Below, one piece after another: positions 1 through 64,000 of a DNA stretch of 64,000 bases; within the stretch, counting starts at the first letter, position 1, and the number at the start of each line of letters is the position of its first letter. The notes under the pieces were generated by a model, which saw only the letters and a list, made by a program, of their open reading frames with translations, was not told where the DNA came from and ran no database searches. The translations under genes and the position numbers were made by a program. The DNA lies in the NCBI GenBank assembly GCA_963696645.1, contig CAVOKY010000011.1, positions 470,858-534,857 on the forward strand, given 5' to 3'. The DNA comes from an uncultured Alphaproteobacteria bacterium (GTDB lineage Bacteria > Pseudomonadota > Alphaproteobacteria > Acetobacterales > Acetobacteraceae).

Positions 1-1233
1 CGACGGCAGTTCGGTGGTGGCGAGGACGTCATTGAGCTGTGCCGTGCTTAGATAGGGGAACCGTGTGGCGATCAGCCAATGGGCATCGGTCGGCACCACC
101 GGCGCCAGCGTCGTGTCGCTGACCGGCGGCAGCCCGTAGGTCAGATAGGTGGTGTAGGCCTGTATCTGTTGGGCGTAGGACGCGGAAGGGCGGATCGTAC
201 CGCCGGCGATGCAGCCGGCGACGCTGCCGGCGCACGCGGCCGCATAGGGGGAACTTGCGCCGCCGCCGAGATAGCCCTGCATCGTCTGGCTGAGCGCTGG
301 CAGGTTGCCAGGGGTGGCGTTCGAAGACACGTACGACGGATTGCCGGCAAGCGTCTCGGCGATCAGGTAGGTGGCGAGAATGCGCCCGGCGATCACGTCC
401 GTCGGGTAATGCACGCCGTTGACATTGAGGTCATAGGAGAAGTCCGCCGCCGCCTGCACCAGTTGCTGGTAATAGCCCGGTGCCAGGATGGCGAAGGTGA
501 TGGCGTTGACGGTACCTCCGATGGTATGCGCGCTGGGGAAATCGCCCGTCTGCAAATCGCCGTTGATCTGCCAGTTTATACCGAAGCTGCCAGGCGTCTG
601 CTGGTTCTGGTAGGCGAGCAGCGACGAGTTGGCCGGCGTAAAGGGATTGTTGAAGATTGTGGCCGACACCTGATAGGGCGGCGGGTTGCCGACACTGTCG
701 ATCTGGCCGGGCAGCAGACCATAGGCATTCTTGTAGATGTTGACCGCGCCAAACGCAGTTTTCATCAGGTTCAGTTGTGCACTGCCGCCGATGTCGTTCA
801 CCGCATTCTGCACCGACGTCGGAAGCGCCGGGGCAAAAGGCAGCCCTGCCGAAGTATAACCGAAATTATTATTGGACGGAAACGCGCGGAGCAGAATATT
901 GGCGTAAATCTGCGGCGCGATCAATACAGTCCCGGAGGAAATCTTCTGGGCCTGCGTCGAATTAAGGTAGATGTTGTTCTCGGTTTGCAGGTTGGCATTG
1001 AGCGCCGCAACGCCGGCGGGCGAGCTCAGCAACTGGTTGAATGGTGACAGCAGGTTGATCTCGTACGTGGCCTGCGCGGAGCACAGCGGAGTCACCACGG
1101 TCGTGCACTGCGCGAACGCCGATCCTGCCCCGGCCATCGTGACCAGCATCATGGCGAATGCGCATGGCAGTCGGCATAGCTGTCGCGTAACTGCCACGTG
1201 GTCGCTGCCGGCATGAGGTCTCAACCTGCTCAT
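1..1233 (-). CDS. PAP2 / acid-phosphatase-superfamily-like secreted protein (3' end lies beyond the window edge)
   Basis: The minus-strand frame is open from ATG 1233 to position 1. An alternative ATG-ATG at 1152 gives the signal-like N-terminus MMLVTMAGAGSAFAQC. It is absent from the ORF track because no stop lies in the window. My translation contains FPSAHTIGG and NGVHYPTDVIAGR, resembling PAP2 motifs (PSGH; SRxxxxxHxxxD). The + ORF 79..1047 is its Arg-rich antisense shadow. Confidence 0.55.
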   Translation of the reverse strand, partial: MSRLRPHAGSDHVAVTRQLCRLPCAFAMMLVTMAGAGSAFAQCTTVVTPLCSAQATYEINLLSPFNQLLSSPAGVAALNANLQTENNIYLNSTQAQKISSGTVLIAPQIYANILLRAFPSNNNFGYTSAGLPFAPALPTSVQNAVNDIGGSAQLNLMKTAFGAVNIYKNAYGLLPGQIDSVGNPPPYQVSATIFNNPFTPANSSLLAYQNQQTPGSFGINWQINGDLQTGDFPSAHTIGGTVNAITFAILAPGYYQQLVQAAADFSYDLNVNGVHYPTDVIAGRILATYLIAETLAGNPSYVSSNATPGNLPALSQTMQGYLGGGASSPYAAACAGSVAGCIAGGTIRPSASYAQQIQAYTTYLTYGLPPVSDTTLAPVVPTDAHWLIATRFPYLSTAQLNDVLATTELPS

Positions 1234-1475
1234 CACGGTTCGCCCCGGTTCACGGGGGAAAGTTGCTCGTGAAACACCAATTAACCGTGAAGAATGTTCG
1301 GATGCCTCGTGGGGCGCGGCTCTGCGCCCACTCTCCGCTTTCCCTTGTCAGTGCCAACACCTCAGCGCCACACCAACCCCCCGGCTTTCCCCTGTCGTCG
1401 CAACGACGTCAGTGCCACGCCACCCCCCGATTTCCCGTCACCGCAAAGACCACAGCGCCCGGCATCCCCGCCCCC

Positions 1476-1512
1476 CTGTCATTGCGAGGAGGCGAAGCCG
1501 ACGAAGCAATCC
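1476..1512. repeat. REP-like intergenic repeat copy (CTGTCATTGCGAGGAG-GCGAAGC-N-GAAGCAATCC)
   Basis: ctgtcattgcgaggaggcgaagccgacgaagcaatcc. The same CTGTCATTGCGAGGAGCGCAGCG...GCAATC core recurs at 26926, 38876/38927 and, degenerate, at 43675. Confidence 0.7.
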
Positions 1513-1596
1513 CCCACCCATTGGGTCGCCCCACCGCCCAGCCGCCATCCCTTATAACACTTGACAGTCAACTTACCTAACGGCATACACGCCGCC

Positions 1597-2652
1597 ATGG
1601 ACAGCTTCCCCAACCACCCCCTCGACCTCTCCCTGCAGCTCCCCAGGGACACATTCCACCAGGTCATCCACACCCTGTGTGCCGCGCTGCCGCCCCCGGT
1701 CAGCGACTCCCCCGAGGACCTGATCCGCCGCGACAACGACGCCATCGCCCGCGTCGCCTCCATGCTGCCGGCCAACGCCGATGAGGCCCACCTCGCCGTG
1801 CAGTGCATCGCAGCCCAAGCCCAGGCGACCGACTGCATCCGCCTCGCCCGCCGCCACGACATCGACACCGCGCTGGTGCTGCGATGCAACACCCTGTCCC
1901 TCGCCATGATGCGCCAGGCCTCCGCCGCTCGCCGCCTGCTGCTGCGCGTCCAGGCGATCCGCCAGAAGCGCGAGGCCAACAACGCCACGCTCGATCAGGC
2001 CGCCTGGACCGAGCACGCCGCCATGGGCCTGATGGCCAACGCGCTGGGCCGCACCCCGCCCGCGCCGATCGCCCAGCCGGCACCGCCCGAGGCGCCACCG
2101 GCGGCCGCACCAGTCGCTGACCTGGCCGCCGAGGCCGAGCAGTATGCGATCATCCACCCCCGCCGTGCCGCGCTGATCCGCGCCGCCGGCGGTCTGCCGG
2201 CCAACTGCGACTTCGGCCCACCGCCGCCCGACCTGCTGCCCCTCATCGCCCACGGCACCTCCGCGCCCTCGACGACCCGGCCTCAGCCATCGCCGTTACC
2301 TGACAAGCCCGCCCCGTGCCACGCCGACGCAGGCCGGCATGACCGCACCAGCACGGCGCAAGCAAGCAAGTATTCGGCACAGATTACTCAGTTCAATTCA
2401 GCGATTTCACAGACAAGGCTTCGTTTATTTGCGCTTCGTGCGCAGCGTTTTTTGCCTTTCTGTACTACTGACCTACGAACCGGCCACATGGCAAATTTTC
2501 GGCAAAGTATCGATGAGGAGCTGATTTCGCTGCCCCTTCCACCGAATCATTGCCTTCGCAGGATCAACACCTCAACCGATCATGCTGCGATCGAGTGCGA
2601 TCTCGGCCCACATCGCGAGCCTTGCAGCGCCGCGGCACAAGAAAGCATTTAG
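1597..2652 (+). CDS. hypothetical protein; 3' extent doubtful
   Basis: ORF 1561..2652, with the first ATG at 1597 (MDSFPNHPLDL...). GC-rich, coding-like sequence runs to about 2300, after which the ORF enters visibly AT-richer, non-protein-like sequence. An alternative frame from about 2259 reads LRALDDPASAIAVT and stops at 2301-2303. I recognised no family. Confidence 0.35.
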   Translation: MDSFPNHPLDLSLQLPRDTFHQVIHTLCAALPPPVSDSPEDLIRRDNDAIARVASMLPANADEAHLAVQCIAAQAQATDCIRLARRHDIDTALVLRCNTLSLAMMRQASAARRLLLRVQAIRQKREANNATLDQAAWTEHAAMGLMANALGRTPPAPIAQPAPPEAPPAAAPVADLAAEAEQYAIIHPRRAALIRAAGGLPANCDFGPPPPDLLPLIAHGTSAPSTTRPQPSPLPDKPAPCHADAGRHDRTSTAQASKYSAQITQFNSAISQTRLRLFALRAQRFLPFCTTDLRTGHMANFRQSIDEELISLPLPPNHCLRRINTSTDHAAIECDLGPHREPCSAAAQESI

Positions 2653-3127
2653 CGTCTCCATATCTGCGTTTGAATTCTTTCCGTTGCGATCCTGCCGATT
2701 GGCAGCGGCGGATGGGTTGAAAGGGCCGGCGGGGCAGCAGAGGAATCTGGCGGCAAATCACGGTGGCACAGCGCACCGTGCGGCGCTCTTGTTTGGTTGC
2801 GACCTGATGGCGACGCTGTGAAAATCTGTGTTACCGCCTGCTTGATGCCGTGCCGGCATCCGCGGTCCCAAATTCGCCTTCAGCAGCCCCCACCCCCTAC
2901 CACGTCCATCTCACCCAGCGGGCAATGAGACGGACCCGAGACGCTGCTCGTCATCGCATTGCAGATCATGGCGCGCGGCGATCGCCGTTGGAATCCGCCA
3001 GTCATACGGCTCGCATCACCGATCCTGACGCCGCGACTGCCACACTTGAAACCCGCCCCGCGCGGGCTTGCCGATCCCGGCGATCCTCCGCACACTCCCG
3101 CGTCCAAGAAACATAACGGAGGGAACG

Positions 3128-4297
3128 ATGCCATCGACGCTGCTAAAGCATTGCGCCGCCGCGAGCCTTGCGCTGCTCGCCACCACCGCCATCCCAGCCC
3201 TGGCCGCGCCCTTCATGATCGTTGGCAATGACGAGAAGATCGGCACCGATGCGCAGGGCAAGCCGATGGTCAATCCTACCGGCAACGACAAGGTGCTGAT
3301 CGTTGACCTCGCGAAGCCCGAGGCGCCAGAGATCGTCGCCACCCTGCCGCTGGAGAATTCCATCGTCGGACCGCCGGTCAATCTCGCCATCGCACCGAAT
3401 GGCAGCATCGCCCTGATCGCCGACTCGATGACGGTCGCCGAGGACAACGGCGTTCGCAAGATGGTGCCGACCGACAAGCTGTTCGTGATCGACATGAAGG
3501 CCACCCCGCCGAAGCTCATTCAGACGCTCACCCTCGGCAAGCAGCCCTCGGGCCTGTCATTCAGCCCGAAGGGCGACATGGCTCTGGTGTGCAACCGCGC
3601 GGAGGGCACCATCAGCGTGCTGAAGATCGACGGCACCAATGTCACGCAGACTGGCACCGTCACCATGAGCCCTGGCATCTCTCAGGTGGTGTTCACACCG
3701 GATGGCAAGCGCGCGCTTGTCGTGAAGTCGCCCGACAACAAGCTGGCGGTGCTAGACGTGGATGGCGACAAGGTCACCTACAACAAGCTCGATATCCCGA
3801 CCTATGCCTTCCCGTACAACGTCGTGGTCACGCCGGATTCCAAGCTGGCGATCACCGCCGACAACGGCAACAGCGGCTCCTCCGACGGCAACGCCGACGC
3901 GGTGACGGTGGTCGACCTGGAGGGGCCGCACCCGCACGCGATCGCGCACGTCACCGTGGGTGACGCGCCGGAAGGACTGGCAATGAGCCCGAAGGGCGAT
4001 CTCGCCGCAGTGCTCAGCGTCGACGGCTCCAACATGAAGCAGGCGTGGTTCTACCACCCGCACAGCAGCGTCACGATCCTGCGCATCCAGGGCGAGACGG
4101 TCACGCCGATCAAGACGATCGAAGTGGGCGCCTTTTCGGAGCCGATCGCGTTCAGCCCCGACGGCAGCTACATCTACGTCGGCAACTATGCCGATGCGGA
4201 CTTCTCGATCCTCAAGGTCGATGGCACCAACGTCACCAACACCGGCAAGCTGTTCAAGGAGCCTGGCCACCCGGCTTCGGCACGCATGGGCCCCTGA
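3128..4297 (+). CDS. secreted beta-propeller repeat protein (YVTN / lactonase-like repeats)
   Basis: ATG 3128 is preceded by GGAGGGA. The N-terminal signal is MPSTLLKHCAAASLALLATTAIPALAAP. Recurrent units of about 40 aa carry SPKGD / TPDGK / TPDSK / SPDGS motifs, typical of YncE/YVTN-type propellers. Confidence 0.7.
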   Translation: MPSTLLKHCAAASLALLATTAIPALAAPFMIVGNDEKIGTDAQGKPMVNPTGNDKVLIVDLAKPEAPEIVATLPLENSIVGPPVNLAIAPNGSIALIADSMTVAEDNGVRKMVPTDKLFVIDMKATPPKLIQTLTLGKQPSGLSFSPKGDMALVCNRAEGTISVLKIDGTNVTQTGTVTMSPGISQVVFTPDGKRALVVKSPDNKLAVLDVDGDKVTYNKLDIPTYAFPYNVVVTPDSKLAITADNGNSGSSDGNADAVTVVDLEGPHPHAIAHVTVGDAPEGLAMSPKGDLAAVLSVDGSNMKQAWFYHPHSSVTILRIQGETVTPIKTIEVGAFSEPIAFSPDGSYIYVGNYADADFSILKVDGTNVTNTGKLFKEPGHPASARMGP

Positions 4298-4303
4298 CCC
4301 AAG

Positions 4304-5032
4304 TCATTTGCCCACCGAGGTGACCGCGCTGAAGGCGACATCCAGCGCGCCGAGCTCGAGCTGCATGCCGGTGCTGTTGCTCAGCACGCCGGTCGCGGTG
4401 CCGGTCACCGTGAATGGCAGCGCCGAGGTGGTGCCGTCGCTGTTGGCGCCGATCGCCGCCACCTTGTAGGCGCCGTCCGGCACGGTGTTGCCAGAGCTGT
4501 CCTTGCCGTTCCAGGTGAACGTGTTCTGGCCCGTCACCGAGGTCAGCGTCGCGTCATACAACTGGGCGCCGCTGCTGTTGTAGATCGCGATCGCCACCGG
4601 TTCTGCCCCCGGCGCGGTGAAGTTGATCGTGCCCGTACCGTTCTGCAGCGGCACCTGCGTGGACGTCACCGTGACCTGCTTGCCGGTCATCGCCGAGGCC
4701 TGCATCACTTCGCCGGCCTGGGTAAGCTGGATCAGCTGCGTCAGGCTCGTGTTCGTGTTGATCTGCTGCTCGACGCTGGAGAACTGCACCAGCTCGCTGG
4801 TGAACTGGTTGCTGTCTAGCGGGCTGGTCGGATCCTGGTTCTGCAACTGCGTCATCAATAGATTGAGGAAGTCGCCGAAGTTCGACGACAGCGAATTCAG
4901 TGCCGCACCGCCGCCGGACGCGCCGGTGGTCGATCCCGCCGCCGCGGTGCCGGTTTGCGTGAGGCCTGCAGCGGATTGATTGGCCGCGGCGGTTGCGGCG
5001 TTTTGCTGTGCGGCAATCGAGGCGATACTCAT
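4304..5032 (-). CDS. flgD: flagellar hook capping/assembly protein FlgD
   Basis: FLNLLMTQLQNQDPTSPLDSNQFTSELVQFSSVEQ is the canonical FlgD N-domain. The C-terminal FTWNGKDSSGNTVPDGAYK is an FlgD Ig-like domain. It lies 18 nt downstream of fliK, with an SD of GGAAGGA. Confidence 0.93.
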   Translation of the reverse strand: MSIASIAAQQNAATAAANQSAAGLTQTGTAAAGSTTGASGGGAALNSLSSNFGDFLNLLMTQLQNQDPTSPLDSNQFTSELVQFSSVEQQINTNTSLTQLIQLTQAGEVMQASAMTGKQVTVTSTQVPLQNGTGTINFTAPGAEPVAIAIYNSSGAQLYDATLTSVTGQNTFTWNGKDSSGNTVPDGAYKVAAIGANSDGTTSALPFTVTGTATGVLSNSTGMQLELGALDVAFSAVTSVGK

Positions 5033-5050
5033 CTGACTAGTCCTTCCGGG

Positions 5051-7423
5051 TCAGGCGGTGATGTCGAGACCGGCGCGCAGCCAGCTTGGCAATGCAACCG
5101 GCGTGAATTCGTTATCGGTGTCGTCCATGCTGTCGGCGCTCTGCTGCTGGGCACCGCCGCCATGCCGCGACGCGCTGTCCGAGCCGTTGCCCGCCTGGCC
5201 TGCAACATTCGAGCCAGAACTCGATACGAATGCGGCGCCCGAGCTCGGCGCTGGTTCGGCCGCGGCCAGGTGAAAGGTGATGCTGCGGCCGTCCTGCGCC
5301 ACGCCGGCCTGATTGAGTGCGCTCTGCAACTGCGGCTGGTCGCGCAATAGCAAGGTCAGCGTTTCCTGCCGCTGCACCGTGATCTCAACGCGCGTCGGCG
5401 CATCCTGCGGCCGGTCGATGCGGATCTGCACCTGCCCGAGTTCCGGCGGGTCGAGCCGCAACGTGAGCCGCTGCGCGCCGTCCGGTGCATGCGCGAAGGC
5501 GACCAGGGCCGGCGCGATCTGCGCCGCGGGCGACGCGACGCCAGACCCGGTCGATGCCATCGTGGACGAACCGGGCGGAGTTGCGTTCGGCACTGTCGTG
5601 TCCGCCGGATGCAACGGCGCCGGGATGACCATTCCGCCTTGTGATGGAGCCAGGGGTGCTTGAACCGCGGACGCGACATCGAGCGCGTTGTTGCTTTCCG
5701 GCGCCTGTCCAGGGAACGCGGCCGTCCTCAATTCTTCCGAGCTGGGTGTCGTGGACAGCGTCGGGGCATCATCGGCCGTTTTCCTGGCGAATGCAGATGT
5801 GTTCCCTTGGCCTGCCGCTCGCGGCCGAACGCCTGCTGCCTTCGTCCGGGCGGTCTGAGGATCGTCGGTCGGCGCGTACGCAGGCGCGGTCTGAATTATC
5901 TGCGGCGGGGTGGACGCGCTCGCCGGTGCCGGTAGTGCCGATGGAATGGGGGCTGCAATTGCACTTGCGCCACGATGGGTCGGCAGCGCAGGCCGTTGCC
6001 GATCGGTCGGCTGGGCAGATCCAGCAGTTGTGGCGATCGATGTGAATGGCGGGATCGGTGCGGTTCCATCGGATGGAGCCGCCGTCGACAGCGGTAACGT
6101 CTGGGTCATGGCGACCGCTGTTACGGCGGGAACGGGGGCCTGTTGGGGTACGCCGAATTGCCTTGCCGGTGTCGTTGCCTGCTCCGCTTGCGACGCAGCC
6201 CCTGACGTGGGCGCGATTTGCTTACCGAGGTCTGGCGGCAACGACGCCGCCACTTTCGCATGAGCTGATGGCGGATTGGAGAGCCTTGCCACCTGCGGCG
6301 GGTCGTTTGCAGTTTGTCCCATCGATACCGGACCGGACACAGCCAACTCGGAAGGGATGGACCGGATCTGCTGTTGCTCGATCGCTTGACTGCCGGCACC
6401 GTCCGCGTTCTGGCCGGGCGCTAGAGGCGCCAGTGCCGGCGCCGAATTGCGTGCCACGTCAAGTGCGTGAGCAGACGGGATTGGTGTCGATGGTCCTGAC
6501 CGCGAAAGGGGCGGCCGATCGCCCGCTTCGACCTTTGGTGTGGCGTTAGCGGCCTGACGCGCCGGCGCCATTTCTGCGGACGGGGCCGTCGACAACGGCT
6601 GCAACGGCAGAGGGGCTCCGGCAGTCGACGCGGCAGGTGCGGGAGCCTCGGAAATTAGTGGCGATACCGGGTCAACCTGCCGACTGACAGCTGCTGGCTC
6701 CCCCTGTATAGCGCCGGTCATGACGTTCGCAGTGACAGCGTCAACTTGAGGCGCGACAGGCAGCGCTGGATCCGCGCCAGCAGGCTCCAGGTCAGGCAGC
6801 ATTGTCGATGGCTGCGCGCGATTTGCGACGGGAGCCACTGGAGCCAATACGGGCTCGCCGTAGGTCCGCGGCGAAGGAACTGTCGACATGAGCGAGGACG
6901 ACATTGGCGCATTGGCGGCGGCAGTTTGGCGCGCACTTCGTGCCGAACCCGATGCGACTGGCAATTGAGTCGCACCAGCCGATGACGGCTGCACATTGAA
7001 CCAGGATGGCTCTGGCGTCCGCGACGTGGCGGTGCCTTGGGACATAGGGATGGCGGAAGGATTTGCGCGTGACGAAGGCGCGAACTGGACCACCTCTTGA
7101 CCAAACCTGGCATCAGCGCTGCGCACTGCCGTGACGGCTTGGCGCACGGCTGGCCCTGTCCCAGCAGTCTCAGCCGTCTGGCCCGACGGCAACAGCTGCG
7201 AGGCATCGGGTGCAGCGGTCCCTTGTTGAAATAGAGCCGGCTGCGCCACTGGTGGCCCTGCCAAAATCGCCTGCATCGCACCCGTCATCGCGTGTGCCAT
7301 CGCCGCGTCGAATTGGGGCAGAACAGGTGTCGCCCGATCTGAACCGACCGACTGCGCCGGAGCAGCTTGAACAGGTTGTATCGCCACTTGCGTCTGGGGT
7401 ACGACAGGAAGGCCCGCGAGCAT
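5051..7423 (-). CDS. fliK: flagellar hook-length control protein FliK (long Pro/Ala-rich form)
   Basis: The C-terminus RLTLRLDPPELGQVQIRIDRPQ...VEITVQRQETLTLLLRDQPQLQSALNQAGV matches the Flg_hook domain. Start moved from TTG 7444 to ATG 7423 (MLAGLPVV): GGAG lies 8 nt upstream, and 7444 sits inside the predicted sigma-54 promoter. Confidence 0.8.
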   Translation of the reverse strand: MLAGLPVVPQTQVAIQPVQAAPAQSVGSDRATPVLPQFDAAMAHAMTGAMQAILAGPPVAQPALFQQGTAAPDASQLLPSGQTAETAGTGPAVRQAVTAVRSADARFGQEVVQFAPSSRANPSAIPMSQGTATSRTPEPSWFNVQPSSAGATQLPVASGSARSARQTAAANAPMSSSLMSTVPSPRTYGEPVLAPVAPVANRAQPSTMLPDLEPAGADPALPVAPQVDAVTANVMTGAIQGEPAAVSRQVDPVSPLISEAPAPAASTAGAPLPLQPLSTAPSAEMAPARQAANATPKVEAGDRPPLSRSGPSTPIPSAHALDVARNSAPALAPLAPGQNADGAGSQAIEQQQIRSIPSELAVSGPVSMGQTANDPPQVARLSNPPSAHAKVAASLPPDLGKQIAPTSGAASQAEQATTPARQFGVPQQAPVPAVTAVAMTQTLPLSTAAPSDGTAPIPPFTSIATTAGSAQPTDRQRPALPTHRGASAIAAPIPSALPAPASASTPPQIIQTAPAYAPTDDPQTARTKAAGVRPRAAGQGNTSAFARKTADDAPTLSTTPSSEELRTAAFPGQAPESNNALDVASAVQAPLAPSQGGMVIPAPLHPADTTVPNATPPGSSTMASTGSGVASPAAQIAPALVAFAHAPDGAQRLTLRLDPPELGQVQIRIDRPQDAPTRVEITVQRQETLTLLLRDQPQLQSALNQAGVAQDGRSITFHLAAAEPAPSSGAAFVSSSGSNVAGQAGNGSDSASRHGGGAQQQSADSMDDTDNEFTPVALPSWLRAGLDITA

Positions 7424-7449
7424 CGCAATCACTCCACACTGCAACTGCC

Positions 7450-7465
7450 AGCAAGCTGCATGCCA
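7450..7465 (-). promoter_or_regulatory. candidate sigma-54 (-24/-12) promoter for fliK-flgD
   Basis: The minus strand reads TGGCATGcagcTTGCT, against the consensus TGGCACG-N4-TTGCW, with GG and GC correctly spaced. The predicted TSS near 7439 leaves a leader containing GGAG before ATG 7423. Confidence 0.5.
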
Positions 7466-7605
7466 GCAAACAGTGGCCGGCGTTCATCGACCAGCCAGGC
7501 TCTGTATGGTGTTGATGGGCAAGATATGCCGGGCCGAATCTGCCTTTGTGGCGTCGATTGCGACAAAAGCCGCGGTGCAGCGCGGGCTATTCGCCCAAAG
7601 GTCGG

Positions 7606-7621
7606 TGGCACGGTTCCTGCG
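7606..7621 (+). promoter_or_regulatory. candidate sigma-54 (-24/-12) promoter for flgE-flgK-flgL
   Basis: TGGCACGgttcCTGCg has one mismatch to TGGCACG-N4-TTGC. It lies about 50 nt upstream of the flgE ATG 7670, whose SD AGGAG is at 7658-7662. Confidence 0.5.
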
Positions 7622-7669
7622 TCGCGGTGCGCAGGCGACCCAAGCCGCAATCTTCGCAGGAGCCATCCA

Positions 7670-8992
7670 ATGTCATTGTTCGGCGCAATGAATACCGCAG
7701 TCAGCGGACTGTCTGCGCAGTCGAGCGCCTTCGGCAACATCAGCGACAATGTCGCCAACAGCCAGACTGTCGGATACAAGCGCGTAGACACGAGCTTCAT
7801 CGACTACCTGACGACGAGTACCGCCGCGGACAACGTACCGGGTTCCGTGGTCACTCGGCCCGACTACGTGAACAACGTCGAGGGTACCATCACGCAGACC
7901 GACAATCCGCTTGGTCTTGCGATCACTGGCCAGGGGTTCTTCGCGGTCTCGACACAGGCCGGGACGTCCAACAACCTTCCGACATTTGACGCACAGCAGG
8001 AATATACCCGCGCCGGCGACTTCCAGATGGACAAGAACGGCTACCTGGTTAACTCGGCTGGCGAGTTTCTCAATGGCTGGCCAGTCACCAATGGCGTGGT
8101 GAACCAGAATACCCTGACGCCCATCCAGGTCTCACAGTCTGTGTTCAATCCGATTCCGACCAAGAATGTCACACTCTCGGCCAACCTGCCGGCCACGCCC
8201 ACTGCCGGTACATTGCCGATCACGTCCAACATCGACGTCTATGACAAGAACGGCACGCTCCACACCATGACGCTGAGCTGGAATGAGACGGCAGCGAATA
8301 CGCCGAACGATTGGACTGTGACGCTCACCTCACCGGATGACACCGTCAACACGGCGATTGGCACCGCCGACGTGAAGTTCGGCGCCACCAGCACTAATCC
8401 GGTGTCAGAGGGCACAATCGGCAGTTTGGCCGGCACTGGTGGAATCACGCCCTCCACGTACGCGCTGAACGGCCCCGCCACGCTCGCTTTCACCGCCAAC
8501 TTCGGCACGGCTGCCACTCCGGTAGGTCAGCCCATCACCATCAATCTTGGCACCTACGGTGGAACCAGCGGCCTGACGCAGTACGCTGGAACCGACTACA
8601 ACCTTCGCGGTCTGACGCAGGACGGCGTTCCACCTGGCGCGTTCTCCTCCGTCAGCACGGCGAGCAACGGGGACATCGCCGTGAATTACGACAACGGCCA
8701 GTCCAATGTGATCGCCAGAGTGCCATTGGTCACTTTCAACGACCCGAACGGGTTGCAGCGCCAGAACGGCCAGGCATTTACCGCCTCACAGTATTCCGGT
8801 ACGCCGCTTGCCGAGACAGCAAATACCAACGGTGCCGGTGGTCTCGTCACGCAATCGGTCGAGGGCTCCAACGTTGATATCGCCACCGAGTTCTCCAAGC
8901 TCATCGTCGCGCAGGAGGCGTACTCGGCCAACACCAAACTGGTGACCTCCGCCGATCAGATGCTGCAACTGACCGTCAACATGAAGCAGTAG
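7670..8992 (+). CDS. flgE: flagellar hook protein FlgE
   Basis: MSLFGAMNTAVSGLSAQSSAFGNISDNVANSQTVGYKR is the rod/hook N-terminal signature. The C-terminal SNVDIATEFSKLIVAQEAYSANTKLVTSADQML is also typical. The track ORF begins at 7367; ATG 7670 is the in-frame start with an SD. Confidence 0.93.
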   Translation: MSLFGAMNTAVSGLSAQSSAFGNISDNVANSQTVGYKRVDTSFIDYLTTSTAADNVPGSVVTRPDYVNNVEGTITQTDNPLGLAITGQGFFAVSTQAGTSNNLPTFDAQQEYTRAGDFQMDKNGYLVNSAGEFLNGWPVTNGVVNQNTLTPIQVSQSVFNPIPTKNVTLSANLPATPTAGTLPITSNIDVYDKNGTLHTMTLSWNETAANTPNDWTVTLTSPDDTVNTAIGTADVKFGATSTNPVSEGTIGSLAGTGGITPSTYALNGPATLAFTANFGTAATPVGQPITINLGTYGGTSGLTQYAGTDYNLRGLTQDGVPPGAFSSVSTASNGDIAVNYDNGQSNVIARVPLVTFNDPNGLQRQNGQAFTASQYSGTPLAETANTNGAGGLVTQSVEGSNVDIATEFSKLIVAQEAYSANTKLVTSADQMLQLTVNMKQ

Positions 8993-9015
8993 TCCATTAG
9001 ATCGGGAGCTGCACG

Positions 9016-10485
9016 GTGAGCATCCAAGGCGCACTGTCGATCGCAACCGGCGGTCTGGCGAATATCAATCGCCAGATGGCCGTGGTTTCGCAGAACGTGG
9101 CGAATGCCAGCACACCGGGATATTCCGTCGAAATCGGCACGCAGCAAAGCGTCACCGCCGGTGGCGAGGGAATGGGGGTGCGCAGCGGTCCGGCCATTCG
9201 AATGGTCGATGCGACGATGCAGGCGGAGGCTTACAAACAGAACGCTACCGTCGCCGGATTGCAGACACAGCAGAACGCGTTGCAGGCGATCGACGCCGTG
9301 CAGGGAACTCCGGGCCAGGGCCAGGATATCGCCAGCCTGCTCGGCAACCTGCAGAACCAGTTCTCCACGCTGCTGAATGATCCCAGCAATGTGACGCAAC
9401 AGAGCCAGGTGGTCGCCAGCGCCACCACCCTGACGCAGGGCATCAATGCACTCAGCAACGCCTATGCGACGCAACGCCAGACAGCGGAAAACTCCATCGT
9501 CAGCGAAGTTGGCACGTTGAACACCACGCTTGGCACGATCGGCAGCCTCAGCAGCCAGATCATGGTGTTGAAAGCCGATGGCCAGAGCACCGCCGACCTG
9601 GAGAACCAGCGTGATGTCGCGGTGACCACTCTGTCGCAGTTGCTCAACGTGAAGGTGCTGGACCAGCCGGACGGCGATCTGTTGATCAACACTGCGTCCG
9701 GCCTGACCCTGCCGACCAATGGGGGCGCCAATCCATTGACTACCAGCGCGGTGAACGTGCCGGCCGGAACCTGGTATCCGGGCGGCGGCATTCCACCGAT
9801 CATGCTCGGCGGCATCGACGTCACCAGCGAACTCCAGGGCGGGCAGATCGGCGCCAACATCGCGCTGCGCGACACGACCTTGCCGACCCATCAGGCGGAA
9901 CTGGACGAGTTTTCGCAGAACCTCGCCAGCCGGTTCGACGCGCAGGGACTCACGCTGTTCACCGACCCGACCGGTGCGGTCCCGCCAGGCGGAGGTGCGC
10001 CGGCGCAGAACGGCTATGTGGGTTTTGCCGGCATCATCCAGGTCAATCCCGCGGTGCTGGCCGATCCGTCCGCGGTACGCGACGGCACGCCATCGATCTC
10101 CGGCGGGCTGGCCGGTTTCACCGACATCATCAACGCGGTGCTGAACAACGCGCTCGGCGACACGCCGCCGTTGGTCACCAATGTCGCGGGCCTCGGCGCA
10201 TCGGGCACGCTGGATGCGCCGTATGTGGCGCCGGACACGCTCGGCCAACTCGCATCCACCGTGGTCGCATCGCAGGCACAGGACAGCGCCACCGTCACCA
10301 CCCAACTCGGCACCGAACAGGCAGTGCAGAAAACGCTCGCCAGCAATCTATCCACACAGAGCGGCGTGAACATGGATACCGAGATGTCAACCATGATCCA
10401 GTTGCAGAACGCCTATGGCGCCAACGCAAAGGTCATCGCTGCCGTGCAGGCGATGTGGACGCAGTTGCTGGCTACGGTGCAGTGA
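9016..10485 (+). CDS. flgK: flagellar hook-associated protein 1 FlgK
   Basis: GTG start. The N-terminus is GGLANINRQMAVVSQNVANASTPGYS and the C-terminus is VNMDTEMSTMIQLQNAYGANAKVIAAVQAMW. It lies immediately downstream of flgE. Confidence 0.9.
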   Translation: MSIQGALSIATGGLANINRQMAVVSQNVANASTPGYSVEIGTQQSVTAGGEGMGVRSGPAIRMVDATMQAEAYKQNATVAGLQTQQNALQAIDAVQGTPGQGQDIASLLGNLQNQFSTLLNDPSNVTQQSQVVASATTLTQGINALSNAYATQRQTAENSIVSEVGTLNTTLGTIGSLSSQIMVLKADGQSTADLENQRDVAVTTLSQLLNVKVLDQPDGDLLINTASGLTLPTNGGANPLTTSAVNVPAGTWYPGGGIPPIMLGGIDVTSELQGGQIGANIALRDTTLPTHQAELDEFSQNLASRFDAQGLTLFTDPTGAVPPGGGAPAQNGYVGFAGIIQVNPAVLADPSAVRDGTPSISGGLAGFTDIINAVLNNALGDTPPLVTNVAGLGASGTLDAPYVAPDTLGQLASTVVASQAQDSATVTTQLGTEQAVQKTLASNLSTQSGVNMDTEMSTMIQLQNAYGANAKVIAAVQAMWTQLLATVQ

Positions 10486-10495
10486 GGAGAATGCC

Positions 10496-11632
10496 ATGAG
10501 CAGCATCACAGGCGCGGTCAGTCCCTCGAACTATGGCATGCTGGGCAGTCTGATCGCGCAATCCGCCTCGGTCCGCCAGCAGCTCGATCTGCTTACCAAC
10601 CAGGCGAGCACCGGTCTGATCGGCAACACCTATGCCGGACTGGGCACGGGGGCGCCGGTCTCGCTCGATCTGCGCCCGCAGATCAGCGCCATGCAGACCT
10701 GGCAGAACAACGTCGACGCATCGACCGGACGGACGGGTGTGACGCAGACCGCCATGACCCAGATCCAGTCGATCGCATCGAACTTCTATGCCCAGCTCAA
10801 CAATGTCGACAGCACGAATATCGGCGAGGTGGACAGCATCGCGGCGAACGCGCGCGATGCACTGAACCAGGTGGCTGGGCTGCTCGATACCCAGGACGGT
10901 GGCATCTACGTGTTCGCCGGCCAGGACACCAACGATCCGACGGTGCCCAATCCCAACTCCATGCTCACGTCCGGCTTCTACACCCAGATCAACACTGCGG
11001 TGACCGCGTTCAACGGTACGCCGCCCAACGACGCCGCGGGAGTAGCAAACACCACGTTCGGTATCGCGACGTCCAATACCCCAGGAATTTCGCCGTTCTC
11101 CGCATACATGTCGCAGCCGGCCGCCGCGCTGTTGACGCACCTTCCCACTGTGCAGGTGGGTAAGAATCAGTCGCAACCGGTTGGCCTGCTGGCCAGCGCC
11201 AACACGCTGATCCCGGCTTCGGTGAGCGCCGGGCCGGCCATCGCCGGCGGCCCGCCCACGACCACCGGTTCATACATGCGCGATATACTGCGCGCGCTGG
11301 CCACGATCGGCTCGCTCAGCAGCAGCCAGGCCAATGTGACCGGCTTTCAGGACCTGGTGCGGGACACACGCATGAGTCTTTCCGGCGCGGTCAGTGCCTT
11401 GGGTCAGGACGCCGGCGTACTCGGCAACATACAAACGTCACTCACAACGACGCAGACCAATATTGCCGATACCCAGACCGCACTGACCAACCAGGTCTCC
11501 TCGGCCGAGGATGTTGATATGGCTTCGACGCTGTCGCGACTTTCGCTGGTGCAGACCCAGCTTCAGGGATCCTACCAGCTCATCGCCGGCATGAGCGGCA
11601 TGTCGCTTGTCAAGTTCCTACCGGTGTCATGA
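10496..11632 (+). CDS. flgL: flagellar hook-associated protein 3 FlgL
   Basis: ATG 10496 is preceded by GAGGAGA. The protein is flagellin-like, with N-terminus LGSLIAQSASVRQQLDLLTNQASTG and C-terminus DVDMASTLSRLSLVQTQLQGSYQLIAGMS. It follows flgK. Confidence 0.85.
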   Translation: MSSITGAVSPSNYGMLGSLIAQSASVRQQLDLLTNQASTGLIGNTYAGLGTGAPVSLDLRPQISAMQTWQNNVDASTGRTGVTQTAMTQIQSIASNFYAQLNNVDSTNIGEVDSIAANARDALNQVAGLLDTQDGGIYVFAGQDTNDPTVPNPNSMLTSGFYTQINTAVTAFNGTPPNDAAGVANTTFGIATSNTPGISPFSAYMSQPAAALLTHLPTVQVGKNQSQPVGLLASANTLIPASVSAGPAIAGGPPTTTGSYMRDILRALATIGSLSSSQANVTGFQDLVRDTRMSLSGAVSALGQDAGVLGNIQTSLTTTQTNIADTQTALTNQVSSAEDVDMASTLSRLSLVQTQLQGSYQLIAGMSGMSLVKFLPVS

Positions 11633-11742
11633 TGAAAACTGCAACCAGTTTCACCGGCCGTTAACTCCGAGGCCGCAAGATGCGGTCACACCCGAGAAAA
11701 AGCGGGAGCATGAAACTACGTGGGTAACGAAGGTAATATGCC

Positions 11743-12603
11743 ATGTCTCTCAATTCAGTGAATACGAACTACGGCGCGATGATCGCGCTGGAGTCGCTCG
11801 ACGCGACCAACTCGGCGTTGCAAGGTGTTCAGAAGCAGGTCTCTACTGGCTATCGCGTGGCGGACTCGACAGATGATGGTGCAGCCTTCGCAGTGGCTCA
11901 ATCGGTCCGCTCGACGGTGGGGGCACTGACCACCGCCAATCAGCAACTCGGCAACGTGCAGGGATTGCTGGCCACCACGCAGACGGGCCTGACAAGCGTC
12001 TCCCATACGATGGCCAGCATGCGTGATGTGCTGGTATCTCTGGCGGACTCCAGCGTGACCGGCAACGAACGGACCCAGTACATTGCCCAGTACAATTCGT
12101 TGCTGGCGAACGTGAAGACCTTCATCCAGGACGCCGGCTACAACGGCAAGACGCTGATTGGCAACATCTCGGGCTCGACCGGCGTAATGGCGCGCGTAGC
12201 TGTGGTGCGTAACGAGAACGGCGCTTCCTACGCCATCGCCTCGTACAGCGGCTCAGCGTTGTACGGGTCGATCGCCTTTACCTCGACGCAGCTCAACGGT
12301 GCGGCCACGGTGGCAACGTTGATCGGCACCTCGGCGACGACTGCCGCGTTCATCGATATGCAAAACAGCGTCGGCGGCGAGTTGAATACGATCGGCGCCT
12401 CGGTGAACTACGTGAACAACCAGATCAGCTATAACAGCAACAAGGTCGATGCCTTGAATACTGGCCTTGGCGCGCTGGTGGACGCCGATCTGGCCAAGGA
12501 GTCTGCCTCATTGCAGGCCCTGCAGATTCGCCAACAGTTGGGCACGCAAGCCCTGTCGCTGGCCAATCAGGCACCACAGACGCTGCTGAGCCTGTTCAAG
12601 TAG
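11743..12603 (+). CDS. fliC: flagellin
   Basis: N-terminus SVNTNYGAMIALESLDATNSALQGVQKQVSTGYRVADSTDDGAAFAVAQ. C-terminus DADLAKESASLQALQIRQQLGTQALSLANQAPQTLLSLFK. At 286 aa it is a short alphaproteobacterial-type flagellin. Confidence 0.93.
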   Translation: MSLNSVNTNYGAMIALESLDATNSALQGVQKQVSTGYRVADSTDDGAAFAVAQSVRSTVGALTTANQQLGNVQGLLATTQTGLTSVSHTMASMRDVLVSLADSSVTGNERTQYIAQYNSLLANVKTFIQDAGYNGKTLIGNISGSTGVMARVAVVRNENGASYAIASYSGSALYGSIAFTSTQLNGAATVATLIGTSATTAAFIDMQNSVGGELNTIGASVNYVNNQISYNSNKVDALNTGLGALVDADLAKESASLQALQIRQQLGTQALSLANQAPQTLLSLFK

Positions 12604-12622
12604 CAGCGAGAGCCAGGAGTGA

Positions 12623-12651
12623 CTTCGGGTCGGCCCGCAGCCGGCCCGAAG
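12623..12651 (+). terminator. stem-loop downstream of flagellin (weak terminator candidate)
   Basis: cttcgggtcggc-ccgca-gccggcccgaag forms a 12-bp stem with one mismatch, starting 20 nt after the flagellin stop. No T-tract follows, so it may be an attenuating or stabilising hairpin rather than an intrinsic terminator. Confidence 0.35.
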
Positions 12652-12744
12652 CTGGTTCCCACTGACGACCCGGCAGATCGCCGGTGACACTGTCAAGGCC
12701 GCGTATCGTCATGGAAACGGACGAGGCGAAGCAGGAAGTGGCGC

Positions 12745-13212
12745 ATGTCCAATCTTGTCCTAGAGCTTCGCCAGGGCGAAGTGATGATCGTCAATGGCGC
12801 TCCCATCCGATTCCGCACGAAATCGCGCATCGAGCTGACGGCCAAAGCCCGGTTTCTCTTCGGCAAGCAGATTATGCCGCCTGATCAGGCCGACAGTCCG
12901 GCGCGGCGTATCTACTTCGCCTTGCAATCAGCCTATATCGGCACCGATGATGAACGTGCCCGCGGGCTCGACGCGGCTCGCGACCTGATTGCGGCCTTCA
13001 AGCAGGCGACCACATCGGCGCTTGTATGCGAGATCCTGGACCGCGCGATGAGCGCAGCGGAGGCCGACGAATGCTACCAGGCCCTCAAGCTCGCGCGACG
13101 AATCATTCGGCACGAAGACACCGTCTTGCACCGTTTGTCGGAGCATGCCGGTGGCGAGCCGGCACGATCTGTGTCATCTCAGAGGGATCTACCACAGCCA
13201 TGCCCACCATGA
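12745..13212 (+). CDS. flbT: flagellar biosynthesis repressor FlbT
   Basis: LVLELRQGEVMIVNGAPIRF...KQIMPPDQADSPARRIYFALQSAYIG...YQALKLARRIIRHED matches what I recall of Caulobacter/Brucella FlbT. It overlaps the flaF start by 13 nt. Confidence 0.85.
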   Translation: MSNLVLELRQGEVMIVNGAPIRFRTKSRIELTAKARFLFGKQIMPPDQADSPARRIYFALQSAYIGTDDERARGLDAARDLIAAFKQATTSALVCEILDRAMSAAEADECYQALKLARRIIRHEDTVLHRLSEHAGGEPARSVSSQRDLPQPCPP

Positions 13213-13547
13213 GTCAGGCGGCCGGCGCCTATCAAACCGCGGCAACGCATCGCACCCAACGCGCGCAGGAGGCGGATGTATTTCGGCGTGCCACCGGTGC
13301 GCTGAAGGCGGCGCGCGATGCAGGCAGCATCCAGCGCGTACAGGCGATTGCCGACAATCGTCTTCTTTGGGCAACAATCACCGATCTGATGCGGGATCCG
13401 CTCAATGCTCTGCCAGAGCAGTTGCGTGCGGCAATCATCTCGGTCGGCATGACCGCTCGGCGAGAGATGGACCAGGTGTCACCCAACTTCGACTTCCTGA
13501 TCGACATCAACGAAAACATTGCCGCGGGCTTGTCCGAGCAGAGCTGA
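13200..13547 (+). CDS. flaF: flagellar biosynthesis regulator FlaF
   Basis: In-frame ATG at 13200 within ORF 13026..13547. AYQTAATHRTQRAQEADVFRRATGAL...NRLLWATITDLMRDPLNALPEQLRAAIISVG...FDFLIDINENIAAGL resembles FlaF. Confidence 0.85.
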   Translation: MPTMSQAAGAYQTAATHRTQRAQEADVFRRATGALKAARDAGSIQRVQAIADNRLLWATITDLMRDPLNALPEQLRAAIISVGMTARREMDQVSPNFDFLIDINENIAAGLSEQS

Positions 13548-13592
13548 ACAGAAAAACATCCCTGAATACAACCGGCTCAAAAGGAGCCTCGC

Positions 13593-15050
13593 ATGGAAAC
13601 GTTGCAAGCTACCACCGATACCGGCGCCTTGACCGCACGGATCGCGGCACTGATTGGCGCGGGGCGCCCGGCGGCAGCCCGACCTCTGCTGACAGCGGTG
13701 CGCCGGCGTTCAGCGCCTTCGCCATATCTCGCGGAACTGGCCACGCGGCTCGCGCTGTGCGAGGGGCGCAACGAATTGGCCCTTCAGGAAATAAGTAGGG
13801 CTATCGAGCTGCATCCTGGTCACGCCGGCCTGCATAAATGCCGAGCCGATGTCCGCATGCTGATGAACGACTGCGAAGGCGCGGCACGAGACGCGGCGGA
13901 AGCGGTAATACTCGACAGCGGTGATCCTGCGGCCAAGGCACTCCTCGGCCTTCTGATGTTGGAACTCAAACGTCCCGCCGACGCAATCGCATGCCTCAAC
14001 GAGGCGGTTTTCACCGACCCGTGCAATGCCGTCTATCGCCAGGGCCTTGCTGCCGCACAGGAAGCGAGCGGAGATACAGACGCAGCGCTTGCCACACTCG
14101 ACGCCGCAATCGCAGCCGCGCCCGCCTGCGTGGAATTGCGCAATGCCGCCATCCTGCTGTTGGTTCGGCGGCGCGATTTCACCGCCGCCTACCGCCTCGG
14201 TGAGGCGTCCCGCGTCGCCGGCGTGGCGGATGCATGCTCATTCGGCCTCATGGGCCATGCGCTTTCCAGCCTCGGCCGCCACGCCGAAGCCGAGGACGCC
14301 TATGCCGACGCGCTCAAGCTTGGACCCAACGACCCTTATGTGCGCCACCTCGTCGCCTCCTCGGGTATCGTATCGGGCGCCGCCCGCGCACCCATTGAGT
14401 ATTTGCAGGTCGTGTTTGATGGCTATGCCGATCGCTTCGAAAGCCACATCATCTCACTAGGCTATCGCATCCCGGGCCTGGTCCGGGCGACACTCATGCA
14501 GCACCCCAAGATCGTGGCCGGACAGCGTCTTGGGCCCGTGCTCGATCTCGGCTGTGGTACCGGACTGTTGGCTGTCGTCCTCTCGGACATGGCCGTCGGC
14601 CCGTTGGTCGGCGTCGATGTGTCTACGGGCATGCTTGCTCAAGCAGCGGCCAAGCACCTCTATTCGGAGTTGCACGAGGCTGACCTTATGCGGCTGCTCG
14701 CAGACGATCCAACACGATGGCAGCTCGTGCTGGCGGCCGACGTGTTCATCTACTTCGGCGCCTTGCCGGAGATGCTGGCGGCCGTGCATGCGCGATTGGA
14801 GCCAGGCGGCTGGTTCATCTTTTCCTTGGAGGAATTGCTTCCCGACCACGACGGTATCGTGCATGGCAACGGAGACTGGGCACTCCAGCGGATGGGCCGC
14901 TACGCGCACAGCATGTCCTACGTCTCCCGCGCGGCACGCGACGCCGGTTTTGCCGTCCGGACGCTGGAACGTCAGACCGTGCGACATGAGGCGGATGCAG
15001 AGGTCGCCGGCATCTACGTCGTGCTGGAGCGCGTCCGCCATGACGGCTGA
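13593..15050 (+). CDS. TPR-repeat protein fused to a class I SAM-dependent methyltransferase
   Basis: SD AAGGAG. The N-terminal half is TPR-like (AIELHPGHAGLHKCRADV..., LNEAVFTDPCNAVYRQGLA...). The C-terminal half has motif I VLDLGCGTGLLAVVL, then VGVDVSTGML, LVLAADVFIYFG and GGWFIFSLE. The reading frame is intact. Confidence 0.8.
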   Translation: METLQATTDTGALTARIAALIGAGRPAAARPLLTAVRRRSAPSPYLAELATRLALCEGRNELALQEISRAIELHPGHAGLHKCRADVRMLMNDCEGAARDAAEAVILDSGDPAAKALLGLLMLELKRPADAIACLNEAVFTDPCNAVYRQGLAAAQEASGDTDAALATLDAAIAAAPACVELRNAAILLLVRRRDFTAAYRLGEASRVAGVADACSFGLMGHALSSLGRHAEAEDAYADALKLGPNDPYVRHLVASSGIVSGAARAPIEYLQVVFDGYADRFESHIISLGYRIPGLVRATLMQHPKIVAGQRLGPVLDLGCGTGLLAVVLSDMAVGPLVGVDVSTGMLAQAAAKHLYSELHEADLMRLLADDPTRWQLVLAADVFIYFGALPEMLAAVHARLEPGGWFIFSLEELLPDHDGIVHGNGDWALQRMGRYAHSMSYVSRAARDAGFAVRTLERQTVRHEADAEVAGIYVVLERVRHDG

Positions 15051-17403
15051 CGCGGCGCTTGCGCTGCTGAATGCCGGTGATGCAGCCGGCGCGCTTGCCT
15101 TGCTGGACGATGCGGTGCCGCCTGGTGAGCCCGATACCGCGTGGCTCGTGGCAAGGGGCATGGTGCAACTCGCGAACGACCATCCAGCAGAAGCACTGAC
15201 CGCGCTGCGGACAGCAGTCGCGCTCGGTGACACGATGCCAGCGACATTGTTGAATCTGGCACTGGCGGAAGACAAGGCTGGCGACCCGGCACGCGCTCGT
15301 CACCTTATGGAGGCGCTCGAGCACCACCTTCCAGAGTGGGACGAGCCGCCATTACGGCTCGCGGAATCCCTGCGCGCCGCGGCTAAATTCCATGACGCCG
15401 AACTGGCCTACGGCCGCACGCTCGAGATCAACCCTCGCCGCGAGGCTGCGCTTCTGGGTTTGGGCGGCCTGTTGATCATGCGCGGCGAGGCCGAGGCTGC
15501 ACGCAAACTGCTGTTGCGCTGCTGCGACATCGCACCCGCGCGCGCCGAAGCCTGGGATACGCTCGGTCGTGCATTGATGCAGACCGACGACAAGCCCCTC
15601 GCTGAAGCGGCATTTGCCGAGGCGCAACGTCTGTCACCGCATACGCTGGAATATGCGCTGCATCGGGTCGGTGCCGCGCTCGCTGCTGGAACGGGCGAGC
15701 CTCTCCTGGCCTGTCTGCTGTCCGCCGCCGACAATGATCCGCTGAATCCGGCACTGCCCACGGCGCGCGGTGTCCTGCTGGAAAGATTGGGTCGACGATC
15801 CCAATCTATCGATGCACTGGAAACGGCAGCAGCCCTGGCGCCCGAAGCGCAGCTGCCAGCGGCGCTGCTCGGCGAATTGCTCGCCCGAGCCAACCGCCTG
15901 GATGAGGCAGAAGCCACGCTACGACATGCCATCGAACTGGATCCCGGCAATCACCATCTCGCCAACGCCCGCGCCACTGTGCTGTTCCGCATGCAACGTC
16001 ACGCCGATGCACGCGCCGAACTGCTTGCATCGATCGAGCGCAACGGCGAGCAGGTGACCGAACTGTGCCAATCTTGCCAATGCCACCACATGCCTCGGCC
16101 TGCAGCAGGAGGGGGTCGCCCTGGCGCGGCGCGCCATCGCGCTCGCCCCGGAGGCAACGCTGCTGCGGCGCATACTGTGCAACGCGCTGCCGTATCGCGA
16201 TGGTATCACTGGCGCCGAAATGCTTGCCGCGCTGCGTGAGTGCTCCGACCGGCTGCCGCGCGACCATACTGCCGGTGTTCGCCAACGATGCCAAACCCGG
16301 ACCGCCCGCTCGTCATCGGCCTGCTGTCGGGTTCGCTGCGGATCCATCCGGTGGGCTGGCTGACCGTCGCCGGGTTCGAGACGCTCGATCCCGCGGCCTT
16401 CACCCTCGTCTGCCTGGCGCAGAACGGCTCGCATGACTGGATCGCCCGCCGCTTTCGCGACTCTGGCGACGCGAATGGCATGACGTCGACATGCTCGACC
16501 GACCCGGCTGCTTGCGGCGAAGGCGCGCGACCTCGGGATCGATGTCCTGATCGATCTCGGCGGCTATGGCGACTCGGCGCGCATGACGGCCTGCGCCTAT
16601 CGCCTGGCACCGGTGCAGGTGAAATGGGTCGGCATGCAGAACCACAGTTCCGGCCTGGCGGAAATGGACTGGATCATCACCGATCGCTGGGAAACGCCGC
16701 CGGAGCTGGAGCATGTCTACTCCGAGCGCCTGCTGCGGATGCCGGACGGCTACGTGTGCTACAGCGCGCCGCCCTATGCGCCGGACGTCGTGCCATTGCC
16801 GGCACTGGCCAACGGCCACATCACCTTCGGCTGCTTCAACAACCTGGCGAAGATCACGCCCCGCGTCATCGCCACCTGGTGCACCATCCTGCATCGGCTG
16901 CCGGACCGCACGCCTGGTGCTGAAGACCCACCAGTTTGCCCATGCGCCGACCGCCGAACGCGTGCTGGCCGAGTTTGCCGCACACGGCATCCCACCAGCG
17001 CGGCTTGACCTGCGAGGTGGCTCGGCGCACCGGGCCTTCATGCGCGAGTACAATGACATCGACATCGTGCTGGACCCGTTCCCCTATTCCGGCGGCCTGA
17101 CCACCTGCGAGGCGCTGTGGATGGGCGTGCCGACAGTGACTGTTCCCGGCGAGATTTTCGCCTCGCGCCATTCGGTGAGCCATCTGAGCAACGCCGGCCT
17201 GGCCGACTGGGTGGCCGCCGACCTTGCCGCCTACGTGGAACTTGCCGTGGCGCGGGCCTCCGACATTCCGGCGCTGGCTGCGCTGCGATCCGGCTTGCGC
17301 GCGCGGGTCAAGGCGAGTCCGCTGTGCGATGCGCCGCGCTTCGGCCGCAACCTCGGTGCCGCGCTGCGCCATCGCCTGGCAGGAGTGGTGCGCCGGACAA
17401 TGA
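15040..17403 (+). pseudogene. FlmG-like TPR + GT41 (SPINDLY/O-GlcNAc-transferase-like) glycosyltransferase, multiply frameshifted
   Basis: ATG 15040 overlaps the upstream stop. The TPR region is intact to about 16065 (ORF 14530..16239). The glycosyltransferase domain is then split over ORFs 16065.., 16240.., 16583.. and 16713... Recognisable pieces include DRPLVIGLLSGSLRIHPVGWL, YRLAPVQVKWVGMQNHSSGL, GHITFGCFNNLAKITPRV, IVLDPFPYSGGLTTCEALWMGVPTVT and AWQEWCAGQ* ending at 17403. I count at least 6 frame changes, near 16068, 16255, 16300, 16460, 16905 and 17370. Confidence 0.7.
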
Positions 17404-17436
17404 CGCTGATCGACCGCAGTAGCAGGAGCAGCACAG

Positions 17437-18527
17437 ATGACCGCGCTGCCTTCCGTCGATGTCAATATGATGGTCTACAACAGCGTCGATACGGTCGGCG
17501 CGGCCATCGACTGCGTGCTGGCGCAGACCTGGCCGGCCGTGACGCTGACGCTGTTCGACAACTGGCTCGACCGATGGCACGGTGCAGGTGCTGCGGGACT
17601 ATGCCACGCAGCATCCCACGATCCGCATCAAGCAGCAACCGCTGCAACGCCGGCCCGATCGCCAACATCCAGCGCGCATTCTGGTTCGGCGACGCCGACT
17701 ACGTCATGCCGAAAACCAGCGATGACCTGATCGCGCCCGACTACATCGAGCGGCTGATGGGCGTGCTGCTGCGCCTACCCGGACTGCGCGATGTGCCACG
17801 CGGCGGGCCTGGTGTTCACCGGCGCCAACCAGGTCGGCTACCGCTACCCGCCGGAGCATTGGTTGGAAGCGACCGGGCCCGACCCGGTGGCGCGCGCCCG
17901 TCACGTCATGCAGCGCTACACCAGCGCGCCGGCGTTCTGGGGCGTCTACCGGCGCGACGCCGTCGATCAGCTCTCGACCATCCGCTATCGCTCCGGCTTC
18001 GATCACGCCGTGCTTGCGGAACTGGCGCTGTACGGCGAAATCCGCCACGTGCCCGAGCCGCTGTATCTGGCGGCGCGGCGGCGGCAAGCCGGTGATGCTG
18101 CTTGCACGCGGCGCCACCGAGCAGGCCAATCGCGGCGTGCCGCTCGATGATGTGCTGGCGGAACAGCGCTGGCGCACGCCCCTGATCACCACCGCCTATG
18201 CGCATATGGAGGTGTTCGCCGCGGCGCGGCTGCCGTTGCCGCAGCGTCTGTTGCTGCTGGAATCCGTGCCGGAGATATTCCGCGCCCGCTGGCTGTCGTT
18301 GATGCAGCGCGAGGTGCGGATCTTTGCGCGCGGCTCTGCCGGAGTTGCTGCGAGTGATTTCGATTGCCGAGCCCGTCGAAGCCAACTGGCTGGCGCGCGC
18401 GCTGATCGAGGTCCTGCTCGGCGCGCAGGCGATTCTGCCCGAGGAGGATCTGACCCTCGCACTGCTCGAGGTCGCCGCCCTGGCTGGTGAGACACGTCTA
18501 CCCACGCCGGTCGATGTCGCTCGGTAG
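17437..18527 (+). pseudogene. family-2 glycosyltransferase, multiply frameshifted
   Basis: The N-terminus SVDVNMMVYNSVDTVGAAIDCVLAQTWPAVTLTLFDN is a GT2 signature. It continues in other frames as GSTDGTVQVLRDYATQHPTIRI, FWFGDADYVMPKTSDDLIAPDYIERLMGVLL, AGLVFTGANQVGYRYPPEHW...FWGVYRRDAV and ...LALLEVAALAGETRLPTPVDVAR*. I count at least 4 frame changes. Confidence 0.65.
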
Positions 18528-18672
18528 CGGACTTGCTATCCCGGCCATCAGTCCCGGCCAACTGTCGAGGTCGTGTGCCGCTGTCGACGGCCGGAACCCT
18601 GCCCGGCCATGACAATGTTGCGCGGTTTCATCCAGGTCCGGTCGGATTCCCAATGGCCAGCGACGACCGCTG

Positions 18673-19047
18673 CTACTTGACGCCGTGTCCCTTCGATGGC
18701 GCCGCCTGCACCTGCGGCCTGACCACCGGTGCCACTTGGACCGGCGGCGACGCAATGCTTGCTCCAGGAGGTGCTGGACCTATATGCGCTGTGGCCCATC
18801 TCTGGTAGGCCTCAAGCTGTCGTTGGCTGGGAACCGACGTGCTGACGCCGCCGGTGTCGTTGCGGAATTCGATCACCACCAGGCCGAGGCGGCTGTCAAA
18901 CCGCAGGGTCGGATTGTAAATTGGCGGCGACTTCGCCACAGACTCCGGCTGCGGCGAGGGTTGCACTGCCGCCGCAATTGCCCCGCCACCCGCATCGTTG
19001 GCAGAGCGCGCGGGAACGATTGACTGAACGCTGATATCGCTTGACAT
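18673..19047 (-). CDS. flaG: flagellar protein FlaG
   Basis: LRFDSRLGLVVIEFRNDTGGVSTSVPSQRQLEAYQRW is the FlaG-family core. ATG 19047 is preferred over GTG 19059. Confidence 0.75.
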   Translation of the reverse strand: MSSDISVQSIVPARSANDAGGGAIAAAVQPSPQPESVAKSPPIYNPTLRFDSRLGLVVIEFRNDTGGVSTSVPSQRQLEAYQRWATAHIGPAPPGASIASPPVQVAPVVRPQVQAAPSKGHGVK

Positions 19048-19114
19048 GGCGGAATTCACCGCAAACTTTGCGCCGTTCTGGCGCTGGGGATTTGCCGATC
19101 ATCCACCGTATCGG

Positions 19115-19591
19115 TTAAGCCTCCGTTAAGCCCCTCTCACCAGCACGATCGCTTCCACTTCCACCGCAATATTGCGCGGCAGGCTGCCCATGCCGACCGC
19201 CGACCGTGCCGGCCGCCGCCGGCTCGCCGAGCACCTGGACGAACAGGTCGGTGCAGCCGTTGATCACCTCGGGATGCTGGGTGAAATCCGGCACCGCGTT
19301 CACCATGCCAAGCACCTTCAGCACCGTATCCACACGCTCCAGCGTGCCAACTGCGGCGATCATGTTGACCAGCAGGTTGAGCCCGCACAGCTTCGCCGCC
19401 TCATAAGCCTGCTCCACCGAGACATCGGCACCGACCTTGCCGGTGATCATCGTTTCGTTTGCGCGCCGCGGTCCGACGCCGGACAGGAACAGCAGATTGC
19501 CGGCCAGCCGGAACGGCACGTAATTGCCGATCGGTTTCGGCGGCGACGGCAGCGCCAGGCCGAGATCCGCTAGGTTTTTGTCAGCACTCAT
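19115..19591 (-). CDS. RidA/YjgF family protein, C-terminus displaced by one frameshift
   Basis: IGNYVPFRLAGNLLFLSGVGP...VEQAYEAAKLCGLNLL...GCTDLFVQVLGE is RidA-like. After about 19225 the canonical ending SAVGMGSLPRNIAVEVEAIVLVRGA* (stop 19126-19128) lies in another frame. The start overlaps the upstream stop (ATGA). Confidence 0.7.
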   Translation of the reverse strand: MSADKNLADLGLALPSPPKPIGNYVPFRLAGNLLFLSGVGPRRANETMITGKVGADVSVEQAYEAAKLCGLNLLVNMIAAVGTLERVDTVLKVLGMVNAVPDFTQHPEVINGCTDLFVQVLGEPAAAGTVGGRHGQPAAQYCGGSGSDRAGERGLTEA

Positions 19592-21024
19592 CGGATTCCC
19601 TCCTGATCGGTGGGTTCACTGGGCAGCCTGCGACACCGTGCCCGCCGCTCCAGCAGCGCGCTCAGGTCCGCCACCTTGCCGACCGTCTCGATCCTGCCGA
19701 GCAGATCGAACAGCGGCGCGATTTGGCCGGCGCGGCAAGGCGCGCCTGGCGCAGTCTTCGAACTTCTCCCACAACTCCTCGCGTGCTCATCGGCGCGCCG
19801 CCGGGACCGCGCCGCTCGAAATCATCCAGCCGCGAGGCCAGGCGTTGGCCGTCGCGCGTCGTCACCACCACTTCGGCACCCCATTGCAGCGGTGACGCAT
19901 CCGGCATGTCGGGGTGCTCCCGCGCCTCCGTGCGCGCCATCAGCGCGCGGATTGCCGGGTCGAAATGCGCGGTCGCCCTCGAAATGATCCAGCCGCACGG
20001 CGCGGTCGGCCAAGCGCACGTGCCACCGCGTATTGGATGCTGAATTTCGGCGCCCAGTGGCGTGCGCGGGTCGGGGTTGTCGGTGTGTGGCAGGCGGCGG
20101 GCATGCGGCATGATCTCGATCTTCGCCACGCGATCCGGCGTCAGGTCGTGGGTGCGCGCGAAGATGGATCATGCGGTTGATCGAGGCATGCGTGCTGCCG
20201 CAGCACGGATACGGCTTCAGCCCTGGCTCGCCACCGCCTTCGACCTCCAGCGGCGCATACCAATCGGTCGAGGATGCGGTCGGTGTCGTAGGTTCCCGGC
20301 CCGTTGAACACGTCGAGAAATCCCTGCCGATGTTCCAGCGCGGCAGGATTGGCGGTGAAGCCCTGCCTGCACCATCAGCGCCGCGAACAGGCCGTTACGC
20401 GCGGTATGACCGACATGCAGCGGCTTGGTCATGGTGCCGAAATTCGCCTTGAGCCCGGATGCCAGCGAGGCGGCCAACCCCAAGTGCCATTGCGGTCTGG
20501 TCCGGCGTGAAGCGCAGCAGCCGCGCCGCTGCCGCAACGGTGCCGAAGATGCCGAGTGTCGCGGTCGGGTGCCAGCCCTTGTCGTAGTGATGGAAATGCA
20601 CGCCGCGCGCGATGCGGCATTCGGTTTCGAAGCCGACGACATAGGCCAGCGCAAGCTCGCGCCCGGTGCAGCCAAGCTGCTCACCGAGAGCCAGCATCGC
20701 CGGGATCAGCGTCACCGATGGATGCCCACCCAGCGTGCCGGATACATCGTCATAGTCCAGCGCGTGCGACGCTGTGCCGTTGACCAGTGCCGCGTCGAGC
20801 GCACTGGTGCGCCGGTCGCTGGCGAAGATCAGGCTGGGCCCTGGCGCGGTGGCGATGCCCGGCACTTCCATCAGGATGCGCGGGCCGTCCTCCACGATGC
20901 CAGCAAGCGTGACGCCGACCGTGTCGATGAATGCGGCGCGGGTCCAGTCGAGCGCAATGGGCGTAAGGTCTTCGTAGCGCAGGCGATGGATGCGATCGGC
21001 GATCTGGAGCGCGAGCGAAGTCAT
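19588..21024 (-). pseudogene. MmgE/PrpD family protein, paralogue 1, multiply frameshifted
   Basis: ATG 21024 (MTSLALQIADRIHRLRYEDL...). Recognisable pieces are DAALVNGTASHALDYDDV, HFHHYDKGWHPTATLGIFG, LKANFGTMTKPLHVGHTARNG, KPYPCCGSTHASINRMIHL and PDASPLQWGAEVVVTTRDGQ. They are spread over ORFs 20395.., 20217.., 19822.. and 19662... I count at least 5 frame changes. Confidence 0.75.
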
Positions 21025-21068
21025 CCGCGGGGTTCCTTGGCGATAGACCCCCTCCGCAACCCTCCCCC

Positions 21069-21110
21069 GCTTCGCGGGAGAGGGGCGCTGAACTCCCTCT
21101 CCCGCGAAGC
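21069..21110. repeat. intergenic inverted repeat / hairpin (GCTTCGCGGGAGAGGGG ... TCCCTCTCCCGCGAAGC)
   Basis: A 16-17 bp stem with an 8-nt loop, lying between the stop of the flavoprotein gene (21158) and the start of PrpD paralogue 1 (21024). Confidence 0.6.
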
Positions 21111-21157
21111 TGGATTGCTTGGCGAGGGGGTGCGTTCCGTCGCACATACAGTCTCCA

Positions 21158-22642
21158 TCATCCCGCTTCCGCCGCTGCATTGCGCCCGGCAATCCGGCCG
21201 AACGTTGCACCTGAAACCAACCCGGTGCCCGCCGGATAATTGTCGTAGAACAGCCCGCCGATCATCTCGCCGCACGCATACAGCCCCTTCAGCGGCCGCC
21301 AATCCGTGGCGATCACCTGCGTCTTGTCGTTCACCTTCAAGCCACCAAACGTGAAGGTGATGCCGCCCGTCGCGCTGTACGCATAGAACGGCGGCTTCTC
21401 CAGCCTGATGCCCCAGTTGGTCTTCTCCGGCGACAGGCCGCGCGTGGAAATCCCGTCCTTCTTCGTCGGATCGAATCCATCGCCGGCATCGCGCGCCGCC
21501 GCGTTGAACCGATGCAGCGTCCTGATCGCCTGCTCGCGATTGTCGATGTCGATCAGCCCGACCAGTTCCTCCAGCGTGTCCGCCTTGATCGGCTTGCTGG
21601 TGGAATAGCGCGGCTCCAGCAGATGCACGACCTGCTGGTCGAAGATCTGCCAGGCCATCGCGCCCGGCTGCGCCAGAATCGACCGCCCGAACTTCGCATA
21701 GGTGAACAGGTTGGTGTCCTCGCCCTCATCAACGAAACGAAACCCCTGGCGGTTGATCATCACGCCGTAAACGTAGCTCAGCCGGTTGCTCTTGTCGGTC
21801 AGTTCGCGCGGCGCGAACTCGCCCCAGTCGGCGCTGATCGGCGTGGAGTGGCAACCGCTGTACTGCCCCCACGGCATTGCGCCGACCGCGAACGCCATGC
21901 GCAGCCCGTCGCCCTGGTTGTGCGGCGTGCCGCGCACCTTCGCCTGGCCGACCAGCGGCCCAATATGCTGAGTGCGCATCTGCACATTTGCCTCGAAGCC
22001 GCCGCACCCCAGCACCACAGCCTTCGCCGTCAGCTCCTTGATCCCCTCGTCATCGCGCAGCTTCACGCCGCAGATGTGGCCGCGCTTGTCCACCAGCAAT
22101 TCGGTCACCGCGCTGGAATAGCGGATCTCCACGCCCTCGCGCTCCGCGATGTCGAACCAGGAATTCGACAGCCCGACGCCCTCATGCGCGGCGCGCACCA
22201 CCATGCCCGGCGGCCAGTACCAAACATTGCCGCGCTTCACGCCGGCAACGCCGAGCGCGGGCTCCATCGGCACACCCTTCTCATGCATCCAGAACACCGT
22301 GTCGCGCGAGTTCGACACCAGGATATCGGTCAGTTCCGGATCGGCGCGGCCCGATGTGACGCGCATCAGGTCGCCGAGGTATTGCGATCGCGGATACGGA
22401 TTGATGCCGGAATAGAAATCCTCGAACCGCTCCTCGATGCCGGGCAGCAGCGGCGCGATCTCCTTCGGGTCATCGAACGCGAAGCGCAGGATGGCGCCGC
22501 TCCAATAGGTGTTGCCGCCGCGCATCGCGACCGGCGCCTTTTCCAGCGCCACCACGCGCTGCGCACCGTGTTCCCGCGCGGACACCGCGGCGGCAAACGC
22601 CGCATTGCCGGCGCCGACAACGATCACGTCATAATCGGGCAT
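21158..22642 (-). CDS. FAD-binding dehydrogenase (fumarate-reductase/succinate-dehydrogenase flavoprotein-like; TcuA-like)
   Basis: N-terminal dinucleotide fold YDVIVVGAGNAAFAAAVSAREHG. Also LGCGGFEAN, and C-terminal GLYACGEMIGGLFYDNYPAGTGLVSGATFGRIAGRNAA. The overall pattern resembles tricarballylate dehydrogenase TcuA as I recall it. The frame is intact. Confidence 0.75.
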   Translation of the reverse strand: MPDYDVIVVGAGNAAFAAAVSAREHGAQRVVALEKAPVAMRGGNTYWSGAILRFAFDDPKEIAPLLPGIEERFEDFYSGINPYPRSQYLGDLMRVTSGRADPELTDILVSNSRDTVFWMHEKGVPMEPALGVAGVKRGNVWYWPPGMVVRAAHEGVGLSNSWFDIAEREGVEIRYSSAVTELLVDKRGHICGVKLRDDEGIKELTAKAVVLGCGGFEANVQMRTQHIGPLVGQAKVRGTPHNQGDGLRMAFAVGAMPWGQYSGCHSTPISADWGEFAPRELTDKSNRLSYVYGVMINRQGFRFVDEGEDTNLFTYAKFGRSILAQPGAMAWQIFDQQVVHLLEPRYSTSKPIKADTLEELVGLIDIDNREQAIRTLHRFNAAARDAGDGFDPTKKDGISTRGLSPEKTNWGIRLEKPPFYAYSATGGITFTFGGLKVNDKTQVIATDWRPLKGLYACGEMIGGLFYDNYPAGTGLVSGATFGRIAGRNAAAEAG

Positions 22643-22661
22643 TGCGTTTCTTCCCCTTCGA

Positions 22662-24032
22662 TCAGGCGCCGGTTCCGACCAGTGCCATCAATTCGCTCAC
22701 CTGTGGCGGTGCCAGCGTGTCGATCCGTGACGCCAGCGCAATGCAGCGCTCCACCGCATCACTGTGCAGCCGCGTTGCCAGACAATCGCGGACCTTGACC
22801 AAATGGTCCAGCGTCGGCGATCGGCGGCTGGCCCCACATGCCGCGCGGTCCGTCGCAACGCGTCTCCAGTACGCGCCCATCAGCCAGCTCGATCGCCACC
22901 ACCACATGCATCGTCTCGAACCGCGCCGGGATCGACTTGTCCATGCGCAGCATGATCTTCGGCAGCAGCGCCTGCATGTCCGGGTGCGTGCAGGCGGGCT
23001 TCGGTGAACGTGCCGATGCCGACCTTGCCGTCCAGCAACGCGCTGGCCAGCGTGTATTGCAGGCTGAATTTGCCCGACAGTCCGGTGTCCGGTTGCGGCC
23101 GATCGACATAGGCCATCTGCGGCGCGGTCAGCGTCACCGACCGGATCGCCGCCGCATCGGGAATCCGCGGCTGCAGTGTCCAGCCCGGCGGTGATGACGA
23201 AATGCGTGCCGAACTGGCTGGGAAACATCTTGATCGCATAGCCCGGCCGCACCACGCGCCACGGCGCCTGCCCGAACTTCCGCAACTCGTCCGGCATGAA
23301 CGTGCCGCGATGGAACGTTGCGGCGTAGCCCTGCGGCGATTCGAAGGTTGCCGCATCGCCGGTGAAGCCGGCTTCCGCCATCAGCGCCGCCTCCAGCCCG
23401 AGCGAGCCCGCCTGGCCGCAATGCGTCGACTTGGTCATCGTGCCGACATTGCCGAACACGCTGCCGGCGCGCGACGCCGCAATGCCGAATGCATTCGCCA
23501 GCCGCTTCGCATCGAGTCCGAGCAGATGGCCCGCGGCAGCAACCGCGCCCATCGGACCCACCAATCCTGGTGGATGGAACTGCAAAACATCGGGTGTGAA
23601 CTGGCCGGACGCCTCGCGCAGCCAGCCCTGGATTTCGATGCCCTTCACCAACGCGGTCAGCACCTCGCGTCCGGATGCACCGCGCGCTTCTGCCAACCGC
23701 AAGCGCGACCGGCAACGTGGTGGACAGCGCGTGCGTCGCCGGACTCCACATCGGCTCGAAGTCCAGCACGTGCATCGCCGCATCCATTCAGCGCCGCAGC
23801 ACGAACCGGGTCGATGCGGAATCCGCAACCAATGGCGGTGCACAGCGGATCGCCGCCAAGCCTGCGGTAATGCGCGGCCATGATCGGGATCGCGTCCTCC
23901 TCCACCGCACCGGCCAAGCGCGACAGCCAGCCCATCCAGCACCAGCCTGCGCGCCGCAGCCACCGCTTCCGCCGGCAGGTCTTCGAAGCGCGCAGCGGCG
24001 ACGCGTTCGCACAATTCAGCGGTCAGGCCCAT
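22662..24032 (-). pseudogene. MmgE/PrpD family protein, paralogue 2, multiply frameshifted
   Basis: ATG 24032 (MGLTAELCERVAAARFEDLPAEAV...). It continues in other frames as AGAVEEDAIPIMAAHYRRLGG, MHVLDFEPMWSPATHALST, GNVGTMTKSTHCGQAGSLGLEAALMAEAGF and WRVVRPGYAIKMFPSQFGTHF. The C-terminus ends at 22662. I count at least 4 frame changes. Confidence 0.75.
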
Positions 24033-24118
24033 GGTGTTTCCCCCTCCGCTTGCTGGCGTTCCCGCCACACGCCTATGGTTAGCATCGCATCATTGTCGTG
24101 GCGAGCGGGGGACTTCCA

Positions 24119-25526
24119 ATGGACGCGCAGGTAGACCAACAGGTTTCGCCATCGCGCGCGCTTGCCGAATTTGCCGCCGGTCTGCGCTACGACGACATAC
24201 CATCACCGGTGCGCGATCTGGCAAAGCTGCTGATCCTCGATGCAATCGGCTGCGGTCTTGCCGCGACAGGCTACGACTTCGCCAAGGCCACGTTGTCGGG
24301 AGCGCGCGCCCTCGGCGGTGACGGACCCTCCGCGGTAATCGGCAGTACCATTCGTCTGCCGCTGCGCGACGCGGCACTGGTGAACGGTGTGCTGCTGCAC
24401 GGGCTGGATTTCGACGACAGCAATTTCCTCGGCATCCTGCATCCAACCGTCGCCTGCCTGCCCGCAGCATTGGGCGTCGGCGAAGTGCGTGGAGCAAGTG
24501 GTCGCGACATGCTGACCGCGTATGTCGCCGGCATGGAGGCTGCGATCCGCATCGGTGCCGCGGCGCGCGGCATCTTCCACCACATCGGCTTCCACGCCAC
24601 CGGCCTGGTCGCGCATTTCAGCTCGGCAATCGTCGCCGGCAAGCTGATGGGCCTGGATGCGGCGACGCTGGTGCGCGCGCAGGGCATCACCGCCAGCACA
24701 TCAGCGGCCGTGCAGGTCTTCCTGGAGGAAGGCGCGTGGACCAAGCGCCTGCATCCGGCATGGGGCGCGGTCGCCGGCATCACCGCGGCGACGCTGGCGC
24801 AACATGGCTTCTTCGGACCGACGCGCGCCTACGAGGGTCGCTTCGGCTTCTTCGAAACCCATGTGCAGACGCATCTGCATGACGTGGACTACGCGCGGAT
24901 GACCGATGGCCTCGGCAGCGATTGGACGCTGTTGCAGACCGCGGTGAAACCGTATCCCGCCTGCCATTTCGCGCACGGCTGCGCCGAAGCTGCGATCCTG
25001 CTGCATCGGAACCATGGTCTGAAGCAGACCGACATCGCGCGCGTGGTCGCCGCGATCCCCAAGGACACGCTGCCGATCATCGCCGAGCCCGCCGCGCGGA
25101 AGTGCCGGCCAAGTAACGATTACGACGCGAAGTTCAGCGCACAGTTCATCACCGCCGCCTGCCTGTTGCGCGGCCGCTTCGGCCTGGCCGAGCTCACGCC
25201 GGAGGCATTGGAGGATCCGCAGATTCTGGCATTGGCGGCGAAGGTGGAATGCATCGCCGATCCCGATACGGCGTTTCCCGAGTACAATTCCGGCGGTGTC
25301 GAGCGTTACCACCACAGGTGGCGAGACGCACCGCGAGTACATCCGGGTGAACCTCGGTATGGGCGACCGCGCGATGAGCGAAGCGGACATCGTCGCGAAG
25401 TATCGAGCTTCCGCCCGGTTGGCATTTTCCGCCGCGCAGGTCGCACGGCTGGAACAATTGGTGCTGCATCTGGAGGATACATCGGTGGATGTATTGGCGG
25501 ATGCGGTCAGTGGGAGGACAGCATGA
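24119..25526 (+). pseudogene. MmgE/PrpD family protein, paralogue 3, single frameshift near 25303
   Basis: MDAQVDQQVSPSRALAEFAAGLRYDDIP...LHGLDFDDS...VKPYPACHFAHG... After EYNSGGVE the true C-terminus (VTTTGGETHREYIRVNLG...DVLADAVSGRTA*, stop 25524-25526) lies in the frame of ORF 25296..25526. The shift makes the track ORF read through into paralogue 4. Confidence 0.75.
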
Positions 25527-26908
25527 CCATCGCAAAGGACTTGGCGGATCGGATCGCTGGCGTGACGTTCGACGTGCTGCCGGCGGATGCGCTGCATTGG
25601 GCGAAGGTGGCGATCCTGGACACCGTCGGCTGCACGCTGGCCGGCGCCAGCGAGCCGTGCGCGCGCATCGTCGAGCGCGTTACCACGGCCGGCATGCCGA
25701 CGGGGCAGTGCCTAGTGTTCGGCACCGATCATCGCGTGGGGCCGCTCGATGCGGCGCTGATCAACGGCACTGCCGCGCACGCGCTGGACTTCGACGATTG
25801 CAGCAACACGCTTGGCGGCCATCCGTCCGCGCCGATCCTGCCCGCGCTGTTCGCACTGGCCGAGACGCGTGGCGCTGATGGCCGCGCGTTCATCACCGCC
25901 TACGTCGCCGGGTGGGAAACCGAAACACGCATCGCACGCGGCATCAATTTCCATCATTACGAGAAAGGCTGGCATCCGACGGCGACGATCGGCGTGTTCG
26001 GCGCAACGGCCGCATGCTGCCACCTGCTTGGACTGGCGCCTGACGTGACCGCGACCGCCCTCGGGTTGGCAGCAACCTTCTCATCCGGCCTCAAGGCGAA
26101 TTTCGGCACCATGACCAAGCCGCTGCATGTCGGGCACTGCTCGCGCAACGGACTGCTCGCGGCACTGCTGGCGGCGGATGGGTTCACCGCAAATCCCGGC
26201 GCGATCGAGCACCGGCAGGGCTTCCTGCATGTGTTCAACGGCGCGGGGAATTTCGATTCGGATGCGATCCTGCGCGACTGGGGGCAGCCGTGGGACATCG
26301 TGCAGCCCGGCGTGGCGATCAAGCAGTATCCCTGCTGCGGCAGCACGCATCCCGCGGTGGATGCGATGCTGATGCTGGTTCGCGAGCACGGCCTGACGCC
26401 GGCGATGGTCGAACGGGTGGTTTCGTGGACGCATCCGCGGCGGCTCGCGCACACCAACCGGCCGGATCCGCAAAGCGAACTGGACGCCAAGTTCAGTGTG
26501 CAGTACTGCCTGGCGCGCGCACTGCTCGATCGTCGCGTGTCGCTGGAGCATTTCGAGGGCGACAGTTACCGCGACCCGGCAATACGCGCGTTGCTGCCGC
26601 GCATCCATGCGGCGCCGCATCCCGACATGTCGATGGCGAGCACCGAGCACTTCGGTGCGGAAGTGAAGGTGACGCTGACGGATGGGCGCGTGCTGACCGC
26701 GAAGGTCGCACGGCCGCTGGGTCGGGGGCCGGAGAATCCGCTGCCGGTCGATCTGCTGGAGGCGAAGTTTCTCAACTGCGCGACGCGGGCGTTGTCGATG
26801 GATGCGGCGGAGCGGCTGCTGTCGGTGCTGCGTATGCTGGATGGCGCTGCGGACATGCGCGACGCGACGACGGCGATGCTGCCGCAAGCCGCATTGGCGG
26901 CAGACTAG
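25523..26908 (+). CDS. MmgE/PrpD family protein, paralogue 4 (intact)
   Basis: ATG 25523 is preceded by GGAGGA and overlaps the paralogue-3 stop (ATGA). It contains DAALINGTAAHALDFDDC, NFHHYEKGWHPTATIGVFG, LKANFGTMTKPLHVGHCSRNG and IKQYPCCGSTHPAVDAM. Confidence 0.85.
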   Translation: MTIAKDLADRIAGVTFDVLPADALHWAKVAILDTVGCTLAGASEPCARIVERVTTAGMPTGQCLVFGTDHRVGPLDAALINGTAAHALDFDDCSNTLGGHPSAPILPALFALAETRGADGRAFITAYVAGWETETRIARGINFHHYEKGWHPTATIGVFGATAACCHLLGLAPDVTATALGLAATFSSGLKANFGTMTKPLHVGHCSRNGLLAALLAADGFTANPGAIEHRQGFLHVFNGAGNFDSDAILRDWGQPWDIVQPGVAIKQYPCCGSTHPAVDAMLMLVREHGLTPAMVERVVSWTHPRRLAHTNRPDPQSELDAKFSVQYCLARALLDRRVSLEHFEGDSYRDPAIRALLPRIHAAPHPDMSMASTEHFGAEVKVTLTDGRVLTAKVARPLGRGPENPLPVDLLEAKFLNCATRALSMDAAERLLSVLRMLDGAADMRDATTAMLPQAALAAD

Positions 26909-26925
26909 GCCGGACTAGTCAGTCC

Positions 26926-26980
26926 CTGTCATTGCGAGGAGCGCAGCGGTGCCCGGACTTGATCCGGGCAAGCAATCTCG
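26926..26980. repeat. REP-like intergenic repeat copy with internal hairpin
   Basis: ctgtcattgcgaggagcgcagcggtgcccggacttgatccgggcaagcaatctcg. It has the same core as 1476 and 38876, and GCCCGGA-cttga-TCCGGGC forms a small stem-loop. It sits between convergent genes. Confidence 0.7.
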
Positions 26981-27038
26981 TGGAGCACTACGCCCCCGGC
27001 ATCACTCCGTGGCAGCGCCCTTGCACTGACAGAGCGGA

Positions 27039-27903
27039 TCACGCCCGTCCCGAAACCCGCCGCCCGATCTCCAGCGCCGCAAATGACGGAACCGGCCCAG
27101 GCATCAGCCAGCGGAACCCCTGCTCGATCAACTTTTCGACGTTCTTCGCATCGACGTGCGGATGGCCGCACGGCACGTTGTGCTGCTTGCAGATTGCCAG
27201 CACCTCGTTGATCGCCGAGGCCACGGTGGGATGTTCGTACTGCCGCGGATAGCCGAGATCCTGCGACAGATCACCCTCGCCGATCAGCACCACGCCGATG
27301 CCGGGAACCTGCTCGAGCATCTTCGGCAGGTTGGCGATGGCGCGTTTCTCCTCGCACATGATGACCACCAGCACCTCGCCCTGCGGGTTCAACGGCCAGG
27401 TATCGGCGCGCGGGTAATATTCCTGATCGGTCAGGCCCCAGTAGCGCGCGGCGGTGCGCGGAGCGTCGCCGCGCTGGCCGGGCGGATCGTAGTATTTTGC
27501 CTCGCGCGGGCGCGGATAGCGGCAGGCCTGCACCGCGTTGCGCGCATCGTCCACCGTCGATACATGCGGCCACACGATGCCATAGACGCCGATATCGAGC
27601 ACCTGCTTGGCGATCCACTGGCTGTTCTCGCCGCCGTTCGGCGGAATGCGCACGAACGGCGTCACCGTCGGGGCGATCTGAACCGGAGTTCGCGATCTGC
27701 CGCCGGTTCAACATGTATTGCAGGCAGTCGCGCAGCGCCTTGATGTCGTACGGGTTGTGTTCCATCTCGAACACCACGCCGTCGTACGGCGCGCCGCTGA
27801 TGGTCAGCGCATTGCTGATCTCGCCGGGGGAGAACGGCACGAAAGCCGGTTTGCCGGATTCCAGCGCCTTGATCGCGCCGTTCAGCCGCGGGATTTCAGC
27901 CAT
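27039..27903 (-). pseudogene. HpcH/HpaI family aldolase, single frameshift near 27668
   Basis: The N-terminus MAEIPRLNGAIKALESGKPAFVPFSP...VVFEMEHNPYDIKALRDCLQYMLNRRQI comes from ORF 27271..27903. It continues as VTPFVRIPPNGGENSQWIAKQVLDIGVYGIVWPHV...VLIGEGDLSQDLG in ORF 27039..27665. SD AAGGAG. Confidence 0.75.
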
Positions 27904-27918
27904 CGTCAGCTCCTTATG

Positions 27919-28812
27919 TCAGGGTCGCCACGAACAGTTCGTCGACGCCATAGGCTCGTGGAATCAGCTTCTGCTGCGCAGCATAGCGCATCACAATTCG
28001 ATGGCAGGGCGGTTCGCCGCGATGCCGTACGGCTCCGGATCATCACCGACCAGCGCGGTCAGCGGCGACGGAGCCGGCGCGCGAGGCCTGCCCCTTGGCT
28101 TCGATGAACAGCCGCATCAGTTCATCGGCCAGCCATGGGTACTCGGCCAGCAGCGCATCCTTCACCACGACGACATGGTTCACCGGGTAAGCGCCGGTCC
28201 TGCGATACCATGCGGCTGCCGCGACATCCGCAGCCAGGGATCACCGTGCGGATTTGTCCCGGGTCGATGCCGGCAACGGCCAGCGCCGCATCGATCTCGC
28301 CGGTCATCAGCATCGCCCGCAGATCCTGGCCTGCGGCGATGCGCTGCACGAAGGGCGGATCGACGAATTCCTGAACGTGAGCGTCTTCCTCGGTGACCCA
28401 GGTCATCGCATCGGGCGCGACGCCATAGTCGTCCTGCAGTATGCCGCGCACCCACACGCCGGTGGTCTGCGACCAGGCACGCACGCCGATGCGCTTGCCG
28501 AGCAGGTCGGCCGGTCCACGCAACGGTGAGTCACGCCGGCAGATCAATGCGCCGTGGTGGAAGCCCCGCAGCAACACCACCGGCAGCGCGGTGATCGGCT
28601 TGCCGTAGGCGCGTGCCTGCGCGTGCGTCGTCAGCGCGATCTCGCACAGGTCGAATTCCATCGCGCGGGTCATGCGGCGGAACGCGCGCGTTATGCGGAT
28701 CCACATCCACGAAATCGAAGCCTACCCGCTCCGACGCAACAGTGCCGTCCTTCAATGCGCGCACCAGCGGCGACTTGCCGAGCGCGGTGCGCAGGGTGAC
28801 CGGCGTTGTCAC
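27919..28812 (-). pseudogene. 4,5-dihydroxyphthalate-decarboxylase-like (NMT1/THI5-fold, often annotated as ABC substrate-binding) protein, frameshifted
   Basis: GTG 28812 overlaps the upstream stop (GTGA). It contains TPVTLRTALGKSPLVRALKDG, EFDLCEIALTTHAQARAYGKPITALPVV and GKRIGVRAWSQTTGVWVRGILQDDYGVAPDAMTW. The C-terminus ...YGVDELFVATLT* ends at 27919 in another frame. I count at least 3 frame changes. Confidence 0.6.
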
Positions 28813-29624
28813 GGTGCCTTCACCGTCGGATAGATGTCCGCGCCGTAGTGCTTGCGGAATTCCACGATCTGGTCCGGCGGCGGCGCGGCATACGAACAGC
28901 GCTTCGACGTGAAACGCCCACCCATGATGCGGTTCAGCTTCACTGCCATCTCGCCCAGCTTCACCAGGTTGGTGATGCCGTTCAGGATCGGCATGCCATC
29001 CTCGGTCTGGTGAATATCCGCATTCGCCAGCAGTGCCATCACCACACCGCCCGCCGCAATCACCACCTCGGCGCCCGCTTCTGAATTCTGCGCGCGCGGC
29101 GCGATTGAACTGCGCCACGATGCGGTCGCGCGCCTCGCCCGGATTTCGAACCCGGCGCCCAGATCGGTCAACCGGTCGATCGCCATGCGGTTCACCGCCG
29201 CCAGCCGATCCTTCAGCCCGTAGCGCATCACGTTCTCCACGATGCGCGGGGTGAACTTCTCGTTGATCGTCACCAGCGAAAAGCTGGCGCCCATCATGCA
29301 CGCGACGTGCATCGCCGATTCGCACAGTCCCAGCACCGGGATGTCGGCGATCTCGCGTGCCTCGCGCAGGCCGGGATCGGCGATGTTGCCGATCAGGAAC
29401 GCATCGAATCCCTCGTGCACCGCGCGGTGCACGTTCTTCAGTACCTCGCCGGTCTCCAGGTACTCCAGGTAGCGGAACTGGTCGCCCACGCCGCCGATCT
29501 CGGTGATGCCGGCGACATGGATCTCGGTGTCCGGATCACGCACCTTGTCGAGGATGCCGCGCAGCACCCGCGGATAGCCGCCCCATTCGGTCTGGCGCGA
29601 CATGCTCTGATACCAGAGTTTCAT
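28809..29624 (-). CDS. Asp/Glu/hydantoin racemase family-like protein (ORF open, but with a short out-of-frame segment)
   Basis: ATG 29624 with SD GGAGGGA. It contains MKLWYQSMSRQTEWGGYPRVL..., FDAFLIGNIADPGLREAREIADIPVLGLCES and VVIAAGGVVMALL. Between about 29150 and about 29095 the in-frame peptide EIRARRATASWRSSIAP looks non-native. An alternative frame there reads NPGEARDRIVAQFNRAARA. Confidence 0.6.
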   Translation of the reverse strand: MKLWYQSMSRQTEWGGYPRVLRGILDKVRDPDTEIHVAGITEIGGVGDQFRYLEYLETGEVLKNVHRAVHEGFDAFLIGNIADPGLREAREIADIPVLGLCESAMHVACMMGASFSLVTINEKFTPRIVENVMRYGLKDRLAAVNRMAIDRLTDLGAGFEIRARRATASWRSSIAPRAQNSEAGAEVVIAAGGVVMALLANADIHQTEDGMPILNGITNLVKLGEMAVKLNRIMGGRFTSKRCSYAAPPPDQIVEFRKHYGADIYPTVKAP

Positions 29625-29655
29625 GCGATCTCCCTCCGGCGCGCGGGCTCGGCAT

Positions 29656-30747
29656 TCACTGCGGCGGATGCCAGTCGAACCGCCCGGCGAGCCATTGCCG
29701 CAACGCGAGCAAGGCGTTCGCGTTGGCGGCGGTTGCGACGATGTTGATGGTGGCGACCGGCCCGCCATTCCCACGGACGTTGAGCGAGGCGCCGGTTGCC
29801 TGCACGGCGGCGGCAGCGGCGGCATCCGTGCCGGCTTGTCGCCACAGCGAGACCATCGCCGCCGGCGTCAGTTGTGGCAGGACCAGCGCGAACTCCAGTC
29901 GCGCGGCCGCCGCAACAGCGCACCATGCGTGATACAGCGGATCGTTCGGTTTGCCGCCGGATCGCGTCTCGTACAGTTCGGCAAAATGCGGCACGTCTGG
30001 AAATGCAGGGTCGCGGGTCGGCCGCCCGGCATCATCGATGGCGCCGAGCGTGAACAGCGACTGCGCGCCGACCGCAGCGAACGCTTCGAATTGCTCGAGC
30101 ACATTGGGACCGCGCAGCAGCACCGCATCCACCGCTCCCTGCGTGAAGGCATTGCGCGCCGCGTCCTGTTCGGTCAGGCCGAACACCGGTTGGATGTGTG
30201 TGCCCAGCAGGTGGATACCGAGTAACGCGGCCAGGTCGAGGCTGGCGGGCGCGGCGGCAGCGGGACGCGCATCGCCATCGGGCGCCAGCGCAGCCGGCAG
30301 GCCGACCACGATGCCGGAACTCAGCCCCGCCATCACCGGTACCCAGTGTCCAACGTCGAACTGCACCCTGGAATCGCCGACCATCCAGGCGAGCGCTGCC
30401 TGACCAGGCGCCAGCAGGACCGTCATGCCGTCCGGCGCACCGCGTGCCTCGAACCGATTGGCGCCGGTGACGCCATCGGCGGCACCGATTTCGAAACGGT
30501 GGATCGATGTATCGCCCGGCAGCGATTGCTCGAGCGCCGGCAGCAGTACATCGGCCCACCGGTTCAGCGCCCCGTCGCCCGGCCCGGCGACGAGAAGATT
30601 GGCGCCCTCCGGAAACGGCACGGCCGCAACAGGCGGTGCGGCGGCAAACGCTGGCGCGGCCGATGGCGTCTCAGACCGCATCAGGGCGGGCAAAGCGGTC
30701 AGCGCTGCAAGCAGGTGCCGCCGGCCAGGCTTCGGCAGGTCGATCAT
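29656..30747 (-). CDS. periplasmic substrate-binding protein, divergent TctC/Bug-like, Tat signal
   Basis: MIDLPKPGRRHLLAALTALPAL has a twin-Arg signal. The core LLVAGPGDGALNRWADVLLPALEQSL...IGAADGVTGANRFEARGAPDGMTVLL follows the TctC pattern (GGxxD...L...G..G...PDG.T.L). The frame is intact. Confidence 0.5.
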   Translation of the reverse strand: MIDLPKPGRRHLLAALTALPALMRSETPSAAPAFAAAPPVAAVPFPEGANLLVAGPGDGALNRWADVLLPALEQSLPGDTSIHRFEIGAADGVTGANRFEARGAPDGMTVLLAPGQAALAWMVGDSRVQFDVGHWVPVMAGLSSGIVVGLPAALAPDGDARPAAAAPASLDLAALLGIHLLGTHIQPVFGLTEQDAARNAFTQGAVDAVLLRGPNVLEQFEAFAAVGAQSLFTLGAIDDAGRPTRDPAFPDVPHFAELYETRSGGKPNDPLYHAWCAVAAAARLEFALVLPQLTPAAMVSLWRQAGTDAAAAAAVQATGASLNVRGNGGPVATINIVATAANANALLALRQWLAGRFDWHPPQ

Positions 30748-30840
30748 CCCGGTCCCCCAAGGGATCTTCCTATCCCCGAACCGCCCCGCAGGCAAAGCGG
30801 CGGCCGGCCGGGGATGCCGGCGGGGATTATGCCCAGGGGC

Positions 30841-31356
30841 TCATTCGTCGTAGGAGACCAGCGCCTCGCACGGCACATCGAGCCGCGCGCGGCCGTTGAG
30901 GAAAGTCAGTTCGATCAATGCCGCCGCCGCAGGCACCACCGCGCCGACCTGCCGCAGCAGCGCGATGCTGGCCGCCATCGTGCCTCCGGTCGCGAGCAGA
31001 TCATCCACCACCACCACACGCTGGCCAACTTCAACCGCATCGGCCTGCACCTCGATGCGATCGGTGCCGTATTCCAGCGCGTAATTCAGTCCGACCGTGA
31101 TGCCCGGCAGCTTGTTGCGCTTGCGCAGCATGACGAAGCCGCAGCCGAGTTTCAACGCGAGCGGTGCGGCGATCAGGAAGCCACGGCTCTCGACGCCGGC
31201 GAGCAGATCCGGCTGATAGACGCGCACCGCCCGCGCCATGCGACCCATCGCGACCTGCCACGCATCGGCATCACGCAGCAGGGTGGAGATGTCGTAGAAC
31301 AGGATGCCGGCCTTGGGAAAATCCGGAATGCTCCGGATGTGGTCCTTGAGGTCCAT
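30841..31356 (-). CDS. apt: adenine phosphoribosyltransferase
   Basis: [27 protein letters not shown]...[20 protein letters not shown]...[16 protein letters not shown] is canonical Apt with the PRPP-binding motif. Confidence 0.92.
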
Positions 31357-31540
31357 GCGTGCCGGATGCCTTTCTGGGTGGGAAGCCGCCAAGGGATGTA
31401 GAACGCTGACGTGGCGGCCGCAACAAATGCCGATCGGACCGGATATCCCGGTTGCGTGGGCCGTTGATATTATCCGCCCGCATGTCGGGCTGCGGCTTGC
31501 TCGTTCGTCCTGAGAGATGGTGCAGCCGAAGGAGTGACAA

Positions 31541-31906
31541 ATGCTCTACGCGATTCTTTGCTATCACAATGAAGATGTCGTCAGTGCCTGGAGCAGGGAA
31601 GAGGATGCCGCCGTCCTCGCGAAGCGCGCGACGGTCACACGTGGCCTGGCCAGTGCGGGGAAACTCGGACCTGTCGCTCGCCTCATGCCGACGACCGCGG
31701 CGGTAACCGTAAGGTCGGGCAACGAGCCGCTTGTCATCGACGGCCCGTTCGCCGAGACCAAGGAACAGCTGCTCGGCTTCTACATCGTTGATTGCGCGAC
31801 ACTCGAGCAGGCCATCGAAATCGCCGGTCGAATGGGACATGGTGAATCGGGCGCACTCGAGATCCGGCCGGTGCGCCTGTTCGAGCCAGGCAGTGACGTG
31901 GCGTGA
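31541..31906 (+). CDS. YciI family protein
   Basis: [14 protein letters not shown]...[31 protein letters not shown] is a YCII/DGPF-type domain. Its stop overlaps the GTG start of the sigma-factor gene (GTGA), a usual pairing. Confidence 0.8.
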
Positions 31907-33156
31907 CCGACTTCGCCTGGATTGACACCGCGCTGAAGTCCGCTCGGCCCCAGGCGACCGACGCGCTGCTGCGCTACTTCCGTGATCTCGACCAGGCCGA
32001 GGAAGCCTTCCAGGAAGCCTGTCTTCGCGCGTTGAAGAGCTGGCCCATCAACGGTCCGCCGCGTGATCCCGCCGCGTGGCTCATCCTGGTCGGGCGCAAC
32101 GCTGAGCTCGACGATGTGCGTCGTCGCAATCGGCACGAGCCACTGCCGCCTGAGGAAGTCGTGTCGGATCTCGACGATGCCGAAGCGGATCTCGCGGAGC
32201 GGCTCGACAGCTCGCGCTATCGCGACGACATGCTGCGCCTGCTGTTCATCTGCTGCCATCCCGAGCTGCCGGCAACTCAGCAGATCGCGCTTGCGCTGCG
32301 CATAGTTTCGGGGCTTTCGGTGAGCGAGATCGCGCGCGCATTCCTGGTCAGCGAGACCGCCATGGAGCAGCGGATCACCAGGGCGAAGCGCCGCATCGCG
32401 CAAGCACAGTTCCCGTATGAAACGCCAGGCGCGATCGAGCGGAGCGAACGGCTGGCAGCGGTTGCGGCGATGATCTACCTGCTGTTCAACGAGGGCTATT
32501 CAGCGAGTGGCGGCACCGCACACATCCGCGTGCCGCTGTGCGAGGAGGCCAACCGGCTCGCTCGTCTGCTGCTTCGGCTGTTCCCGACCGAACCCGAGAT
32601 CATGGGCCTGACTGCGCTGCTTCTGCTGCAACATGCGCGCGCGCCCGCACGGCTCGATACCGACGGCGAGATTGTGCTGCTGGAAGATCAGGACCGTGGC
32701 CTGTGGCATCACGACATGATCGGTGAGGGACTGACGCTGGTGGAAAAGGCGCTGCGGCATCGGCGTCCGGGCACGTATCGGGTGTAGGCCGCGATCGCCG
32801 CACTGCATGCGCGCGCGGCGCGGTTCGAGGACACCGACTGGGGCGAGATCGATCAGCTCTATGCCGTGCTGGAGAGGTTGCAGCCGTCGCCGGTGGTGAC
32901 ACTCAACCGCGCCGTTGCGGTCGCCCGATTGCATGGCCCGGCGGCGGCGCTGGCGATGATCGAGCCGCTCGCCGCGCAGCTTGCCGGCTATTTCCATTTC
33001 TTTGGCGTAAAGGGCGCGCTGCTCACGCAACTGGGGCGCACCGCGGAGGCGCGCACCGCCTTCGACCAGGCCATCGCGCTGGCGCTTACTCCGGCCGAGG
33101 CCGCGCACATCCGGCTGCATCTCGATCATTTGACCAGACAGAACCCACCGGCGTGA
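31903..33156 (+). pseudogene. ECF-type RNA polymerase sigma factor (YciI-associated, long C-terminal domain) interrupted by an in-frame TAG
   Basis: Region 2 is AEEAFQEACLRALKSWP...PAAWLILVGRNAELD. Region 4 is LRIVSGLSVSEIARAFLVSETAMEQRITRAKRRI. ORF 31903..32787 and ORF 32866..33156 are in the same frame. They are separated only by TAG 32785-32787, within ...GTYRV*AAIAALHARAARFED, where relatives as I recall have PYQ(L/V)QAAIAA. Confidence 0.7.
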
Positions 33157-33276
33157 TGGCGCGGCGCCGCGCGCGCCGCACTAGAAAAATCGGCGTCGCT
33201 GTCGGATCGCTGCCGGTTCGTGCGTCCTTGGTTTGCGAACCCGTCCAGCAATGCAGCAACCGAAGGAGATGCATCG

Positions 33277-33696
33277 ATGCGTTTCATGATCATCGTCAAG
33301 GCCAACAAGGACAGCGAAGCGGGCGTGATGCCGAGCCGCGAACTGCTGACCGAGATGGGCAAGTTCAACGAGGCGCTGGTAAAGGCCGGCATCATGCTCG
33401 CGGGCGAGGGCCTGCAGCCAAGCTCGAACGGCGTGCGCGTCAGCTTCCCCGGCGGCAGGCTGACTGTCACCGACGGCCCGTTCCCCAACGCCAACGAGCT
33501 GATCGCTGGGTTCTGGCTTTGGCAGGTGAAGTCACGGGACGAGGCCCTCGAGTGGCTACGGCGTAGCCCGTTCGGCGAGGGGGCCGAGCTCGAGGTCCGC
33601 CGGGTGTTCGAGGTGGAGGATTTCGGCGGTGAGCTGACGCCCGAACTCAAGGAACAGGAACAGCGTCTGCGCGCGCAGACGGCCAACAGGCAATAA
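33277..33696 (+). CDS. YciI-like (DGPF domain) protein
   Basis: MRFMIIVKANKDSEAGVMPSRELLTEMGKFNEALVKAGIMLAGEGL...VTDGPFPNANELIAGFWLWQVKSRDEALEW. ATG 33277 has an upstream GGAG. Confidence 0.75.
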   Translation: MRFMIIVKANKDSEAGVMPSRELLTEMGKFNEALVKAGIMLAGEGLQPSSNGVRVSFPGGRLTVTDGPFPNANELIAGFWLWQVKSRDEALEWLRRSPFGEGAELEVRRVFEVEDFGGELTPELKEQEQRLRAQTANRQ

Positions 33697-33729
33697 TTCG
33701 CGGCACGTCCGCAGCAACAGGAGAATGCG

Positions 33730-34143
33730 ATGCAACTGAACTCGTATCTGCATTTCGCTGGCGAATGCGAATCGGCCATGCAGTTCTATGCGAAGGTGCT
33801 TGGCGGCGAGATCGTCGCGATGATGCGCTATACAGGCTCGCCGGCGGAACAGCATGTGCCCGCCGAATTGCGCGACAAGATCATGCATGCCCGGCTGATC
33901 GTGGGAGACAAGGTGCTAATGGCGTCCGACGTGCCGCCGGATCGGTATGATGCGATGAAGGGCTTCGCCGTGACGCTGGGCATCGACGAACCGGCCGAGG
34001 CGGAGCGCGTGTTCCATGCGTTGGCGGACGGTGGAACGGTGCGGATGCCGATCCAGCAGACCTTCTGGGCCACGCGCTTCGGCATGCTGGTCGATCGCTT
34101 CGGCACACCATGGATGATCAACTGCGAGCAGCTGCCTGGGTGA
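33730..34143 (+). CDS. VOC/glyoxalase-fold protein (PhnB/YjdN-like)
   Basis: MQLNSYLHFAGECESAMQFYAKVLGGEIV...IMHARLIVGDKVLMASD...IQQTFWATRFGMLVDRFGTPWMIN is the typical PhnB-like pattern. Confidence 0.75.
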   Translation: MQLNSYLHFAGECESAMQFYAKVLGGEIVAMMRYTGSPAEQHVPAELRDKIMHARLIVGDKVLMASDVPPDRYDAMKGFAVTLGIDEPAEAERVFHALADGGTVRMPIQQTFWATRFGMLVDRFGTPWMINCEQLPG

Positions 34144-34188
34144 AAGGCCCGCGGCCGCGTGGGGCGGAAAGGCGCAGCGCGCTCCGCC

Positions 34189-35073
34189 CTACGCAGCTCC
34201 AAGCACGCGCCCTGCCACCGCGTCCAGCTTGGCGACCAGGCTGGGATCGCGCATGTGGCTGGCGGTGATGATCGCGTTGTCCAGCGCCCGGTCGCAGCCG
34301 GCCGGGCACAGATCTCGCGCGGCTGGCCGATCTCGGGCACGACGTGCTCGCACCAAGGCCCGCGCCTTGTCGGCGTTGTCGAGCAGCACGCGCACCACCG
34401 CCTCGACCGTGACGTGGTCGTGGTCGGGATGCCAGCAGTCGAAATCGGTCACCATCGCGACGGTCGCGTAGTTCAAAGCTCGGCCTCGCGCGCGAGCTTG
34501 GCCTCCGGCATGTTGGTCATGCCGATGACGCTGCAGCCCCAGGACCGGTACAGCTCGCTCTCGGCCTTGGTGGAGAATTGCGGCCCTTCCATCACCAGAT
34601 AGGTGCCGCCGCGCGTCACCGGCAGACCCAGCCCGCTGCGCCGCCGCTTCCAGCGCATCGCCGAGGCGCGCGCACACCGGATGCGCCATCGACACATGCG
34701 CCACCACGCCCTCGCCGAAGAAGCTCTTCTCGCGCGCGAAGCTGCGGTCGATGAACTGGTCGACGATGACGAAATGCCCCGGCGGCAGTTCCGGCTTCAG
34801 GCTGCCGACCGCGGAGAGCGACAGCACGTCGGTGACGCCGGAGCGCTTCAGCGCATCGATGTTGGCGCGATAGTTCAGATGCGTCGGCGACAGCGGATGG
34901 CCGCGCCCGTGTCGCGGCAGGAACACGCAGCGCACGCCGCCCAGCCGGCCGAACAGCAGCGCATCGGACGGCGTGCCCCACGGCGTGGCGACCTGCCGCC
35001 AGGCCTTGTCCTCCAGCCCGTCGATGTCATACAGGCCGGAGCCGCCGATGATGCCGATGACGGGCTGGATCAT
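34189..35073 (-). CDS. mtnP: S-methyl-5'-thioadenosine phosphorylase (ORF open, but with two internal out-of-frame segments)
   Basis: [17 protein letters not shown]...[27 protein letters not shown] and [24 protein letters not shown] are canonical. The conserved block [50 protein letters not shown] lies in a different frame (ORF 34473..34697). [10 protein letters not shown] (about 34300-34330) is also displaced. Confidence 0.8.
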
Positions 35074-35103
35074 GCCAACCCCCTGTCAGGGGGGCGCGTC
35101 ACC

Positions 35104-35876
35104 TCAGTGCACGTCCGACCAGACCTTGCGCTTCACCGCGTAGGTCAGGCCGGTCATGCAGCAGCAGGAACAGCACCACGCGCCAGCCGATCTGCTTGCG
35201 CTGGACCAGTTCCGGATTGGCGGCCCAGGCCAGGAACGTCACCACGTCGTGCGCCTCCTGCTCGACCGATGTTCGGCGTGCCGTCGGCGTAGGTCACCTG
35301 CCCGTCGTGCAGCGGCTGCGGCATGGCGATCTGATGGCCGGGGAACATACTTGTTGTAGTTCATCCCCGTCCTGCATCTTGAATCCCGGGCGGCGCATCG
35401 GCGAAGCCGGTCAGGATGGCATAGACGTAGTCGGCGTGGCCCTCGCGCGCATTGACGATCAGCGACAGGTCAGGCGGCAGCGCGCCGTTCAGCGCCGCGC
35501 GCGCCGCCTTCTCGTTGGGGAAGGGCGAGCGGAACTGGCTGGCCGGCGTTGCCGGGCCGTCCTTCGGATTGCCCTGGTCGTCCGACGCCCTGCGGCACCG
35601 TGACCGCGGCGGCGATCGCCTTGATCTGGTCCGTCGGTCAGGCCGATGCCGGCAAGGTCGCGGTAGTGCAGGTACTGCATCGAATGGCAGGCCGAGCAGA
35701 CCTCGGAATACACCTGGAAGCCGCGCTGCGCGGCCGCGAGGTCGAAGGTGCCGAACGGGCCGTCGAAGCTCCAATGCTGCGGCGGCGGCGATGGGCTTCG
35801 TCCTGTGCCCACGGCAGGCGACGCGCACGACGGCGGCGAGCAGCGCGGCGGCCAGAAGCTGACGCAGCGCGCGCAT
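35104..35876 (-). pseudogene. petC: cytochrome c1 (ubiquinol-cytochrome c reductase subunit), multiply frameshifted
   Basis: ATG 35876 overlaps the petB stop (TGATG). The pieces are [15 protein letters not shown] (signal), [36 protein letters not shown] (CxxCH heme motif, ORF 35489..35812), [42 protein letters not shown] and LTYAVKRKVWSDVH* ending at 35104. They lie in different frames; I count at least 5 frame changes. Confidence 0.8.
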
Positions 35877-37152
35877 CACGCCTTCTCCATCGGCTTGGCG
35901 GCGGCACCGGACGGCATCGGCCCGCCGCCGCCGCCGATGACCGGACGGCTGATGCTCTCCGGCAGCGGCAGCGGGCGCTCCAGCTTGCCGAGGATCGGCA
36001 GGATCACCAGGAAATGCAGGAAGTAATACAGCGTGCAGACGCGGCTGAGCACCACCCAGATGCCCTCCGGCTTGTGCGCGCCGCAGATGCCCAGCACGAT
36101 CACCGCGGCCACCCAGACCCAGATCAACTGGCGGATAGATCGGCCGGAACCGCGCGCTGCGCACCGGCGAGGTGTCCAGCCAGGGCAGCACGAACAGGAT
36201 CAGGATCGAGCCGAACATCATGCACACGCCCAGCCAGCTTGTTCGGCACCGAGCGCAGGATCGCGTAGTACGGCAGGAAGTACCACTCCGGCACGATGTC
36301 GGCCGGCGTCTGCAGCGGATTGGCCGGGATGAAGTTGTTCGGATCGCCCAGGAAGTTCGGCGCGAAGAACACCAACGCGGCGATACACGATCAGGAACAC
36401 GCAGATGCCGACGCTGTCCTTCACCGTGTAGTACGGGTGGAACGGCAGCGTGTCCTGCGGCGACTTCACGTCGATGCCCAGCGGGTTGTTCGAGCCGACG
36501 ATGTGCAGCGCGGCGACATGCAGGAACACCACGCCCACCAGCACGAACGGCAGCAGGTAGTGCAGCGAGAAGAACCGGTTGAGCGTCGGGTTGTCGACGC
36601 TGAAGCCGCCCCACAGCCAGGTGACGATCGGCTGGCCGACGATCGGGAAGGCGGAGAACAGGTTGGTGATGACGGTGGCGCCCCAGTAGGACATCTGGCC
36701 CCAGGGCAGCACGTAGCCCATGAACGCGGTCGCCATCATCAGCAGCAGGATCACCACGCCGAGCATCCACAGCAGCTCGCGCGGCGACTTGTAGGAGCCG
36801 TAGTACAGGCCGCGGAAGATGTGGATGTAGGTGACGATGAAGAACATCGACGCACCGTTCTGGTGCACGTAGCGGATCAGCCAGCCGTAGTTCACGTCGC
36901 GCATGATGTGCTGCACGGAGTCGAACGCGAGCTCGGTGTTCGGCTGGTAGTTCATCGCCAGGAAGATGCCGGTGGCGATCATGATCGTCAGGGTCACCAT
37001 CGCCAGCGCGCCGAAATTCCAGAAGTAGTTGAAGTTCTTCGGCGTCGGGAAGACCGCGTATTCCTTCTGCATCATCGTGAAGATGGGCAGGCGGGTGTCG
37101 ATCCAGTTGATCACCGGATTGGTGAAGTCGCTCTTGGTGCATGGCCGGCCAT
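35876..37152 (-). pseudogene. petB: cytochrome b (ubiquinol-cytochrome c reductase subunit), frameshifted
   Basis: The core is in ORF 36218..37114 ([16 protein letters not shown]...[41 protein letters not shown]...[15 protein letters not shown]). It continues in ORF 36124..36375 ([40 protein letters not shown]). Next comes the frame of ORF 35361..37400 ([27 protein letters not shown]), then ORF 35876..36127. I count 4 frame changes, near 37136, 36375, 36235 and 36125. The 37136 change looks like AAA shortened to AA in ccaaagagc. Confidence 0.85.
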
Positions 37153-37186
37153 GGCGGAATTCCGGTCGATTGCGGGCTGGCGCGCG

Positions 37187-37758
37187 TCAGCCGAGCTTGA
37201 TCTTGGTGTCGGATTCGAACGCGTAGGGCGGCAGGCACAGGTTGAGCGGTGCCGGCCCGTGGCGCACGCGGCCCGAGGTGTCGTACTGGCTGCCGTGGCA
37301 GGGGCAGAACCAGCCGCCCCAGTCGCCGCGCGGATCGGTCGGCTTGTTGCCCAGCGGAACGCAGCCGAGATGCGTGCAGATGCCGATCAGCACGATCCAC
37401 TGATCGTGCCCGGCCTTGACCCGCGTCGGAGTCGGTCTGCGGCTCGATAAGCTGCGACAGCTGGCACGTCCTCGGCTGACTTGATCTCGGCCGCCGTGCG
37501 GTGGCGGACGAAGATCGGCTTGCCCTGCCAGACGACGGTGATGCCCTGGCCCTCGGCGATCGGGCGTCAGGTCGACCTCGACCGAGGACAGCGCCAGCAC
37601 GTCCTGCGACGGGTTCATGTAGTCGATGAAGCGTCCAGGCGATCGCCGCGGTGCCGATGGCCGCGCCGGCGCCGGTGACCAGTTTCAGGAAATCGCGTTT
37701 GGTGACGTCGGCGGGATGGCCGTGGTGCGGCGGCGGCAGCAGACGGATCAGCCATCAT
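37187..37758 (-). pseudogene. petA: Rieske iron-sulfur subunit of the cytochrome bc1 complex, frameshifted
   Basis: The intact C-terminal half is [24 protein letters not shown]...[27 protein letters not shown], carrying both Rieske boxes (CTHLGC, CPCHGS). The N-terminal pieces lie in other frames: [50 protein letters not shown] and [27 protein letters not shown] count at least 4 frame changes. Confidence 0.8.
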
Positions 37759-37954
37759 TCCCCTCGATACGATCGCAACGCCGGCATGGCGCGGGACGCA
37801 CCAAACCGCGGACGGACCCGCGCGGCCTGCCCGGAATTCAACCCCAGACGACCGGACCCGGCCGCGGACGGCGCGCATATTAGGGTCGTGCCCGCACCCC
37901 TGCAACACGCGGCCGGCACGGGCTACCCTACGAAACTGCCAGGAACAAGCCCCC

Positions 37955-38862
37955 ATGCCGCAATCCGCCACGGAACACGTTGCACCGCCGCCACATCTCG
38001 CGCTGAAACAGCCGGCCCGGGCCTGGTTCGAGACGCTGCGCGACCGGCTGTGCGCCGCGTTCGAGGCGATCGAGGACGCGCAGGACGGCCCGCTGGCCGA
38101 GCGTCCCGCCGGCCGGTTCAGCCGGACCGCATGGCAGCGGCCGACCCCGGACGGGTCGGACGGCGGCGGCGGCGTGATGAGCGTGATGCGCGGGCGGGTG
38201 TTCGAGAAGGTGGGGGTGAACGTCTCCACCGTCTGGGGCGAGTTCAGCCCGGAGTTCCGCGCGCAGATCCCCGGCGCCGAGCAGGATCCGCGATTCTGGG
38301 CCAGCGGCATCAGCCTGGTCGCGCACATGCAGAGCCCGCGCGTGCCGGCGGCGCACTTCAACACGCGGCATGCTGATCACCACGAAGGGCTGGTTCGGCG
38401 GCGGCGGCGACCTGACGCCGATGCGGCTCGACGCGCCGGAGGCGATGGCGGACGCGGCGGACTTCCACGCCGCGTTCAAGGCCGCCTGCGACCGGCACGA
38501 CCCGGGCTATTACCCCGAGTTCAAGGCCTGGTGCGACCGCTACTTCTTCCTGCCGCACCGCGGCGAGCCGCGCGGCGCCGGCGGCATCTTCTTCGACCAC
38601 CACTTCAGCGGCGATGCCGACGCGGATTTCGCCTTCACCCGCGATGTCGGGCCGGCGTTCCTGGACGTGTTCCCTCGCATCGTCCGCCGACGGATGGCGC
38701 GAGCCATGGACGGCGGACGAGCGCGAATACCAGTTGGTGCGTCGCGGGCGCTACGTCGAGTTCAACCTGATCCACGACCGCGGCACGCTGTTCGGCCTGA
38801 AGACCGGCGGCAATGTCGAGGCGATCCTGATGAGCCTGCCGCCCGAGGTGAAGTGGCCGTGA
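37955..38862 (+). pseudogene. hemF: oxygen-dependent coproporphyrinogen III oxidase, two frameshifts
   Basis: ORF 37955.. reads [17 protein letters not shown]...[31 protein letters not shown]...[23 protein letters not shown]. It then shifts near 38365 to ORF 38370.. ([16 protein letters not shown]...[19 protein letters not shown]). It shifts again near 38700 to ORF 38614..38862 ([47 protein letters not shown]). Confidence 0.85.
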
Positions 38863-38875
38863 CAGCCGTCACCCT

Positions 38876-38968
38876 GTCATTGCAAGGAGCGCAGCGACGC
38901 GGCAATCTCCCGCCAGTGCGGCCCAACTGGCGGGAGATTGCCGCGTCGCTGCGCTCCTCGCAATGACA
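38876..38968. repeat. near-perfect palindromic REP pair (about 41-bp arms, 10-nt loop) between convergent hemF and emrB
   Basis: The left arm is tgtcattgcaaggagcgcagcgacgcggcaatctcccgccag (38876-38916). The right arm is ctggcgggagattgccgcgtcgctgcgctcctcgcaatgaca (38927-38968), with one mismatch. It may act as a bidirectional terminator. Confidence 0.85.
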
Positions 38969-38988
38969 ATTGAATCTGCTACACGCAC

Positions 38989-40558
38989 TTACCGCGGCCG
39001 GCCCGCAACACCTGAGCGGAACAACAGCGTCAGCGGCACGATGCAGAACGCGGCAACGGCCGTGTATGTATATAGATCCGTATAGGACAGGATCGCCGCC
39101 TGCTGGTTCAGCGTCTGATTGATGAGACCCATCGCCGCATCATGCGCGCCGGCAGCCGTCTGACCCATCGCCTCCAGCGCATGCGTGTCGTGCGACAGCA
39201 ACTCCTGGTACGGTTGATCGAACGCACCCAGATGGCCGGCAAGATAAGCGCGGTGCGCCTGCATGCGTTCCGCGCCCATCGCCGTGACGACCGCGATGCC
39301 GATCGAGCCGGAAATGTTGCGGAACATCGAATACAGCGCGGTGGCATCCGCGGTCAGCGAGCGCGGCAAGGTCGAATAGGACAGCGTGCTGTTGGGCACG
39401 AACAGGAACGCCAGCCCGATGGTCTGGAACGTGCGGAACATGGCCAGCGTCCAGAAATCCATCTGCGGCGTCAGCCGTGCGGCAAACGCCGACGAACACC
39501 CGAGGATGAAGAATCCGAACGCAATGACATAGCGCGTGGAGATGTTCGGCAGCACCACCCTGGCCACGACCGGGATGAACAGGATCATCACCGCGGCGCC
39601 CGGCGACAGCAGCAAGCCTGCCAGCAAGGCCGTGTAGCCGAACCATTGCTGCGCCATCACCGGGATCAGCACGTTGCTGGAGTACAGGATCGCGCCGATC
39701 CCCGACACCGTCACCACGCCGACGCCGAAATTGCGATCCTTCAGGCAGCGCAGGTTGACCACGGGCTTGTCGACCATCAACAGCCAGGCAGTGCCGCCGA
39801 CGATGCCCACCGCCGCCGAGCAGCGCAAAGATCCGGATGGTGGGGGAGCTGAACCAGTCCAGGTCCTCGCCGCGGTCCAGCATGATCTGCAGCGAACCCA
39901 GGCCGAGTGCGATCAACGCCAGTCCGCCATAGTCGATGTCGCGCAGATGCGCGCGATCGCGCTGCACCCAGGGCGGATCCTCGACCAGCTGCATCACCGA
40001 GATGAAGGCAAAGATGCCGACCGGCACGTTGATCAGGAACACCCAGCGCCATGAGTAGTTGTCGGTGATCCAGCCGCCCAGGGTCGGGCCGATGATCGGC
40101 GCGAAGATCACGGCGATCGCCACCAGCGAGAACGCCCGCGCACGCTGCGACGGCTCGAACGTATCGAGGATGACCGATTGCTGCGCCGGCTGCAGCCCGC
40201 CGCCGAACAGGCCCTGCAACAGCCGGAACACGACAAGCTCCGGCAGGCTGGTGGCGATGCCGCACATGAACGAGCAGACGGTGAACATCGCGATGCAGAT
40301 CAGGAAATACCGCTTGCGCCCGATCAGCCGACCCAGCCATCCCGCGACCGGCACGACGATGCCGTTCGCCACCAGGTAGGAGGTCAGCGTCCAGGTTGCA
40401 TCGTCATTGCTCGCCGACAGCGCGCCGGCGATGTTGGGCAGGCTGACATTGACGATGGTGGTGTCGAGGATCTCCATGAACGGCGCCAAGGTCGCCGCGC
40501 CGGCCACCAGCCAGACGCTGCCCCTGGGACGCCACGTCGCATCCAGCAGGTCGCTCAT
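38989..40558 (-). pseudogene. emrB: DHA2-family MFS multidrug efflux permease (EmrB/QacA-like), single frameshift near 39825
   Basis: The N-terminal 240 aa are in ORF 39140..40558 (ILDTTIVNVSLPNIAGAL...WRWVFLINVPVGIFAF...). The remaining TMs are in ORF 38989..39828 (LKDRNFGVGVVTVSGIGAILYSS...FRNISGSIGIAVVTA...). The junction is IRIFALL|AAVGIVGG. Confidence 0.75.
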
Positions 40559-40597
40559 GCCACACGGTCGGTCGCGCTGCCGGGACGCCGCACCAGC

Positions 40598-41743
40598 CTA
40601 GCTCGATGGTGTGAGGCGCACGGTCGGCATGACGGACAGCCCCAGCGGCAGCGGCAGGTTGGGGTCCAGCCCGCTGTCGATGACGATCTTCACCGGCACA
40701 CGCTGCACGATCTTCACGAAGTTGCCCGTGGCGTTTTCCGGCGGGAAGGCGGTGAAGCGCGACCCGGAGCCAAGCTGGATGCTGTCGACATGGCCGGTCA
40801 GCTTGAGGTCCGGATAGGCATCAATGCCGATGTCCACCTTCTCCCCGGGGCGCATGCGGGCAAGCTGCGATTCCTTGAAGTTGGCGGTGATCCAGATGTC
40901 CGGCGTGACGATCGAGAAGATCGACTGGCCCGCCTGCACATAATTGCCCTGCTCGACGTTCCGCTTGGTGATCCAGCCGTCCTGCGGCGCGGTGACCCTG
41001 GTCCACGACAGGTTCAGCTCGGCCTGGTCAAGCTGCGCGCGGGCGAGTGCCACCTGCCCCTCGAGCTGCTTTACCTGGGCTTCCGCCTGGCCGATGTACT
41101 GCGGCACCAGTTCGGCCTGCTGCACACCCGCCTGCGCCTGGGCAACCTGTGCATCGGCGGAACGCAGGCCGGCTTCCGCGGCATCGATGTCCTGCTGCAT
41201 GGTGGCCTGTTTGGGCAGGCCGCGCTGACGCCGCGCATCGGCGGCAGCCTTGAACTGCGTGGCCTGGGCGGCCGCCAGTTGCGCCTGGGCGGCGGCGAGC
41301 CTGGCCGGGTAGTCCGCTCGCGCCCAGTCGAGGGTGATGCGGGCGTTGGCGAGCTGCGCTTCGGCAACCTGGAGGCTGCCCTGTGCCTGGTCGCGGGCGG
41401 CGGCGTAGGCGCGAGGATCGATCTCGACCAACGTGTCCCCGGCCTTGACCCGCTGGTTGTCGGTCACGCGCAGTGCGACGACGGTGCCGGAGACCTGGGG
41501 CGCCACCGTGATGGCATGGCCATCGGTGTAGGCATCATCCGTCGTCACCTCGTCCTTGGTGACGTACCAGTAGGTGGTCGCGCCGGCGACCGCGACCAGG
41601 ATGATCAGCAGCAGTACCCACTTTGCGTGCGCGGCCCGCCGGCTCCGCTGCCTTGTCGACAGCAGATCCCGCTGATCCGGGCGCACCTGCACCCGGGCGC
41701 TGGTCCCGGGGGGTGGCAGTTCGCTGGTCGTGTGGTCATCCAT
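40598..41743 (-). CDS. emrA: HlyD-family membrane fusion protein (EmrA-like)
   Basis: It has a single N-terminal TM, then TDDAYTDGHAITVAPQVSGTVVALRVTDNQRVKAGDTLVEIDP and coiled-coil Ala/Gln repeats. It ends with NLSWTRVTAPQDGWITKRNVEQGNYVQAGQ...NFVKIVQRVPVKI. It lies upstream of emrB. Confidence 0.85.
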   Translation of the reverse strand: MDDHTTSELPPPGTSARVQVRPDQRDLLSTRQRSRRAAHAKWVLLLIILVAVAGATTYWYVTKDEVTTDDAYTDGHAITVAPQVSGTVVALRVTDNQRVKAGDTLVEIDPRAYAAARDQAQGSLQVAEAQLANARITLDWARADYPARLAAAQAQLAAAQATQFKAAADARRQRGLPKQATMQQDIDAAEAGLRSADAQVAQAQAGVQQAELVPQYIGQAEAQVKQLEGQVALARAQLDQAELNLSWTRVTAPQDGWITKRNVEQGNYVQAGQSIFSIVTPDIWITANFKESQLARMRPGEKVDIGIDAYPDLKLTGHVDSIQLGSGSRFTAFPPENATGNFVKIVQRVPVKIVIDSGLDPNLPLPLGLSVMPTVRLTPSS

Positions 41744-41830
41744 ACCAAAGGCCCATCGTCGGGGTCAGCATGCCGGTGCAGGCGTCCGTGCATACCATCT
41801 TATGGTGCAGGCGGAATCGTTAATCCAACA

Positions 41831-43603
41831 CTACTGGACCAGCGCCTGGCTGCGCACCAGTCTGGCGTAGAGACCGTTCTGGTCGAGCAGCGCGGCGTGG
41901 GTGCCCTGCTCCACCGCCCGACCGTCCTGCATCACGACGACCAGATCGGCGTCGCGCACGGTGGACAGCCGGTGGGCGATGACGATCGTGGTACGGCCCT
42001 TCCGCAGATGAGCGAGCGCGACCTGAATGGCCGCCTCACTTTCGGTGTCGAGCGAACTGGTCGCTTCATCCAGCAGCAGGATCCGCGGATTGCGCAGCAG
42101 GGCGCGGGCCAGTGCCACCCGCTGGCGTTGCCCGCCCGACAGCCGTTGTCCGCCCGGTCCGACCCGCGTGGCATAGGCGTCGGGCAGTGCGGCAATGAAC
42201 GAGGCTGCCGCTGCTGCTTCGGCGGCAGCCTCGATGTCGCCATCCACCGCATCCGGATGGCCCATGCGAATATTGGCCGCGACCGTGTCGTCGAACAGCA
42301 GCGTGTCCTGCGCGACGTAGGCAATGGCGTCGCGCAGGCTGGCCAGCGTCACCTGCCTGACGTCAGCGCCGTCGATTCGGACAACGCCGGCAGTGGCGTC
42401 GTGAAGGCGCGGAATCAGCGCCAGTGCGGTCGACTTGCCGGCACCGGACGGGCCGACCAGCGCGACCGTGGTGCCGGGGCTCGCGGCGAAGCTGAGGCCC
42501 GCCAGTGCGACGCGGCCGTCCGGATAGATGAAGTGCACATCGTCGAACGCGACATGGCCGCGGCCCGCCGGCAGGGGTTCGGCACCCGGCAGGTCGGTGA
42601 TCCGAGGCCTCTCGTCCACCACGGCGAACACGCGCACCAGGCCGGCGAGGCCTTCCTGCAACGCCGCATTCAGCGAGCCGAGGGCACGCAGTGGACGCGA
42701 GGCGATCAGCAGTGCGGCGACAAACCCGGTAAAATTGCCGATCGTCTGCGAGCTGATCGCCGCGCGCCAACCGGCGAAGCCGATCACCGCCGCGACCGCG
42801 GCGCCGCCCAGCACCTCCAGCACCGGATCGACCCGGGCCCGGCTCCTGGTCATTCGCAAAAGCGCGCGGTAAAGCTGGGCGAACGCGTCCTCCGCCCGAT
42901 GGGTCTCCGCTGCTTCCAGCCGGTAGGCGCGCACGGTGCGGGCCTGCGCGAAGCTTTCGTTGAGCAGCGCCGCGGTCTCGCCCATGCGCTCCTGCATGCC
43001 GCCCGAGGCACGCCGGATGCGCTTGCCGATGCGCTGGATCGGCACCGCCGCCAGCGGATACATCGCCGCCGCGATCAGGCTGAGCAGCCAGTCGAGATAC
43101 AGCATCGAGGCGACCAGGCCGATCACCGTGACGACGTCGGCGATGCCGTTCACCGTGCGGGTGAGCGCGTCGCGGATGATCGTCGCATCCGTGGTGAATC
43201 GGGCGGCGAGCTGCGCCGGCGCCTCACGCTCCAGCCGCGCCAGGTCGGCGTACGCGAGATGCGCGAACATGCGGCCCTGCAGTTCACGGATCACCAGCAG
43301 CACGATCTGCTGCACCTGCACGTTCTGGAAATACTGCGCCGCGGCCTTGATCGAGGTGATGGCAACGACCAGCGCGGGAATCTGGTACAGGATGCGCTGG
43401 TCGCGGTTGGTGAACATCTCGAAGGCGTGGTCGATCACCACCGGATACAGCGCGGTGGTGCCCGCCATCACGACAGTCAGCACAAGCACCAGCAGCAGGC
43501 GCGGCTTGTGGTGGCTGATGTGCTCGCGCCACAGTCGGCCAAGCAACACGCGCGTCGTGTCGCGGTTGGCCTTCAGGTCGATGCGGGGCGTGGCGGCATC
43601 CAT
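41831..43603 (-). CDS. ABC transporter, fused permease/ATP-binding (MsbA/exporter type)
   Basis: A six-TM N-domain is followed by Walker A GPSGAGKST, the signature LSGGQRQRVALARAL and Walker B ILLLDEATSSLD. 590 aa, frame intact. Confidence 0.88.
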   Translation of the reverse strand: MDAATPRIDLKANRDTTRVLLGRLWREHISHHKPRLLLVLVLTVVMAGTTALYPVVIDHAFEMFTNRDQRILYQIPALVVAITSIKAAAQYFQNVQVQQIVLLVIRELQGRMFAHLAYADLARLEREAPAQLAARFTTDATIIRDALTRTVNGIADVVTVIGLVASMLYLDWLLSLIAAAMYPLAAVPIQRIGKRIRRASGGMQERMGETAALLNESFAQARTVRAYRLEAAETHRAEDAFAQLYRALLRMTRSRARVDPVLEVLGGAAVAAVIGFAGWRAAISSQTIGNFTGFVAALLIASRPLRALGSLNAALQEGLAGLVRVFAVVDERPRITDLPGAEPLPAGRGHVAFDDVHFIYPDGRVALAGLSFAASPGTTVALVGPSGAGKSTALALIPRLHDATAGVVRIDGADVRQVTLASLRDAIAYVAQDTLLFDDTVAANIRMGHPDAVDGDIEAAAEAAAAASFIAALPDAYATRVGPGGQRLSGGQRQRVALARALLRNPRILLLDEATSSLDTESEAAIQVALAHLRKGRTTIVIAHRLSTVRDADLVVVMQDGRAVEQGTHAALLDQNGLYARLVRSQALVQ

Positions 43604-43674
43604 ATCGGGCGTGTATCAGTCGCGTGGTGGGGTGGCCAGAGGGTTGCTGTCACGGCGTGAAGCGAAGCGTGCCA

Positions 43675-43708
43675 CCGTCATCGCGAGAAGCGCAACGACG
43701 CGGCACCG
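43675..43708. repeat. degenerate REP-like copy
   Basis: ccgtcatcgcgagaagcgcaacgacgcggcaccg resembles the CTGTCATTGCGAGGAGCGCAGCGACGCGGCAATC core with several substitutions. It abuts the truncated paralogue remnant. Confidence 0.45.
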
Positions 43709-43881
43709 CGCTGCCAACGCGCGTCGGCGGTTCGGTCATGGTGGGCAGGCCTGCCTTCCATATCTCGAAATACGCTTCGGCGCCATTGGGATGCCATTGG
43801 GATGCAGGATGATCGTCGCGTCCATGCCGAGTTGCGCCAGCGGCGCAAGCCTGGCCTGGTCGAATACGCCGGCGGCACGCA
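43709..43881 (-). pseudogene. truncated remnant of a third copy of the 550-570-aa paralogue family (C-terminal end only)
   Basis: The minus-strand reading ...FDQARLAPLAQLGMDATIILHPNG[IPNG]AEAYFEIWKAGLPTMTEPPTRVGSAVP parallels the C-termini of the two full copies. Those read FPVIVYPNASEVYFEIWPQNLTIDIRLGVRVGGTVPA and FPVTMHPNGAEVYFDFWPSGLAIDTRHGVRIGGSVPA. An 11-bp tandem duplication (ccattgggatg at 43783-43793 and 43794-43804) breaks the frame. Confidence 0.6.
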
Positions 43882-45588
43882 TCAGCGAGGCGCCAGCACC
43901 GACGCGAGGTGAAGGCTTCCCTTCAGCATCCCCATCAACGGTGTCTCGTTGAATTGGTTCACCACAATCGCCGGCACCGTGCCGCCCACACGCACGCCCA
44001 AACGTATGTCGATGGTAAGATTTTGCGGCCAGATCTCGAAGTATACCTCCGACGCATTGGGATACACGATCACGGGGAAGCTGAAATCACCCTCCTGGCA
44101 CAGCTTGTTGAACGCTCCCTGGATCACCTTATGGATGCGAAACAGATCCTCGCGACCCACGAATTCGGCGAACAGCGCACGGTAGAATTCGCGCACGACG
44201 TCGATTTTCCCGCGCAGCAGGGTTGAGGACACAATCGGGCGTCGCCGCCAGTTATCGTCGACATCGGTGAACAGCTGCAGGCGATGGACATTATAGTCGG
44301 ATTCGCCGATGGAAACCGGGCCTTCACTGAATACCGACAGGCCAACGGTCTTGCTCAGGAAAGGGTCGCGCAGGAAACCAGCGTGCAACGTATCGATCAG
44401 CAGCACCTGGTCGAGCTGCACCGATTGGTCCGCGGCCAACTCGTCCAGCACATGACTCAGATGGATATGGGCGACATTGTTGACGTCGATCTCCGCGGCA
44501 ACGGGCGCGCTCGTATGGGCGACGGCGCCGTACCTCCGCAGCAACACGAGATCGTTCGCGTCGAGTGCGCCAACGCAATGGATTCCGCCGGCAAAGCCAA
44601 CGGCACGCAGGGTGGCGAGAAACGGCTCCAGCCAGTCCGCGTCACGTTCGCGATGATAAAAGCAGACGACAGCATCGGTTGTGTCGGCCGTGTCGGGCTT
44701 CACCGGTAGCGGCGGGGCCGCAATGGCGCGACTTCGCACCATCGGATAGCGTGGTTCGACCTTGGCATCGAGTCGGAACTGTGGCGCCGCCTCCACGTAC
44801 TGGCGCAGCTTTTCCTTGCGATCCCACTGATGAATGACCGGCACCAACCGCCCATCGATCAGCACACCGCGCTGGTCAATGCTCATCGCCTCGTCCGGCA
44901 TGTAATTCATGGTCGAGACGATGGTATCGCCCGCGTCGCAGAACGCGTTTTGCATCGGCCGCATGCGGGTGACGTAGTTGTGGACGCCCTGGTCCATACC
45001 ACCCAGAATCGGGATCGGCCGCCCCGCCATCTCGTGGATCATGGCGGTAAGATATTGCTGCATTCCGCGTGCCGTGCCGAAGGTGGTACCCGAGCAGGAC
45101 ACCATGCAGTGCCGCAGATTGTCGGCCATCGCCTCGCCATACGCCTGGATCAGCCAGCTCCGATTGACCGGACAGTCGCCAAGCGTGATGCGCTCCTGCG
45201 CGAATACCAGGTCGGCGGGCAACGGCCTCGCGAACGGATCGGCCTGGAACAGCACGTCGCGCAGATCGGAAATCATCACGTTGGCGTATTCACCGCCGTG
45301 GCGCCCCAGGTAGTCCAGGTAGCTGTAGTAGCGGCTGCCCTGGTAGTTCAACTGTGGCAATGCGAAGCGGCAGGCGCGCTCAACGATGACGCCGTGCGCC
45401 AGCAATGTCCGCACCGTGTCGGCGGGCACTTCATCCACGAAAATACATAGGTCACCGTCGAACGTGGTACGGCGCAACGATGCGATAAACCGCTCCAGAC
45501 CGCTGAAGGGCAGCCTCGACCAGACGCCCATTATCAGATTTTTCCGGCCGCTCATGGCATCAGCACAGCCGTCGACTGGCGTGGCCAT
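43882..45588 (-). CDS. hypothetical protein, paralogue 1: two tandem GT-A-like (nucleotide-diphospho-sugar-transferase-like) domains
   Basis: Intact ORF. The start is ATG 45588, or ATG 45555 (MSGRKNLIMGVW), which aligns with the paralogue-2 N-terminus MNGAKHLIMGLW. Each half begins with a beta-strand plus F..SLR motif (LIMGVWSRLPFSGLERFIASLRRTTF / AVVCFYHRERDADWLEPFLATLRAVGF). Each half also contains an x-D-x-x-x-x-F-x-x-DPF motif (VMISDLRDVLFQADPF / VLLIDTLHAGFLRDPF). Confidence 0.6.
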   Translation of the reverse strand: MATPVDGCADAMSGRKNLIMGVWSRLPFSGLERFIASLRRTTFDGDLCIFVDEVPADTVRTLLAHGVIVERACRFALPQLNYQGSRYYSYLDYLGRHGGEYANVMISDLRDVLFQADPFARPLPADLVFAQERITLGDCPVNRSWLIQAYGEAMADNLRHCMVSCSGTTFGTARGMQQYLTAMIHEMAGRPIPILGGMDQGVHNYVTRMRPMQNAFCDAGDTIVSTMNYMPDEAMSIDQRGVLIDGRLVPVIHQWDRKEKLRQYVEAAPQFRLDAKVEPRYPMVRSRAIAAPPLPVKPDTADTTDAVVCFYHRERDADWLEPFLATLRAVGFAGGIHCVGALDANDLVLLRRYGAVAHTSAPVAAEIDVNNVAHIHLSHVLDELAADQSVQLDQVLLIDTLHAGFLRDPFLSKTVGLSVFSEGPVSIGESDYNVHRLQLFTDVDDNWRRRPIVSSTLLRGKIDVVREFYRALFAEFVGREDLFRIHKVIQGAFNKLCQEGDFSFPVIVYPNASEVYFEIWPQNLTIDIRLGVRVGGTVPAIVVNQFNETPLMGMLKGSLHLASVLAPR

Positions 45589-45599
45589 CGGCAACGGAT

Positions 45600-47048
45600 C
45601 TATCGGCCGGTACTGAATGGCACAGCAAGGCCAAGATTTTCCCCGACGACGATCGGCACAAAACGATTGTCGCAGAACACCAGGTCGATACCGAGAGCCA
45701 GCTCACGCCCGGCCGGACGTGCAGCGTCGTACAGCAATTCGCAATCTACCCCACAGCACAGACAATTCCAGGCCGCATAGCAGCCCTCCCGGTTCAGTGC
45801 GAGCTGCACATCCGCGCGCGGCAGCCACACCGGCGTCTCGCGAGCCACGCCATCAATCGTCACACGTACCGATTTGATGTCAGCGTTGGCGAGGCACCAA
45901 CCATCCAGCTTGACCCGCAAGCCAGCGGGCGTGGCTTCCGCAAGCAGCGACAACACCCAGCGCAGCGGCATGCCGCCGCCAGTGACGTCCGCCTCGCTGC
46001 AGCGCCGCGGAGTGGGCGGTTCGATGCGCGGAACAGGTGCCACGCTGTGCGGCCAAGCGGGTTTGGTCAGCCAGAACAGGTAACCTGGCGACATGTCCCG
46101 GGCATTCAGCAGTGGCAGGTAGCGGTTGGCATAGATCGGCCAGAGTCGCATGATCTGCCCGGCGAGTGGTTCGCCGACCCGCAGCCTGGCCAGCAGCGCG
46201 CCGCTGCTGAAAAGTCCATCCGGATCGGGACTAGAGGGCAGAGCCTCGGCGGTGGTGAAGCCAGCCTGAAGCGCCATGGCCTCGAACACTTCGCCGTTGA
46301 ACATGTGCTTATCCTCGCACTCGGCCAGGGCCGCGACGTCGTCCTGCAACACAGTACGCTTGCGAGCCTCGGCAACCCAGTTATGCAACACCTGCCGGTC
46401 ATCGGAGAATGTCGGGTCGCGCGCCAGCAAGAATGCCAGGATATCGGCAAATGCCATGGCCAGGACCCGCCCGAAGCGATAGCTCGGCTCAATGAACCAA
46501 GCCAGGCCACCGGGCCTGAGGATGCGCCAGACATCGGCAAGGAATGCGCCGACATCGGTAATGTGATGCACGACAGATCCACCGACACAACTGTCGAACA
46601 CCGCATCGCGAAAGCACGGTTCATTCGCGCTGTAGGTCGCAAAGCACACCGGAGGTGCGGCCGCATCACGCAACCGATCGAAATTGGCACGGCAAAGCCG
46701 GAGCATATCCGTCGACACATCTGTCAGCACGGCGTCCACAGCGTCGCGATGTCGGAGGATCGAACGGGACAGGGCGCCCGTTCCGCAACCGATCTCCACC
46801 ACCGAGCCAAGTGATGCCGGCCAGCGGTGCGCTGCAACTTGTTTGTACGATTGATACGCCGCCTCCGAACTGGCGTCCTGCACCGTGTTGATGACGTCGT
46901 AGGTATCGGCATCAAGCTGCGTGGCGAAACGGCCGCCCACGAAATCCAAAATGCCATCGGCGGTGGCAAACGACCGGTCACAGTCCACGCAGGCGCCAAA
47001 TTCGGCGGCCAATGGACCGCGGCAGACCGGACACTGGAACTTGCTCAG
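45600..47048 (-). CDS. zinc-ribbon (Trm112-like) + class I SAM methyltransferase + C-terminal beta-rich domain protein
   Basis: Motif I is VVEIGCGTGALSRSIL, followed by VLTDVS, FDSCVGGSVVHHI and GGLAWFIEP. The N-terminus has ...CVDCDRSFATADGILDFV. The matching CPVC half (KFQCPVCRGPL) lies upstream of the track start TTG 47012, reachable only from CTG 47048. The C-terminal 100 aa (VKLDGWCLANADIKSVRVTIDGVARETPVWLPRADV) resemble accessory domains of surface-glycan enzymes. Confidence 0.65.
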   Translation of the reverse strand: MSKFQCPVCRGPLAAEFGACVDCDRSFATADGILDFVGGRFATQLDADTYDVINTVQDASSEAAYQSYKQVAAHRWPASLGSVVEIGCGTGALSRSILRHRDAVDAVLTDVSTDMLRLCRANFDRLRDAAAPPVCFATYSANEPCFRDAVFDSCVGGSVVHHITDVGAFLADVWRILRPGGLAWFIEPSYRFGRVLAMAFADILAFLLARDPTFSDDRQVLHNWVAEARKRTVLQDDVAALAECEDKHMFNGEVFEAMALQAGFTTAEALPSSPDPDGLFSSGALLARLRVGEPLAGQIMRLWPIYANRYLPLLNARDMSPGYLFWLTKPAWPHSVAPVPRIEPPTPRRCSEADVTGGGMPLRWVLSLLAEATPAGLRVKLDGWCLANADIKSVRVTIDGVARETPVWLPRADVQLALNREGCYAAWNCLCCGVDCELLYDAARPAGRELALGIDLVFCDNRFVPIVVGENLGLAVPFSTGR

Positions 47049-47070
47049 TACCGGTGACCATCGGCCGAAC

Positions 47071-48723
47071 TCAGACTTCCGATAGGCTGAGGTCGATCCT
47101 CAGCTTGATCATCAGCGGCGTCTCCGGATTGCCGCCCAGAACCACGGCCGGCACGCTGCCACCGATGCGCACACCATGCCGCGTATCGATCGCAAGACCG
47201 GACGGCCAGAAGTCGAAATACACCTCGGCGCCATTCGGATGCATGGTGACCGGAAACCCGAGGTCGCCGACATGGCACAGCTTGTTGACCGCACCCTGGA
47301 CGACCTTGTGCATGCTGAGCAGGTCCGGCCGCCCGATCAGTTCGGCAAACAGCCGGCGGTAGAATTCGCGCACCGTCGGCATGGTCCCCCGAAACACCGA
47401 TGAAGACACAACGGGAACCTGCAACGAGCTTTGTTCCGGTGGCACGAAGAGTGCCAACCGGTGCCGATTGTAGTCCGAATCGGCGATACGTGTCGGGCCT
47501 TCCCAGAACACCGACAGGCCAGGTGTGGTGCTCAGGAACGGATCGCGCGGAAACACGGCGCTCATGCTGTCAAGCACCAGCACACGGTCCGGCATCGCCG
47601 CCTGGTCGGCTGCCAGCTTGTCGAGCACCTGGCTCAGATAGAAGTGCGCAATATTTTCCGCAATTCCGGGTTCGCTGGCGGGAACCTGATAGACGACGCA
47701 ATCATGGCGCGCCAGAACGTCCAGTTCGTGCGGTTCGAAATTGCCGACGCAATGCATGGTGACCGCGCCGGTAACGCAACGCAGACTGCCCAGAAACAGC
47801 TTCAGCCAGGCCGCGTCGCGATCGCGTTGGTAGAACGCGACGACCGCGTCGCCGGCAGCGGTCGCTGCTCGTGCGTCGGACGGCGCGGGTTCGCCAGCGG
47901 GTTCTGCTGCCGGCCATGCGCCGCGCATGGAGTCATCCGCCTGAAATCGTGGCGTCGCATGGACAAACGCGCGCGTCTTCGCATTGTCGTCCCAATGGCA
48001 CAGCACCGGCACCGGTCTGCCGTCGATCAGAACCTGCTGATCCGCGACCTGCACCAACTCATTCGGCAGCGCGCGCACCGCGGCGGCGACCAGGCCGGCC
48101 GGATCGAGCCAGGCGTCGGCGAGCGGACGCATGTGGACGACGTAATTGTGCACGCCCTGATCGATCGCGCCGGTGATCGGTGTCGTCCGGCCGCTCAGTT
48201 CCTGCGTCATCGCCACGAGATAGCGCAGCATGCCGTCACGCGTGCCGATGGTGCTACTGGCACTCACGCACAGGCAGTCGCGGACGTTGTGCGCCACCGC
48301 CTCGCCGTAGGCCTGTACCACCGCATCATGATCCGCCACTGACTCGCCAAGCCTGCGGCGCGTCGATGTGTAGACGATGGCGGCGGGCAGCGGCGCGGCA
48401 AACGGATCGGCCTGAAAGACCACGGCGGCCGGATCGGCCAGCATCACCTTGGCGTAGTCGTCGGCGTGCCGTGTCAGAAAGTCCAGATAACTGAAGTAGC
48501 GGCTCGCCAGCGCTGTCATGCGCGGCTGGGCCGACGGCCCGGTGCGCACGACGATGATGCCGTGGTCCCGAAGCTGGGCGATGGTATCGGCGGAGATATC
48601 CTCGACGCAGAGGCAGACGTCACCGGCGAATGTGGTGCGGCGCAGGGACGCGATGAACTTCTCCAGATGCCGGAACGGCTGCCGGGCCCACAGTCCCATG
48701 ATCAGGTGCTTGGCGCCGTTCAC
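47071..48723 (-). CDS. hypothetical protein, paralogue 2: two tandem GT-A-like domains
   Basis: GTG 48723 is preceded by GAGG. It is collinear with paralogue 1 along its full length. Shared pieces include HLIMGLWARQPFRHLEKFIASLRRTTFAGDV, VMLADPAAVVFQADPF, IDQGVHNYVVHMRP, AVVAFYQRDRDAAWLKLFLGSLR, VLVLDSMSAVFPRDPF and HKVVQGAVNKLC. The frame is intact. Confidence 0.6.
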   Translation of the reverse strand: MNGAKHLIMGLWARQPFRHLEKFIASLRRTTFAGDVCLCVEDISADTIAQLRDHGIIVVRTGPSAQPRMTALASRYFSYLDFLTRHADDYAKVMLADPAAVVFQADPFAAPLPAAIVYTSTRRRLGESVADHDAVVQAYGEAVAHNVRDCLCVSASSTIGTRDGMLRYLVAMTQELSGRTTPITGAIDQGVHNYVVHMRPLADAWLDPAGLVAAAVRALPNELVQVADQQVLIDGRPVPVLCHWDDNAKTRAFVHATPRFQADDSMRGAWPAAEPAGEPAPSDARAATAAGDAVVAFYQRDRDAAWLKLFLGSLRCVTGAVTMHCVGNFEPHELDVLARHDCVVYQVPASEPGIAENIAHFYLSQVLDKLAADQAAMPDRVLVLDSMSAVFPRDPFLSTTPGLSVFWEGPTRIADSDYNRHRLALFVPPEQSSLQVPVVSSSVFRGTMPTVREFYRRLFAELIGRPDLLSMHKVVQGAVNKLCHVGDLGFPVTMHPNGAEVYFDFWPSGLAIDTRHGVRIGGSVPAVVLGGNPETPLMIKLRIDLSLSEV

Positions 48724-48792
48724 GCAGTTGCCTCGGGCGGAAATGGATCGGACGAGGAAGTTAGAGCAGTTTCAGCACTGCCGCGAATGCCG

Positions 48793-50010
48793 TCAGGACC
48801 GTCGGGCATCATGCGCGTTGGCATCCGCCAGGCGCCGTACCAATTCGCCGCGGCACGCCGCCTCGCCGGCAACGCAGCCGCCATCCAGCCACCAGCGTCG
48901 CACATCGCGCAGCAGGGCGCCGATGCGCGGGCCCTCGGGCTCGCCCAGCGCCAGCACATCACGCCCCTCCAGCGGGAAAACCGGACGCGGCAGCGCGGAC
49001 AGGCGGGCTCGCAACGCCGCCCATTCCGGCGCGGCGCCGCCGGCCAGCCAGCTCCGGTCAAGCAGGACCGCCGCCGCTTCGTCCGCCAGCAGACGCCGCA
49101 ACACATCGTCATCCATGTCGGGCCGCGGCACCGAGCCGCCGCGCAAGCCTACCAGCCGGTCCCGCTCCGCCACCGACAGCCGCAGTCGTGCAGCCAACGC
49201 CAGCGGATCGCCGGTCAGCAGCGCTGCAAGCCGCAGCAGCGCATCGGGTGGCGCACCCGCCTCGACCAGCCGCTCGAGGCGTGCCGGGTCGGCACCTTCC
49301 GGCAGCACTGCGTCCAGCACGCCGAGGTCCGCCATCTGGCCAATCGCGGCTCGCGGATCGGGCGCGGATAAAATTCGACCAAACTCGCTCCACACGCGCT
49401 CCGCCGACAATCCCGCCAGTCCCGGCACGCCTGCGCGGATCGCCGCCAGCGCTGTCGGCTCCGCCGGTCCCGCGCCATAGCGGGAAAAGAACCGGAAGAA
49501 GCGCAGGATGCGCAGATAATCCTCGGCGATGCGCGTCGCGGGATCGCCGACGAAGCGCACACGCCCGGAGCGCAGGTCGGCCACGCCGTCGAAGTAGTCG
49601 AACACTGCGCCGTCGCGTGTCATCGACAGCGCGTTGATGGTGAAGTCCCGGCGCGCCGCGTCTGCCCGCCAATTGTCGGTGAATGCCACAACGGCGTGGC
49701 GCCCGTCGGTCTCGACGTCGCGCCGCAACGTGGTGATCTCGAAGCCATGTCCGTCCACGACCGCGGTCACCGTGCCATGGTCCAGCCCGGTCGGCACGGC
49801 ACGTATCCCGGCAGCTTGCAGCGCCTGAACCACCTGCGCAGGCTCGCGCGGGGTCGCCAGATCGACCTCGGTGACCGGTCGCCCCGCAAGCGTGTCGCGC
49901 ACCGCGCCACCGACCACCCGCGCCTCGGGGAGCACCGCCATCACCGATGTCAGCGCGGGCTCAGCCAGGAAGGCGGGAGGCGGGATCAACAGGGCGGGCG
50001 CCTCAGTCAT
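48793..50010 (-). CDS. cca: CCA tRNA nucleotidyltransferase / poly(A) polymerase family protein
   Basis: ATG 50010. It contains ARVVGGAVRDTLAGRPVTEVDLAT, TGLDHGTVT, TLRRDVETDGRHA, RDFTINAL and EDYLRILRFFRF, the head-domain motifs of class II nucleotidyltransferases. Confidence 0.85.
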   Translation of the reverse strand: MTEAPALLIPPPAFLAEPALTSVMAVLPEARVVGGAVRDTLAGRPVTEVDLATPREPAQVVQALQAAGIRAVPTGLDHGTVTAVVDGHGFEITTLRRDVETDGRHAVVAFTDNWRADAARRDFTINALSMTRDGAVFDYFDGVADLRSGRVRFVGDPATRIAEDYLRILRFFRFFSRYGAGPAEPTALAAIRAGVPGLAGLSAERVWSEFGRILSAPDPRAAIGQMADLGVLDAVLPEGADPARLERLVEAGAPPDALLRLAALLTGDPLALAARLRLSVAERDRLVGLRGGSVPRPDMDDDVLRRLLADEAAAVLLDRSWLAGGAAPEWAALRARLSALPRPVFPLEGRDVLALGEPEGPRIGALLRDVRRWWLDGGCVAGEAACRGELVRRLADANAHDARRS

Positions 50011-50252
50011 TGCGGCGCCGCGTGGCCCGGAATCACCCGGCCATTCTGCAGTTGCGCGGGTGCGTAGACGGTACCCGGCGGCAGTGCCGCCTCCTGGCTG
50101 AGCCAGATCATGGTGCCGATCAGCAGGATCACCACACCGGCGGTGGCGATGACCAGTCGAATGGACGGGCCGCGTTCCAGCGCGAACACGCGCCAAACAC
50201 CAAATGCCGCGAATGGGGCGAGGAACAGCGCCAGTTCAACCAGTCGAAGCAT
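50007..50252 (-). CDS. small membrane protein (hypothetical)
   Basis: MLRLVELALFLAPFAAFGVWRVFALERGPSIRLVIATAGVVILLIGTMIWL has two predicted TM helices. Its stop overlaps the cca start (ATGA), and its start overlaps the end of the Nudix gene. Confidence 0.5.
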   Translation of the reverse strand: MLRLVELALFLAPFAAFGVWRVFALERGPSIRLVIATAGVVILLIGTMIWLSQEAALPPGTVYAPAQLQNGRVIPGHAAPQ

Positions 50253-50853
50253 GCGGCCCCACAGCCCGCAGCTTCTGCGCCAGATGCACGAGAATCGCCG
50301 CTGTCGCACCCCAGATGTAGTGATCAGGGTGCGGCCACACCCAGTATTCCCGCCAGATGCCCTGCACATGATGGCGCTGCCGCTTCGGCGCGTCCGGATC
50401 GAGCAGTACGTCGATCGGCAGTTCGAACACCGAATCCACTTCATGCGGCGATGGCCGTAGCGCCAGGCCAGGCGGCAGCAATCCCACGACCGGGGTAATC
50501 CGATAGCCCGTGCCGGTGATGTAATCCGCCATCCTGCCCAGCACCTCGACCCGCGTCGGATCCAGCGCGATCTCCTCGTGGGCCTCGCGCAACGCGGCCG
50601 CTTCGGCATTGGCGTCGGTGGTGTCGATCCGGCCGCCGGGAAAGCTGACCTGGCCGCCATGCTTGTTCAGATGCGCGTTCCGCTTGGTGAGCAGCACGCC
50701 AGGGTAGGCTCCCAGGATGATCGGCACCAGCACCGCCGCCGGCACAGGCGCAGTGTTCAGCAAGGCCAGCACGTCATCGCCGTGCGCGACCTCGCCCGCG
50801 ACCGGTTCGGCAACAATCCCCACGAGCCGGGCCCGCAGTTCTGCCGCCGTCAT
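50236..50853 (-). CDS. Nudix hydrolase, CoA pyrophosphatase-like
   Basis: Nudix box GGQVSFPGGRIDTTDANAEAAALREAHEEIAL. The surrounding LLTKRNAHLNKHGGQVSFPGG pattern is typical of the NudL/CoA pyrophosphatase subgroup. Confidence 0.8.
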   Translation of the reverse strand: MTAAELRARLVGIVAEPVAGEVAHGDDVLALLNTAPVPAAVLVPIILGAYPGVLLTKRNAHLNKHGGQVSFPGGRIDTTDANAEAAALREAHEEIALDPTRVEVLGRMADYITGTGYRITPVVGLLPPGLALRPSPHEVDSVFELPIDVLLDPDAPKRQRHHVQGIWREYWVWPHPDHYIWGATAAILVHLAQKLRAVGPHASTG

Positions 50854-50878
50854 CGCCGGATCACCAGTTCAGCCGGGA

Positions 50879-51532
50879 TCACTCGCAGCCGGGAGGCAGT
50901 TCGCCAAGCGGGAAGAATTTGCCGTTGCTCCATACCCCGAGCATACGCCGGCAACCGACCCATTCCGGCACGGCGAGAGCGACCAGTTCGTAATAGACCG
51001 CCCGGTTGATGCGCGCCTCGACTGCATAGTCGCCAGCGCCATCGCGCACCCGCAGGTATGGTGTCGGCTCGCAGGTCAGCACGCCGTGCGCCACGCGGAT
51101 CGGATGCTTGGGGCCGGCGGTCACCACCTGATCGACATTGGTGCGGAACGACAGCATCTGCTGGCGTCCGTCGCCGGACCAGTCGAGTTCGACCGCGACA
51201 AACGGCGCATCCTCGACGTCGATGCGGCCACGTTCGGCGGGCGTCTCCAGCCAGAATGAGCCGTCCGCCTCGCGCTTCAACACGCTGGCGAACAGACACA
51301 CCAGTTCCTTGCGGCCGATCGGGCTGCCGCGGTACAGCCAGCTACCGTCGCGTCGGATCAGAAAAGGCAGGTCGCCGCATTCCACCGGCGGCCGTCGCAC
51401 GCGGGCACGCGCCTGCTTGCACGGTGCCGGGATGGGCGTGATCGCCTCGCCAAATCCCGCGGTCCTTGCGCGCGCAGTCGAACTGCTGCCGAAGGCTCCG
51501 GCGAGCGGCGCGGAAGAACTGGCCTCGTTCAC
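50879..51532 (-). CDS. DUF1285 domain protein
   Basis: FLIRRDGSWLYRGSPIGRKELVCLFASVLKREADGSFWLETPAERGRIDVEDAPFVAVE matches my recollection of DUF1285. That family commonly neighbours Nudix and MoxR genes in alphaproteobacteria. Confidence 0.65.
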   Translation of the reverse strand: MNEASSSAPLAGAFGSSSTARARTAGFGEAITPIPAPCKQARARVRRPPVECGDLPFLIRRDGSWLYRGSPIGRKELVCLFASVLKREADGSFWLETPAERGRIDVEDAPFVAVELDWSGDGRQQMLSFRTNVDQVVTAGPKHPIRVAHGVLTCEPTPYLRVRDGAGDYAVEARINRAVYYELVALAVPEWVGCRRMLGVWSNGKFFPLGELPPGCE

Positions 51533-51649
51533 GTCTCCGTCTCCATACTTGGCGATCTTCCTTCCCGGTTTGCGATATAGGGAGCATCCCCCCGGCGGCG
51601 AAAGTGCCTATATGACGGCTTGGTTAGAATTGTCGGAGATGGAGCCCGT

Positions 51650-52681
51650 ATGTCGATCAGTATGGCTGCCGCGCAACTAGCAGCGGGTAATGCGGGCTCG
51701 GTTGATGCCGGCACGATCCTCGCCGAGGTCGAGGCGTTGGGCGCGCGCATCGGTCGAGTGCGATCGGCGATCGGGCGCGTCATTTTCGGCCAGGATGAGG
51801 TGGTGGATCAGAGCCTGATCACGCTGCTATCGGGGGGCCACGTGCTGCTGGTCGGCGTCCCCGGCCTGGGCAAAAGCCGCCTGGTGGAGACGCTGGGCGT
51901 CGTACTGGGCCTGGCCACCAAGCGGGTGCAGTTCACCCCCGACCTGATGCCGGCCGATATCATCGGCAGCGAGGTGCTGGACGAAGCGGAGGGCAGACGC
52001 AGTTTCCGTTTCGTGCCAGGGCCGGTGTTCTGCCAGTTGCTGATGGCCGACGAGATCAACCGTGCCAGTCCGCGCACCCAGTCGGCGCTGTTGCAGGCCA
52101 TGCAGGAGCAGCGCGTGGCCGTGGCGGGCGCGGAACATAGATTGCCGCTGCCGTTCCATGTGCTGGCGACGCAGAATCCCATCGAGCAGGAGGGCACCTA
52201 TCCGCTGCCTGAAGCGCAGCTCGATCGCTTCCTGCTGCAGATCGACGTCGGCTATCCGGAACTGGCCGCCGAGAGGACCATGCTGCTTGCCACCACCGGG
52301 GCCGCCGAGCTGCCGCCGGAACAGGCGATGACTGCCGACGAACTGCGTGCGGCGCAGGCGCTGATCCGCCGCGTGCCGGTCGGTGAGAAGGTGGTGGACG
52401 CGATCCTGTCGCTGGTGCGCGGCGGGCGGCCGGAAGCATCCGACGATGCGACGGTGCGCCGTCACGTTGCATGGGGGCCCGGCCCGCGCGCCGCCCAGGC
52501 GCTGATGTTGGCATCGCGCGCACGCGCACTGCTGGGTGGCCGGTTGGCCCCGAGCGTGGATGATGTGGTGGCGCTGGCCCGTCCGGTGCTACGTCATCGC
52601 ATGGCGCTGAACTTCGCTGCCCGTGCCGATGGCGTTGTGCTGTCCGATGTGATCGATCGCCTGGTGGAGCGCCTTGCCTAG
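51650..52681 (+). CDS. MoxR-family AAA+ ATPase
   Basis: ATG 51650 has an upstream GGAG. It contains IFGQDEVVDQSLITLLSGGHVLLVGVPGLGKSRL (Walker A), QFTPDLMPADIIG, LLMADEINRASPRTQSALLQAMQE (Walker B/sensor) and FHVLATQNPIEQEGTYPLPEAQLDRF. Confidence 0.9.
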   Translation: MSISMAAAQLAAGNAGSVDAGTILAEVEALGARIGRVRSAIGRVIFGQDEVVDQSLITLLSGGHVLLVGVPGLGKSRLVETLGVVLGLATKRVQFTPDLMPADIIGSEVLDEAEGRRSFRFVPGPVFCQLLMADEINRASPRTQSALLQAMQEQRVAVAGAEHRLPLPFHVLATQNPIEQEGTYPLPEAQLDRFLLQIDVGYPELAAERTMLLATTGAAELPPEQAMTADELRAAQALIRRVPVGEKVVDAILSLVRGGRPEASDDATVRRHVAWGPGPRAAQALMLASRARALLGGRLAPSVDDVVALARPVLRHRMALNFAARADGVVLSDVIDRLVERLA

Positions 52682-53570
52682 CGGCGCCGTCCCGACCGCG
52701 ACGGACGCCAGGCGAGCGGAGGTACTCGGCGCCCGTCTGCCACCGCTGCTGGTAGCCGCCGATCGCGTCGCTGCGACAGTGGCCCAGGGCGTGCATGGCA
52801 GGCGGCGTGTTGGTCAGGGCGACAGTTTCTGGCAGTTCCGCCGCTTCGTACCGGGCGATCCGATCGCGCGCATCGACTGGCGGCAATCCGCGAAGTCCGG
52901 CCGTCCGGTGCCGGATGGTTGGTTCATCCGCGAGACCGAGTGGGAAGCGGCGCAAACCATCTGCCTGTGGCGCGACGGCTCTTCGTCGATGCGCTGGCGT
53001 TCGCGCGGCGCGACGGTGGAGAAACGCGAACGTGCTGGCCTGCTGCTGCTGGCGCTGGCTTCGCTGCTGCTTCGCGGTGGTGAACGCGTGGCGATGATCG
53101 AACCCGATGCCCGCCCGATTTCCGGCCGGCCCGGCCTGGACCGGCTGGCCCGGGCGCTGACGGGCGTCGCGGATGAGGATGCCGGCACGCCACCGCACGT
53201 TCCGCTGCCACGCCATGCGCGTGTCGTTCTGTTCGGCGATTTTCTGTCACCGCTCGAGGAAATCCAGGCGGCTATTGGCCGCATGGCGGCGGTCCCGGTC
53301 AGCGGCTTTCTGTTGCAGGTGCTGGATCCGGCGGAAGCCGACCTGCCGTACAGCGGGCGTATCCGCTTCCGTGGCCTGGAGCGCGAGGGCGATACATTGA
53401 TCCCGCGCGTGGAAGGCGTGCGCGATGAGTACGGTCGCCGCCTCAAGGCACAGCAGGACGGGCTGGCGGCGATCTGCTCGGCTGCCGGATTCGGCTTTGC
53501 CATTCACCGCACCGATCATCCACCAGAGGCCGCGCTGCTCGGCCTGTACGTGGCGCTGACCGCGCGATGA
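52674..53570 (+). CDS. DUF58 (vWA-like) protein, MoxR partner
   Basis: GVHGRRRVGQGDSFWQFRRFVPGDPIARIDWRQSAK is the DUF58 signature. The start is uncertain (TTG 52674 overlaps the moxR end). The stop overlaps the next ATG (ATGA). Confidence 0.8.
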   Translation: MPSGAVPTATDARRAEVLGARLPPLLVAADRVAATVAQGVHGRRRVGQGDSFWQFRRFVPGDPIARIDWRQSAKSGRPVPDGWFIRETEWEAAQTICLWRDGSSSMRWRSRGATVEKRERAGLLLLALASLLLRGGERVAMIEPDARPISGRPGLDRLARALTGVADEDAGTPPHVPLPRHARVVLFGDFLSPLEEIQAAIGRMAAVPVSGFLLQVLDPAEADLPYSGRIRFRGLEREGDTLIPRVEGVRDEYGRRLKAQQDGLAAICSAAGFGFAIHRTDHPPEAALLGLYVALTAR

Positions 53571-56251
53571 TCTTCGCTGCCCCTTGGGTACTGCTCGCGT
53601 TGCCGGCCCTGCCATTGCTGTGGTGGCTGCTGCGGGTGACACCGCCGGCGCCACGCAGCGAGACATTTCCCGCGATCCGTCTGCTGATGGGGCTGCACGC
53701 GCGCGAGGAGACGCCGGCGCGCACACCCTGGTGGCTGTTGCTGCTCCGGATGATCGCCGCGACGCTGGTGATCCTGGCGCTGGCGCGGCCCGTGTTGGAT
53801 GCCGGCTCGAGCCTGCCGGGCTCCGGCCCGATGCTGCTGGTGCTGGACAATGGCTGGGCATCCGCCGACGACTGGCCACGCCGGATGCAGGTGGCAAACA
53901 ACATGCTGGACCGCGCCGAGCGTGCCGGTCGGCAGGTCGCCCTGCTGGCCACGGCACCGGACGGAACTGGAGCCGCGCCGCGCATTACCGCGCCGATGCC
54001 GGTGGCCGACCTGCGTGCAAGGCTGGCGGCACTGCACCCCGAGGCGTGGCCGCCGGATCGCGCCGCCGCGGCTGCCGCACTGCAAGCATGGGATCGACCC
54101 GGCACCGCCGTCATCTATCTCGGCGACGGGCTGACGCATGGCGACGACTTTTCCCGCTTCGCCACCGCGCTGGACAATGCAGGCCCGGTGACCGAGTTGC
54201 GCTGGCCGACCGCGGCCGCCCGCCTGCTGCGTCCGCCGCTGAGCGAGCCTGACCGACTGGTCGCCCGCGTCGAACAGGTGCCTCAGCCTATGGCCAGCCG
54301 CGCCGTGGTCCTGGCACAGAGCGGCGACGGACGCACCCTGGCAAGCGCGACCGTCGACCTGCCGTCCGGTGCAGCCGACGCTACCGCGGCGATCGTGCTG
54401 CCTCCCGAGATGCGCAACCGGCTGAGCCGGCTGGTTCTTGAAGGTCCTCCATCTGCCGCTTCGGTCGTGCTGCTGGATGAACGCTGGCGGCGCCGGCCCG
54501 TGGGTATTCTGGCCGGCGATCTTGCCACCGCCGATACGCCATTCTCCGGGCCGCTGTATTACCTGCGTCGCGCGCTGTCGCCATTCACCGAGGTGCGCGA
54601 GTCCGACCTCACAACGCTGCTGCAACGCGAATTGTCGGTGGTGATCCTCGCCGACCGGCCACTGCCCGCCGGCGCCGATCGTGACGCATTGACCCGCTGG
54701 GTGGAGCAGGGCGGCCTGCTGATCCGCTTCGCCGGTCCGCGGACCGCTGAACAGCCGATCGGCGAAACCGATCCGCTGATGCCGGTTAAGCTGCTGAGCG
54801 GCGACCGGCAGCTTGGCGGGGCACTGTCCTGGGCGGAGCCGGCAGGCGTCGCGCCGTTCCCGGCCGGTTCGCCGTTCGCCGGTCTGACGGTGCCGAACGA
54901 GGTGAAGGTGAACCGGCAGGTGCTGGCGGAACCGTCGGCCGACCTCGCCAGCCATACCTGGGCGGCGTTGGCTGATGGCACGCCCCTGGTAACGGAAGCG
55001 GCGCGCGGCGCGGGGCGCATCGTGCTGTTCCACGTCACGGCGAACGCCGACTGGTCCAACCTGCCGCTGTCAGGGCTGTTCGTGGATATGCTGCGGCGGC
55101 TGGTCGCACTGTCGGTGGGGGTGGCGACCGCACCCGACAACACGGTGCTGTCGCCTGCGGAGACGCTGGACGGCTACGGGCTGCTGTCGCCGCCGCCGCC
55201 GGCCGCCGCCGGCCTGCCGGCCGCCGAAATTGCCCGCACCGTCGCCTCACCTCGTCACCCGCCTGGATTGTATGGGCCGGAGAACGGCAGGCGGGCGCTG
55301 AACCTTGGCGCCAATCTGCCGTCACCAGAGGCAGCGCCCGCGGTGTCGGGCGCGCGGGTGGAAAATCTCGGTGCCGCCGTGCCGGAGCGCGCACTGGGTC
55401 CCCCATTGCTGGCGGCCGCAGTGCTGCTGCTGGCGCTGGATATGCTGATCGCTCTCGGCTTGCGCGGACTGCTGCGGTCGAGCCGGGTGGCCGCGGCGGT
55501 GCTGTTCACCCTGCTGGTCGCTCCAGGGGCCCATGCGCTGGACGGCAATCCCAATCCGGCTTTGGCCACGCGGCTCGGCTACATCACCACAGGTGATCCG
55601 CAGTTGGACGCCGTATCGCGCGCCGGACTGGAAGGCCTGTCCGAGTATGTCAACCGGCGCACCGCCGCCACGCTGGTGGAGCCCGATCCGGTCGAGCCCG
55701 GCAACACCGATCTCAGCTTCTACCCATTGCTGTATTGGCCGATCAGCGCCGATGCGCAGCAGCTCAGCCCAGCGCAGGCCGCAGCGCTGAACGACTACAT
55801 GAGCCGCGGCGGCATTATCCTGATCGACACGCGGGATTCCGGTTCCGGCGCCGGCTTCGCGCCGGGGACCGATTCGGCGTTGCAGCGGGTGGCCCAGGGG
55901 CTGATCATTCCTCCGTTGGCGCCACTGACCACCGAGCATGTGCTGGCGCGCGCCTTCTATCTGCTGCACGATTTCCCCGGGCGTTACACTGGCGACACGG
56001 TGTGGGTGCAGCGCGACCAGGACCGCACGAACGACAGCGTCAGTCCGGTGATCATCGGCGGCAATGACTGGGCTGCGGCATGGGCGGTCGACGACACCGG
56101 GCACAATCCGTATGCGGTGATCCCAGGCGGCTCACGGCAGCGCACGCTGGCCTATCGGTTCGGCGTGAACCTGGTGATGTATGCGCTGACCGGGAACTAC
56201 AAGGGCGACCAGGTGCACGTGCCGGCGATATTGCAGCGGCTGGGGCAGTAG
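53567..56251 (+). CDS. membrane protein with BatA-type N-terminal double-TM domain and C-terminal DUF4159-like domain
   Basis: The N-terminus is MIFAAPWVLLALPALPLLWWLLRVTPPAP...WWLLLLRMIAATLVILALARP. The C-terminus is FYPLLYWPIS...LNDYMSRGGIILIDTRD...AYRFGVNLVMYALTGNYKGDQVHVPAILQRLGQ. 894 aa, frame intact. Confidence 0.7.
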   Translation: MIFAAPWVLLALPALPLLWWLLRVTPPAPRSETFPAIRLLMGLHAREETPARTPWWLLLLRMIAATLVILALARPVLDAGSSLPGSGPMLLVLDNGWASADDWPRRMQVANNMLDRAERAGRQVALLATAPDGTGAAPRITAPMPVADLRARLAALHPEAWPPDRAAAAAALQAWDRPGTAVIYLGDGLTHGDDFSRFATALDNAGPVTELRWPTAAARLLRPPLSEPDRLVARVEQVPQPMASRAVVLAQSGDGRTLASATVDLPSGAADATAAIVLPPEMRNRLSRLVLEGPPSAASVVLLDERWRRRPVGILAGDLATADTPFSGPLYYLRRALSPFTEVRESDLTTLLQRELSVVILADRPLPAGADRDALTRWVEQGGLLIRFAGPRTAEQPIGETDPLMPVKLLSGDRQLGGALSWAEPAGVAPFPAGSPFAGLTVPNEVKVNRQVLAEPSADLASHTWAALADGTPLVTEAARGAGRIVLFHVTANADWSNLPLSGLFVDMLRRLVALSVGVATAPDNTVLSPAETLDGYGLLSPPPPAAAGLPAAEIARTVASPRHPPGLYGPENGRRALNLGANLPSPEAAPAVSGARVENLGAAVPERALGPPLLAAAVLLLALDMLIALGLRGLLRSSRVAAAVLFTLLVAPGAHALDGNPNPALATRLGYITTGDPQLDAVSRAGLEGLSEYVNRRTAATLVEPDPVEPGNTDLSFYPLLYWPISADAQQLSPAQAAALNDYMSRGGIILIDTRDSGSGAGFAPGTDSALQRVAQGLIIPPLAPLTTEHVLARAFYLLHDFPGRYTGDTVWVQRDQDRTNDSVSPVIIGGNDWAAAWAVDDTGHNPYAVIPGGSRQRTLAYRFGVNLVMYALTGNYKGDQVHVPAILQRLGQ

Positions 56252-56259
56252 GCATCTGG

Positions 56260-58365
56260 ATGCGTCCCTCGGAAGCCATCGCCGCCCTGCGTTTCGATCC
56301 GCTGCTGCCGCTCTGGCTTATCGCGGTAGTCGGCGTGCTGGCGCTGCTGGTGGTGGCACTCGCCGCCACGCGCAGAGCACGCGGCACGGTCTGGCGGCTC
56401 GCCGGCTTCGCGGTGCTGCTGCTCTGGCTGGCCGGTCCTCGGCTGGTGCAGGAGACCCGGGAAAACCTGCCCGACATCGGCCTGCTGGTGGTGGACCAGA
56501 CCGCCTCGATGCAGATCGGCGATCGCGCGCGACTGGCCGAGGCGGCGCGGGCTGCGATCACGCAACAGGCGGCGAAACTTCCCGGCCTGGAGCTGCGCAC
56601 CGTCACGGTGCCGGAAAGTGGCGATACCGGCACCCACCTGTTCGGCGCCATCGACCGAGCGCTGGCGGACATCCCGCGGTCGCGGCTGGCCGGCACGATC
56701 GCCATCACCGACGGCCAGGTGCACGACAGTCCGGACACGCCTCCCGGTGGCGCGCCGTTGAACGTGCTGATCCCGGCCAAGGGCGAGGAAACCGACCGCC
56801 GCCTCCGCGTCATCGAGGCGCCGAGTTACGGCATCGTCGGCAAGTCCGCCACGCTGCGTGTCGCCATCGAGGATCTCGGTGTGCCGCATCCGACCGGCAC
56901 GGCCAACCTGACGATACGCCGTGACGGCGAGCCGCCGCGGGTTGAGAACGTGCCGATCGGCGTGGAGCAGACCATCGAGCTGCCGATCACCCGCGCGGGC
57001 CCCACGGTGGTGGAACTGTCGGCGAGCCCGCTCGCCGGTGCAGTCACCGCCATCAACAGCCGGGCGGTGATCGAGATCAACGGCGTGCGCGACCGGCTGC
57101 GCGTGCTGCTGATCTCGGGCGAGCCGCATCCCGGTGAGCGCACCTGGCGGCGGCTGCTGAAGGCGGATCCCTCGGTCGACCTGGTGCACTTCACCATCCT
57201 GCGCCCGCCGGAGAAGGACGACCTGACGCCACTGAACGAACTGGCGCTGATCGCCTTTCCGGTGCGCGAGCTTTTCCTGGACAAGATAAACGAGTTCGAC
57301 CTGATCATTCTGGACCGCTTCCAGAACCGCGGCCTGCTGCCGTTGCCCTATATCGCCAACATCGCCGAGCGTGTGCGCGAGGGTGGCGCGCTGCTGCTGA
57401 GCGTCGGGCCGGAGTTCTCCGGTGCGGCCAGTCTGGCGGCGACGCCACTCGGCCAGGTGTTGCCGGGCATTCCAGCACCGTTGGATTCCGTGGTGGATGG
57501 TCGGTTCCGCCCGCGCGTGACCGATCTTGGCCAGCGCCATCCGGTGACCGAAGGTCTCGTCGGGGCGAACCCGCCGGGCGAGCCGGACGCACCGCCGGCA
57601 TGGGGTTCCTGGTACCGGCACATAGACCCCACCGACGTGCATGGCGAAGACCTGATGGACACGCCGGACGGCGACCCGCTGCTGCTGCTGGATCGGGTCG
57701 GCAAGGGCCGGGTCGCGCTTCTGCTCTCGGATCAGATCTGGCTGTGGTCGCGTGGTCATCAGGGTGGCGGTCCGCAAGCCGAGTTGCTGCGCCGTGTGGC
57801 GCATTGGCTCATGCAGGAGCCGGAACTGGAGGAAAATGCGCTGACGGCGCAAGTTGCCGATGGGCGCCTGACGATCGAGCGCCGCTCCACCGATCCGGCG
57901 CCGCCCGGGCAGGTGACGGTGACCGATCCCGATGGCAAGGTCCTGAAGCTGGATCTGAGGCAGACCAGCCCCGGGCGGGCGACCGTCGGCCTGCCGGCAA
58001 CCACGCCGGGGGTCTGGCAGGCGAGCGACGGCAGCCGTACTGCCTATGCCGCGGCGGGCGCTGCCAATCCCCTGGAGTTTGCCGATCTGCGCGCCACGGC
58101 GACGCTGCTGCACAAGCTGGCACGCGCCTCGGGCGGCGGGGTGCGTTTCATCAGCACCGGCAAGCCCGGAGCGCCGCCGGATGTGCCCGACCTGCGCCGT
58201 ATCGAACCCGATCGGCCGGCGGCGGGCAGTTCGTGGATCGGCCTGGAGCGCCGGCATGATCATCTGGTGACCGGGATCGCCGCGCTTGCGCTGCTGCCGT
58301 CCTGGGTCGCTCTGCCGCTGATGCTGGGAGTGCTGGTGCTCGCGTGGCGGCGCGAAGGGGCGTGA
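56260..58365 (+). CDS. large membrane-anchored protein (vWA-like N-region, GATase1-like middle region, C-terminal TM)
   Basis: ATG 56260 lies 9 nt after the upstream stop. It has two N-terminal TMs, IGLLVVDQTASMQIGDR (MIDAS-like DxSxS), VLLISGEPHPGERTWRRLLKADPSVDLVHFTILRPP and a C-terminal TM (VTGIAALALLPSWVALPLMLGVLVLAW). Confidence 0.6.
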   Translation: MRPSEAIAALRFDPLLPLWLIAVVGVLALLVVALAATRRARGTVWRLAGFAVLLLWLAGPRLVQETRENLPDIGLLVVDQTASMQIGDRARLAEAARAAITQQAAKLPGLELRTVTVPESGDTGTHLFGAIDRALADIPRSRLAGTIAITDGQVHDSPDTPPGGAPLNVLIPAKGEETDRRLRVIEAPSYGIVGKSATLRVAIEDLGVPHPTGTANLTIRRDGEPPRVENVPIGVEQTIELPITRAGPTVVELSASPLAGAVTAINSRAVIEINGVRDRLRVLLISGEPHPGERTWRRLLKADPSVDLVHFTILRPPEKDDLTPLNELALIAFPVRELFLDKINEFDLIILDRFQNRGLLPLPYIANIAERVREGGALLLSVGPEFSGAASLAATPLGQVLPGIPAPLDSVVDGRFRPRVTDLGQRHPVTEGLVGANPPGEPDAPPAWGSWYRHIDPTDVHGEDLMDTPDGDPLLLLDRVGKGRVALLLSDQIWLWSRGHQGGGPQAELLRRVAHWLMQEPELEENALTAQVADGRLTIERRSTDPAPPGQVTVTDPDGKVLKLDLRQTSPGRATVGLPATTPGVWQASDGSRTAYAAAGAANPLEFADLRATATLLHKLARASGGGVRFISTGKPGAPPDVPDLRRIEPDRPAAGSSWIGLERRHDHLVTGIAALALLPSWVALPLMLGVLVLAWRREGA

Positions 58366-58455
58366 GCTGATTGGCCACCGCTGGCACCGCTCCATCAGCG
58401 TGGAAACGCCGGGAATCAGGGTCTATCACGCAAGGGGTTGTTGTCCCCGAGGCGG

Positions 58456-58464
58456 TTGTCCACA
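58456..58464 (+). promoter_or_regulatory. DnaA-box-like motif upstream of gcrA
   Basis: TTGTCCACA matches the DnaA box consensus TTATCCACA at 8 of 9 positions. It lies 91 nt upstream of the gcrA ATG and is embedded in a CCACAA-N4-TTGTGG inverted repeat. Confidence 0.3.
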
Positions 58465-58554
58465 ACTTTTTGTGGTTTAGCGCAAATGGTGAGTTGACGG
58501 CCGCACTGGCCTGTATACCGTATCTTGTGGTTGCGCCATCAGGGAGACCACAAG

Positions 58555-59070
58555 ATGGATTGGGCCGAGGAAACGATCATCCGCCTGCGTTCGCTGTGGG
58601 ACGAAGGGCACTCGACCGCCGAGATTGGCCGGCGTTTGGGTGTGTCGAAAAACGCCGTGGTAGGCAAGGCACACCGTCTGGACCTCCCGGCTCGGCCCTC
58701 GCCAATCCGTCGTGACGGCGTGCCCGGGGGGGCGCCTCGACGGTCCACGCCACGCCGCGTGGCCGGGCCCACGCTGCCGCCGCTATCCAGCACCGGCCCG
58801 ATCTCCACATCCGGCGTTGCCCAGGCAATAGTGCCGCTCGTGCAGGCGCTGGTGCCCAAACCCGCACCCCCGCCGCGCGTACTGCCGCCCGCACCGCGAC
58901 TTTACGGCCGCGTCGTCACCTGTTGCTGGCCGATCGGAGAACCAGGAACGCGCAGCTTCCGTTTCTGCGATCTCGCTTCGGAACCTGGGAAGCCGTATTG
59001 CGAGGAACACGTCAAACTGGCCTATGTCCAGGTGCGCGACCGGCGTGACCGTCGCGAGGACGCTGCCTGA
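58555..59070 (+). CDS. gcrA: cell-cycle transcriptional regulator GcrA
   Basis: MDWAEETIIRLRSLWDEGHSTAEIGRRLGVSKNAVVGKAHRLDLPARPSPI and the C-terminal CCWPIGEPGTRSFRFCDLASEPGKPYCEEHVKLAYV are canonical GcrA. SD AGGGAGA. Confidence 0.92.
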   Translation: MDWAEETIIRLRSLWDEGHSTAEIGRRLGVSKNAVVGKAHRLDLPARPSPIRRDGVPGGAPRRSTPRRVAGPTLPPLSSTGPISTSGVAQAIVPLVQALVPKPAPPPRVLPPAPRLYGRVVTCCWPIGEPGTRSFRFCDLASEPGKPYCEEHVKLAYVQVRDRRDRREDAA

Positions 59071-59211
59071 AGCGCCTTCGCAGCGCCGTTCCAGCGACCA
59101 GCAATCGGTTCCCACCGTCGCCCCAGTGGGCGGGGAAGCCTGTTGGGTGTGTCAGCGCGGTGCCGCCGCCTGGACCTTCTTGCACCGATCGTGAATCCTG
59201 CGGCGACAATG

Positions 59212-59763
59212 TCATTCGTTGGCGGCTAGGCGGATCGCGCCAGGCGTCGCCGCGATCAACTGGTCATGCGAGGCGGGCCGGTCGGATCGGATGAAGCCGT
59301 AGGTCGGGTATTCGTTGATGCCCATCTCGACCGTGGGCGGCCACCAGACACGTACCATCGACCAGTCGTTTGCAGCCGAGATGTCGATCACGGGTTGGTC
59401 CTCGCTGACCCGGTGATGCACCCAGTTGGCCTGGGTCACCAGGATCTGCCGGTTGCCGAGTACCTGGGAGACAACGGCGACATGGCCGCTGGGCAGACGG
59501 CCCGAGCGTTGGAATACCAGCACGCTGCCGACCGAAGGGCGGTCGCTGCGCGCATAGCGTCCGCTCGCCTGCCACCACCAATCGGCCGCGGAGCCCCATA
59601 GCCGCACGCCGCTCAGTTCGCGGGCGAACGGGGCGCACTCCACCGGCACTGAGCCGCCGACGTAGTCGCCGATCCGACCATCGGTGGCTGGGCCAGTGGA
59701 GGCACAAGCCGCCAGGGTGAGCAGGCCGAGCAGGGGCAGGATAAGCCGAACCAGGGTACGCAT
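59212..59763 (-). CDS. CHAP-domain lipoprotein (peptidoglycan amidase/peptidase-like)
   Basis: The lipobox is LLTLAAC. ECAPFARELSGVRLWGSAADWW...GSVLVFQRSGRLPSGHVAVVSQV supplies the catalytic Cys and His spacing of CHAP domains. Confidence 0.75.
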   Translation of the reverse strand: MRTLVRLILPLLGLLTLAACASTGPATDGRIGDYVGGSVPVECAPFARELSGVRLWGSAADWWWQASGRYARSDRPSVGSVLVFQRSGRLPSGHVAVVSQVLGNRQILVTQANWVHHRVSEDQPVIDISAANDWSMVRVWWPPTVEMGINEYPTYGFIRSDRPASHDQLIAATPGAIRLAANE

Positions 59764-59893
59764 GCGCCCTCGGCGGGTGATGCACTTGCAGCGGATTTAT
59801 CATGCAATTTATCGGAACGATGCAAGAACTGATTGATTTGGAGCGAAACCCGTCTCCGCCATTCGCGCGCGCTGCCGGCACGTGCCGAACGGA

Positions 59894-61090
59894 TCAGCCT
59901 TGCTGCTGCGCCGAGCCCAGCAGCGTCTGCAGCACGTACTTCGTGTGAGCCCCGGCGGCCGGACCCGGCCAGCCGATCGCTGCATCCGGCGGGTCGCCAT
60001 CCAGCCGGATCGTCGGCCCGGGATGCAGGGTCCGCCCGACCAGCGGGTCGTCCACCTCCTGCACCGACCCACGTTCGCGGAAATGCGGATCGTGGGCGCA
60101 ATCGGCGATGTCGTAGAGCCGCGAGCACGGCACATCGGCAGCCTCCAGCCGCGCTTCTGCCTGTTGCGCCGGGAGCGTGCGGGTCCAGGCCGCAATCGCC
60201 GCGTCCAGCGCATCGCGGTGTGCACAACGGTCGCCGTTGGTGGCGTAGGCCGGATCACGCGCCAGCTCCGGCCGGCCGATCGCCTCCATCAGCCGGCCGA
60301 AGATCAGGTCGGAGTTGCCGGCGATGCACAGCCACTTGCCATCGACGCAAGGATAGGTGTTGGTCGGTGCGGCGGTCTGGATGGCGGCGCCGACCGGTTG
60401 CCGCACCCGGCCATCCATTGCGTATTCCGGCAGCATGCCCTCCATAAGGCTGAACACGCTATCCACCAGGTTGACGTCCACCACCCGCCCGCGCCCGGTC
60501 CCCGCCACGTCGCGCTGCCACAGCGCGGACAGCAGTCCGATTGCCGCATACATCCCCGCCAAATCGTCGCTGATCGAGATGCCGCAGCGCGGCGGCGGCA
60601 GGTCCGAACTGCCGGCGGGATGCGCGGTGAGATGGCGGATGCCGCCCATCGCCTCGCCGATCGCGCCGAACGCCGGCTTGTCGCGATACGGACCATCCTG
60701 GCCGTAGCCGGAGATGCGCGCGATCACCAGCCGGGGATTGACCGCGTGCAGTGCCTCCGGCCCGAGACCAAGCCGCTCCAGCCTGCCAGCGCGCAGGTTC
60801 TCCACCAGCACATCCGCGCGTGCGGCGAGGCGCAGCAGGGTCGGGCGGTCGCGCTTCAGGTCGAGCGTGACGGACAGCTTGTTGCGCCCGTGCACGCTGA
60901 ACCAGACGGAGTGCCCATTCACCGCCGCACCCCAGCCGCGGAACGGATCGCCGCCGGGTGGTTCCACCTTGATCACCTCTGCGCCAAGGTCGGCGAGGAT
61001 GCGGGTGCAGAACGGAGCCGCGATATAGTGGCCGATCTCCAGCACCTTCAGGCCGACGAGGGGACCGGTGCGATTGGGCGGGACGAGCAT
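59894..61090 (-). CDS. CoA-transferase family III (CaiB/BaiF-like)
   Basis: ATG 61090 (MLVPPNRTGPLVGLKVLEIGHYIAAPFCTRILADLGAEVIKVEPPGGDPFR). The track ORF starts 60 nt further upstream, in AT-richer sequence. The frame is intact. Confidence 0.85.
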   Translation of the reverse strand: MLVPPNRTGPLVGLKVLEIGHYIAAPFCTRILADLGAEVIKVEPPGGDPFRGWGAAVNGHSVWFSVHGRNKLSVTLDLKRDRPTLLRLAARADVLVENLRAGRLERLGLGPEALHAVNPRLVIARISGYGQDGPYRDKPAFGAIGEAMGGIRHLTAHPAGSSDLPPPRCGISISDDLAGMYAAIGLLSALWQRDVAGTGRGRVVDVNLVDSVFSLMEGMLPEYAMDGRVRQPVGAAIQTAAPTNTYPCVDGKWLCIAGNSDLIFGRLMEAIGRPELARDPAYATNGDRCAHRDALDAAIAAWTRTLPAQQAEARLEAADVPCSRLYDIADCAHDPHFRERGSVQEVDDPLVGRTLHPGPTIRLDGDPPDAAIGWPGPAAGAHTKYVLQTLLGSAQQQG

Positions 61091-61368
61091 CTGCGGCTCC
61101 AGGTTCGTGAAATTGTGATCATTGAGGCCAAAATAAAAGAAAGGAAGCACACCGCTGTTACCGTTTCATAAGAGTTTTGCCTCCATATTCTCGGTCATGG
61201 AGCCGGCATTGCCGGTGTCCTGTTTCCTCCCCGATGTCGCGCCCTAAGTTGTGGCGCGGCCCCCTTGGGCGGTGCGGCCCCGAGGCTGCATCGCCCTTTT
61301 TTTGTCCGGCTTCCGTTCGCCCGCGACTGATCGCATGATCGGCGGCATCAGGCCACGGGAGAGGTGAG

Positions 61369-61551
61369 ATGGACAAAGACCTGGTCACGAAGCTGGCGCG
61401 TGCCGCCGGTCTGGACAAGGCGCTCGACGAGTTCCCTGGCGATGTCGCGATCGCCGCTGAACAAGCGCTGGGGAACAAGGACGGGATCGCCTATCCCGCC
61501 GACCCCACCGTTGAGCCGTGGCCGCCGATGCGCGCCGGGATCGGACTATGA
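61369..61551 (+). CDS. small protein (60 aa), translationally coupled to the amidase; possible GatC/AtzG-like partner
   Basis: A strong SD (GGGAGAGG) lies 5 nt before ATG 61369. Its stop overlaps the amidase ATG (ATGA at 61548-61551). It reads MDKDLVTKLARAAGLDKALDEFPGDVAIAAEQALG...EPWPPM. Confidence 0.55.
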   Translation: MDKDLVTKLARAAGLDKALDEFPGDVAIAAEQALGNKDGIAYPADPTVEPWPPMRAGIGL

Positions 61552-62942
61552 GTGAGCTGCACTGGCTCTCCGCCTCGGAAGCGGTGCGTCAGTTTGCCGC
61601 GCGCAGGCTGTCGCCGGTCGAATTGCTGACGGCGCTGCTGGCGCGCATCGATCGGCTCGAGCCCAGGCTGCATGCATTCACCCGGCTGGATGCCGATGCG
61701 GCGATGGACGCGGCGCGCGCCGCCGAAGCCGAGATTGTCGTGGGGCGCGTGCGCGGCCCGCTGCACGGCGTGCCTGTCGGCATCAAGGATATCTTCGACG
61801 TCGCCGGGCTGCCGACGACGTGCCATTCGAAGATCCTGCTCGACAATGTCGCGGCGGCGGATGCGGTCGCGGTCGCAAAGCTGCGACAGGCCGGCGCGAT
61901 CATATTGGGCAAGCTGTCCACGCACGAATTTGCCATCGGCGGACCGAGTTTCGATCTGCCGTTTCCGCCGGCGCGCAATCCGTGGAACCCGGAGCACCAT
62001 CCGGGTGGTTCCTCGTCCGGTTCGGGTGCAGGCGTATGCGCTGGGCTGTTTCCGCTGGCGTTGGGCTCGGATACCGGTGGTTCGGTGCGCAATCCGGCGT
62101 CGGCCTGCGGCATTGTCGGGCTGAAGCCGACCTACGGCCTGGTGTCGCGCCGAGGCGTGTTCCCGCTGTCGTTCACGCTGGATCATGTCGGGCCACTGAC
62201 GCGCACTGTGGCGGACAACGCGCTGCTCCTGGATGCGATTGCCGGGCACGATCCAGCCGATCCCGGGAGCGCTGCTTCGGGCGCGCGCTATTTCGGCCGC
62301 ATGCTGGATCGCGGCGTGCGTGATCTGCGCATCGGGTTCGTGCGGCATTTCCATGAGCTGGACAAGCCGGCGCATCCCGAGGTGACCGCGGCGATCGAGG
62401 ACGCGGCACGCGTGCTGCAGGCCGAGGGCGCGGAAATCCGCACCGTCGCCCTGCCGTCGCTCAACGAGTTCGCCGCGGTGAATCGGGTGATTCTGTGCAG
62501 CGAGGCGTGGTCGATCCATGCGCCGTGGCTGCGTTCGCGTCCCGGCGATTACGGCCAGTCCTCGCGCCAGCGGCTACTGCCGGGCGCGTTCATGAACGCC
62601 GGCGATTATGTCGGCGCCCAGCGCCGGCGGATGCAGATGATCGCGGCGGTGGAGGAACTGTTCCGCGATTGCGACATACTGCTCTGTGCAAGCTCGATGG
62701 ATCCGGCAAGCCGTATCGAGGACGCGGCGGAAACTCTGCGCACCTATCCGCGGCAGGCGCGCACACCGTTCAACGTGACCGGCCATCCGGCGCTGGCGAT
62801 GATGGCGGGCCTTGCGCGCAACGGGTTGCCGGTATCGGTACAGTTTGTCGGGCGCTACTTCGACGAGGCGACGGTGCTGCGGGTTGCGGCCGCCTACGAG
62901 CGCGGCACGGAGTGGCACAAGATGCGTCCGCCGATCGGGTGA
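61548..62942 (+). CDS. amidase-signature family amidohydrolase (GatA/AtzE-like)
   Basis: GPLHGVPVGIKDIFDVAGLPTT, then the AS signature GGSSSGSGAGVCAGLFPLALGSDTGGSVRNPASACGIVGLKPTYG with the Ser-cisSer-Lys triad context. ATG 61548 is used rather than the track start 61518. Confidence 0.88.
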   Translation: MSELHWLSASEAVRQFAARRLSPVELLTALLARIDRLEPRLHAFTRLDADAAMDAARAAEAEIVVGRVRGPLHGVPVGIKDIFDVAGLPTTCHSKILLDNVAAADAVAVAKLRQAGAIILGKLSTHEFAIGGPSFDLPFPPARNPWNPEHHPGGSSSGSGAGVCAGLFPLALGSDTGGSVRNPASACGIVGLKPTYGLVSRRGVFPLSFTLDHVGPLTRTVADNALLLDAIAGHDPADPGSAASGARYFGRMLDRGVRDLRIGFVRHFHELDKPAHPEVTAAIEDAARVLQAEGAEIRTVALPSLNEFAAVNRVILCSEAWSIHAPWLRSRPGDYGQSSRQRLLPGAFMNAGDYVGAQRRRMQMIAAVEELFRDCDILLCASSMDPASRIEDAAETLRTYPRQARTPFNVTGHPALAMMAGLARNGLPVSVQFVGRYFDEATVLRVAAAYERGTEWHKMRPPIG

Positions 62943-63119
62943 CGGTGGCGCGAGACGCCATATGACCTGATCGGCGGTTCATCGCCGCGCCTGGCCATGC
63001 CGGTACCAGGCGGCGAGGCCAACGATCAGCCGGTGCCAACGAAGCCGCCAGAAGGGCTTGAGGCTGCTGCCCCGTCCGGCCCACAATCCCTGTTCAGTCA
63101 GGCCTGATGCAGGAGTGCC

Positions 63120-64000
63120 ATGCGCGTTCTGGTCATGGGCGGCGGCGTGGTCGGCGTGACCACCGCCTATCAGTTGCTCAAGGACGGCCACGAGGTGGTG
63201 CTGCTGGAACGCAATGCCGGCGTTGCGGAGGAGACCAGCTGGGGAAATGCCGGCATGATCGCGCCCGGCCACTCGTTCGTCTGGTCCTCGCCGCGCGCGC
63301 CATGGATCCTGCTGAAGTCGCTGTTCCGCAAGGACCAGGCGCTGCGGTTTCGGTTCTCGACCGATCCGCGGCTGTATTCCTGGTCGCTGAAATTCCTGGG
63401 CGAATGCACTGCGGCTAAGGCGCGCGACAACACACTGCGCAAGCATCGAATCGCGATGTATTCGCAGCGCGTGCTGCATGAAGTGATTGCGGCCGAAACG
63501 CTCGACCACGATCGCAATGCGCGCGGCGTCCTGTACTTCCATCGCGACCAGGCGGCGCTGGATGCAGGTGTGGCGCATATGCAGTTGCTGGCGGATGACG
63601 GCCAGGAGATCCGCGTGCTTGACCGGACGCAGGTGCTGGAACTGGAACCCGCGTTGCAGGCGGCCGCACACAAGATTGCCGGCGGCATCTATTGCCCAAG
63701 CGACGAGACCGGCGATTGCCACAAATTCGCCCGCGCTCTCGGCGCGCGCTGCGAGGCACTTGGCGCGGAATTTCACACCGGCACGGCGATCACGGCGATC
63801 GATACGGCAGGCGATGCGGTGACACAGGTGCGAGCCAACGGCCAGGCGTTCAAGGCCGATGCGTACGTGATGGCTCTGGGCAGCCATAGTCCGATCCTCG
63901 CACGGCGGATCGGCGTTACATTGCCGATCTATCCGATCAAGGGCTATTCGCTGACCATCCCAGTCGGTAACCACGCTTCGCCACCGACCATCGGTTCGGT
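63120..64000 (+). CDS. dadA: D-amino-acid dehydrogenase (5' part; continues beyond the window)
   Basis: ATG 63120 follows AGGAG. It contains MRVLVMGGGVVGVTTAYQLLKDGHEVVLLER...ETSWGNAGMIAPGHS and ...LPIYPIKGYSLTIP. The frame is open to position 64000, so it is not in the ORF track. The minus ORF 62979..63974 is its antisense shadow. Confidence 0.8.
   Translation, partial: MRVLVMGGGVVGVTTAYQLLKDGHEVVLLERNAGVAEETSWGNAGMIAPGHSFVWSSPRAPWILLKSLFRKDQALRFRFSTDPRLYSWSLKFLGECTAAKARDNTLRKHRIAMYSQRVLHEVIAAETLDHDRNARGVLYFHRDQAALDAGVAHMQLLADDGQEIRVLDRTQVLELEPALQAAAHKIAGGIYCPSDETGDCHKFARALGARCEALGAEFHTGTAITAIDTAGDAVTQVRANGQAFKADAYVMALGSHSPILARRIGVTLPIYPIKGYSLTIPVGNHASPPTIGS

Follow-up and report, generated by a model that had tools for sequence, protein, structure and literature searches.

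Errors in long-read assemblies are mainly homopolymer-associated indels (PMC12007338), and among the current sources of genomes such as those compared here are Nanopore-only soil metagenomes that were assembled with Flye followed by one round of Medaka (PMC12313526). In real bacterial pseudogenes and in mutation-accumulation lines, 0.76-0.94 insertions are found per deletion (PMC6054270). The window described here (the whole stretch of DNA that was analysed, 64 kb long with about 66% G+C) differs from both: fifteen of its genes are split by numerous small frame-breaking events that are nearly all additions and that spare homopolymers. From comparison with related sequences we consider it very probable that these frameshifts are sequencing or assembly consensus errors in the deposited sequence and not mutations in the organism.

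Materials and Methods

Two relatives served for alignment of the left and middle parts of the affected stretch. L165, in which gene order is conserved, aligned over 7447-21017 (89% nucleotide identity) and 21157-26910 (95%), and L166 over 27045-31374 (79%). L001, L048, L003, L004, L006, and L007 were compared over 34150-38900. References for the mtnP-petCBA-hemF-emrBA genes were taken from these six and from L162 and L163.

The reading frame was decoded with a seven-state Viterbi model of codon usage, trained on long ORFs of the window with high GC3; it was used in place of a GC-by-phase frame plot, which was too noisy. Chaining of uncorrected blastx matches was swamped by spurious high-GC ORFs, and a filtered ORF set with a custom frameshift-aware aligner was used instead. 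The proteins P0436 and P0244 were set aside as references, both seeming to bear frameshifts of their own; P0245 and DNA alignments were used.

Results

The best relatives of the cytochrome b encoded in the window were metagenome-assembled genomes of Acetobacteraceae and Rhodopila (90-93% amino-acid identity), and the closest TcuA-like protein in the protein search was 95% identical. Exact look-ups of proteins of the window found no identical entry, and GTDB genomes, JGI metagenomes, and the protein searches yielded relatives of no more than 92-95% identity. The source genome is that of an Acetobacteraceae bacterium near Rhodopila.

DNA alignments to syntenic relatives, together with frameshift-aware protein-to-DNA alignment, located 61 frame-breaking events in 15 genes (Table 1). 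From 15047 to 40560, codon-usage decoding of the window gave about 50 switches of frame on the same strand; beyond these limits the decoded switches were gene ends only. The decoded pieces of the damaged genes translated into native-looking peptide segments. The initial annotation had listed at least 15 damaged genes, which is borne out, and had counted about 50 frameshifts where there are about 60. Compensating runs had been overlooked, such as a run of three in 75 nt of PrpD1, all +1, and one pair of events in the racemase gene. The left limit given there, 15040, is the start codon of the FlmG-like gene and lies upstream of the first event, at 16068. Two of its individual sites were right, about 25303 (an extra base in PrpD3, here an added G at 25301) and about 38365 (hemF, here an added base at 38367). 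The petB site at about 37136, read as a change of AAA to AA, is really a 2-nt addition near 37139.

Table 1. Positions in the window of the frame-breaking events, the patches that they form, and neighbouring features.
Feature	Position	Strand	Events	Details
Whole event span	16068-39817	.	61	23,750 nt, 2.57 events per kb
FlmG-like TPR + GT41-type glycosyltransferase gene	15040-17394	+	8	First 1,028 nt clean, events in the remainder
Patch 1	16068-20484	.	23	Pairwise alignment to L165; protein-to-DNA alignment against P0245, P0391, P0395, and PrpD orthologues
Patch 1, FlmG-like gene	16068, 16267, 16299, 16460, 16471, 16507 (+2), 16903, 17371		8
Patch 1, GT2 gene	17564, 17636, 17772, 18067, 18317		5
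Patch 1, RidA gene	19218		1
Patch 1, PrpD1	19732, 19782, 19974, 20012, 20048, 20160, 20270, 20366, 20484		9
TcuA-like flavoprotein gene, intact, between patches 1 and 2	21158-22642	-	0	494 aa, no indel relative to L165
Patch 2, PrpD2	22813-23914	.	6	All +1; L165 alignment (95% identity) and three independent PrpD references
Patch 2, added bases	22813 G, 22980 C, 23174 C, 23693 C, 23781 C, 23914 C		6
Single added G close to the 3' end of PrpD3	25301-25301	+	1
Patch 3	27689-29137	.	7	L166 alignment and three-frame reading
Patch 3, aldolase gene	27689		1
Patch 3, 'PhtD-like' gene	27993/4 (+2 or -1), 28062, 28232, 28695		4
Patch 3, racemase gene	29088, 29137 (+2 or -1)		2
Longest event-free stretch in the span	29138-34311	.	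0	5,175 nt, p = 2e-5
Sole in-frame stop, TAG in the ECF sigma gene	32785-32787	+		Downstream of the DUF6596 domain
Patch 4	34312-38698	.	23	Seven-sequence MAFFT alignment, restored ORFs, protein-to-DNA alignments
Patch 4, mtnP	34312 (+2), 34351, 34476 (+2), 34637		4
Patch 4, petC	35159, 35269, 35348, 35365, 35384, 35582, 35633; 35789, 35811		7-9	35789 and 35811 less certain
Patch 4, petB	36135, 36234, 36382, 37139 (+2)		4
Patch 4, petA	37426, 37463, 37562, 37629		4
Patch 4, hemF	38367, 38698		2
Isolated +1 event in emrB, last of all	39817-39817	-	1	References from L162 and L001

Deletion of 67 nt in all turned each of the 15 genes into one ORF with no stop and restored full-length conserved proteins. 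Pfam domains were continuous over the repaired sites after shift correction; HpcH_HpaI and Asp_Glu_race, for example, ran uninterrupted across the corrected sites of patch 3. The product of the FlmG-like gene was 66-68% identical to P0244 and P0245 over its full length, and Glyco_transf_41 and TPR domains were found on its L165 orthologue.

We examined the direction of the events. Bases were added in at least 59 of the 61 (about 53 events of +1 and five to six of +2), the sign being ambiguous (+2 or -1) only at 27993/4 and 29137. The DNA and protein-to-DNA alignments gave no clear deletion among the 61 events, where natural pseudogenes should have at least as many deletions as insertions. The probability of so many insertions is below 1e-15 under equal rates and also under the natural insertion-to-deletion ratio of 0.76-0.94. 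Five apparent deletions ('win_del' at 16535, 24766, 27383, 27793, and 30052) were reassigned to errors in L165 or L166, since at these positions the window is in frame and it is the relative's gene, in L165 or L166, that is split. This insertion-only spectrum speaks against real, very recent pseudogenisation, by which natural indels would have inactivated 15 genes of a stretch now decaying, since deletions prevail in real pseudogenes and indel sizes vary. Large deletions and IS insertions were also absent from the stretch.

The same direction was seen in public assemblies of related bacteria. L162 and L163 both represent one population, and their cytochrome b is identical. Compared with L162, L163 shows eight single-base additions and lacks one base; its emrB, hemF, and ABC genes are split, those of L162 not. 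L165 and L166, too, have their own frameshifts, with extra bases predominating. In the three contigs with Flye-style names (L163, L165, and L166) extra and missing bases stand at about 12 to 2. The error spectrum of the window is one-sided and platform-like, and its direction is shared by these three. One of the L166 frameshifts joins the racemase gene to the next gene and has given rise to the database protein P0436.

The added base was G or C in 25 of the 29 events that could be resolved against L165 (G+C of the region 66.6%, p = 0.015), and it matched a neighbouring base in only nine of the 29, against an expected 55% (p = 0.009). The span has 19 homopolymers of at least 5 nt, and no event fell in any of them. 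The homopolymer association typical of Nanopore and HiFi data is therefore missing; this speaks against a platform error of the homopolymer type, though not against a technical origin in general. The non-textbook profile with its spared homopolymers does count against attributing the extra bases to the consensus.

The 29 base-resolved sites had no common motif by eye, and neither a restriction site, as a cut followed by end joining might leave, nor a methylation motif was seen at them. Substitutions were not enriched within 1-3 nt of the insertions. A consensus that kept both alleles of a SNP was considered in this connection and is neither supported nor excluded. These sites bear also on a real, localised burst of insertion mutagenesis, which would have struck patches of one 24-kb stretch shortly before sampling, by end joining with untemplated addition, error-prone repair synthesis, or an insertion-prone repair polymerase. 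Addition of single nucleotides without a template is known to mark Ku/LigD end joining in bacteria, and a burst fits the insertion-only direction, the unchanged dN/dS (see below), and patches that cross gene borders. It is opposed by the lack of a common motif and of insertion-linked substitutions. It would further call for some 60 breaks or slips, each independent, within 24 kb and none in the surrounding 40 kb, and it would have disabled the bc1 complex and 12 other genes simultaneously.

The events were significantly clustered (variance/mean 2.1-2.5, p about 1e-5), reaching about five per kb inside the two largest patches. The initial annotation had described clustering gene by gene; the clustering stands, and the gene-wise part does not. 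The events form four physical patches. These extend over both strands and several genes (four or five in each of the two large patches), and their edges cut through the FlmG-like, PrpD1, aldolase, and racemase genes. In PrpD1, nine events lie within the 3' 0.75 kb and the 5' 530 nt is free. Such edges within genes and patches over several genes would be expected from a property of sequence support, not from selection on gene function. GC content was rejected as an explanation of the patches, which match the clean flank on the right in GC (0.69-0.70).

For natural decay it may be said that the events are clustered rather than uniform and that many of the damaged genes are plausibly dispensable (PrpD paralogues, glycosyltransferases, emrB). 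Gene-wise clustering and dispensable genes were the earlier arguments for pseudogenisation, and they fail on the intragenic patch edges and on petABC and hemF, which are as badly damaged as the accessory genes, the conserved respiratory genes petABC being among the worst hit.

We next compared selective constraint on hit and clean genes. Relative to L165, dN/dS was 0.09-0.19 for shift-corrected hit genes or gene parts and 0.05-0.20 for clean neighbour genes. PrpD2, with six hits, differed from L165 by 1.1, 1.4, and 9.9% at codon positions 1, 2, and 3, and the intact TcuA gene by 0.8, 1.9, and 9.7%. Judged by these substitutions, the corrected genes are under the same normal purifying selection as their intact neighbours. 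Neutral drift long enough for six to nine indels in a gene should bring tens of position-blind substitutions and several stops. The genes with six to nine frameshifts found here lack these extra substitutions, constraint was not relaxed, and a single in-frame stop occurred in the stretch.

That stop, a TAG in the ECF sigma gene already reported in the initial annotation and confirmed at 32785-32787, is the one real-looking nonsense codon on the side of decay. It stands against 61 frame-breaking events, and its gene has no frameshift. On the whole evidence, we regard very recent pseudogenisation as highly unlikely.

No frame-breaking event was found in the flanks of 16 and 24 kb; the initial annotation had claimed this for 12 kb on the left and 23 kb on the right. 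In the left flank, whose ORFs are intact flagellar genes, all indels between 7447 and 16067 relative to L165 were in frame (a multiple of three) or intergenic. On the right, emrA and the ABC gene aligned free of shifts, and the genes farther right gave single-frame matches to distant relatives. Flanks as perfectly clean as these also count against an error in the consensus. Within the span, alignments upheld the report of clean interleaved genes for the TcuA-like flavoprotein (95% identical to P0121, which one source names tricarballylate dehydrogenase), PrpD4, the 'TctC-like' gene, and apt. The longest event-free stretch holds the 5' part of the racemase gene, the 'TctC-like' gene, apt, YciI, ECF sigma, and YciI/VOC.

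Discussion

The frameshifts very likely arose in the making of the consensus. The lean of the initial annotation towards technical indel error is strengthened by insertion-only events outside homopolymers, unrelaxed constraint, near-absent nonsense codons, and up to nine hits in a gene. Spurious extra bases would have been retained by the assembly consensus in four patches with thin or inconsistent support. Read support in the patches was probably thin, and the producer of the extra bases may have been a long-read-type consensus; the span of 23.75 kb is about the length that one long read or one gap fill would have. The clean flanks would have to be explained locally, for example by a drop in coverage, a filled gap, or a mixture of strains. 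We name no platform, since the profile differs from the textbook homopolymer one. The genes under these errors are almost certainly intact, as far as the restored reading frames and their conservation tell: a flagellin-modification module, a PrpD/TcuA-type organic-acid cluster, mtnP, petABC, hemF, and emrB.

Beside natural decay, the burst of insertion mutagenesis set out above appears less likely still, and we know of no description of such a pattern. Recoding, in which the genes would be expressed by programmed frameshifting, transcriptional slippage, or RNA editing, could account for the wholly native-looking and conserved corrected peptides, but it is the least credible explanation of all: no slippery or stimulatory motif is common to the 61 sites, all of which are outside homopolymers (and the 29 base-resolved sites likewise show neither), the extra bases are absent from the orthologues in relatives, and the pattern is limited to one stretch of the genome and not to a class of genes.

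An error of the consensus, our preferred explanation, has consequences for the use of this record. Read at face value, it would give some 15 false pseudogenes and protein fragments by the dozen, and it would wrongly imply the loss of the bc1 complex, coproporphyrinogen oxidase, and the flagellin-modification module. Public metagenome proteins taken as references may contain the same errors, as the apparent racemase fusion P0436 exemplifies. Indel direction and shift-corrected dN/dS are two quick, read-free tests that tell such an artefact from real decay. The finding carries little biological weight, since the genes are almost certainly unharmed; its weight lies in data quality, and the record needs repair.

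Compared with known systems, the window resembles pseudogene decay in leaf-nodule Burkholderia and Mycobacterium leprae in that neighbouring genes each have several frameshifts. Real decay brings more deletions, a range of indel sizes, nonsense codons, and relaxed constraint (PMC6054270), however, and the window shows none of this pattern. Collapsed haplotypes or strains offer a second parallel, as apparent frameshifts vanished on separation of variants in the allele-specific assembly of Trypanosoma brucei (PMC8445201), and a strain mixture limited to the stretch would account for the clean flanks; in the window, however, no trace of mixed alleles was found, substitutions not being enriched beside the insertions.

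The closest likeness is to indel errors in the consensus of long-read assemblies (PacBio CLR or Nanopore), where indels of one to two bases break conserved genes, errors lie where support is poor, and full-length proteins reappear on correction against relatives (PMC12007338). The same excess of extra bases is seen in public contigs of related Acetobacteraceae that have Flye-style names. Textbook errors of this kind are homopolymer-associated and often deletion-rich, whereas those of the window spare homopolymers, include no deletions, and are confined to four patches, the rest of the 64 kb being flawless. From these comparisons, the frameshifts are most likely not a biological feature but a gene-fragmenting kind of error already described for long-read assemblies, and the present case stands out only by its restriction to insertions, to sites outside homopolymers, and to patches.

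Frameshift errors and length differences

Public metagenome contigs of related bacteria (loci L166, L165 and L163) carry frameshift errors of their own. The database protein P0436, derived from L166, is an artefactual fusion of the racemase and its downstream gene and includes a long stretch in the wrong frame. The FlmG-like gene of L165 is broken into 578 + 220 aa, and emrB and hemF are both split in L163. P0006, a 577-aa database protein with Rieske and cytochrome b domains, may be an artefact of similar kind.

The gene labelled 'PhtD-like' in the initial annotation has a stretch of approximately 40 nt, made up of 13 codons and the frameshifting base, that is missing from L166. Here a variable loop appears to differ naturally in length, with an error on top. 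The GT2-RidA intergenic region contains a 49-nt segment missing from L165, with small length differences nearby; these look like natural variation.

An in-frame TAG lies in the ECF sigma gene (domains Sigma70_r2, Sigma70_r4_2 and DUF6596), within the longest event-free stretch. Homologous sigma factors probably have CAG (Gln) at this position. The TAG could be either a substitution error or a true nonsense mutation.

Gene clusters

Features in the window and in related loci
Feature	Window	Related locus
Flagellin-modification candidate	13593-18524	L165 6174-11086
49-nt intergenic segment	18553-18601	
Small intergenic length differences	18643, 18670, 19120	
PrpD/TcuA cluster	19136-29700	L165 11648-19706; L161
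'PhtD-like' ~40 nt	28062-28101	
ECF sigma TAG	32785-32787	
P0436 fusion		L166 10001-11653
Broken FlmG-like gene		L165 7621-9973
Split emrB and hemF		L163 7173-8481

Immediately after the flagellin, FlbT and FlaF genes, genes for a TPR-methyltransferase (485 aa), an FlmG-like TPR-GT41 protein (∼783 aa) and a GT2 (361 aa) follow in this order, which is kept in L165. The three likely form a flagellin-modification module.

The conserved PrpD/TcuA cluster comprises four MmgE/PrpD paralogues, a TcuA-like flavoprotein, RidA, an HpcH/HpaI aldolase, an Asp/Glu-racemase-family gene, and the 'PhtD-like' and 'TctC-like' genes, both without a Pfam match. The cluster appears to be an uncharacterised island for organic-acid catabolism, and in L165 it is followed by an IS (DDE_Tnp_1).

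Follow-up and report, generated by a model that had tools for sequence, protein, structure and literature searches.

What do the three co-directional minus-strand ORFs between an ABC exporter gene and cca encode in this uncultured Acetobacteraceae bacterium, and on what would their products act? The initial annotation of the window (the whole stretch of DNA analyzed, 64,000 nucleotides) had reported three genes here, and they were found as claimed. The outer genes are termed parA and parB, and the middle gene encodes a methyltransferase (MT). The features are as follows.

48793-50196, minus strand: cca (CCA tRNA nucleotidyltransferase), upstream neighbour and last gene of the conserved DUF1285-nudix-DUF6111-cca block
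47071-48723, minus strand: parB, ORF of 550 aa, cca-adjacent ParB-type double-domain GT-A-like protein
47938-48714, minus strand: ParB N-domain, diverged GT-A (family-HMM alignment, 251.6 bits)
47089-47847, minus strand: ParB C-domain, accessory-type GT-A (family HMM, E 4e-13)
47013-47061, minus strand: in-frame upstream extension of MT, coding the first CxxC of a 4-Cys ribbon
45600-47012, minus strand: MT, class I SAM-dependent methyltransferase, ORF of 470 aa counted from TTG
43882-45594, minus strand: parA, ORF of 570 aa, ParA-type double-domain protein
44773-45546, minus strand: ParA N-domain, canonical catalytic-type GT-A (family HMM, 313 bits)
43945-44646, minus strand: ParA C-domain, accessory-type GT-A (family HMM, E 1.9e-16)
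43701-43793, minus strand: relic (pseudogene fragment) in the parA-ABC gap, from the conserved C-terminus of another family copy
41831-43603, minus strand: MsbA-like ABC exporter, downstream neighbour, 590 aa (NCBIfam best match TIGR02203)

No transmembrane segments were found in ParA, ParB or MT. The true start of parA is likely the ATG at 45555, as judged from sequence, because homologue alignments begin at M14 and a 557-aa cluster member exists; the product would then be 557 aa long. All three genes had been called intact, which appears doubtful for MT: the first CxxC of its ribbon (FQCPVC, 47022-47039) lies in frame but ahead of TTG 47012, the first canonical start codon, and the ancestral ATG (47059-47061) is in a different frame both here and in an independent assembly.

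ParA and ParB are collinear, with 48% identity over 553 columns, and each contains a ~260-aa domain twice, as an internal duplication. The halves were found to match each other by BLASTP (E 6e-6 to 2e-8, ~25% identity) and by profile-profile comparison (97.5-98.5% probability), and an HMM built from N-type and single-domain sequences only matches the C-halves at E 2e-16 and 4e-13. All three comparisons agree with the earlier description of collinear, internally duplicated paralogues, and every motif quoted for them is present in the sequence. Their proposed GT-A-like double-domain nature was likewise supported: the AF2 model of ParB (pLDDT 91, pTM 0.91) shows two alpha/beta domains with GT-A folds, and Foldseek searches of the PDB with the whole protein returned LH3 (E 7e-12), GlyE, LARGE1, K4CP and PmHS2, while a single domain returned GT6 enzymes (TMt 0.55-0.66). 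Uncharacterized single-domain phage and giant-virus proteins match at TMt up to 0.84.

The best whole-protein match is to the GT and AC domains of LH3/PLOD3 (PDB 6FXK/6FXR/6TEZ), over ~565 aligned columns. LH3 uses DxxD and a His for Mn2+ in its GT domain, and its second GT-A domain is non-catalytic (PMC6082870). A similar arrangement is seen here, in which a catalytic-type GT-A domain with DxxD and a downstream His is followed by a second GT-A-fold domain without the catalytic motif. However, identity to LH3 is 10-12%, the domain orientation differs (rmsd ~22 Å, TM 0.25), and the window proteins have no lysyl-hydroxylase domain at the C-terminus and do not belong to the secretory pathway; collagen is very unlikely to be their acceptor. 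The best single-domain superpositions are with retaining enzymes of CAZy families GT6 and GT8 (bovine alpha-1,3-GalT, human GTA/GTB, BoGT6a, GlyE and the Xyl-T domain of LARGE1; ~262 columns, rmsd 4-6 Å), a likeness of fold (Rossmann-like GT-A, acidic motif after beta-4) that implies neither retaining nor inverting chemistry. Unlike in these enzymes, the motif of the window proteins is DxxD, not DxD, and Pfam Glyco_transf_6 and Glyco_transf_8 gave no match to the window proteins at E<=1.

To which family do these domains belong? The sequence family comprises 2570 representative clusters and has the signature D-x-(R/K)-D-V-x-F-Q-x-D-P-F … DQG(V/I)HN(Y/F) … HQYDR; among 122 single-domain representatives, D..D was found in 112 and HQDR in 93. 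No curated family in Pfam, NCBIfam or PHROGs matched the ParA/ParB domain. PF03407 Nucleotid_trans (GT77-type, GT-A clan) is the only curated sequence family touched by several relatives (8 of 58, marginally, best E 6e-4), and PF25342 PLOD GT was weakly matched by one of the 58. The window proteins themselves showed no match to PF03407 at E<=1 and, unlike its members, are not covered by a curated family. Thus, the earlier remark that they could not be placed in a named family holds for models in these three collections, but not for the literature, where GtrOC6 of Acinetobacter baumannii is a named member with mutant evidence. The family is widespread yet unannotated, with GtrOC6 as its one studied member.

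GtrOC6 (GenPept AGK44458) matches the family HMM with 226 bits (E 2e-71), carries the full signature (DxRD..QxNPF, N..W..YG, SCSG, DQxxHN, HQHDR) and is ~26% identical to the ParA N-domain. It is a soluble single GT-A-type domain of 309 aa acting in a cytoplasmic glycolipid-core assembly pathway. Its gene sits in OCL1, between ilvE and aspS; the source named for GtrOC6 and OCL1 is Kenyon, Nigro & Hall 2014. Insertion of ISAba23 in A. baumannii gtrOC6 was observed to make the LOS slightly shorter (PMC4110982, PMC4172580), and the role of GtrOC6 in the LOS outer core is based on this one natural IS mutant and on the count of transferases needed. The window proteins share its sequence family and, like it, have no Pfam model. 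Whereas gtrOC6 belongs to a classical cluster of seven transferases, the window proteins come from an alphaproteobacterium, have two domains and stand alone with one MT, flanked by cca and an MsbA-like exporter. The kinship carries over no donor, acceptor or linkage specificity.

Distant members of the family occur in glycan-synthesis or glycan-decoration neighbourhoods in six of seven contexts. Five are clear polysaccharide clusters, two of which (L054 and L058) are homologous; these five hold GT2, GT4, GT11 or GT61, Wzy, Wzx, Wzm/Wzt, NodZ and carbamoyltransferases, and methyltransferases lie close by. In the sixth (L053), methyltransferases are the only flanking genes. The family domain is also fused to GT61 in five proteins, and to GT2, TPR and a rhamnosyl-O-MT-like Methyltransf_24 in one each. 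Because of these contexts and fusions, and because GtrOC6 lies in an LOS outer-core locus, a glycan-modification role is best supported. The suggestion of an undescribed glycan- or surface-modification module was therefore sound as to function, but the family is, with GtrOC6, not wholly undescribed.

With a probability of roughly 0.55, the locus is a variable-copy cassette of soluble GtrOC6-like GT-A proteins and a SAM methyltransferase that would decorate and methylate a lipid-linked envelope glycan in the cytoplasm before export. The ParA N-domain would bind a nucleotide-sugar via a non-canonical DxxD (D-L-R-D), and the third Mn2+ ligand would probably be the His of HQWDR, compared with D112/D115/H253 of LH3; these ligands are assigned from motif position and spacing. 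ParA would then move one sugar onto a lipid-anchored envelope glycan at the cytoplasmic face of the inner membrane, the acceptor most plausibly being lipid A-core or another lipid-linked oligosaccharide. MT may O-methylate this sugar or one next to it, after which the product would be flipped or exported, plausibly via the adjacent MsbA-like transporter. The C-domains may serve as conserved accessory modules, much like the AC domain of LH3, for acceptor binding or partner contact.

Could the acceptor instead be a protein, with the C-domain as protein-binding module? LH3 acts on collagen hydroxylysine and GlyE on serine-rich adhesins, so that the top whole-protein structural matches are protein-modifying transferases; the TPR fusion and the lack of lipid-linked-glycan genes nearby point the same way. 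Protein glycosylation is nevertheless unlikely, as polysaccharide or LOS clusters house most distant members, mutation of gtrOC6 alters the size of the LOS, and no candidate acceptor (repeat-rich adhesin, pilin) is coded nearby.

The ParA N-domain keeps 23 of 23 signature residues, with the motifs DLRD (45256-45267), QxDPF just downstream, DQGVHNY and HQWDR (44818-44832). Both C-domains are of a conserved accessory type: that of ParA keeps 10 of the 23 residues, with the motifs LIDTLHAGFLRDPF and VIQGAFNK, and that of ParB keeps nine, with LDSMSAVFPRDPF and VVQGAVNK. The C-domains keep equivalents of D97, DPF, E121, N131, Q189 and N193, and show invariant basic R422, R445 and K481 in place of the W, I/T and Y of the N-domain; in most, Arg also replaces the second metal-binding Asp. 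H192 is absent from all C-domains examined, D188 is replaced in almost all, and HQxDR carries mutations in ParA-C and does not align in the others. The ParB C-domain is conserved across orthologues to the same degree as the N-domain (~60% identity between species for both). This conservation, the retained residues and the basic substitutions could indicate that both domains are catalytic, the C-domain working metal-independently through its Arg/Lys residues, with two different sugars added or a disaccharide repeat polymerized and ABC-exported. K4CP (E. coli K4 chondroitin polymerase), PmHS2 (Pasteurella heparosan synthase) and LARGE1, among the best structural matches, are similar tandem GT-A pairs of ~550-700 aa. 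However, these enzymes have DxD in both domains, both active, whereas the window C-domain lacks the second Asp, D188, H192 and HQxDR. Two-site enzymes also have no precedent within the family, and the transporter is MsbA-like, not of the KpsMT or Wzm/Wzt type serving such polymerases; this bifunctionality is improbable.

ParA and ParB do not appear equivalent, ParA being canonical and ParB lacking most of the presumed metal-site signature. The ParB N-domain keeps 14 of 23 signature residues (12-17 in slot-1 copies across loci). It retains D97, QxDPF and DQGVHNY, and has lost the second Asp of DxxD (now DPAA), E121, N131/W134, the CSG motif and HQxDR. This divergence is present in every genome, with 6-11 of the 23 near-invariant residues lost, and short ParB forms in many species have the whole HQxDR segment deleted. 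Since the presumed metal ligands, and often that whole segment, are missing, the canonical mechanism cannot apply to ParB. Loss of the presumed metal site suggests that ParB, as an old clade-wide paralogue, may have altered, metal-independent chemistry or act non-catalytically.

The slot between cca and the exporter was surveyed in loci of 26 related Acetobacteraceae MAG species. A family gene adjoins cca in 25 of them, with short same-strand spacing, and a ParB-type gene does so in 24; in L027 ParB is present but cca is not, and in L030 the gene next to cca is of ParA type. ParB is the sole family copy in 15 species, and parB forms the conserved core of the slot. Taken with the N-domain losses and the good overall conservation of ParB, this position might reflect ParB-type pseudo-enzymes with a non-glycan housekeeping role tied to the cca operon (such as nucleotide-sugar sensing, scaffolding or RNA-related chemistry), leaving only ParA and MT to act on glycans. 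That role is distinctly improbable: the cca block is a set of widely conserved housekeeping genes, and adjacency to it may therefore mark only a synteny breakpoint, the N-domain motifs listed above are partly retained (D97, QxDPF, DQGVHN), and MT occurs beside ParB alone in two species (L006, L012), suggesting that ParB and MT share a pathway.

The slot carries one to three family copies, with or without MT, in six configurations (B, B-A, B-A-A, B-MT, B-MT-A and A), and the presence of MT is independent of that of the second paralogue. Whether the paralogue-MT-paralogue trio is conserved was thus answered in part: it was found in three other species, but is one of six configurations. The cassette is lineage-specific and variable in copy number, and gain and loss of ParA-type copies and MT would, under the envelope-glycan reading, diversify the glycan between species. 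The MsbA-like exporter adjoins the slot in 18 of the 26 loci and is missing from it in at least six, so that adjacency to cca and housekeeping genes is more constant than that to the transporter. At the slot, the cca block meets an MsbA-like ABC/EmrAB block, forming a synteny junction in an uncultured soil Acetobacteraceae clade.

Core oligosaccharide is assembled on the cytoplasmic face, after which MsbA flips it (PMC10936431). The best NCBIfam match of the exporter is TIGR02203 MsbA_lipidA (481 bits, under the 602 cut-off), and it is a candidate flippase/exporter of a modified glycolipid. The reported absence of integrase, flippase and sugar-nucleotide genes was borne out: no flippase or sugar-nucleotide genes were found within ~8 kb in Pfam-annotated orthologous loci, nor priming transferase, polymerase or other LPS-core genes within ~8 kb.

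The middle gene product passes the Pfam cut-offs for Methyltransf_12/11/25 and Ubie_methyltran, confirming it as a class I SAM methyltransferase. It falls far under every NCBIfam equivalog cut-off (e.g., UbiE, 39 bits vs 158). In its AF2 model (pLDDT 88), the core at residues ~60-320 superposes on RebM/AtmM (sugar 4'-O-MTs), PMT, UbiE/Coq5 and BioC, with Foldseek matches to RebM/AtmM, PMT, Coq5 and BioC-type enzymes. Unlike these, MT carries a 4-Cys ribbon at its N-terminus and an orphan beta-sandwich at its C-terminus (~350-470), the latter with no match in Pfam or the PDB. Its resemblance to natural-product sugar O-methyltransferases and small-molecule MTs, and the ABC exporter and EmrA/EmrB homologues as neighbours, would suit production of a methylated glycoside (a glycolipid or detoxified xenobiotic) for ABC/EmrAB-type efflux. 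Such a product is quite improbable, since the fold matches are generic for class I, scaffold-biosynthesis genes are absent, emrB is frameshifted in the window and the relatives' contexts point toward polysaccharide or LOS. A more distant MT homologue (45% identity) was found in an unrelated context.

Is the region an island? The lower GC noted earlier is real and modest: the locus has a GC of 0.628, while the window averages 0.661 (sd 0.019), and a value as low is reached by 9.5% of segments of the same length. GC3 of its genes (0.72-0.79) is the same as that of cca and nudix. The dip recurs at the orthologous slot in 12 of 12 relatives checked, and is therefore an intrinsic property with no sign of recent acquisition. 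The term "island" does not hold, as the paralogue next to cca is conserved and syntenic in the clade. Recent acquisition, which the 3-point GC difference and the varying gene content of the slot might suggest, is highly improbable given the same position in 25 of 26 species and ParA and ParB types that split earlier than the species; tRNA, Rfam matches, integrase and flanking island repeats were looked for at the locus and none was found. The relic at 43701-43793, which reads HPNGAEAYFEIWKAGL...RVGSAVP, aligns with ParA residues 511-541 (tblastn, E 6e-7) and is also supported by DNA repeat families D2 and D8.

Three co-directional genes on the minus strand, parA, MT and parB, lie between an ABC exporter gene and cca. 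ParA and ParB are double-domain paralogues, the two halves of which are referred to here as N- and C-domains, and MT is the methyltransferase encoded between them. The features of the region are as follows.

38992-40558, minus strand: emrB, EmrB-type MFS transporter gene
41831-43603, minus strand: ABC exporter gene, one flank of the three-gene unit
43701-43793, minus strand: relic C-terminus of a further family copy, 31 codons (HPNGAEAYFEIWKAGL...RVGSAVP, E 6e-7)
43882-45594, minus strand: parA, ORF of 570 aa, or 557 aa from the probable true start, Met14 at 45555
45600-47012, minus strand: MT, 470 aa
45600-46022, minus strand: C-terminal beta-sandwich of MT, residues ~330/350-470 (GWCLANADIK..VRVTIDG..PVWLPRADV..WN.LCCG)
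47013-47061, minus strand: upstream extension of MT with the first CxxC, FQCPVC (47022-47039), in frame but ahead of TTG at 47012, the first canonical start
47071-48723, minus strand: parB, 550 aa
48793-50196, minus strand: cca, the other flank

The anatomy described in the initial annotation was largely right: the three ORFs, the collinear paralogues, the internal duplication and the quoted motifs are all present. ParA and ParB align collinearly at 48% identity. Within each protein, the two halves match one another by BLASTP at E values of 6e-6 to 2e-8 with approximately 25% identity, profile-profile comparison of N and C halves gives probabilities of 97.5-98.5%, and a family HMM built from N-type and single-domain sequences only was found to detect the C halves at E 2e-16 and 4e-13. 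The AlphaFold2 model of ParB (36 homologues; pLDDT 91, pTM 0.91) shows two alpha/beta domains, at about residues 4-262 and 293-545, with a disordered linker between them and no third domain. No transmembrane segment was predicted in ParA, ParB or MT. The earlier GT-A-like reading was supported by the predicted structure, which has the Rossmann-like alpha/beta/alpha topology of the GT-A superfamily, and by Foldseek, whose PDB matches were exclusively GT-A glycosyltransferases, with a probability of 1.00 to many of them (LH3, GT6, GT8, K4CP, LARGE1). Matches over the whole protein were two-domain enzymes, namely LH3 (E 7e-12), GlyE, LARGE1, K4CP and PmHS2; matches to one domain were GT6 enzymes (alpha-1,3-GalT, ABO GTA/GTB and BoGT6a; TMt 0.55-0.66).

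Profile-HMM searches, the check proposed with the initial annotation, placed ParA and ParB in no curated family of Pfam or NCBIfam, nor in any of PHROGs or PADLOC. All Pfam glycosyltransferase families were negative, and sequence searches of the PDB gave no meaningful match for ParB or for a 58-sequence family profile. Three candidate assignments were rejected. PF03407 (Nucleotid_trans, CAZy GT77) gave no match at E<=1 for ParA, ParB or six distant relatives. The glycosyltransferase domain of LH3/PLOD (PF25342) was not matched by ParA or ParB in Pfam, and neither carries a C-terminal 2-OG/Fe(II) lysyl hydroxylase domain; judged from the model, the likeness to LH3/PLOD is structural and architectural only. 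As for an anti-phage defence system, ParA and ParB have no PADLOC match, and MT matches mad2 through its generic methyltransferase domain only.

Both paralogues belong to an unannotated GT-A-like family that includes GtrOC6 of the Acinetobacter baumannii lipooligosaccharide (LOS) outer core. This GtrOC6-like family is defined by an alignment and its HMM, membership being a full-length HMM match together with the near-invariant residues. These are 23 signature residues: R75, D97, D100, Q104, DPF, E121, N131, W134, G140, C154, G156, G160, Y168, D188, Q189, H192, N193, H242, Q243, D245 and R246, counted from ParA Met14 (D97, D100 and H242 are D110, D113 and H255 in ORF numbering). The family signature reads D97-x-(R/K)-D100-V-x-F-Q-x-D-P-F, E121 and N131..W134..(Y/F)G, followed by C-S-G-x-T-x-G, D188-Q-G-(V/I)-H192-N-(Y/F) and H242-Q-Y-D-R. 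An exhaustive phmmer search with the ParA N-domain found 2570 representative clusters (50% identity) at E<=1e-3 and 1308 at E<=1e-10, spread over many bacterial phyla, one archaeal MAG, phages and giant viruses. Most members are single-domain proteins of ~260-330 aa, and such relatives were found by genome scan in many bacterial phyla and the one archaeal MAG. Among 122 single-domain representatives, both Asp residues are kept in 112 and HQDR in 93. Pfam returned nothing on six distant single-domain relatives, and none of 58 relatives scanned passed a Pfam family threshold, the marginal matches being to PF03407 (8/58, best E 6e-4), DUF7780 (4/58) and the PLOD domain PF25342 (1/58, E 0.0044). 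In the viral structure library BFVD, uncharacterized phage and giant-virus proteins of ~260 aa are close structural relatives (TMt up to 0.84); A0A6J5LJS2, A0A1P8DJL0 and A0A6N1NM99, from uncultured tailed phages and Tupanvirus, are single-domain proteins of the same fold family (TMt 0.76-0.84). A tblastn search with the ParA N-domain gave no match in the cultured-phage genomes of INPHARED.

The DxxD motif of the signature lies directly behind strand 4, the standard DxD position of GT-A enzymes. In LH3, a non-canonical DxxD (D112, D115) and H253 bind Mn2+, and a second GT-A-fold domain, termed AC, is non-catalytic (PMC6082870). The spacing from D100 to H242 is 142 residues, similar to the 138 residues from D115 to H253 in LH3, suggesting H242 as a putative metal ligand.

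Judged by these residues, the paralogues ParA and ParB are not equivalent. The N-domain of ParA scores 313 bits against the family HMM and keeps 23/23 signature residues, whereas that of ParB scores 252 bits and keeps 14/23, and the C-domains score 36-47 bits with 9-10/23. The GT-A acidic motif is present after strand 4 in the ParA N-domain as D-L-R-D, a DxxD variant as in LH3, but not in the ParB N-domain (D-P-A-A) or the C-domains (D-T-L-H, D-S-M-S). Across loci, ParA-type N-domains keep 18-23 of the 23 residues, usually all of them. The N-domains of distant two-domain relatives are likewise canonical and paired with an accessory-type C-domain, indicating that this architecture is ancestral. 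ParB-type N-domains keep 12-17/23 in every genome: D100 is replaced by T, A, G or S in most, N131 by V or D, and W134 by A, and the CSG motif and HQxDR are gone. In many single-copy species the ParB-type gene encodes a form of ~481 aa (10001-~11450 in loci L002/L015, L017-L024, L026 and L028), which deletes the HQxDR segment outright and is without the last ~60 N-domain residues and the linker.

The C-domains form a conserved subtype of their own, keeping 8-10 of the 23 residues (D97, DPF, E121, N131, G160, Q189, N193) and having R422, R445 and K481 invariant. Columns at least 90% conserved number 43/259 in the N half and 55/253 in the C half; this about equal constraint indicates that the C-domain is functional and not decaying. 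A rival reading, a bifunctional enzyme with two sites, would fit this shared constraint and has against it the loss of D188 (in almost all), H192 and HQxDR from the C-domains. A single slot offers a natural series: ParA is canonical, ParB is still constrained after loss of its presumed metal site, and the accessory GT-A domain can be likened to the AC domain in human LH3.

That slot, between the cca block and the MsbA-like ABC exporter, was compared across the clade. Full-length two-domain homologues all come from uncultured Acetobacteraceae or alphaproteobacterial MAGs. Of 26 loci, each representing a species, 25 have a family gene directly downstream of the DUF1285-nudix-DUF6111-cca block, and in 18 the family gene or genes are followed by the same MsbA-like ABC exporter, EmrA and EmrB. 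The slot contents, from the cca side, are as follows.

ParB-type alone: 15 species loci
B-A: 3 species loci
B-A-A: 2 species loci
B-MT: 2 species loci
B-MT-A: 3 species loci, plus this window
A alone: 1 species locus

The trio proposed as a module is therefore conserved in several species, yet it is one configuration among others, and either MT or ParA can be present without the other. That ParB-type proteins are pseudo-enzymes in a housekeeping role is a rival that would suit their dismantled N-domain site and their place beside the cca block; the residues that ParB keeps (D97, QxDPF and DQGVHN) and the pairing of MT with ParB alone in two species speak against it. Between parA and the ABC exporter gene, the 278-bp gap carries the relic of a further family copy, evidence that copies have been gained and lost here. 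Frameshifted family genes were seen in L030 (10001-11642), L010 (10001-13357) and L025 and are either real pseudogenes or assembly artefacts; in L030 it is a ParA-type copy that stands alone beside cca.

The region had been proposed as a lower-GC island. The windowed GC dip is real, at 62.8% for the parB-MT-parA stretch vs a window mean of 66.1% (sd 1.9, equal-length windows), with 9.5% of windows of equal length as low. The only other low-GC stretch of the window is at ~6000-16000 (GC 0.60-0.63; minimum 4.8-kb window 0.616 at 7701). Cassette GC3 (0.72-0.79) matches that of cca, nudix, DUF1285 and moxR (0.77-0.79) and is below that of the ABC and HlyD genes only (0.86-0.87). Related genomes show the same dip at their orthologous slot (12/12), and together with the neighbor-like GC3 this indicates that the low GC is intrinsic and long-standing and not evidence of recent import. 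Scans of the whole window for tRNAs and Rfam elements were empty, no integrase is present, and a repeat scan found no island-flanking repeats, only the paralogue-derived ones that led to the relic. With the slot filled in 26/26 loci as well, the island reading falls, and a recent horizontally acquired island, for which the dip itself had spoken, is essentially excluded. A promoter and terminator scan of 43.4-50.4 kb gave counts within or near the shuffled expectation and nothing between genes, and is thus uninformative on operon structure.

MT is a class I SAM-dependent methyltransferase, matching Pfam Methyltransf_12 at 55.1 bits (cut-off 30), Methyltransf_11 at 52 (21.2) and Methyltransf_25 at 51.4 (27). 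Structural neighbors of its AlphaFold2 model (pLDDT 88) are generic: the sugar O-methyltransferases RebM and AtmM, PMT, Coq5 and BioC. A quinone methyltransferase of the UbiE/MenG kind was rejected, as TIGR01934 gives 39 bits vs a cut-off of 158 and the PRK00216 models 32-34 vs 216-378; scores so far under the equivalog cut-offs mark the 'UbiE' labels on MT homologues (JGI) as over-annotation. The C-terminal beta-sandwich is a well-conserved orphan domain: its profile found nothing in PDB or Pfam, and Foldseek matches of the whole MT covered the MT core only. A distant homologue (P0214, 45% identical) lies in an unrelated context and gave no functional hint. The claim that all three genes are intact needs correction here. 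MT homologues carry an N-terminal four-Cys ribbon, the first CxxC of which lies upstream of the canonical start in this window, and the ancestral ATG (47059-47061) stands 22 nt and not 21 nt ahead of the F codon, a shift of +1 in frame. In a Logan contig from an independent assembly (L057) the distance is 23 nt, a shift of +2. A frameshift, a CTG start and an assembly error are all candidate causes.

The neighboring ABC exporter has MsbA (TIGR02203) as its best NCBIfam match, at 481 bits vs a cut-off of 602, followed by MsbA_rel, HepA and glucan exporters. The emrB gene, which lies downstream of the EmrA homologue, has a frameshift at ~39806-39816, tblastn with the L001 orthologue splitting between frames -1/-2 at ~39810; this agrees with the damaged region noted earlier. 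The fragmentation is similar in sister assemblies (L003 vs L002), and a long-read assembly error is possible.

Distant single-domain members point to glycans. Six of the seven neighborhoods looked up concern glycan synthesis or decoration, and five are clear polysaccharide clusters, of which those of L054 and L058 are homologous and so not independent of each other. In L053 methyltransferases are the sole flanks, and the L060 member has no glycan context. The clusters contain GT2, GT4, GT11, GT61, Wzy, Wzx, Wzm/Wzt, NeuB, NodZ and carbamoyltransferases, with methyltransferases nearby. Among ten multi-domain members scanned, five are fused to GT61 and one each to GT2, a rhamnosyl-O-methyltransferase-like Methyltransf_24 and TPR repeats.

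A tblastn search of PLSDB matched three A. baumannii records, the third of 561 kb; the other two, NZ_CP064203.1 (L061, 58408-87310) and NZ_CP077849.1, are 3.7-4.0 Mb 'plasmids' that are evidently chromosomes. The gene order in L061 is ilvE, Mito_fiss_Elm1, Glyco_trans_1_2, deacetylase, GT2, GT4, GINT1_N (opposite strand), GT25, the family member (309 aa, no Pfam match), Stealth and aspS. This is the OCL1 form of the LOS outer-core locus, and its family member is GtrOC6, which scores 226 bits (E 2e-71) against the family HMM and has the whole signature. GtrOC6 was listed as 'Hypothetical, Pfam n/a', and its naming as a glycosyltransferase was based on the seven transferases that OC1 requires (Kenyon et al., PMC4172580). 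The slight shortening of the LOS in a mutant with ISAba23 inserted in gtrOC6 is the sole experimental hint of transfer in the family (PMC4110982). The family is thus not entirely undescribed.

The most likely reading of the cassette, which we put at roughly 55%, is that ParA is a cytoplasmic GT-A transferase, probably Mn2+-dependent, that would use DxxD and His to transfer a sugar onto an envelope glycan with a lipid anchor, lipid A-core being the most plausible acceptor. MT would methylate this sugar or an adjacent one. MsbA flips core oligosaccharide once it has been assembled on lipid A on the cytoplasmic side (PMC10936431); the MsbA-like transporter next door would plausibly flip the product. 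ParB would be a clade-wide core paralogue lacking the canonical metal site, with altered chemistry or as a non-catalytic partner, and the C-domains would be accessory, acceptor-binding modules like the AC domain of LH3. Two rivals concern the acceptor. Protein glycosylation would accord with the structural likeness to LH3, and a small-molecule glycoside, made and then effluxed, with the adjacent transporters; the polysaccharide clusters around distant members and the GtrOC6 mutant favor the envelope glycan.

A more far-reaching and rather improbable version of the lipid A-core reading holds that ParB, beside cca in nearly every species of the clade, may be a repurposed glycosyltransferase, the Mn2+ site of its N-domain dismantled and its Arg/Lys-rich C-domain serving as a metal-independent active site or glycolipid-binding module. 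With ParA and MT, it may form an unrecognized MsbA-coupled pathway that places a methylated sugar onto lipid A-core. If so, the GtrOC6-like family would deserve recognition as a new family of glycosyltransferases, DxxD/HQxDR being its catalytic signature. The cassette remains a predicted sugar transferase plus methyltransferase, useful and not surprising: the kind of enzyme is known, the architectural variant is new, and the family is under-annotated. Its value lies mainly in annotation and in the series of active, degenerate and accessory GT-A domains. The family has no Pfam or NCBIfam model and is 'hypothetical' almost everywhere, yet its members stand in O-antigen, EPS and LOS-core loci, and defining it would better the annotation of glycan loci, including Acinetobacter OCL typing. 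In OCL1 itself, GtrOC7, which was without a Pfam match in 2014, now matches Stealth CR1-3 domains, and the 'ghy/orf1' gene matches GINT1_N.
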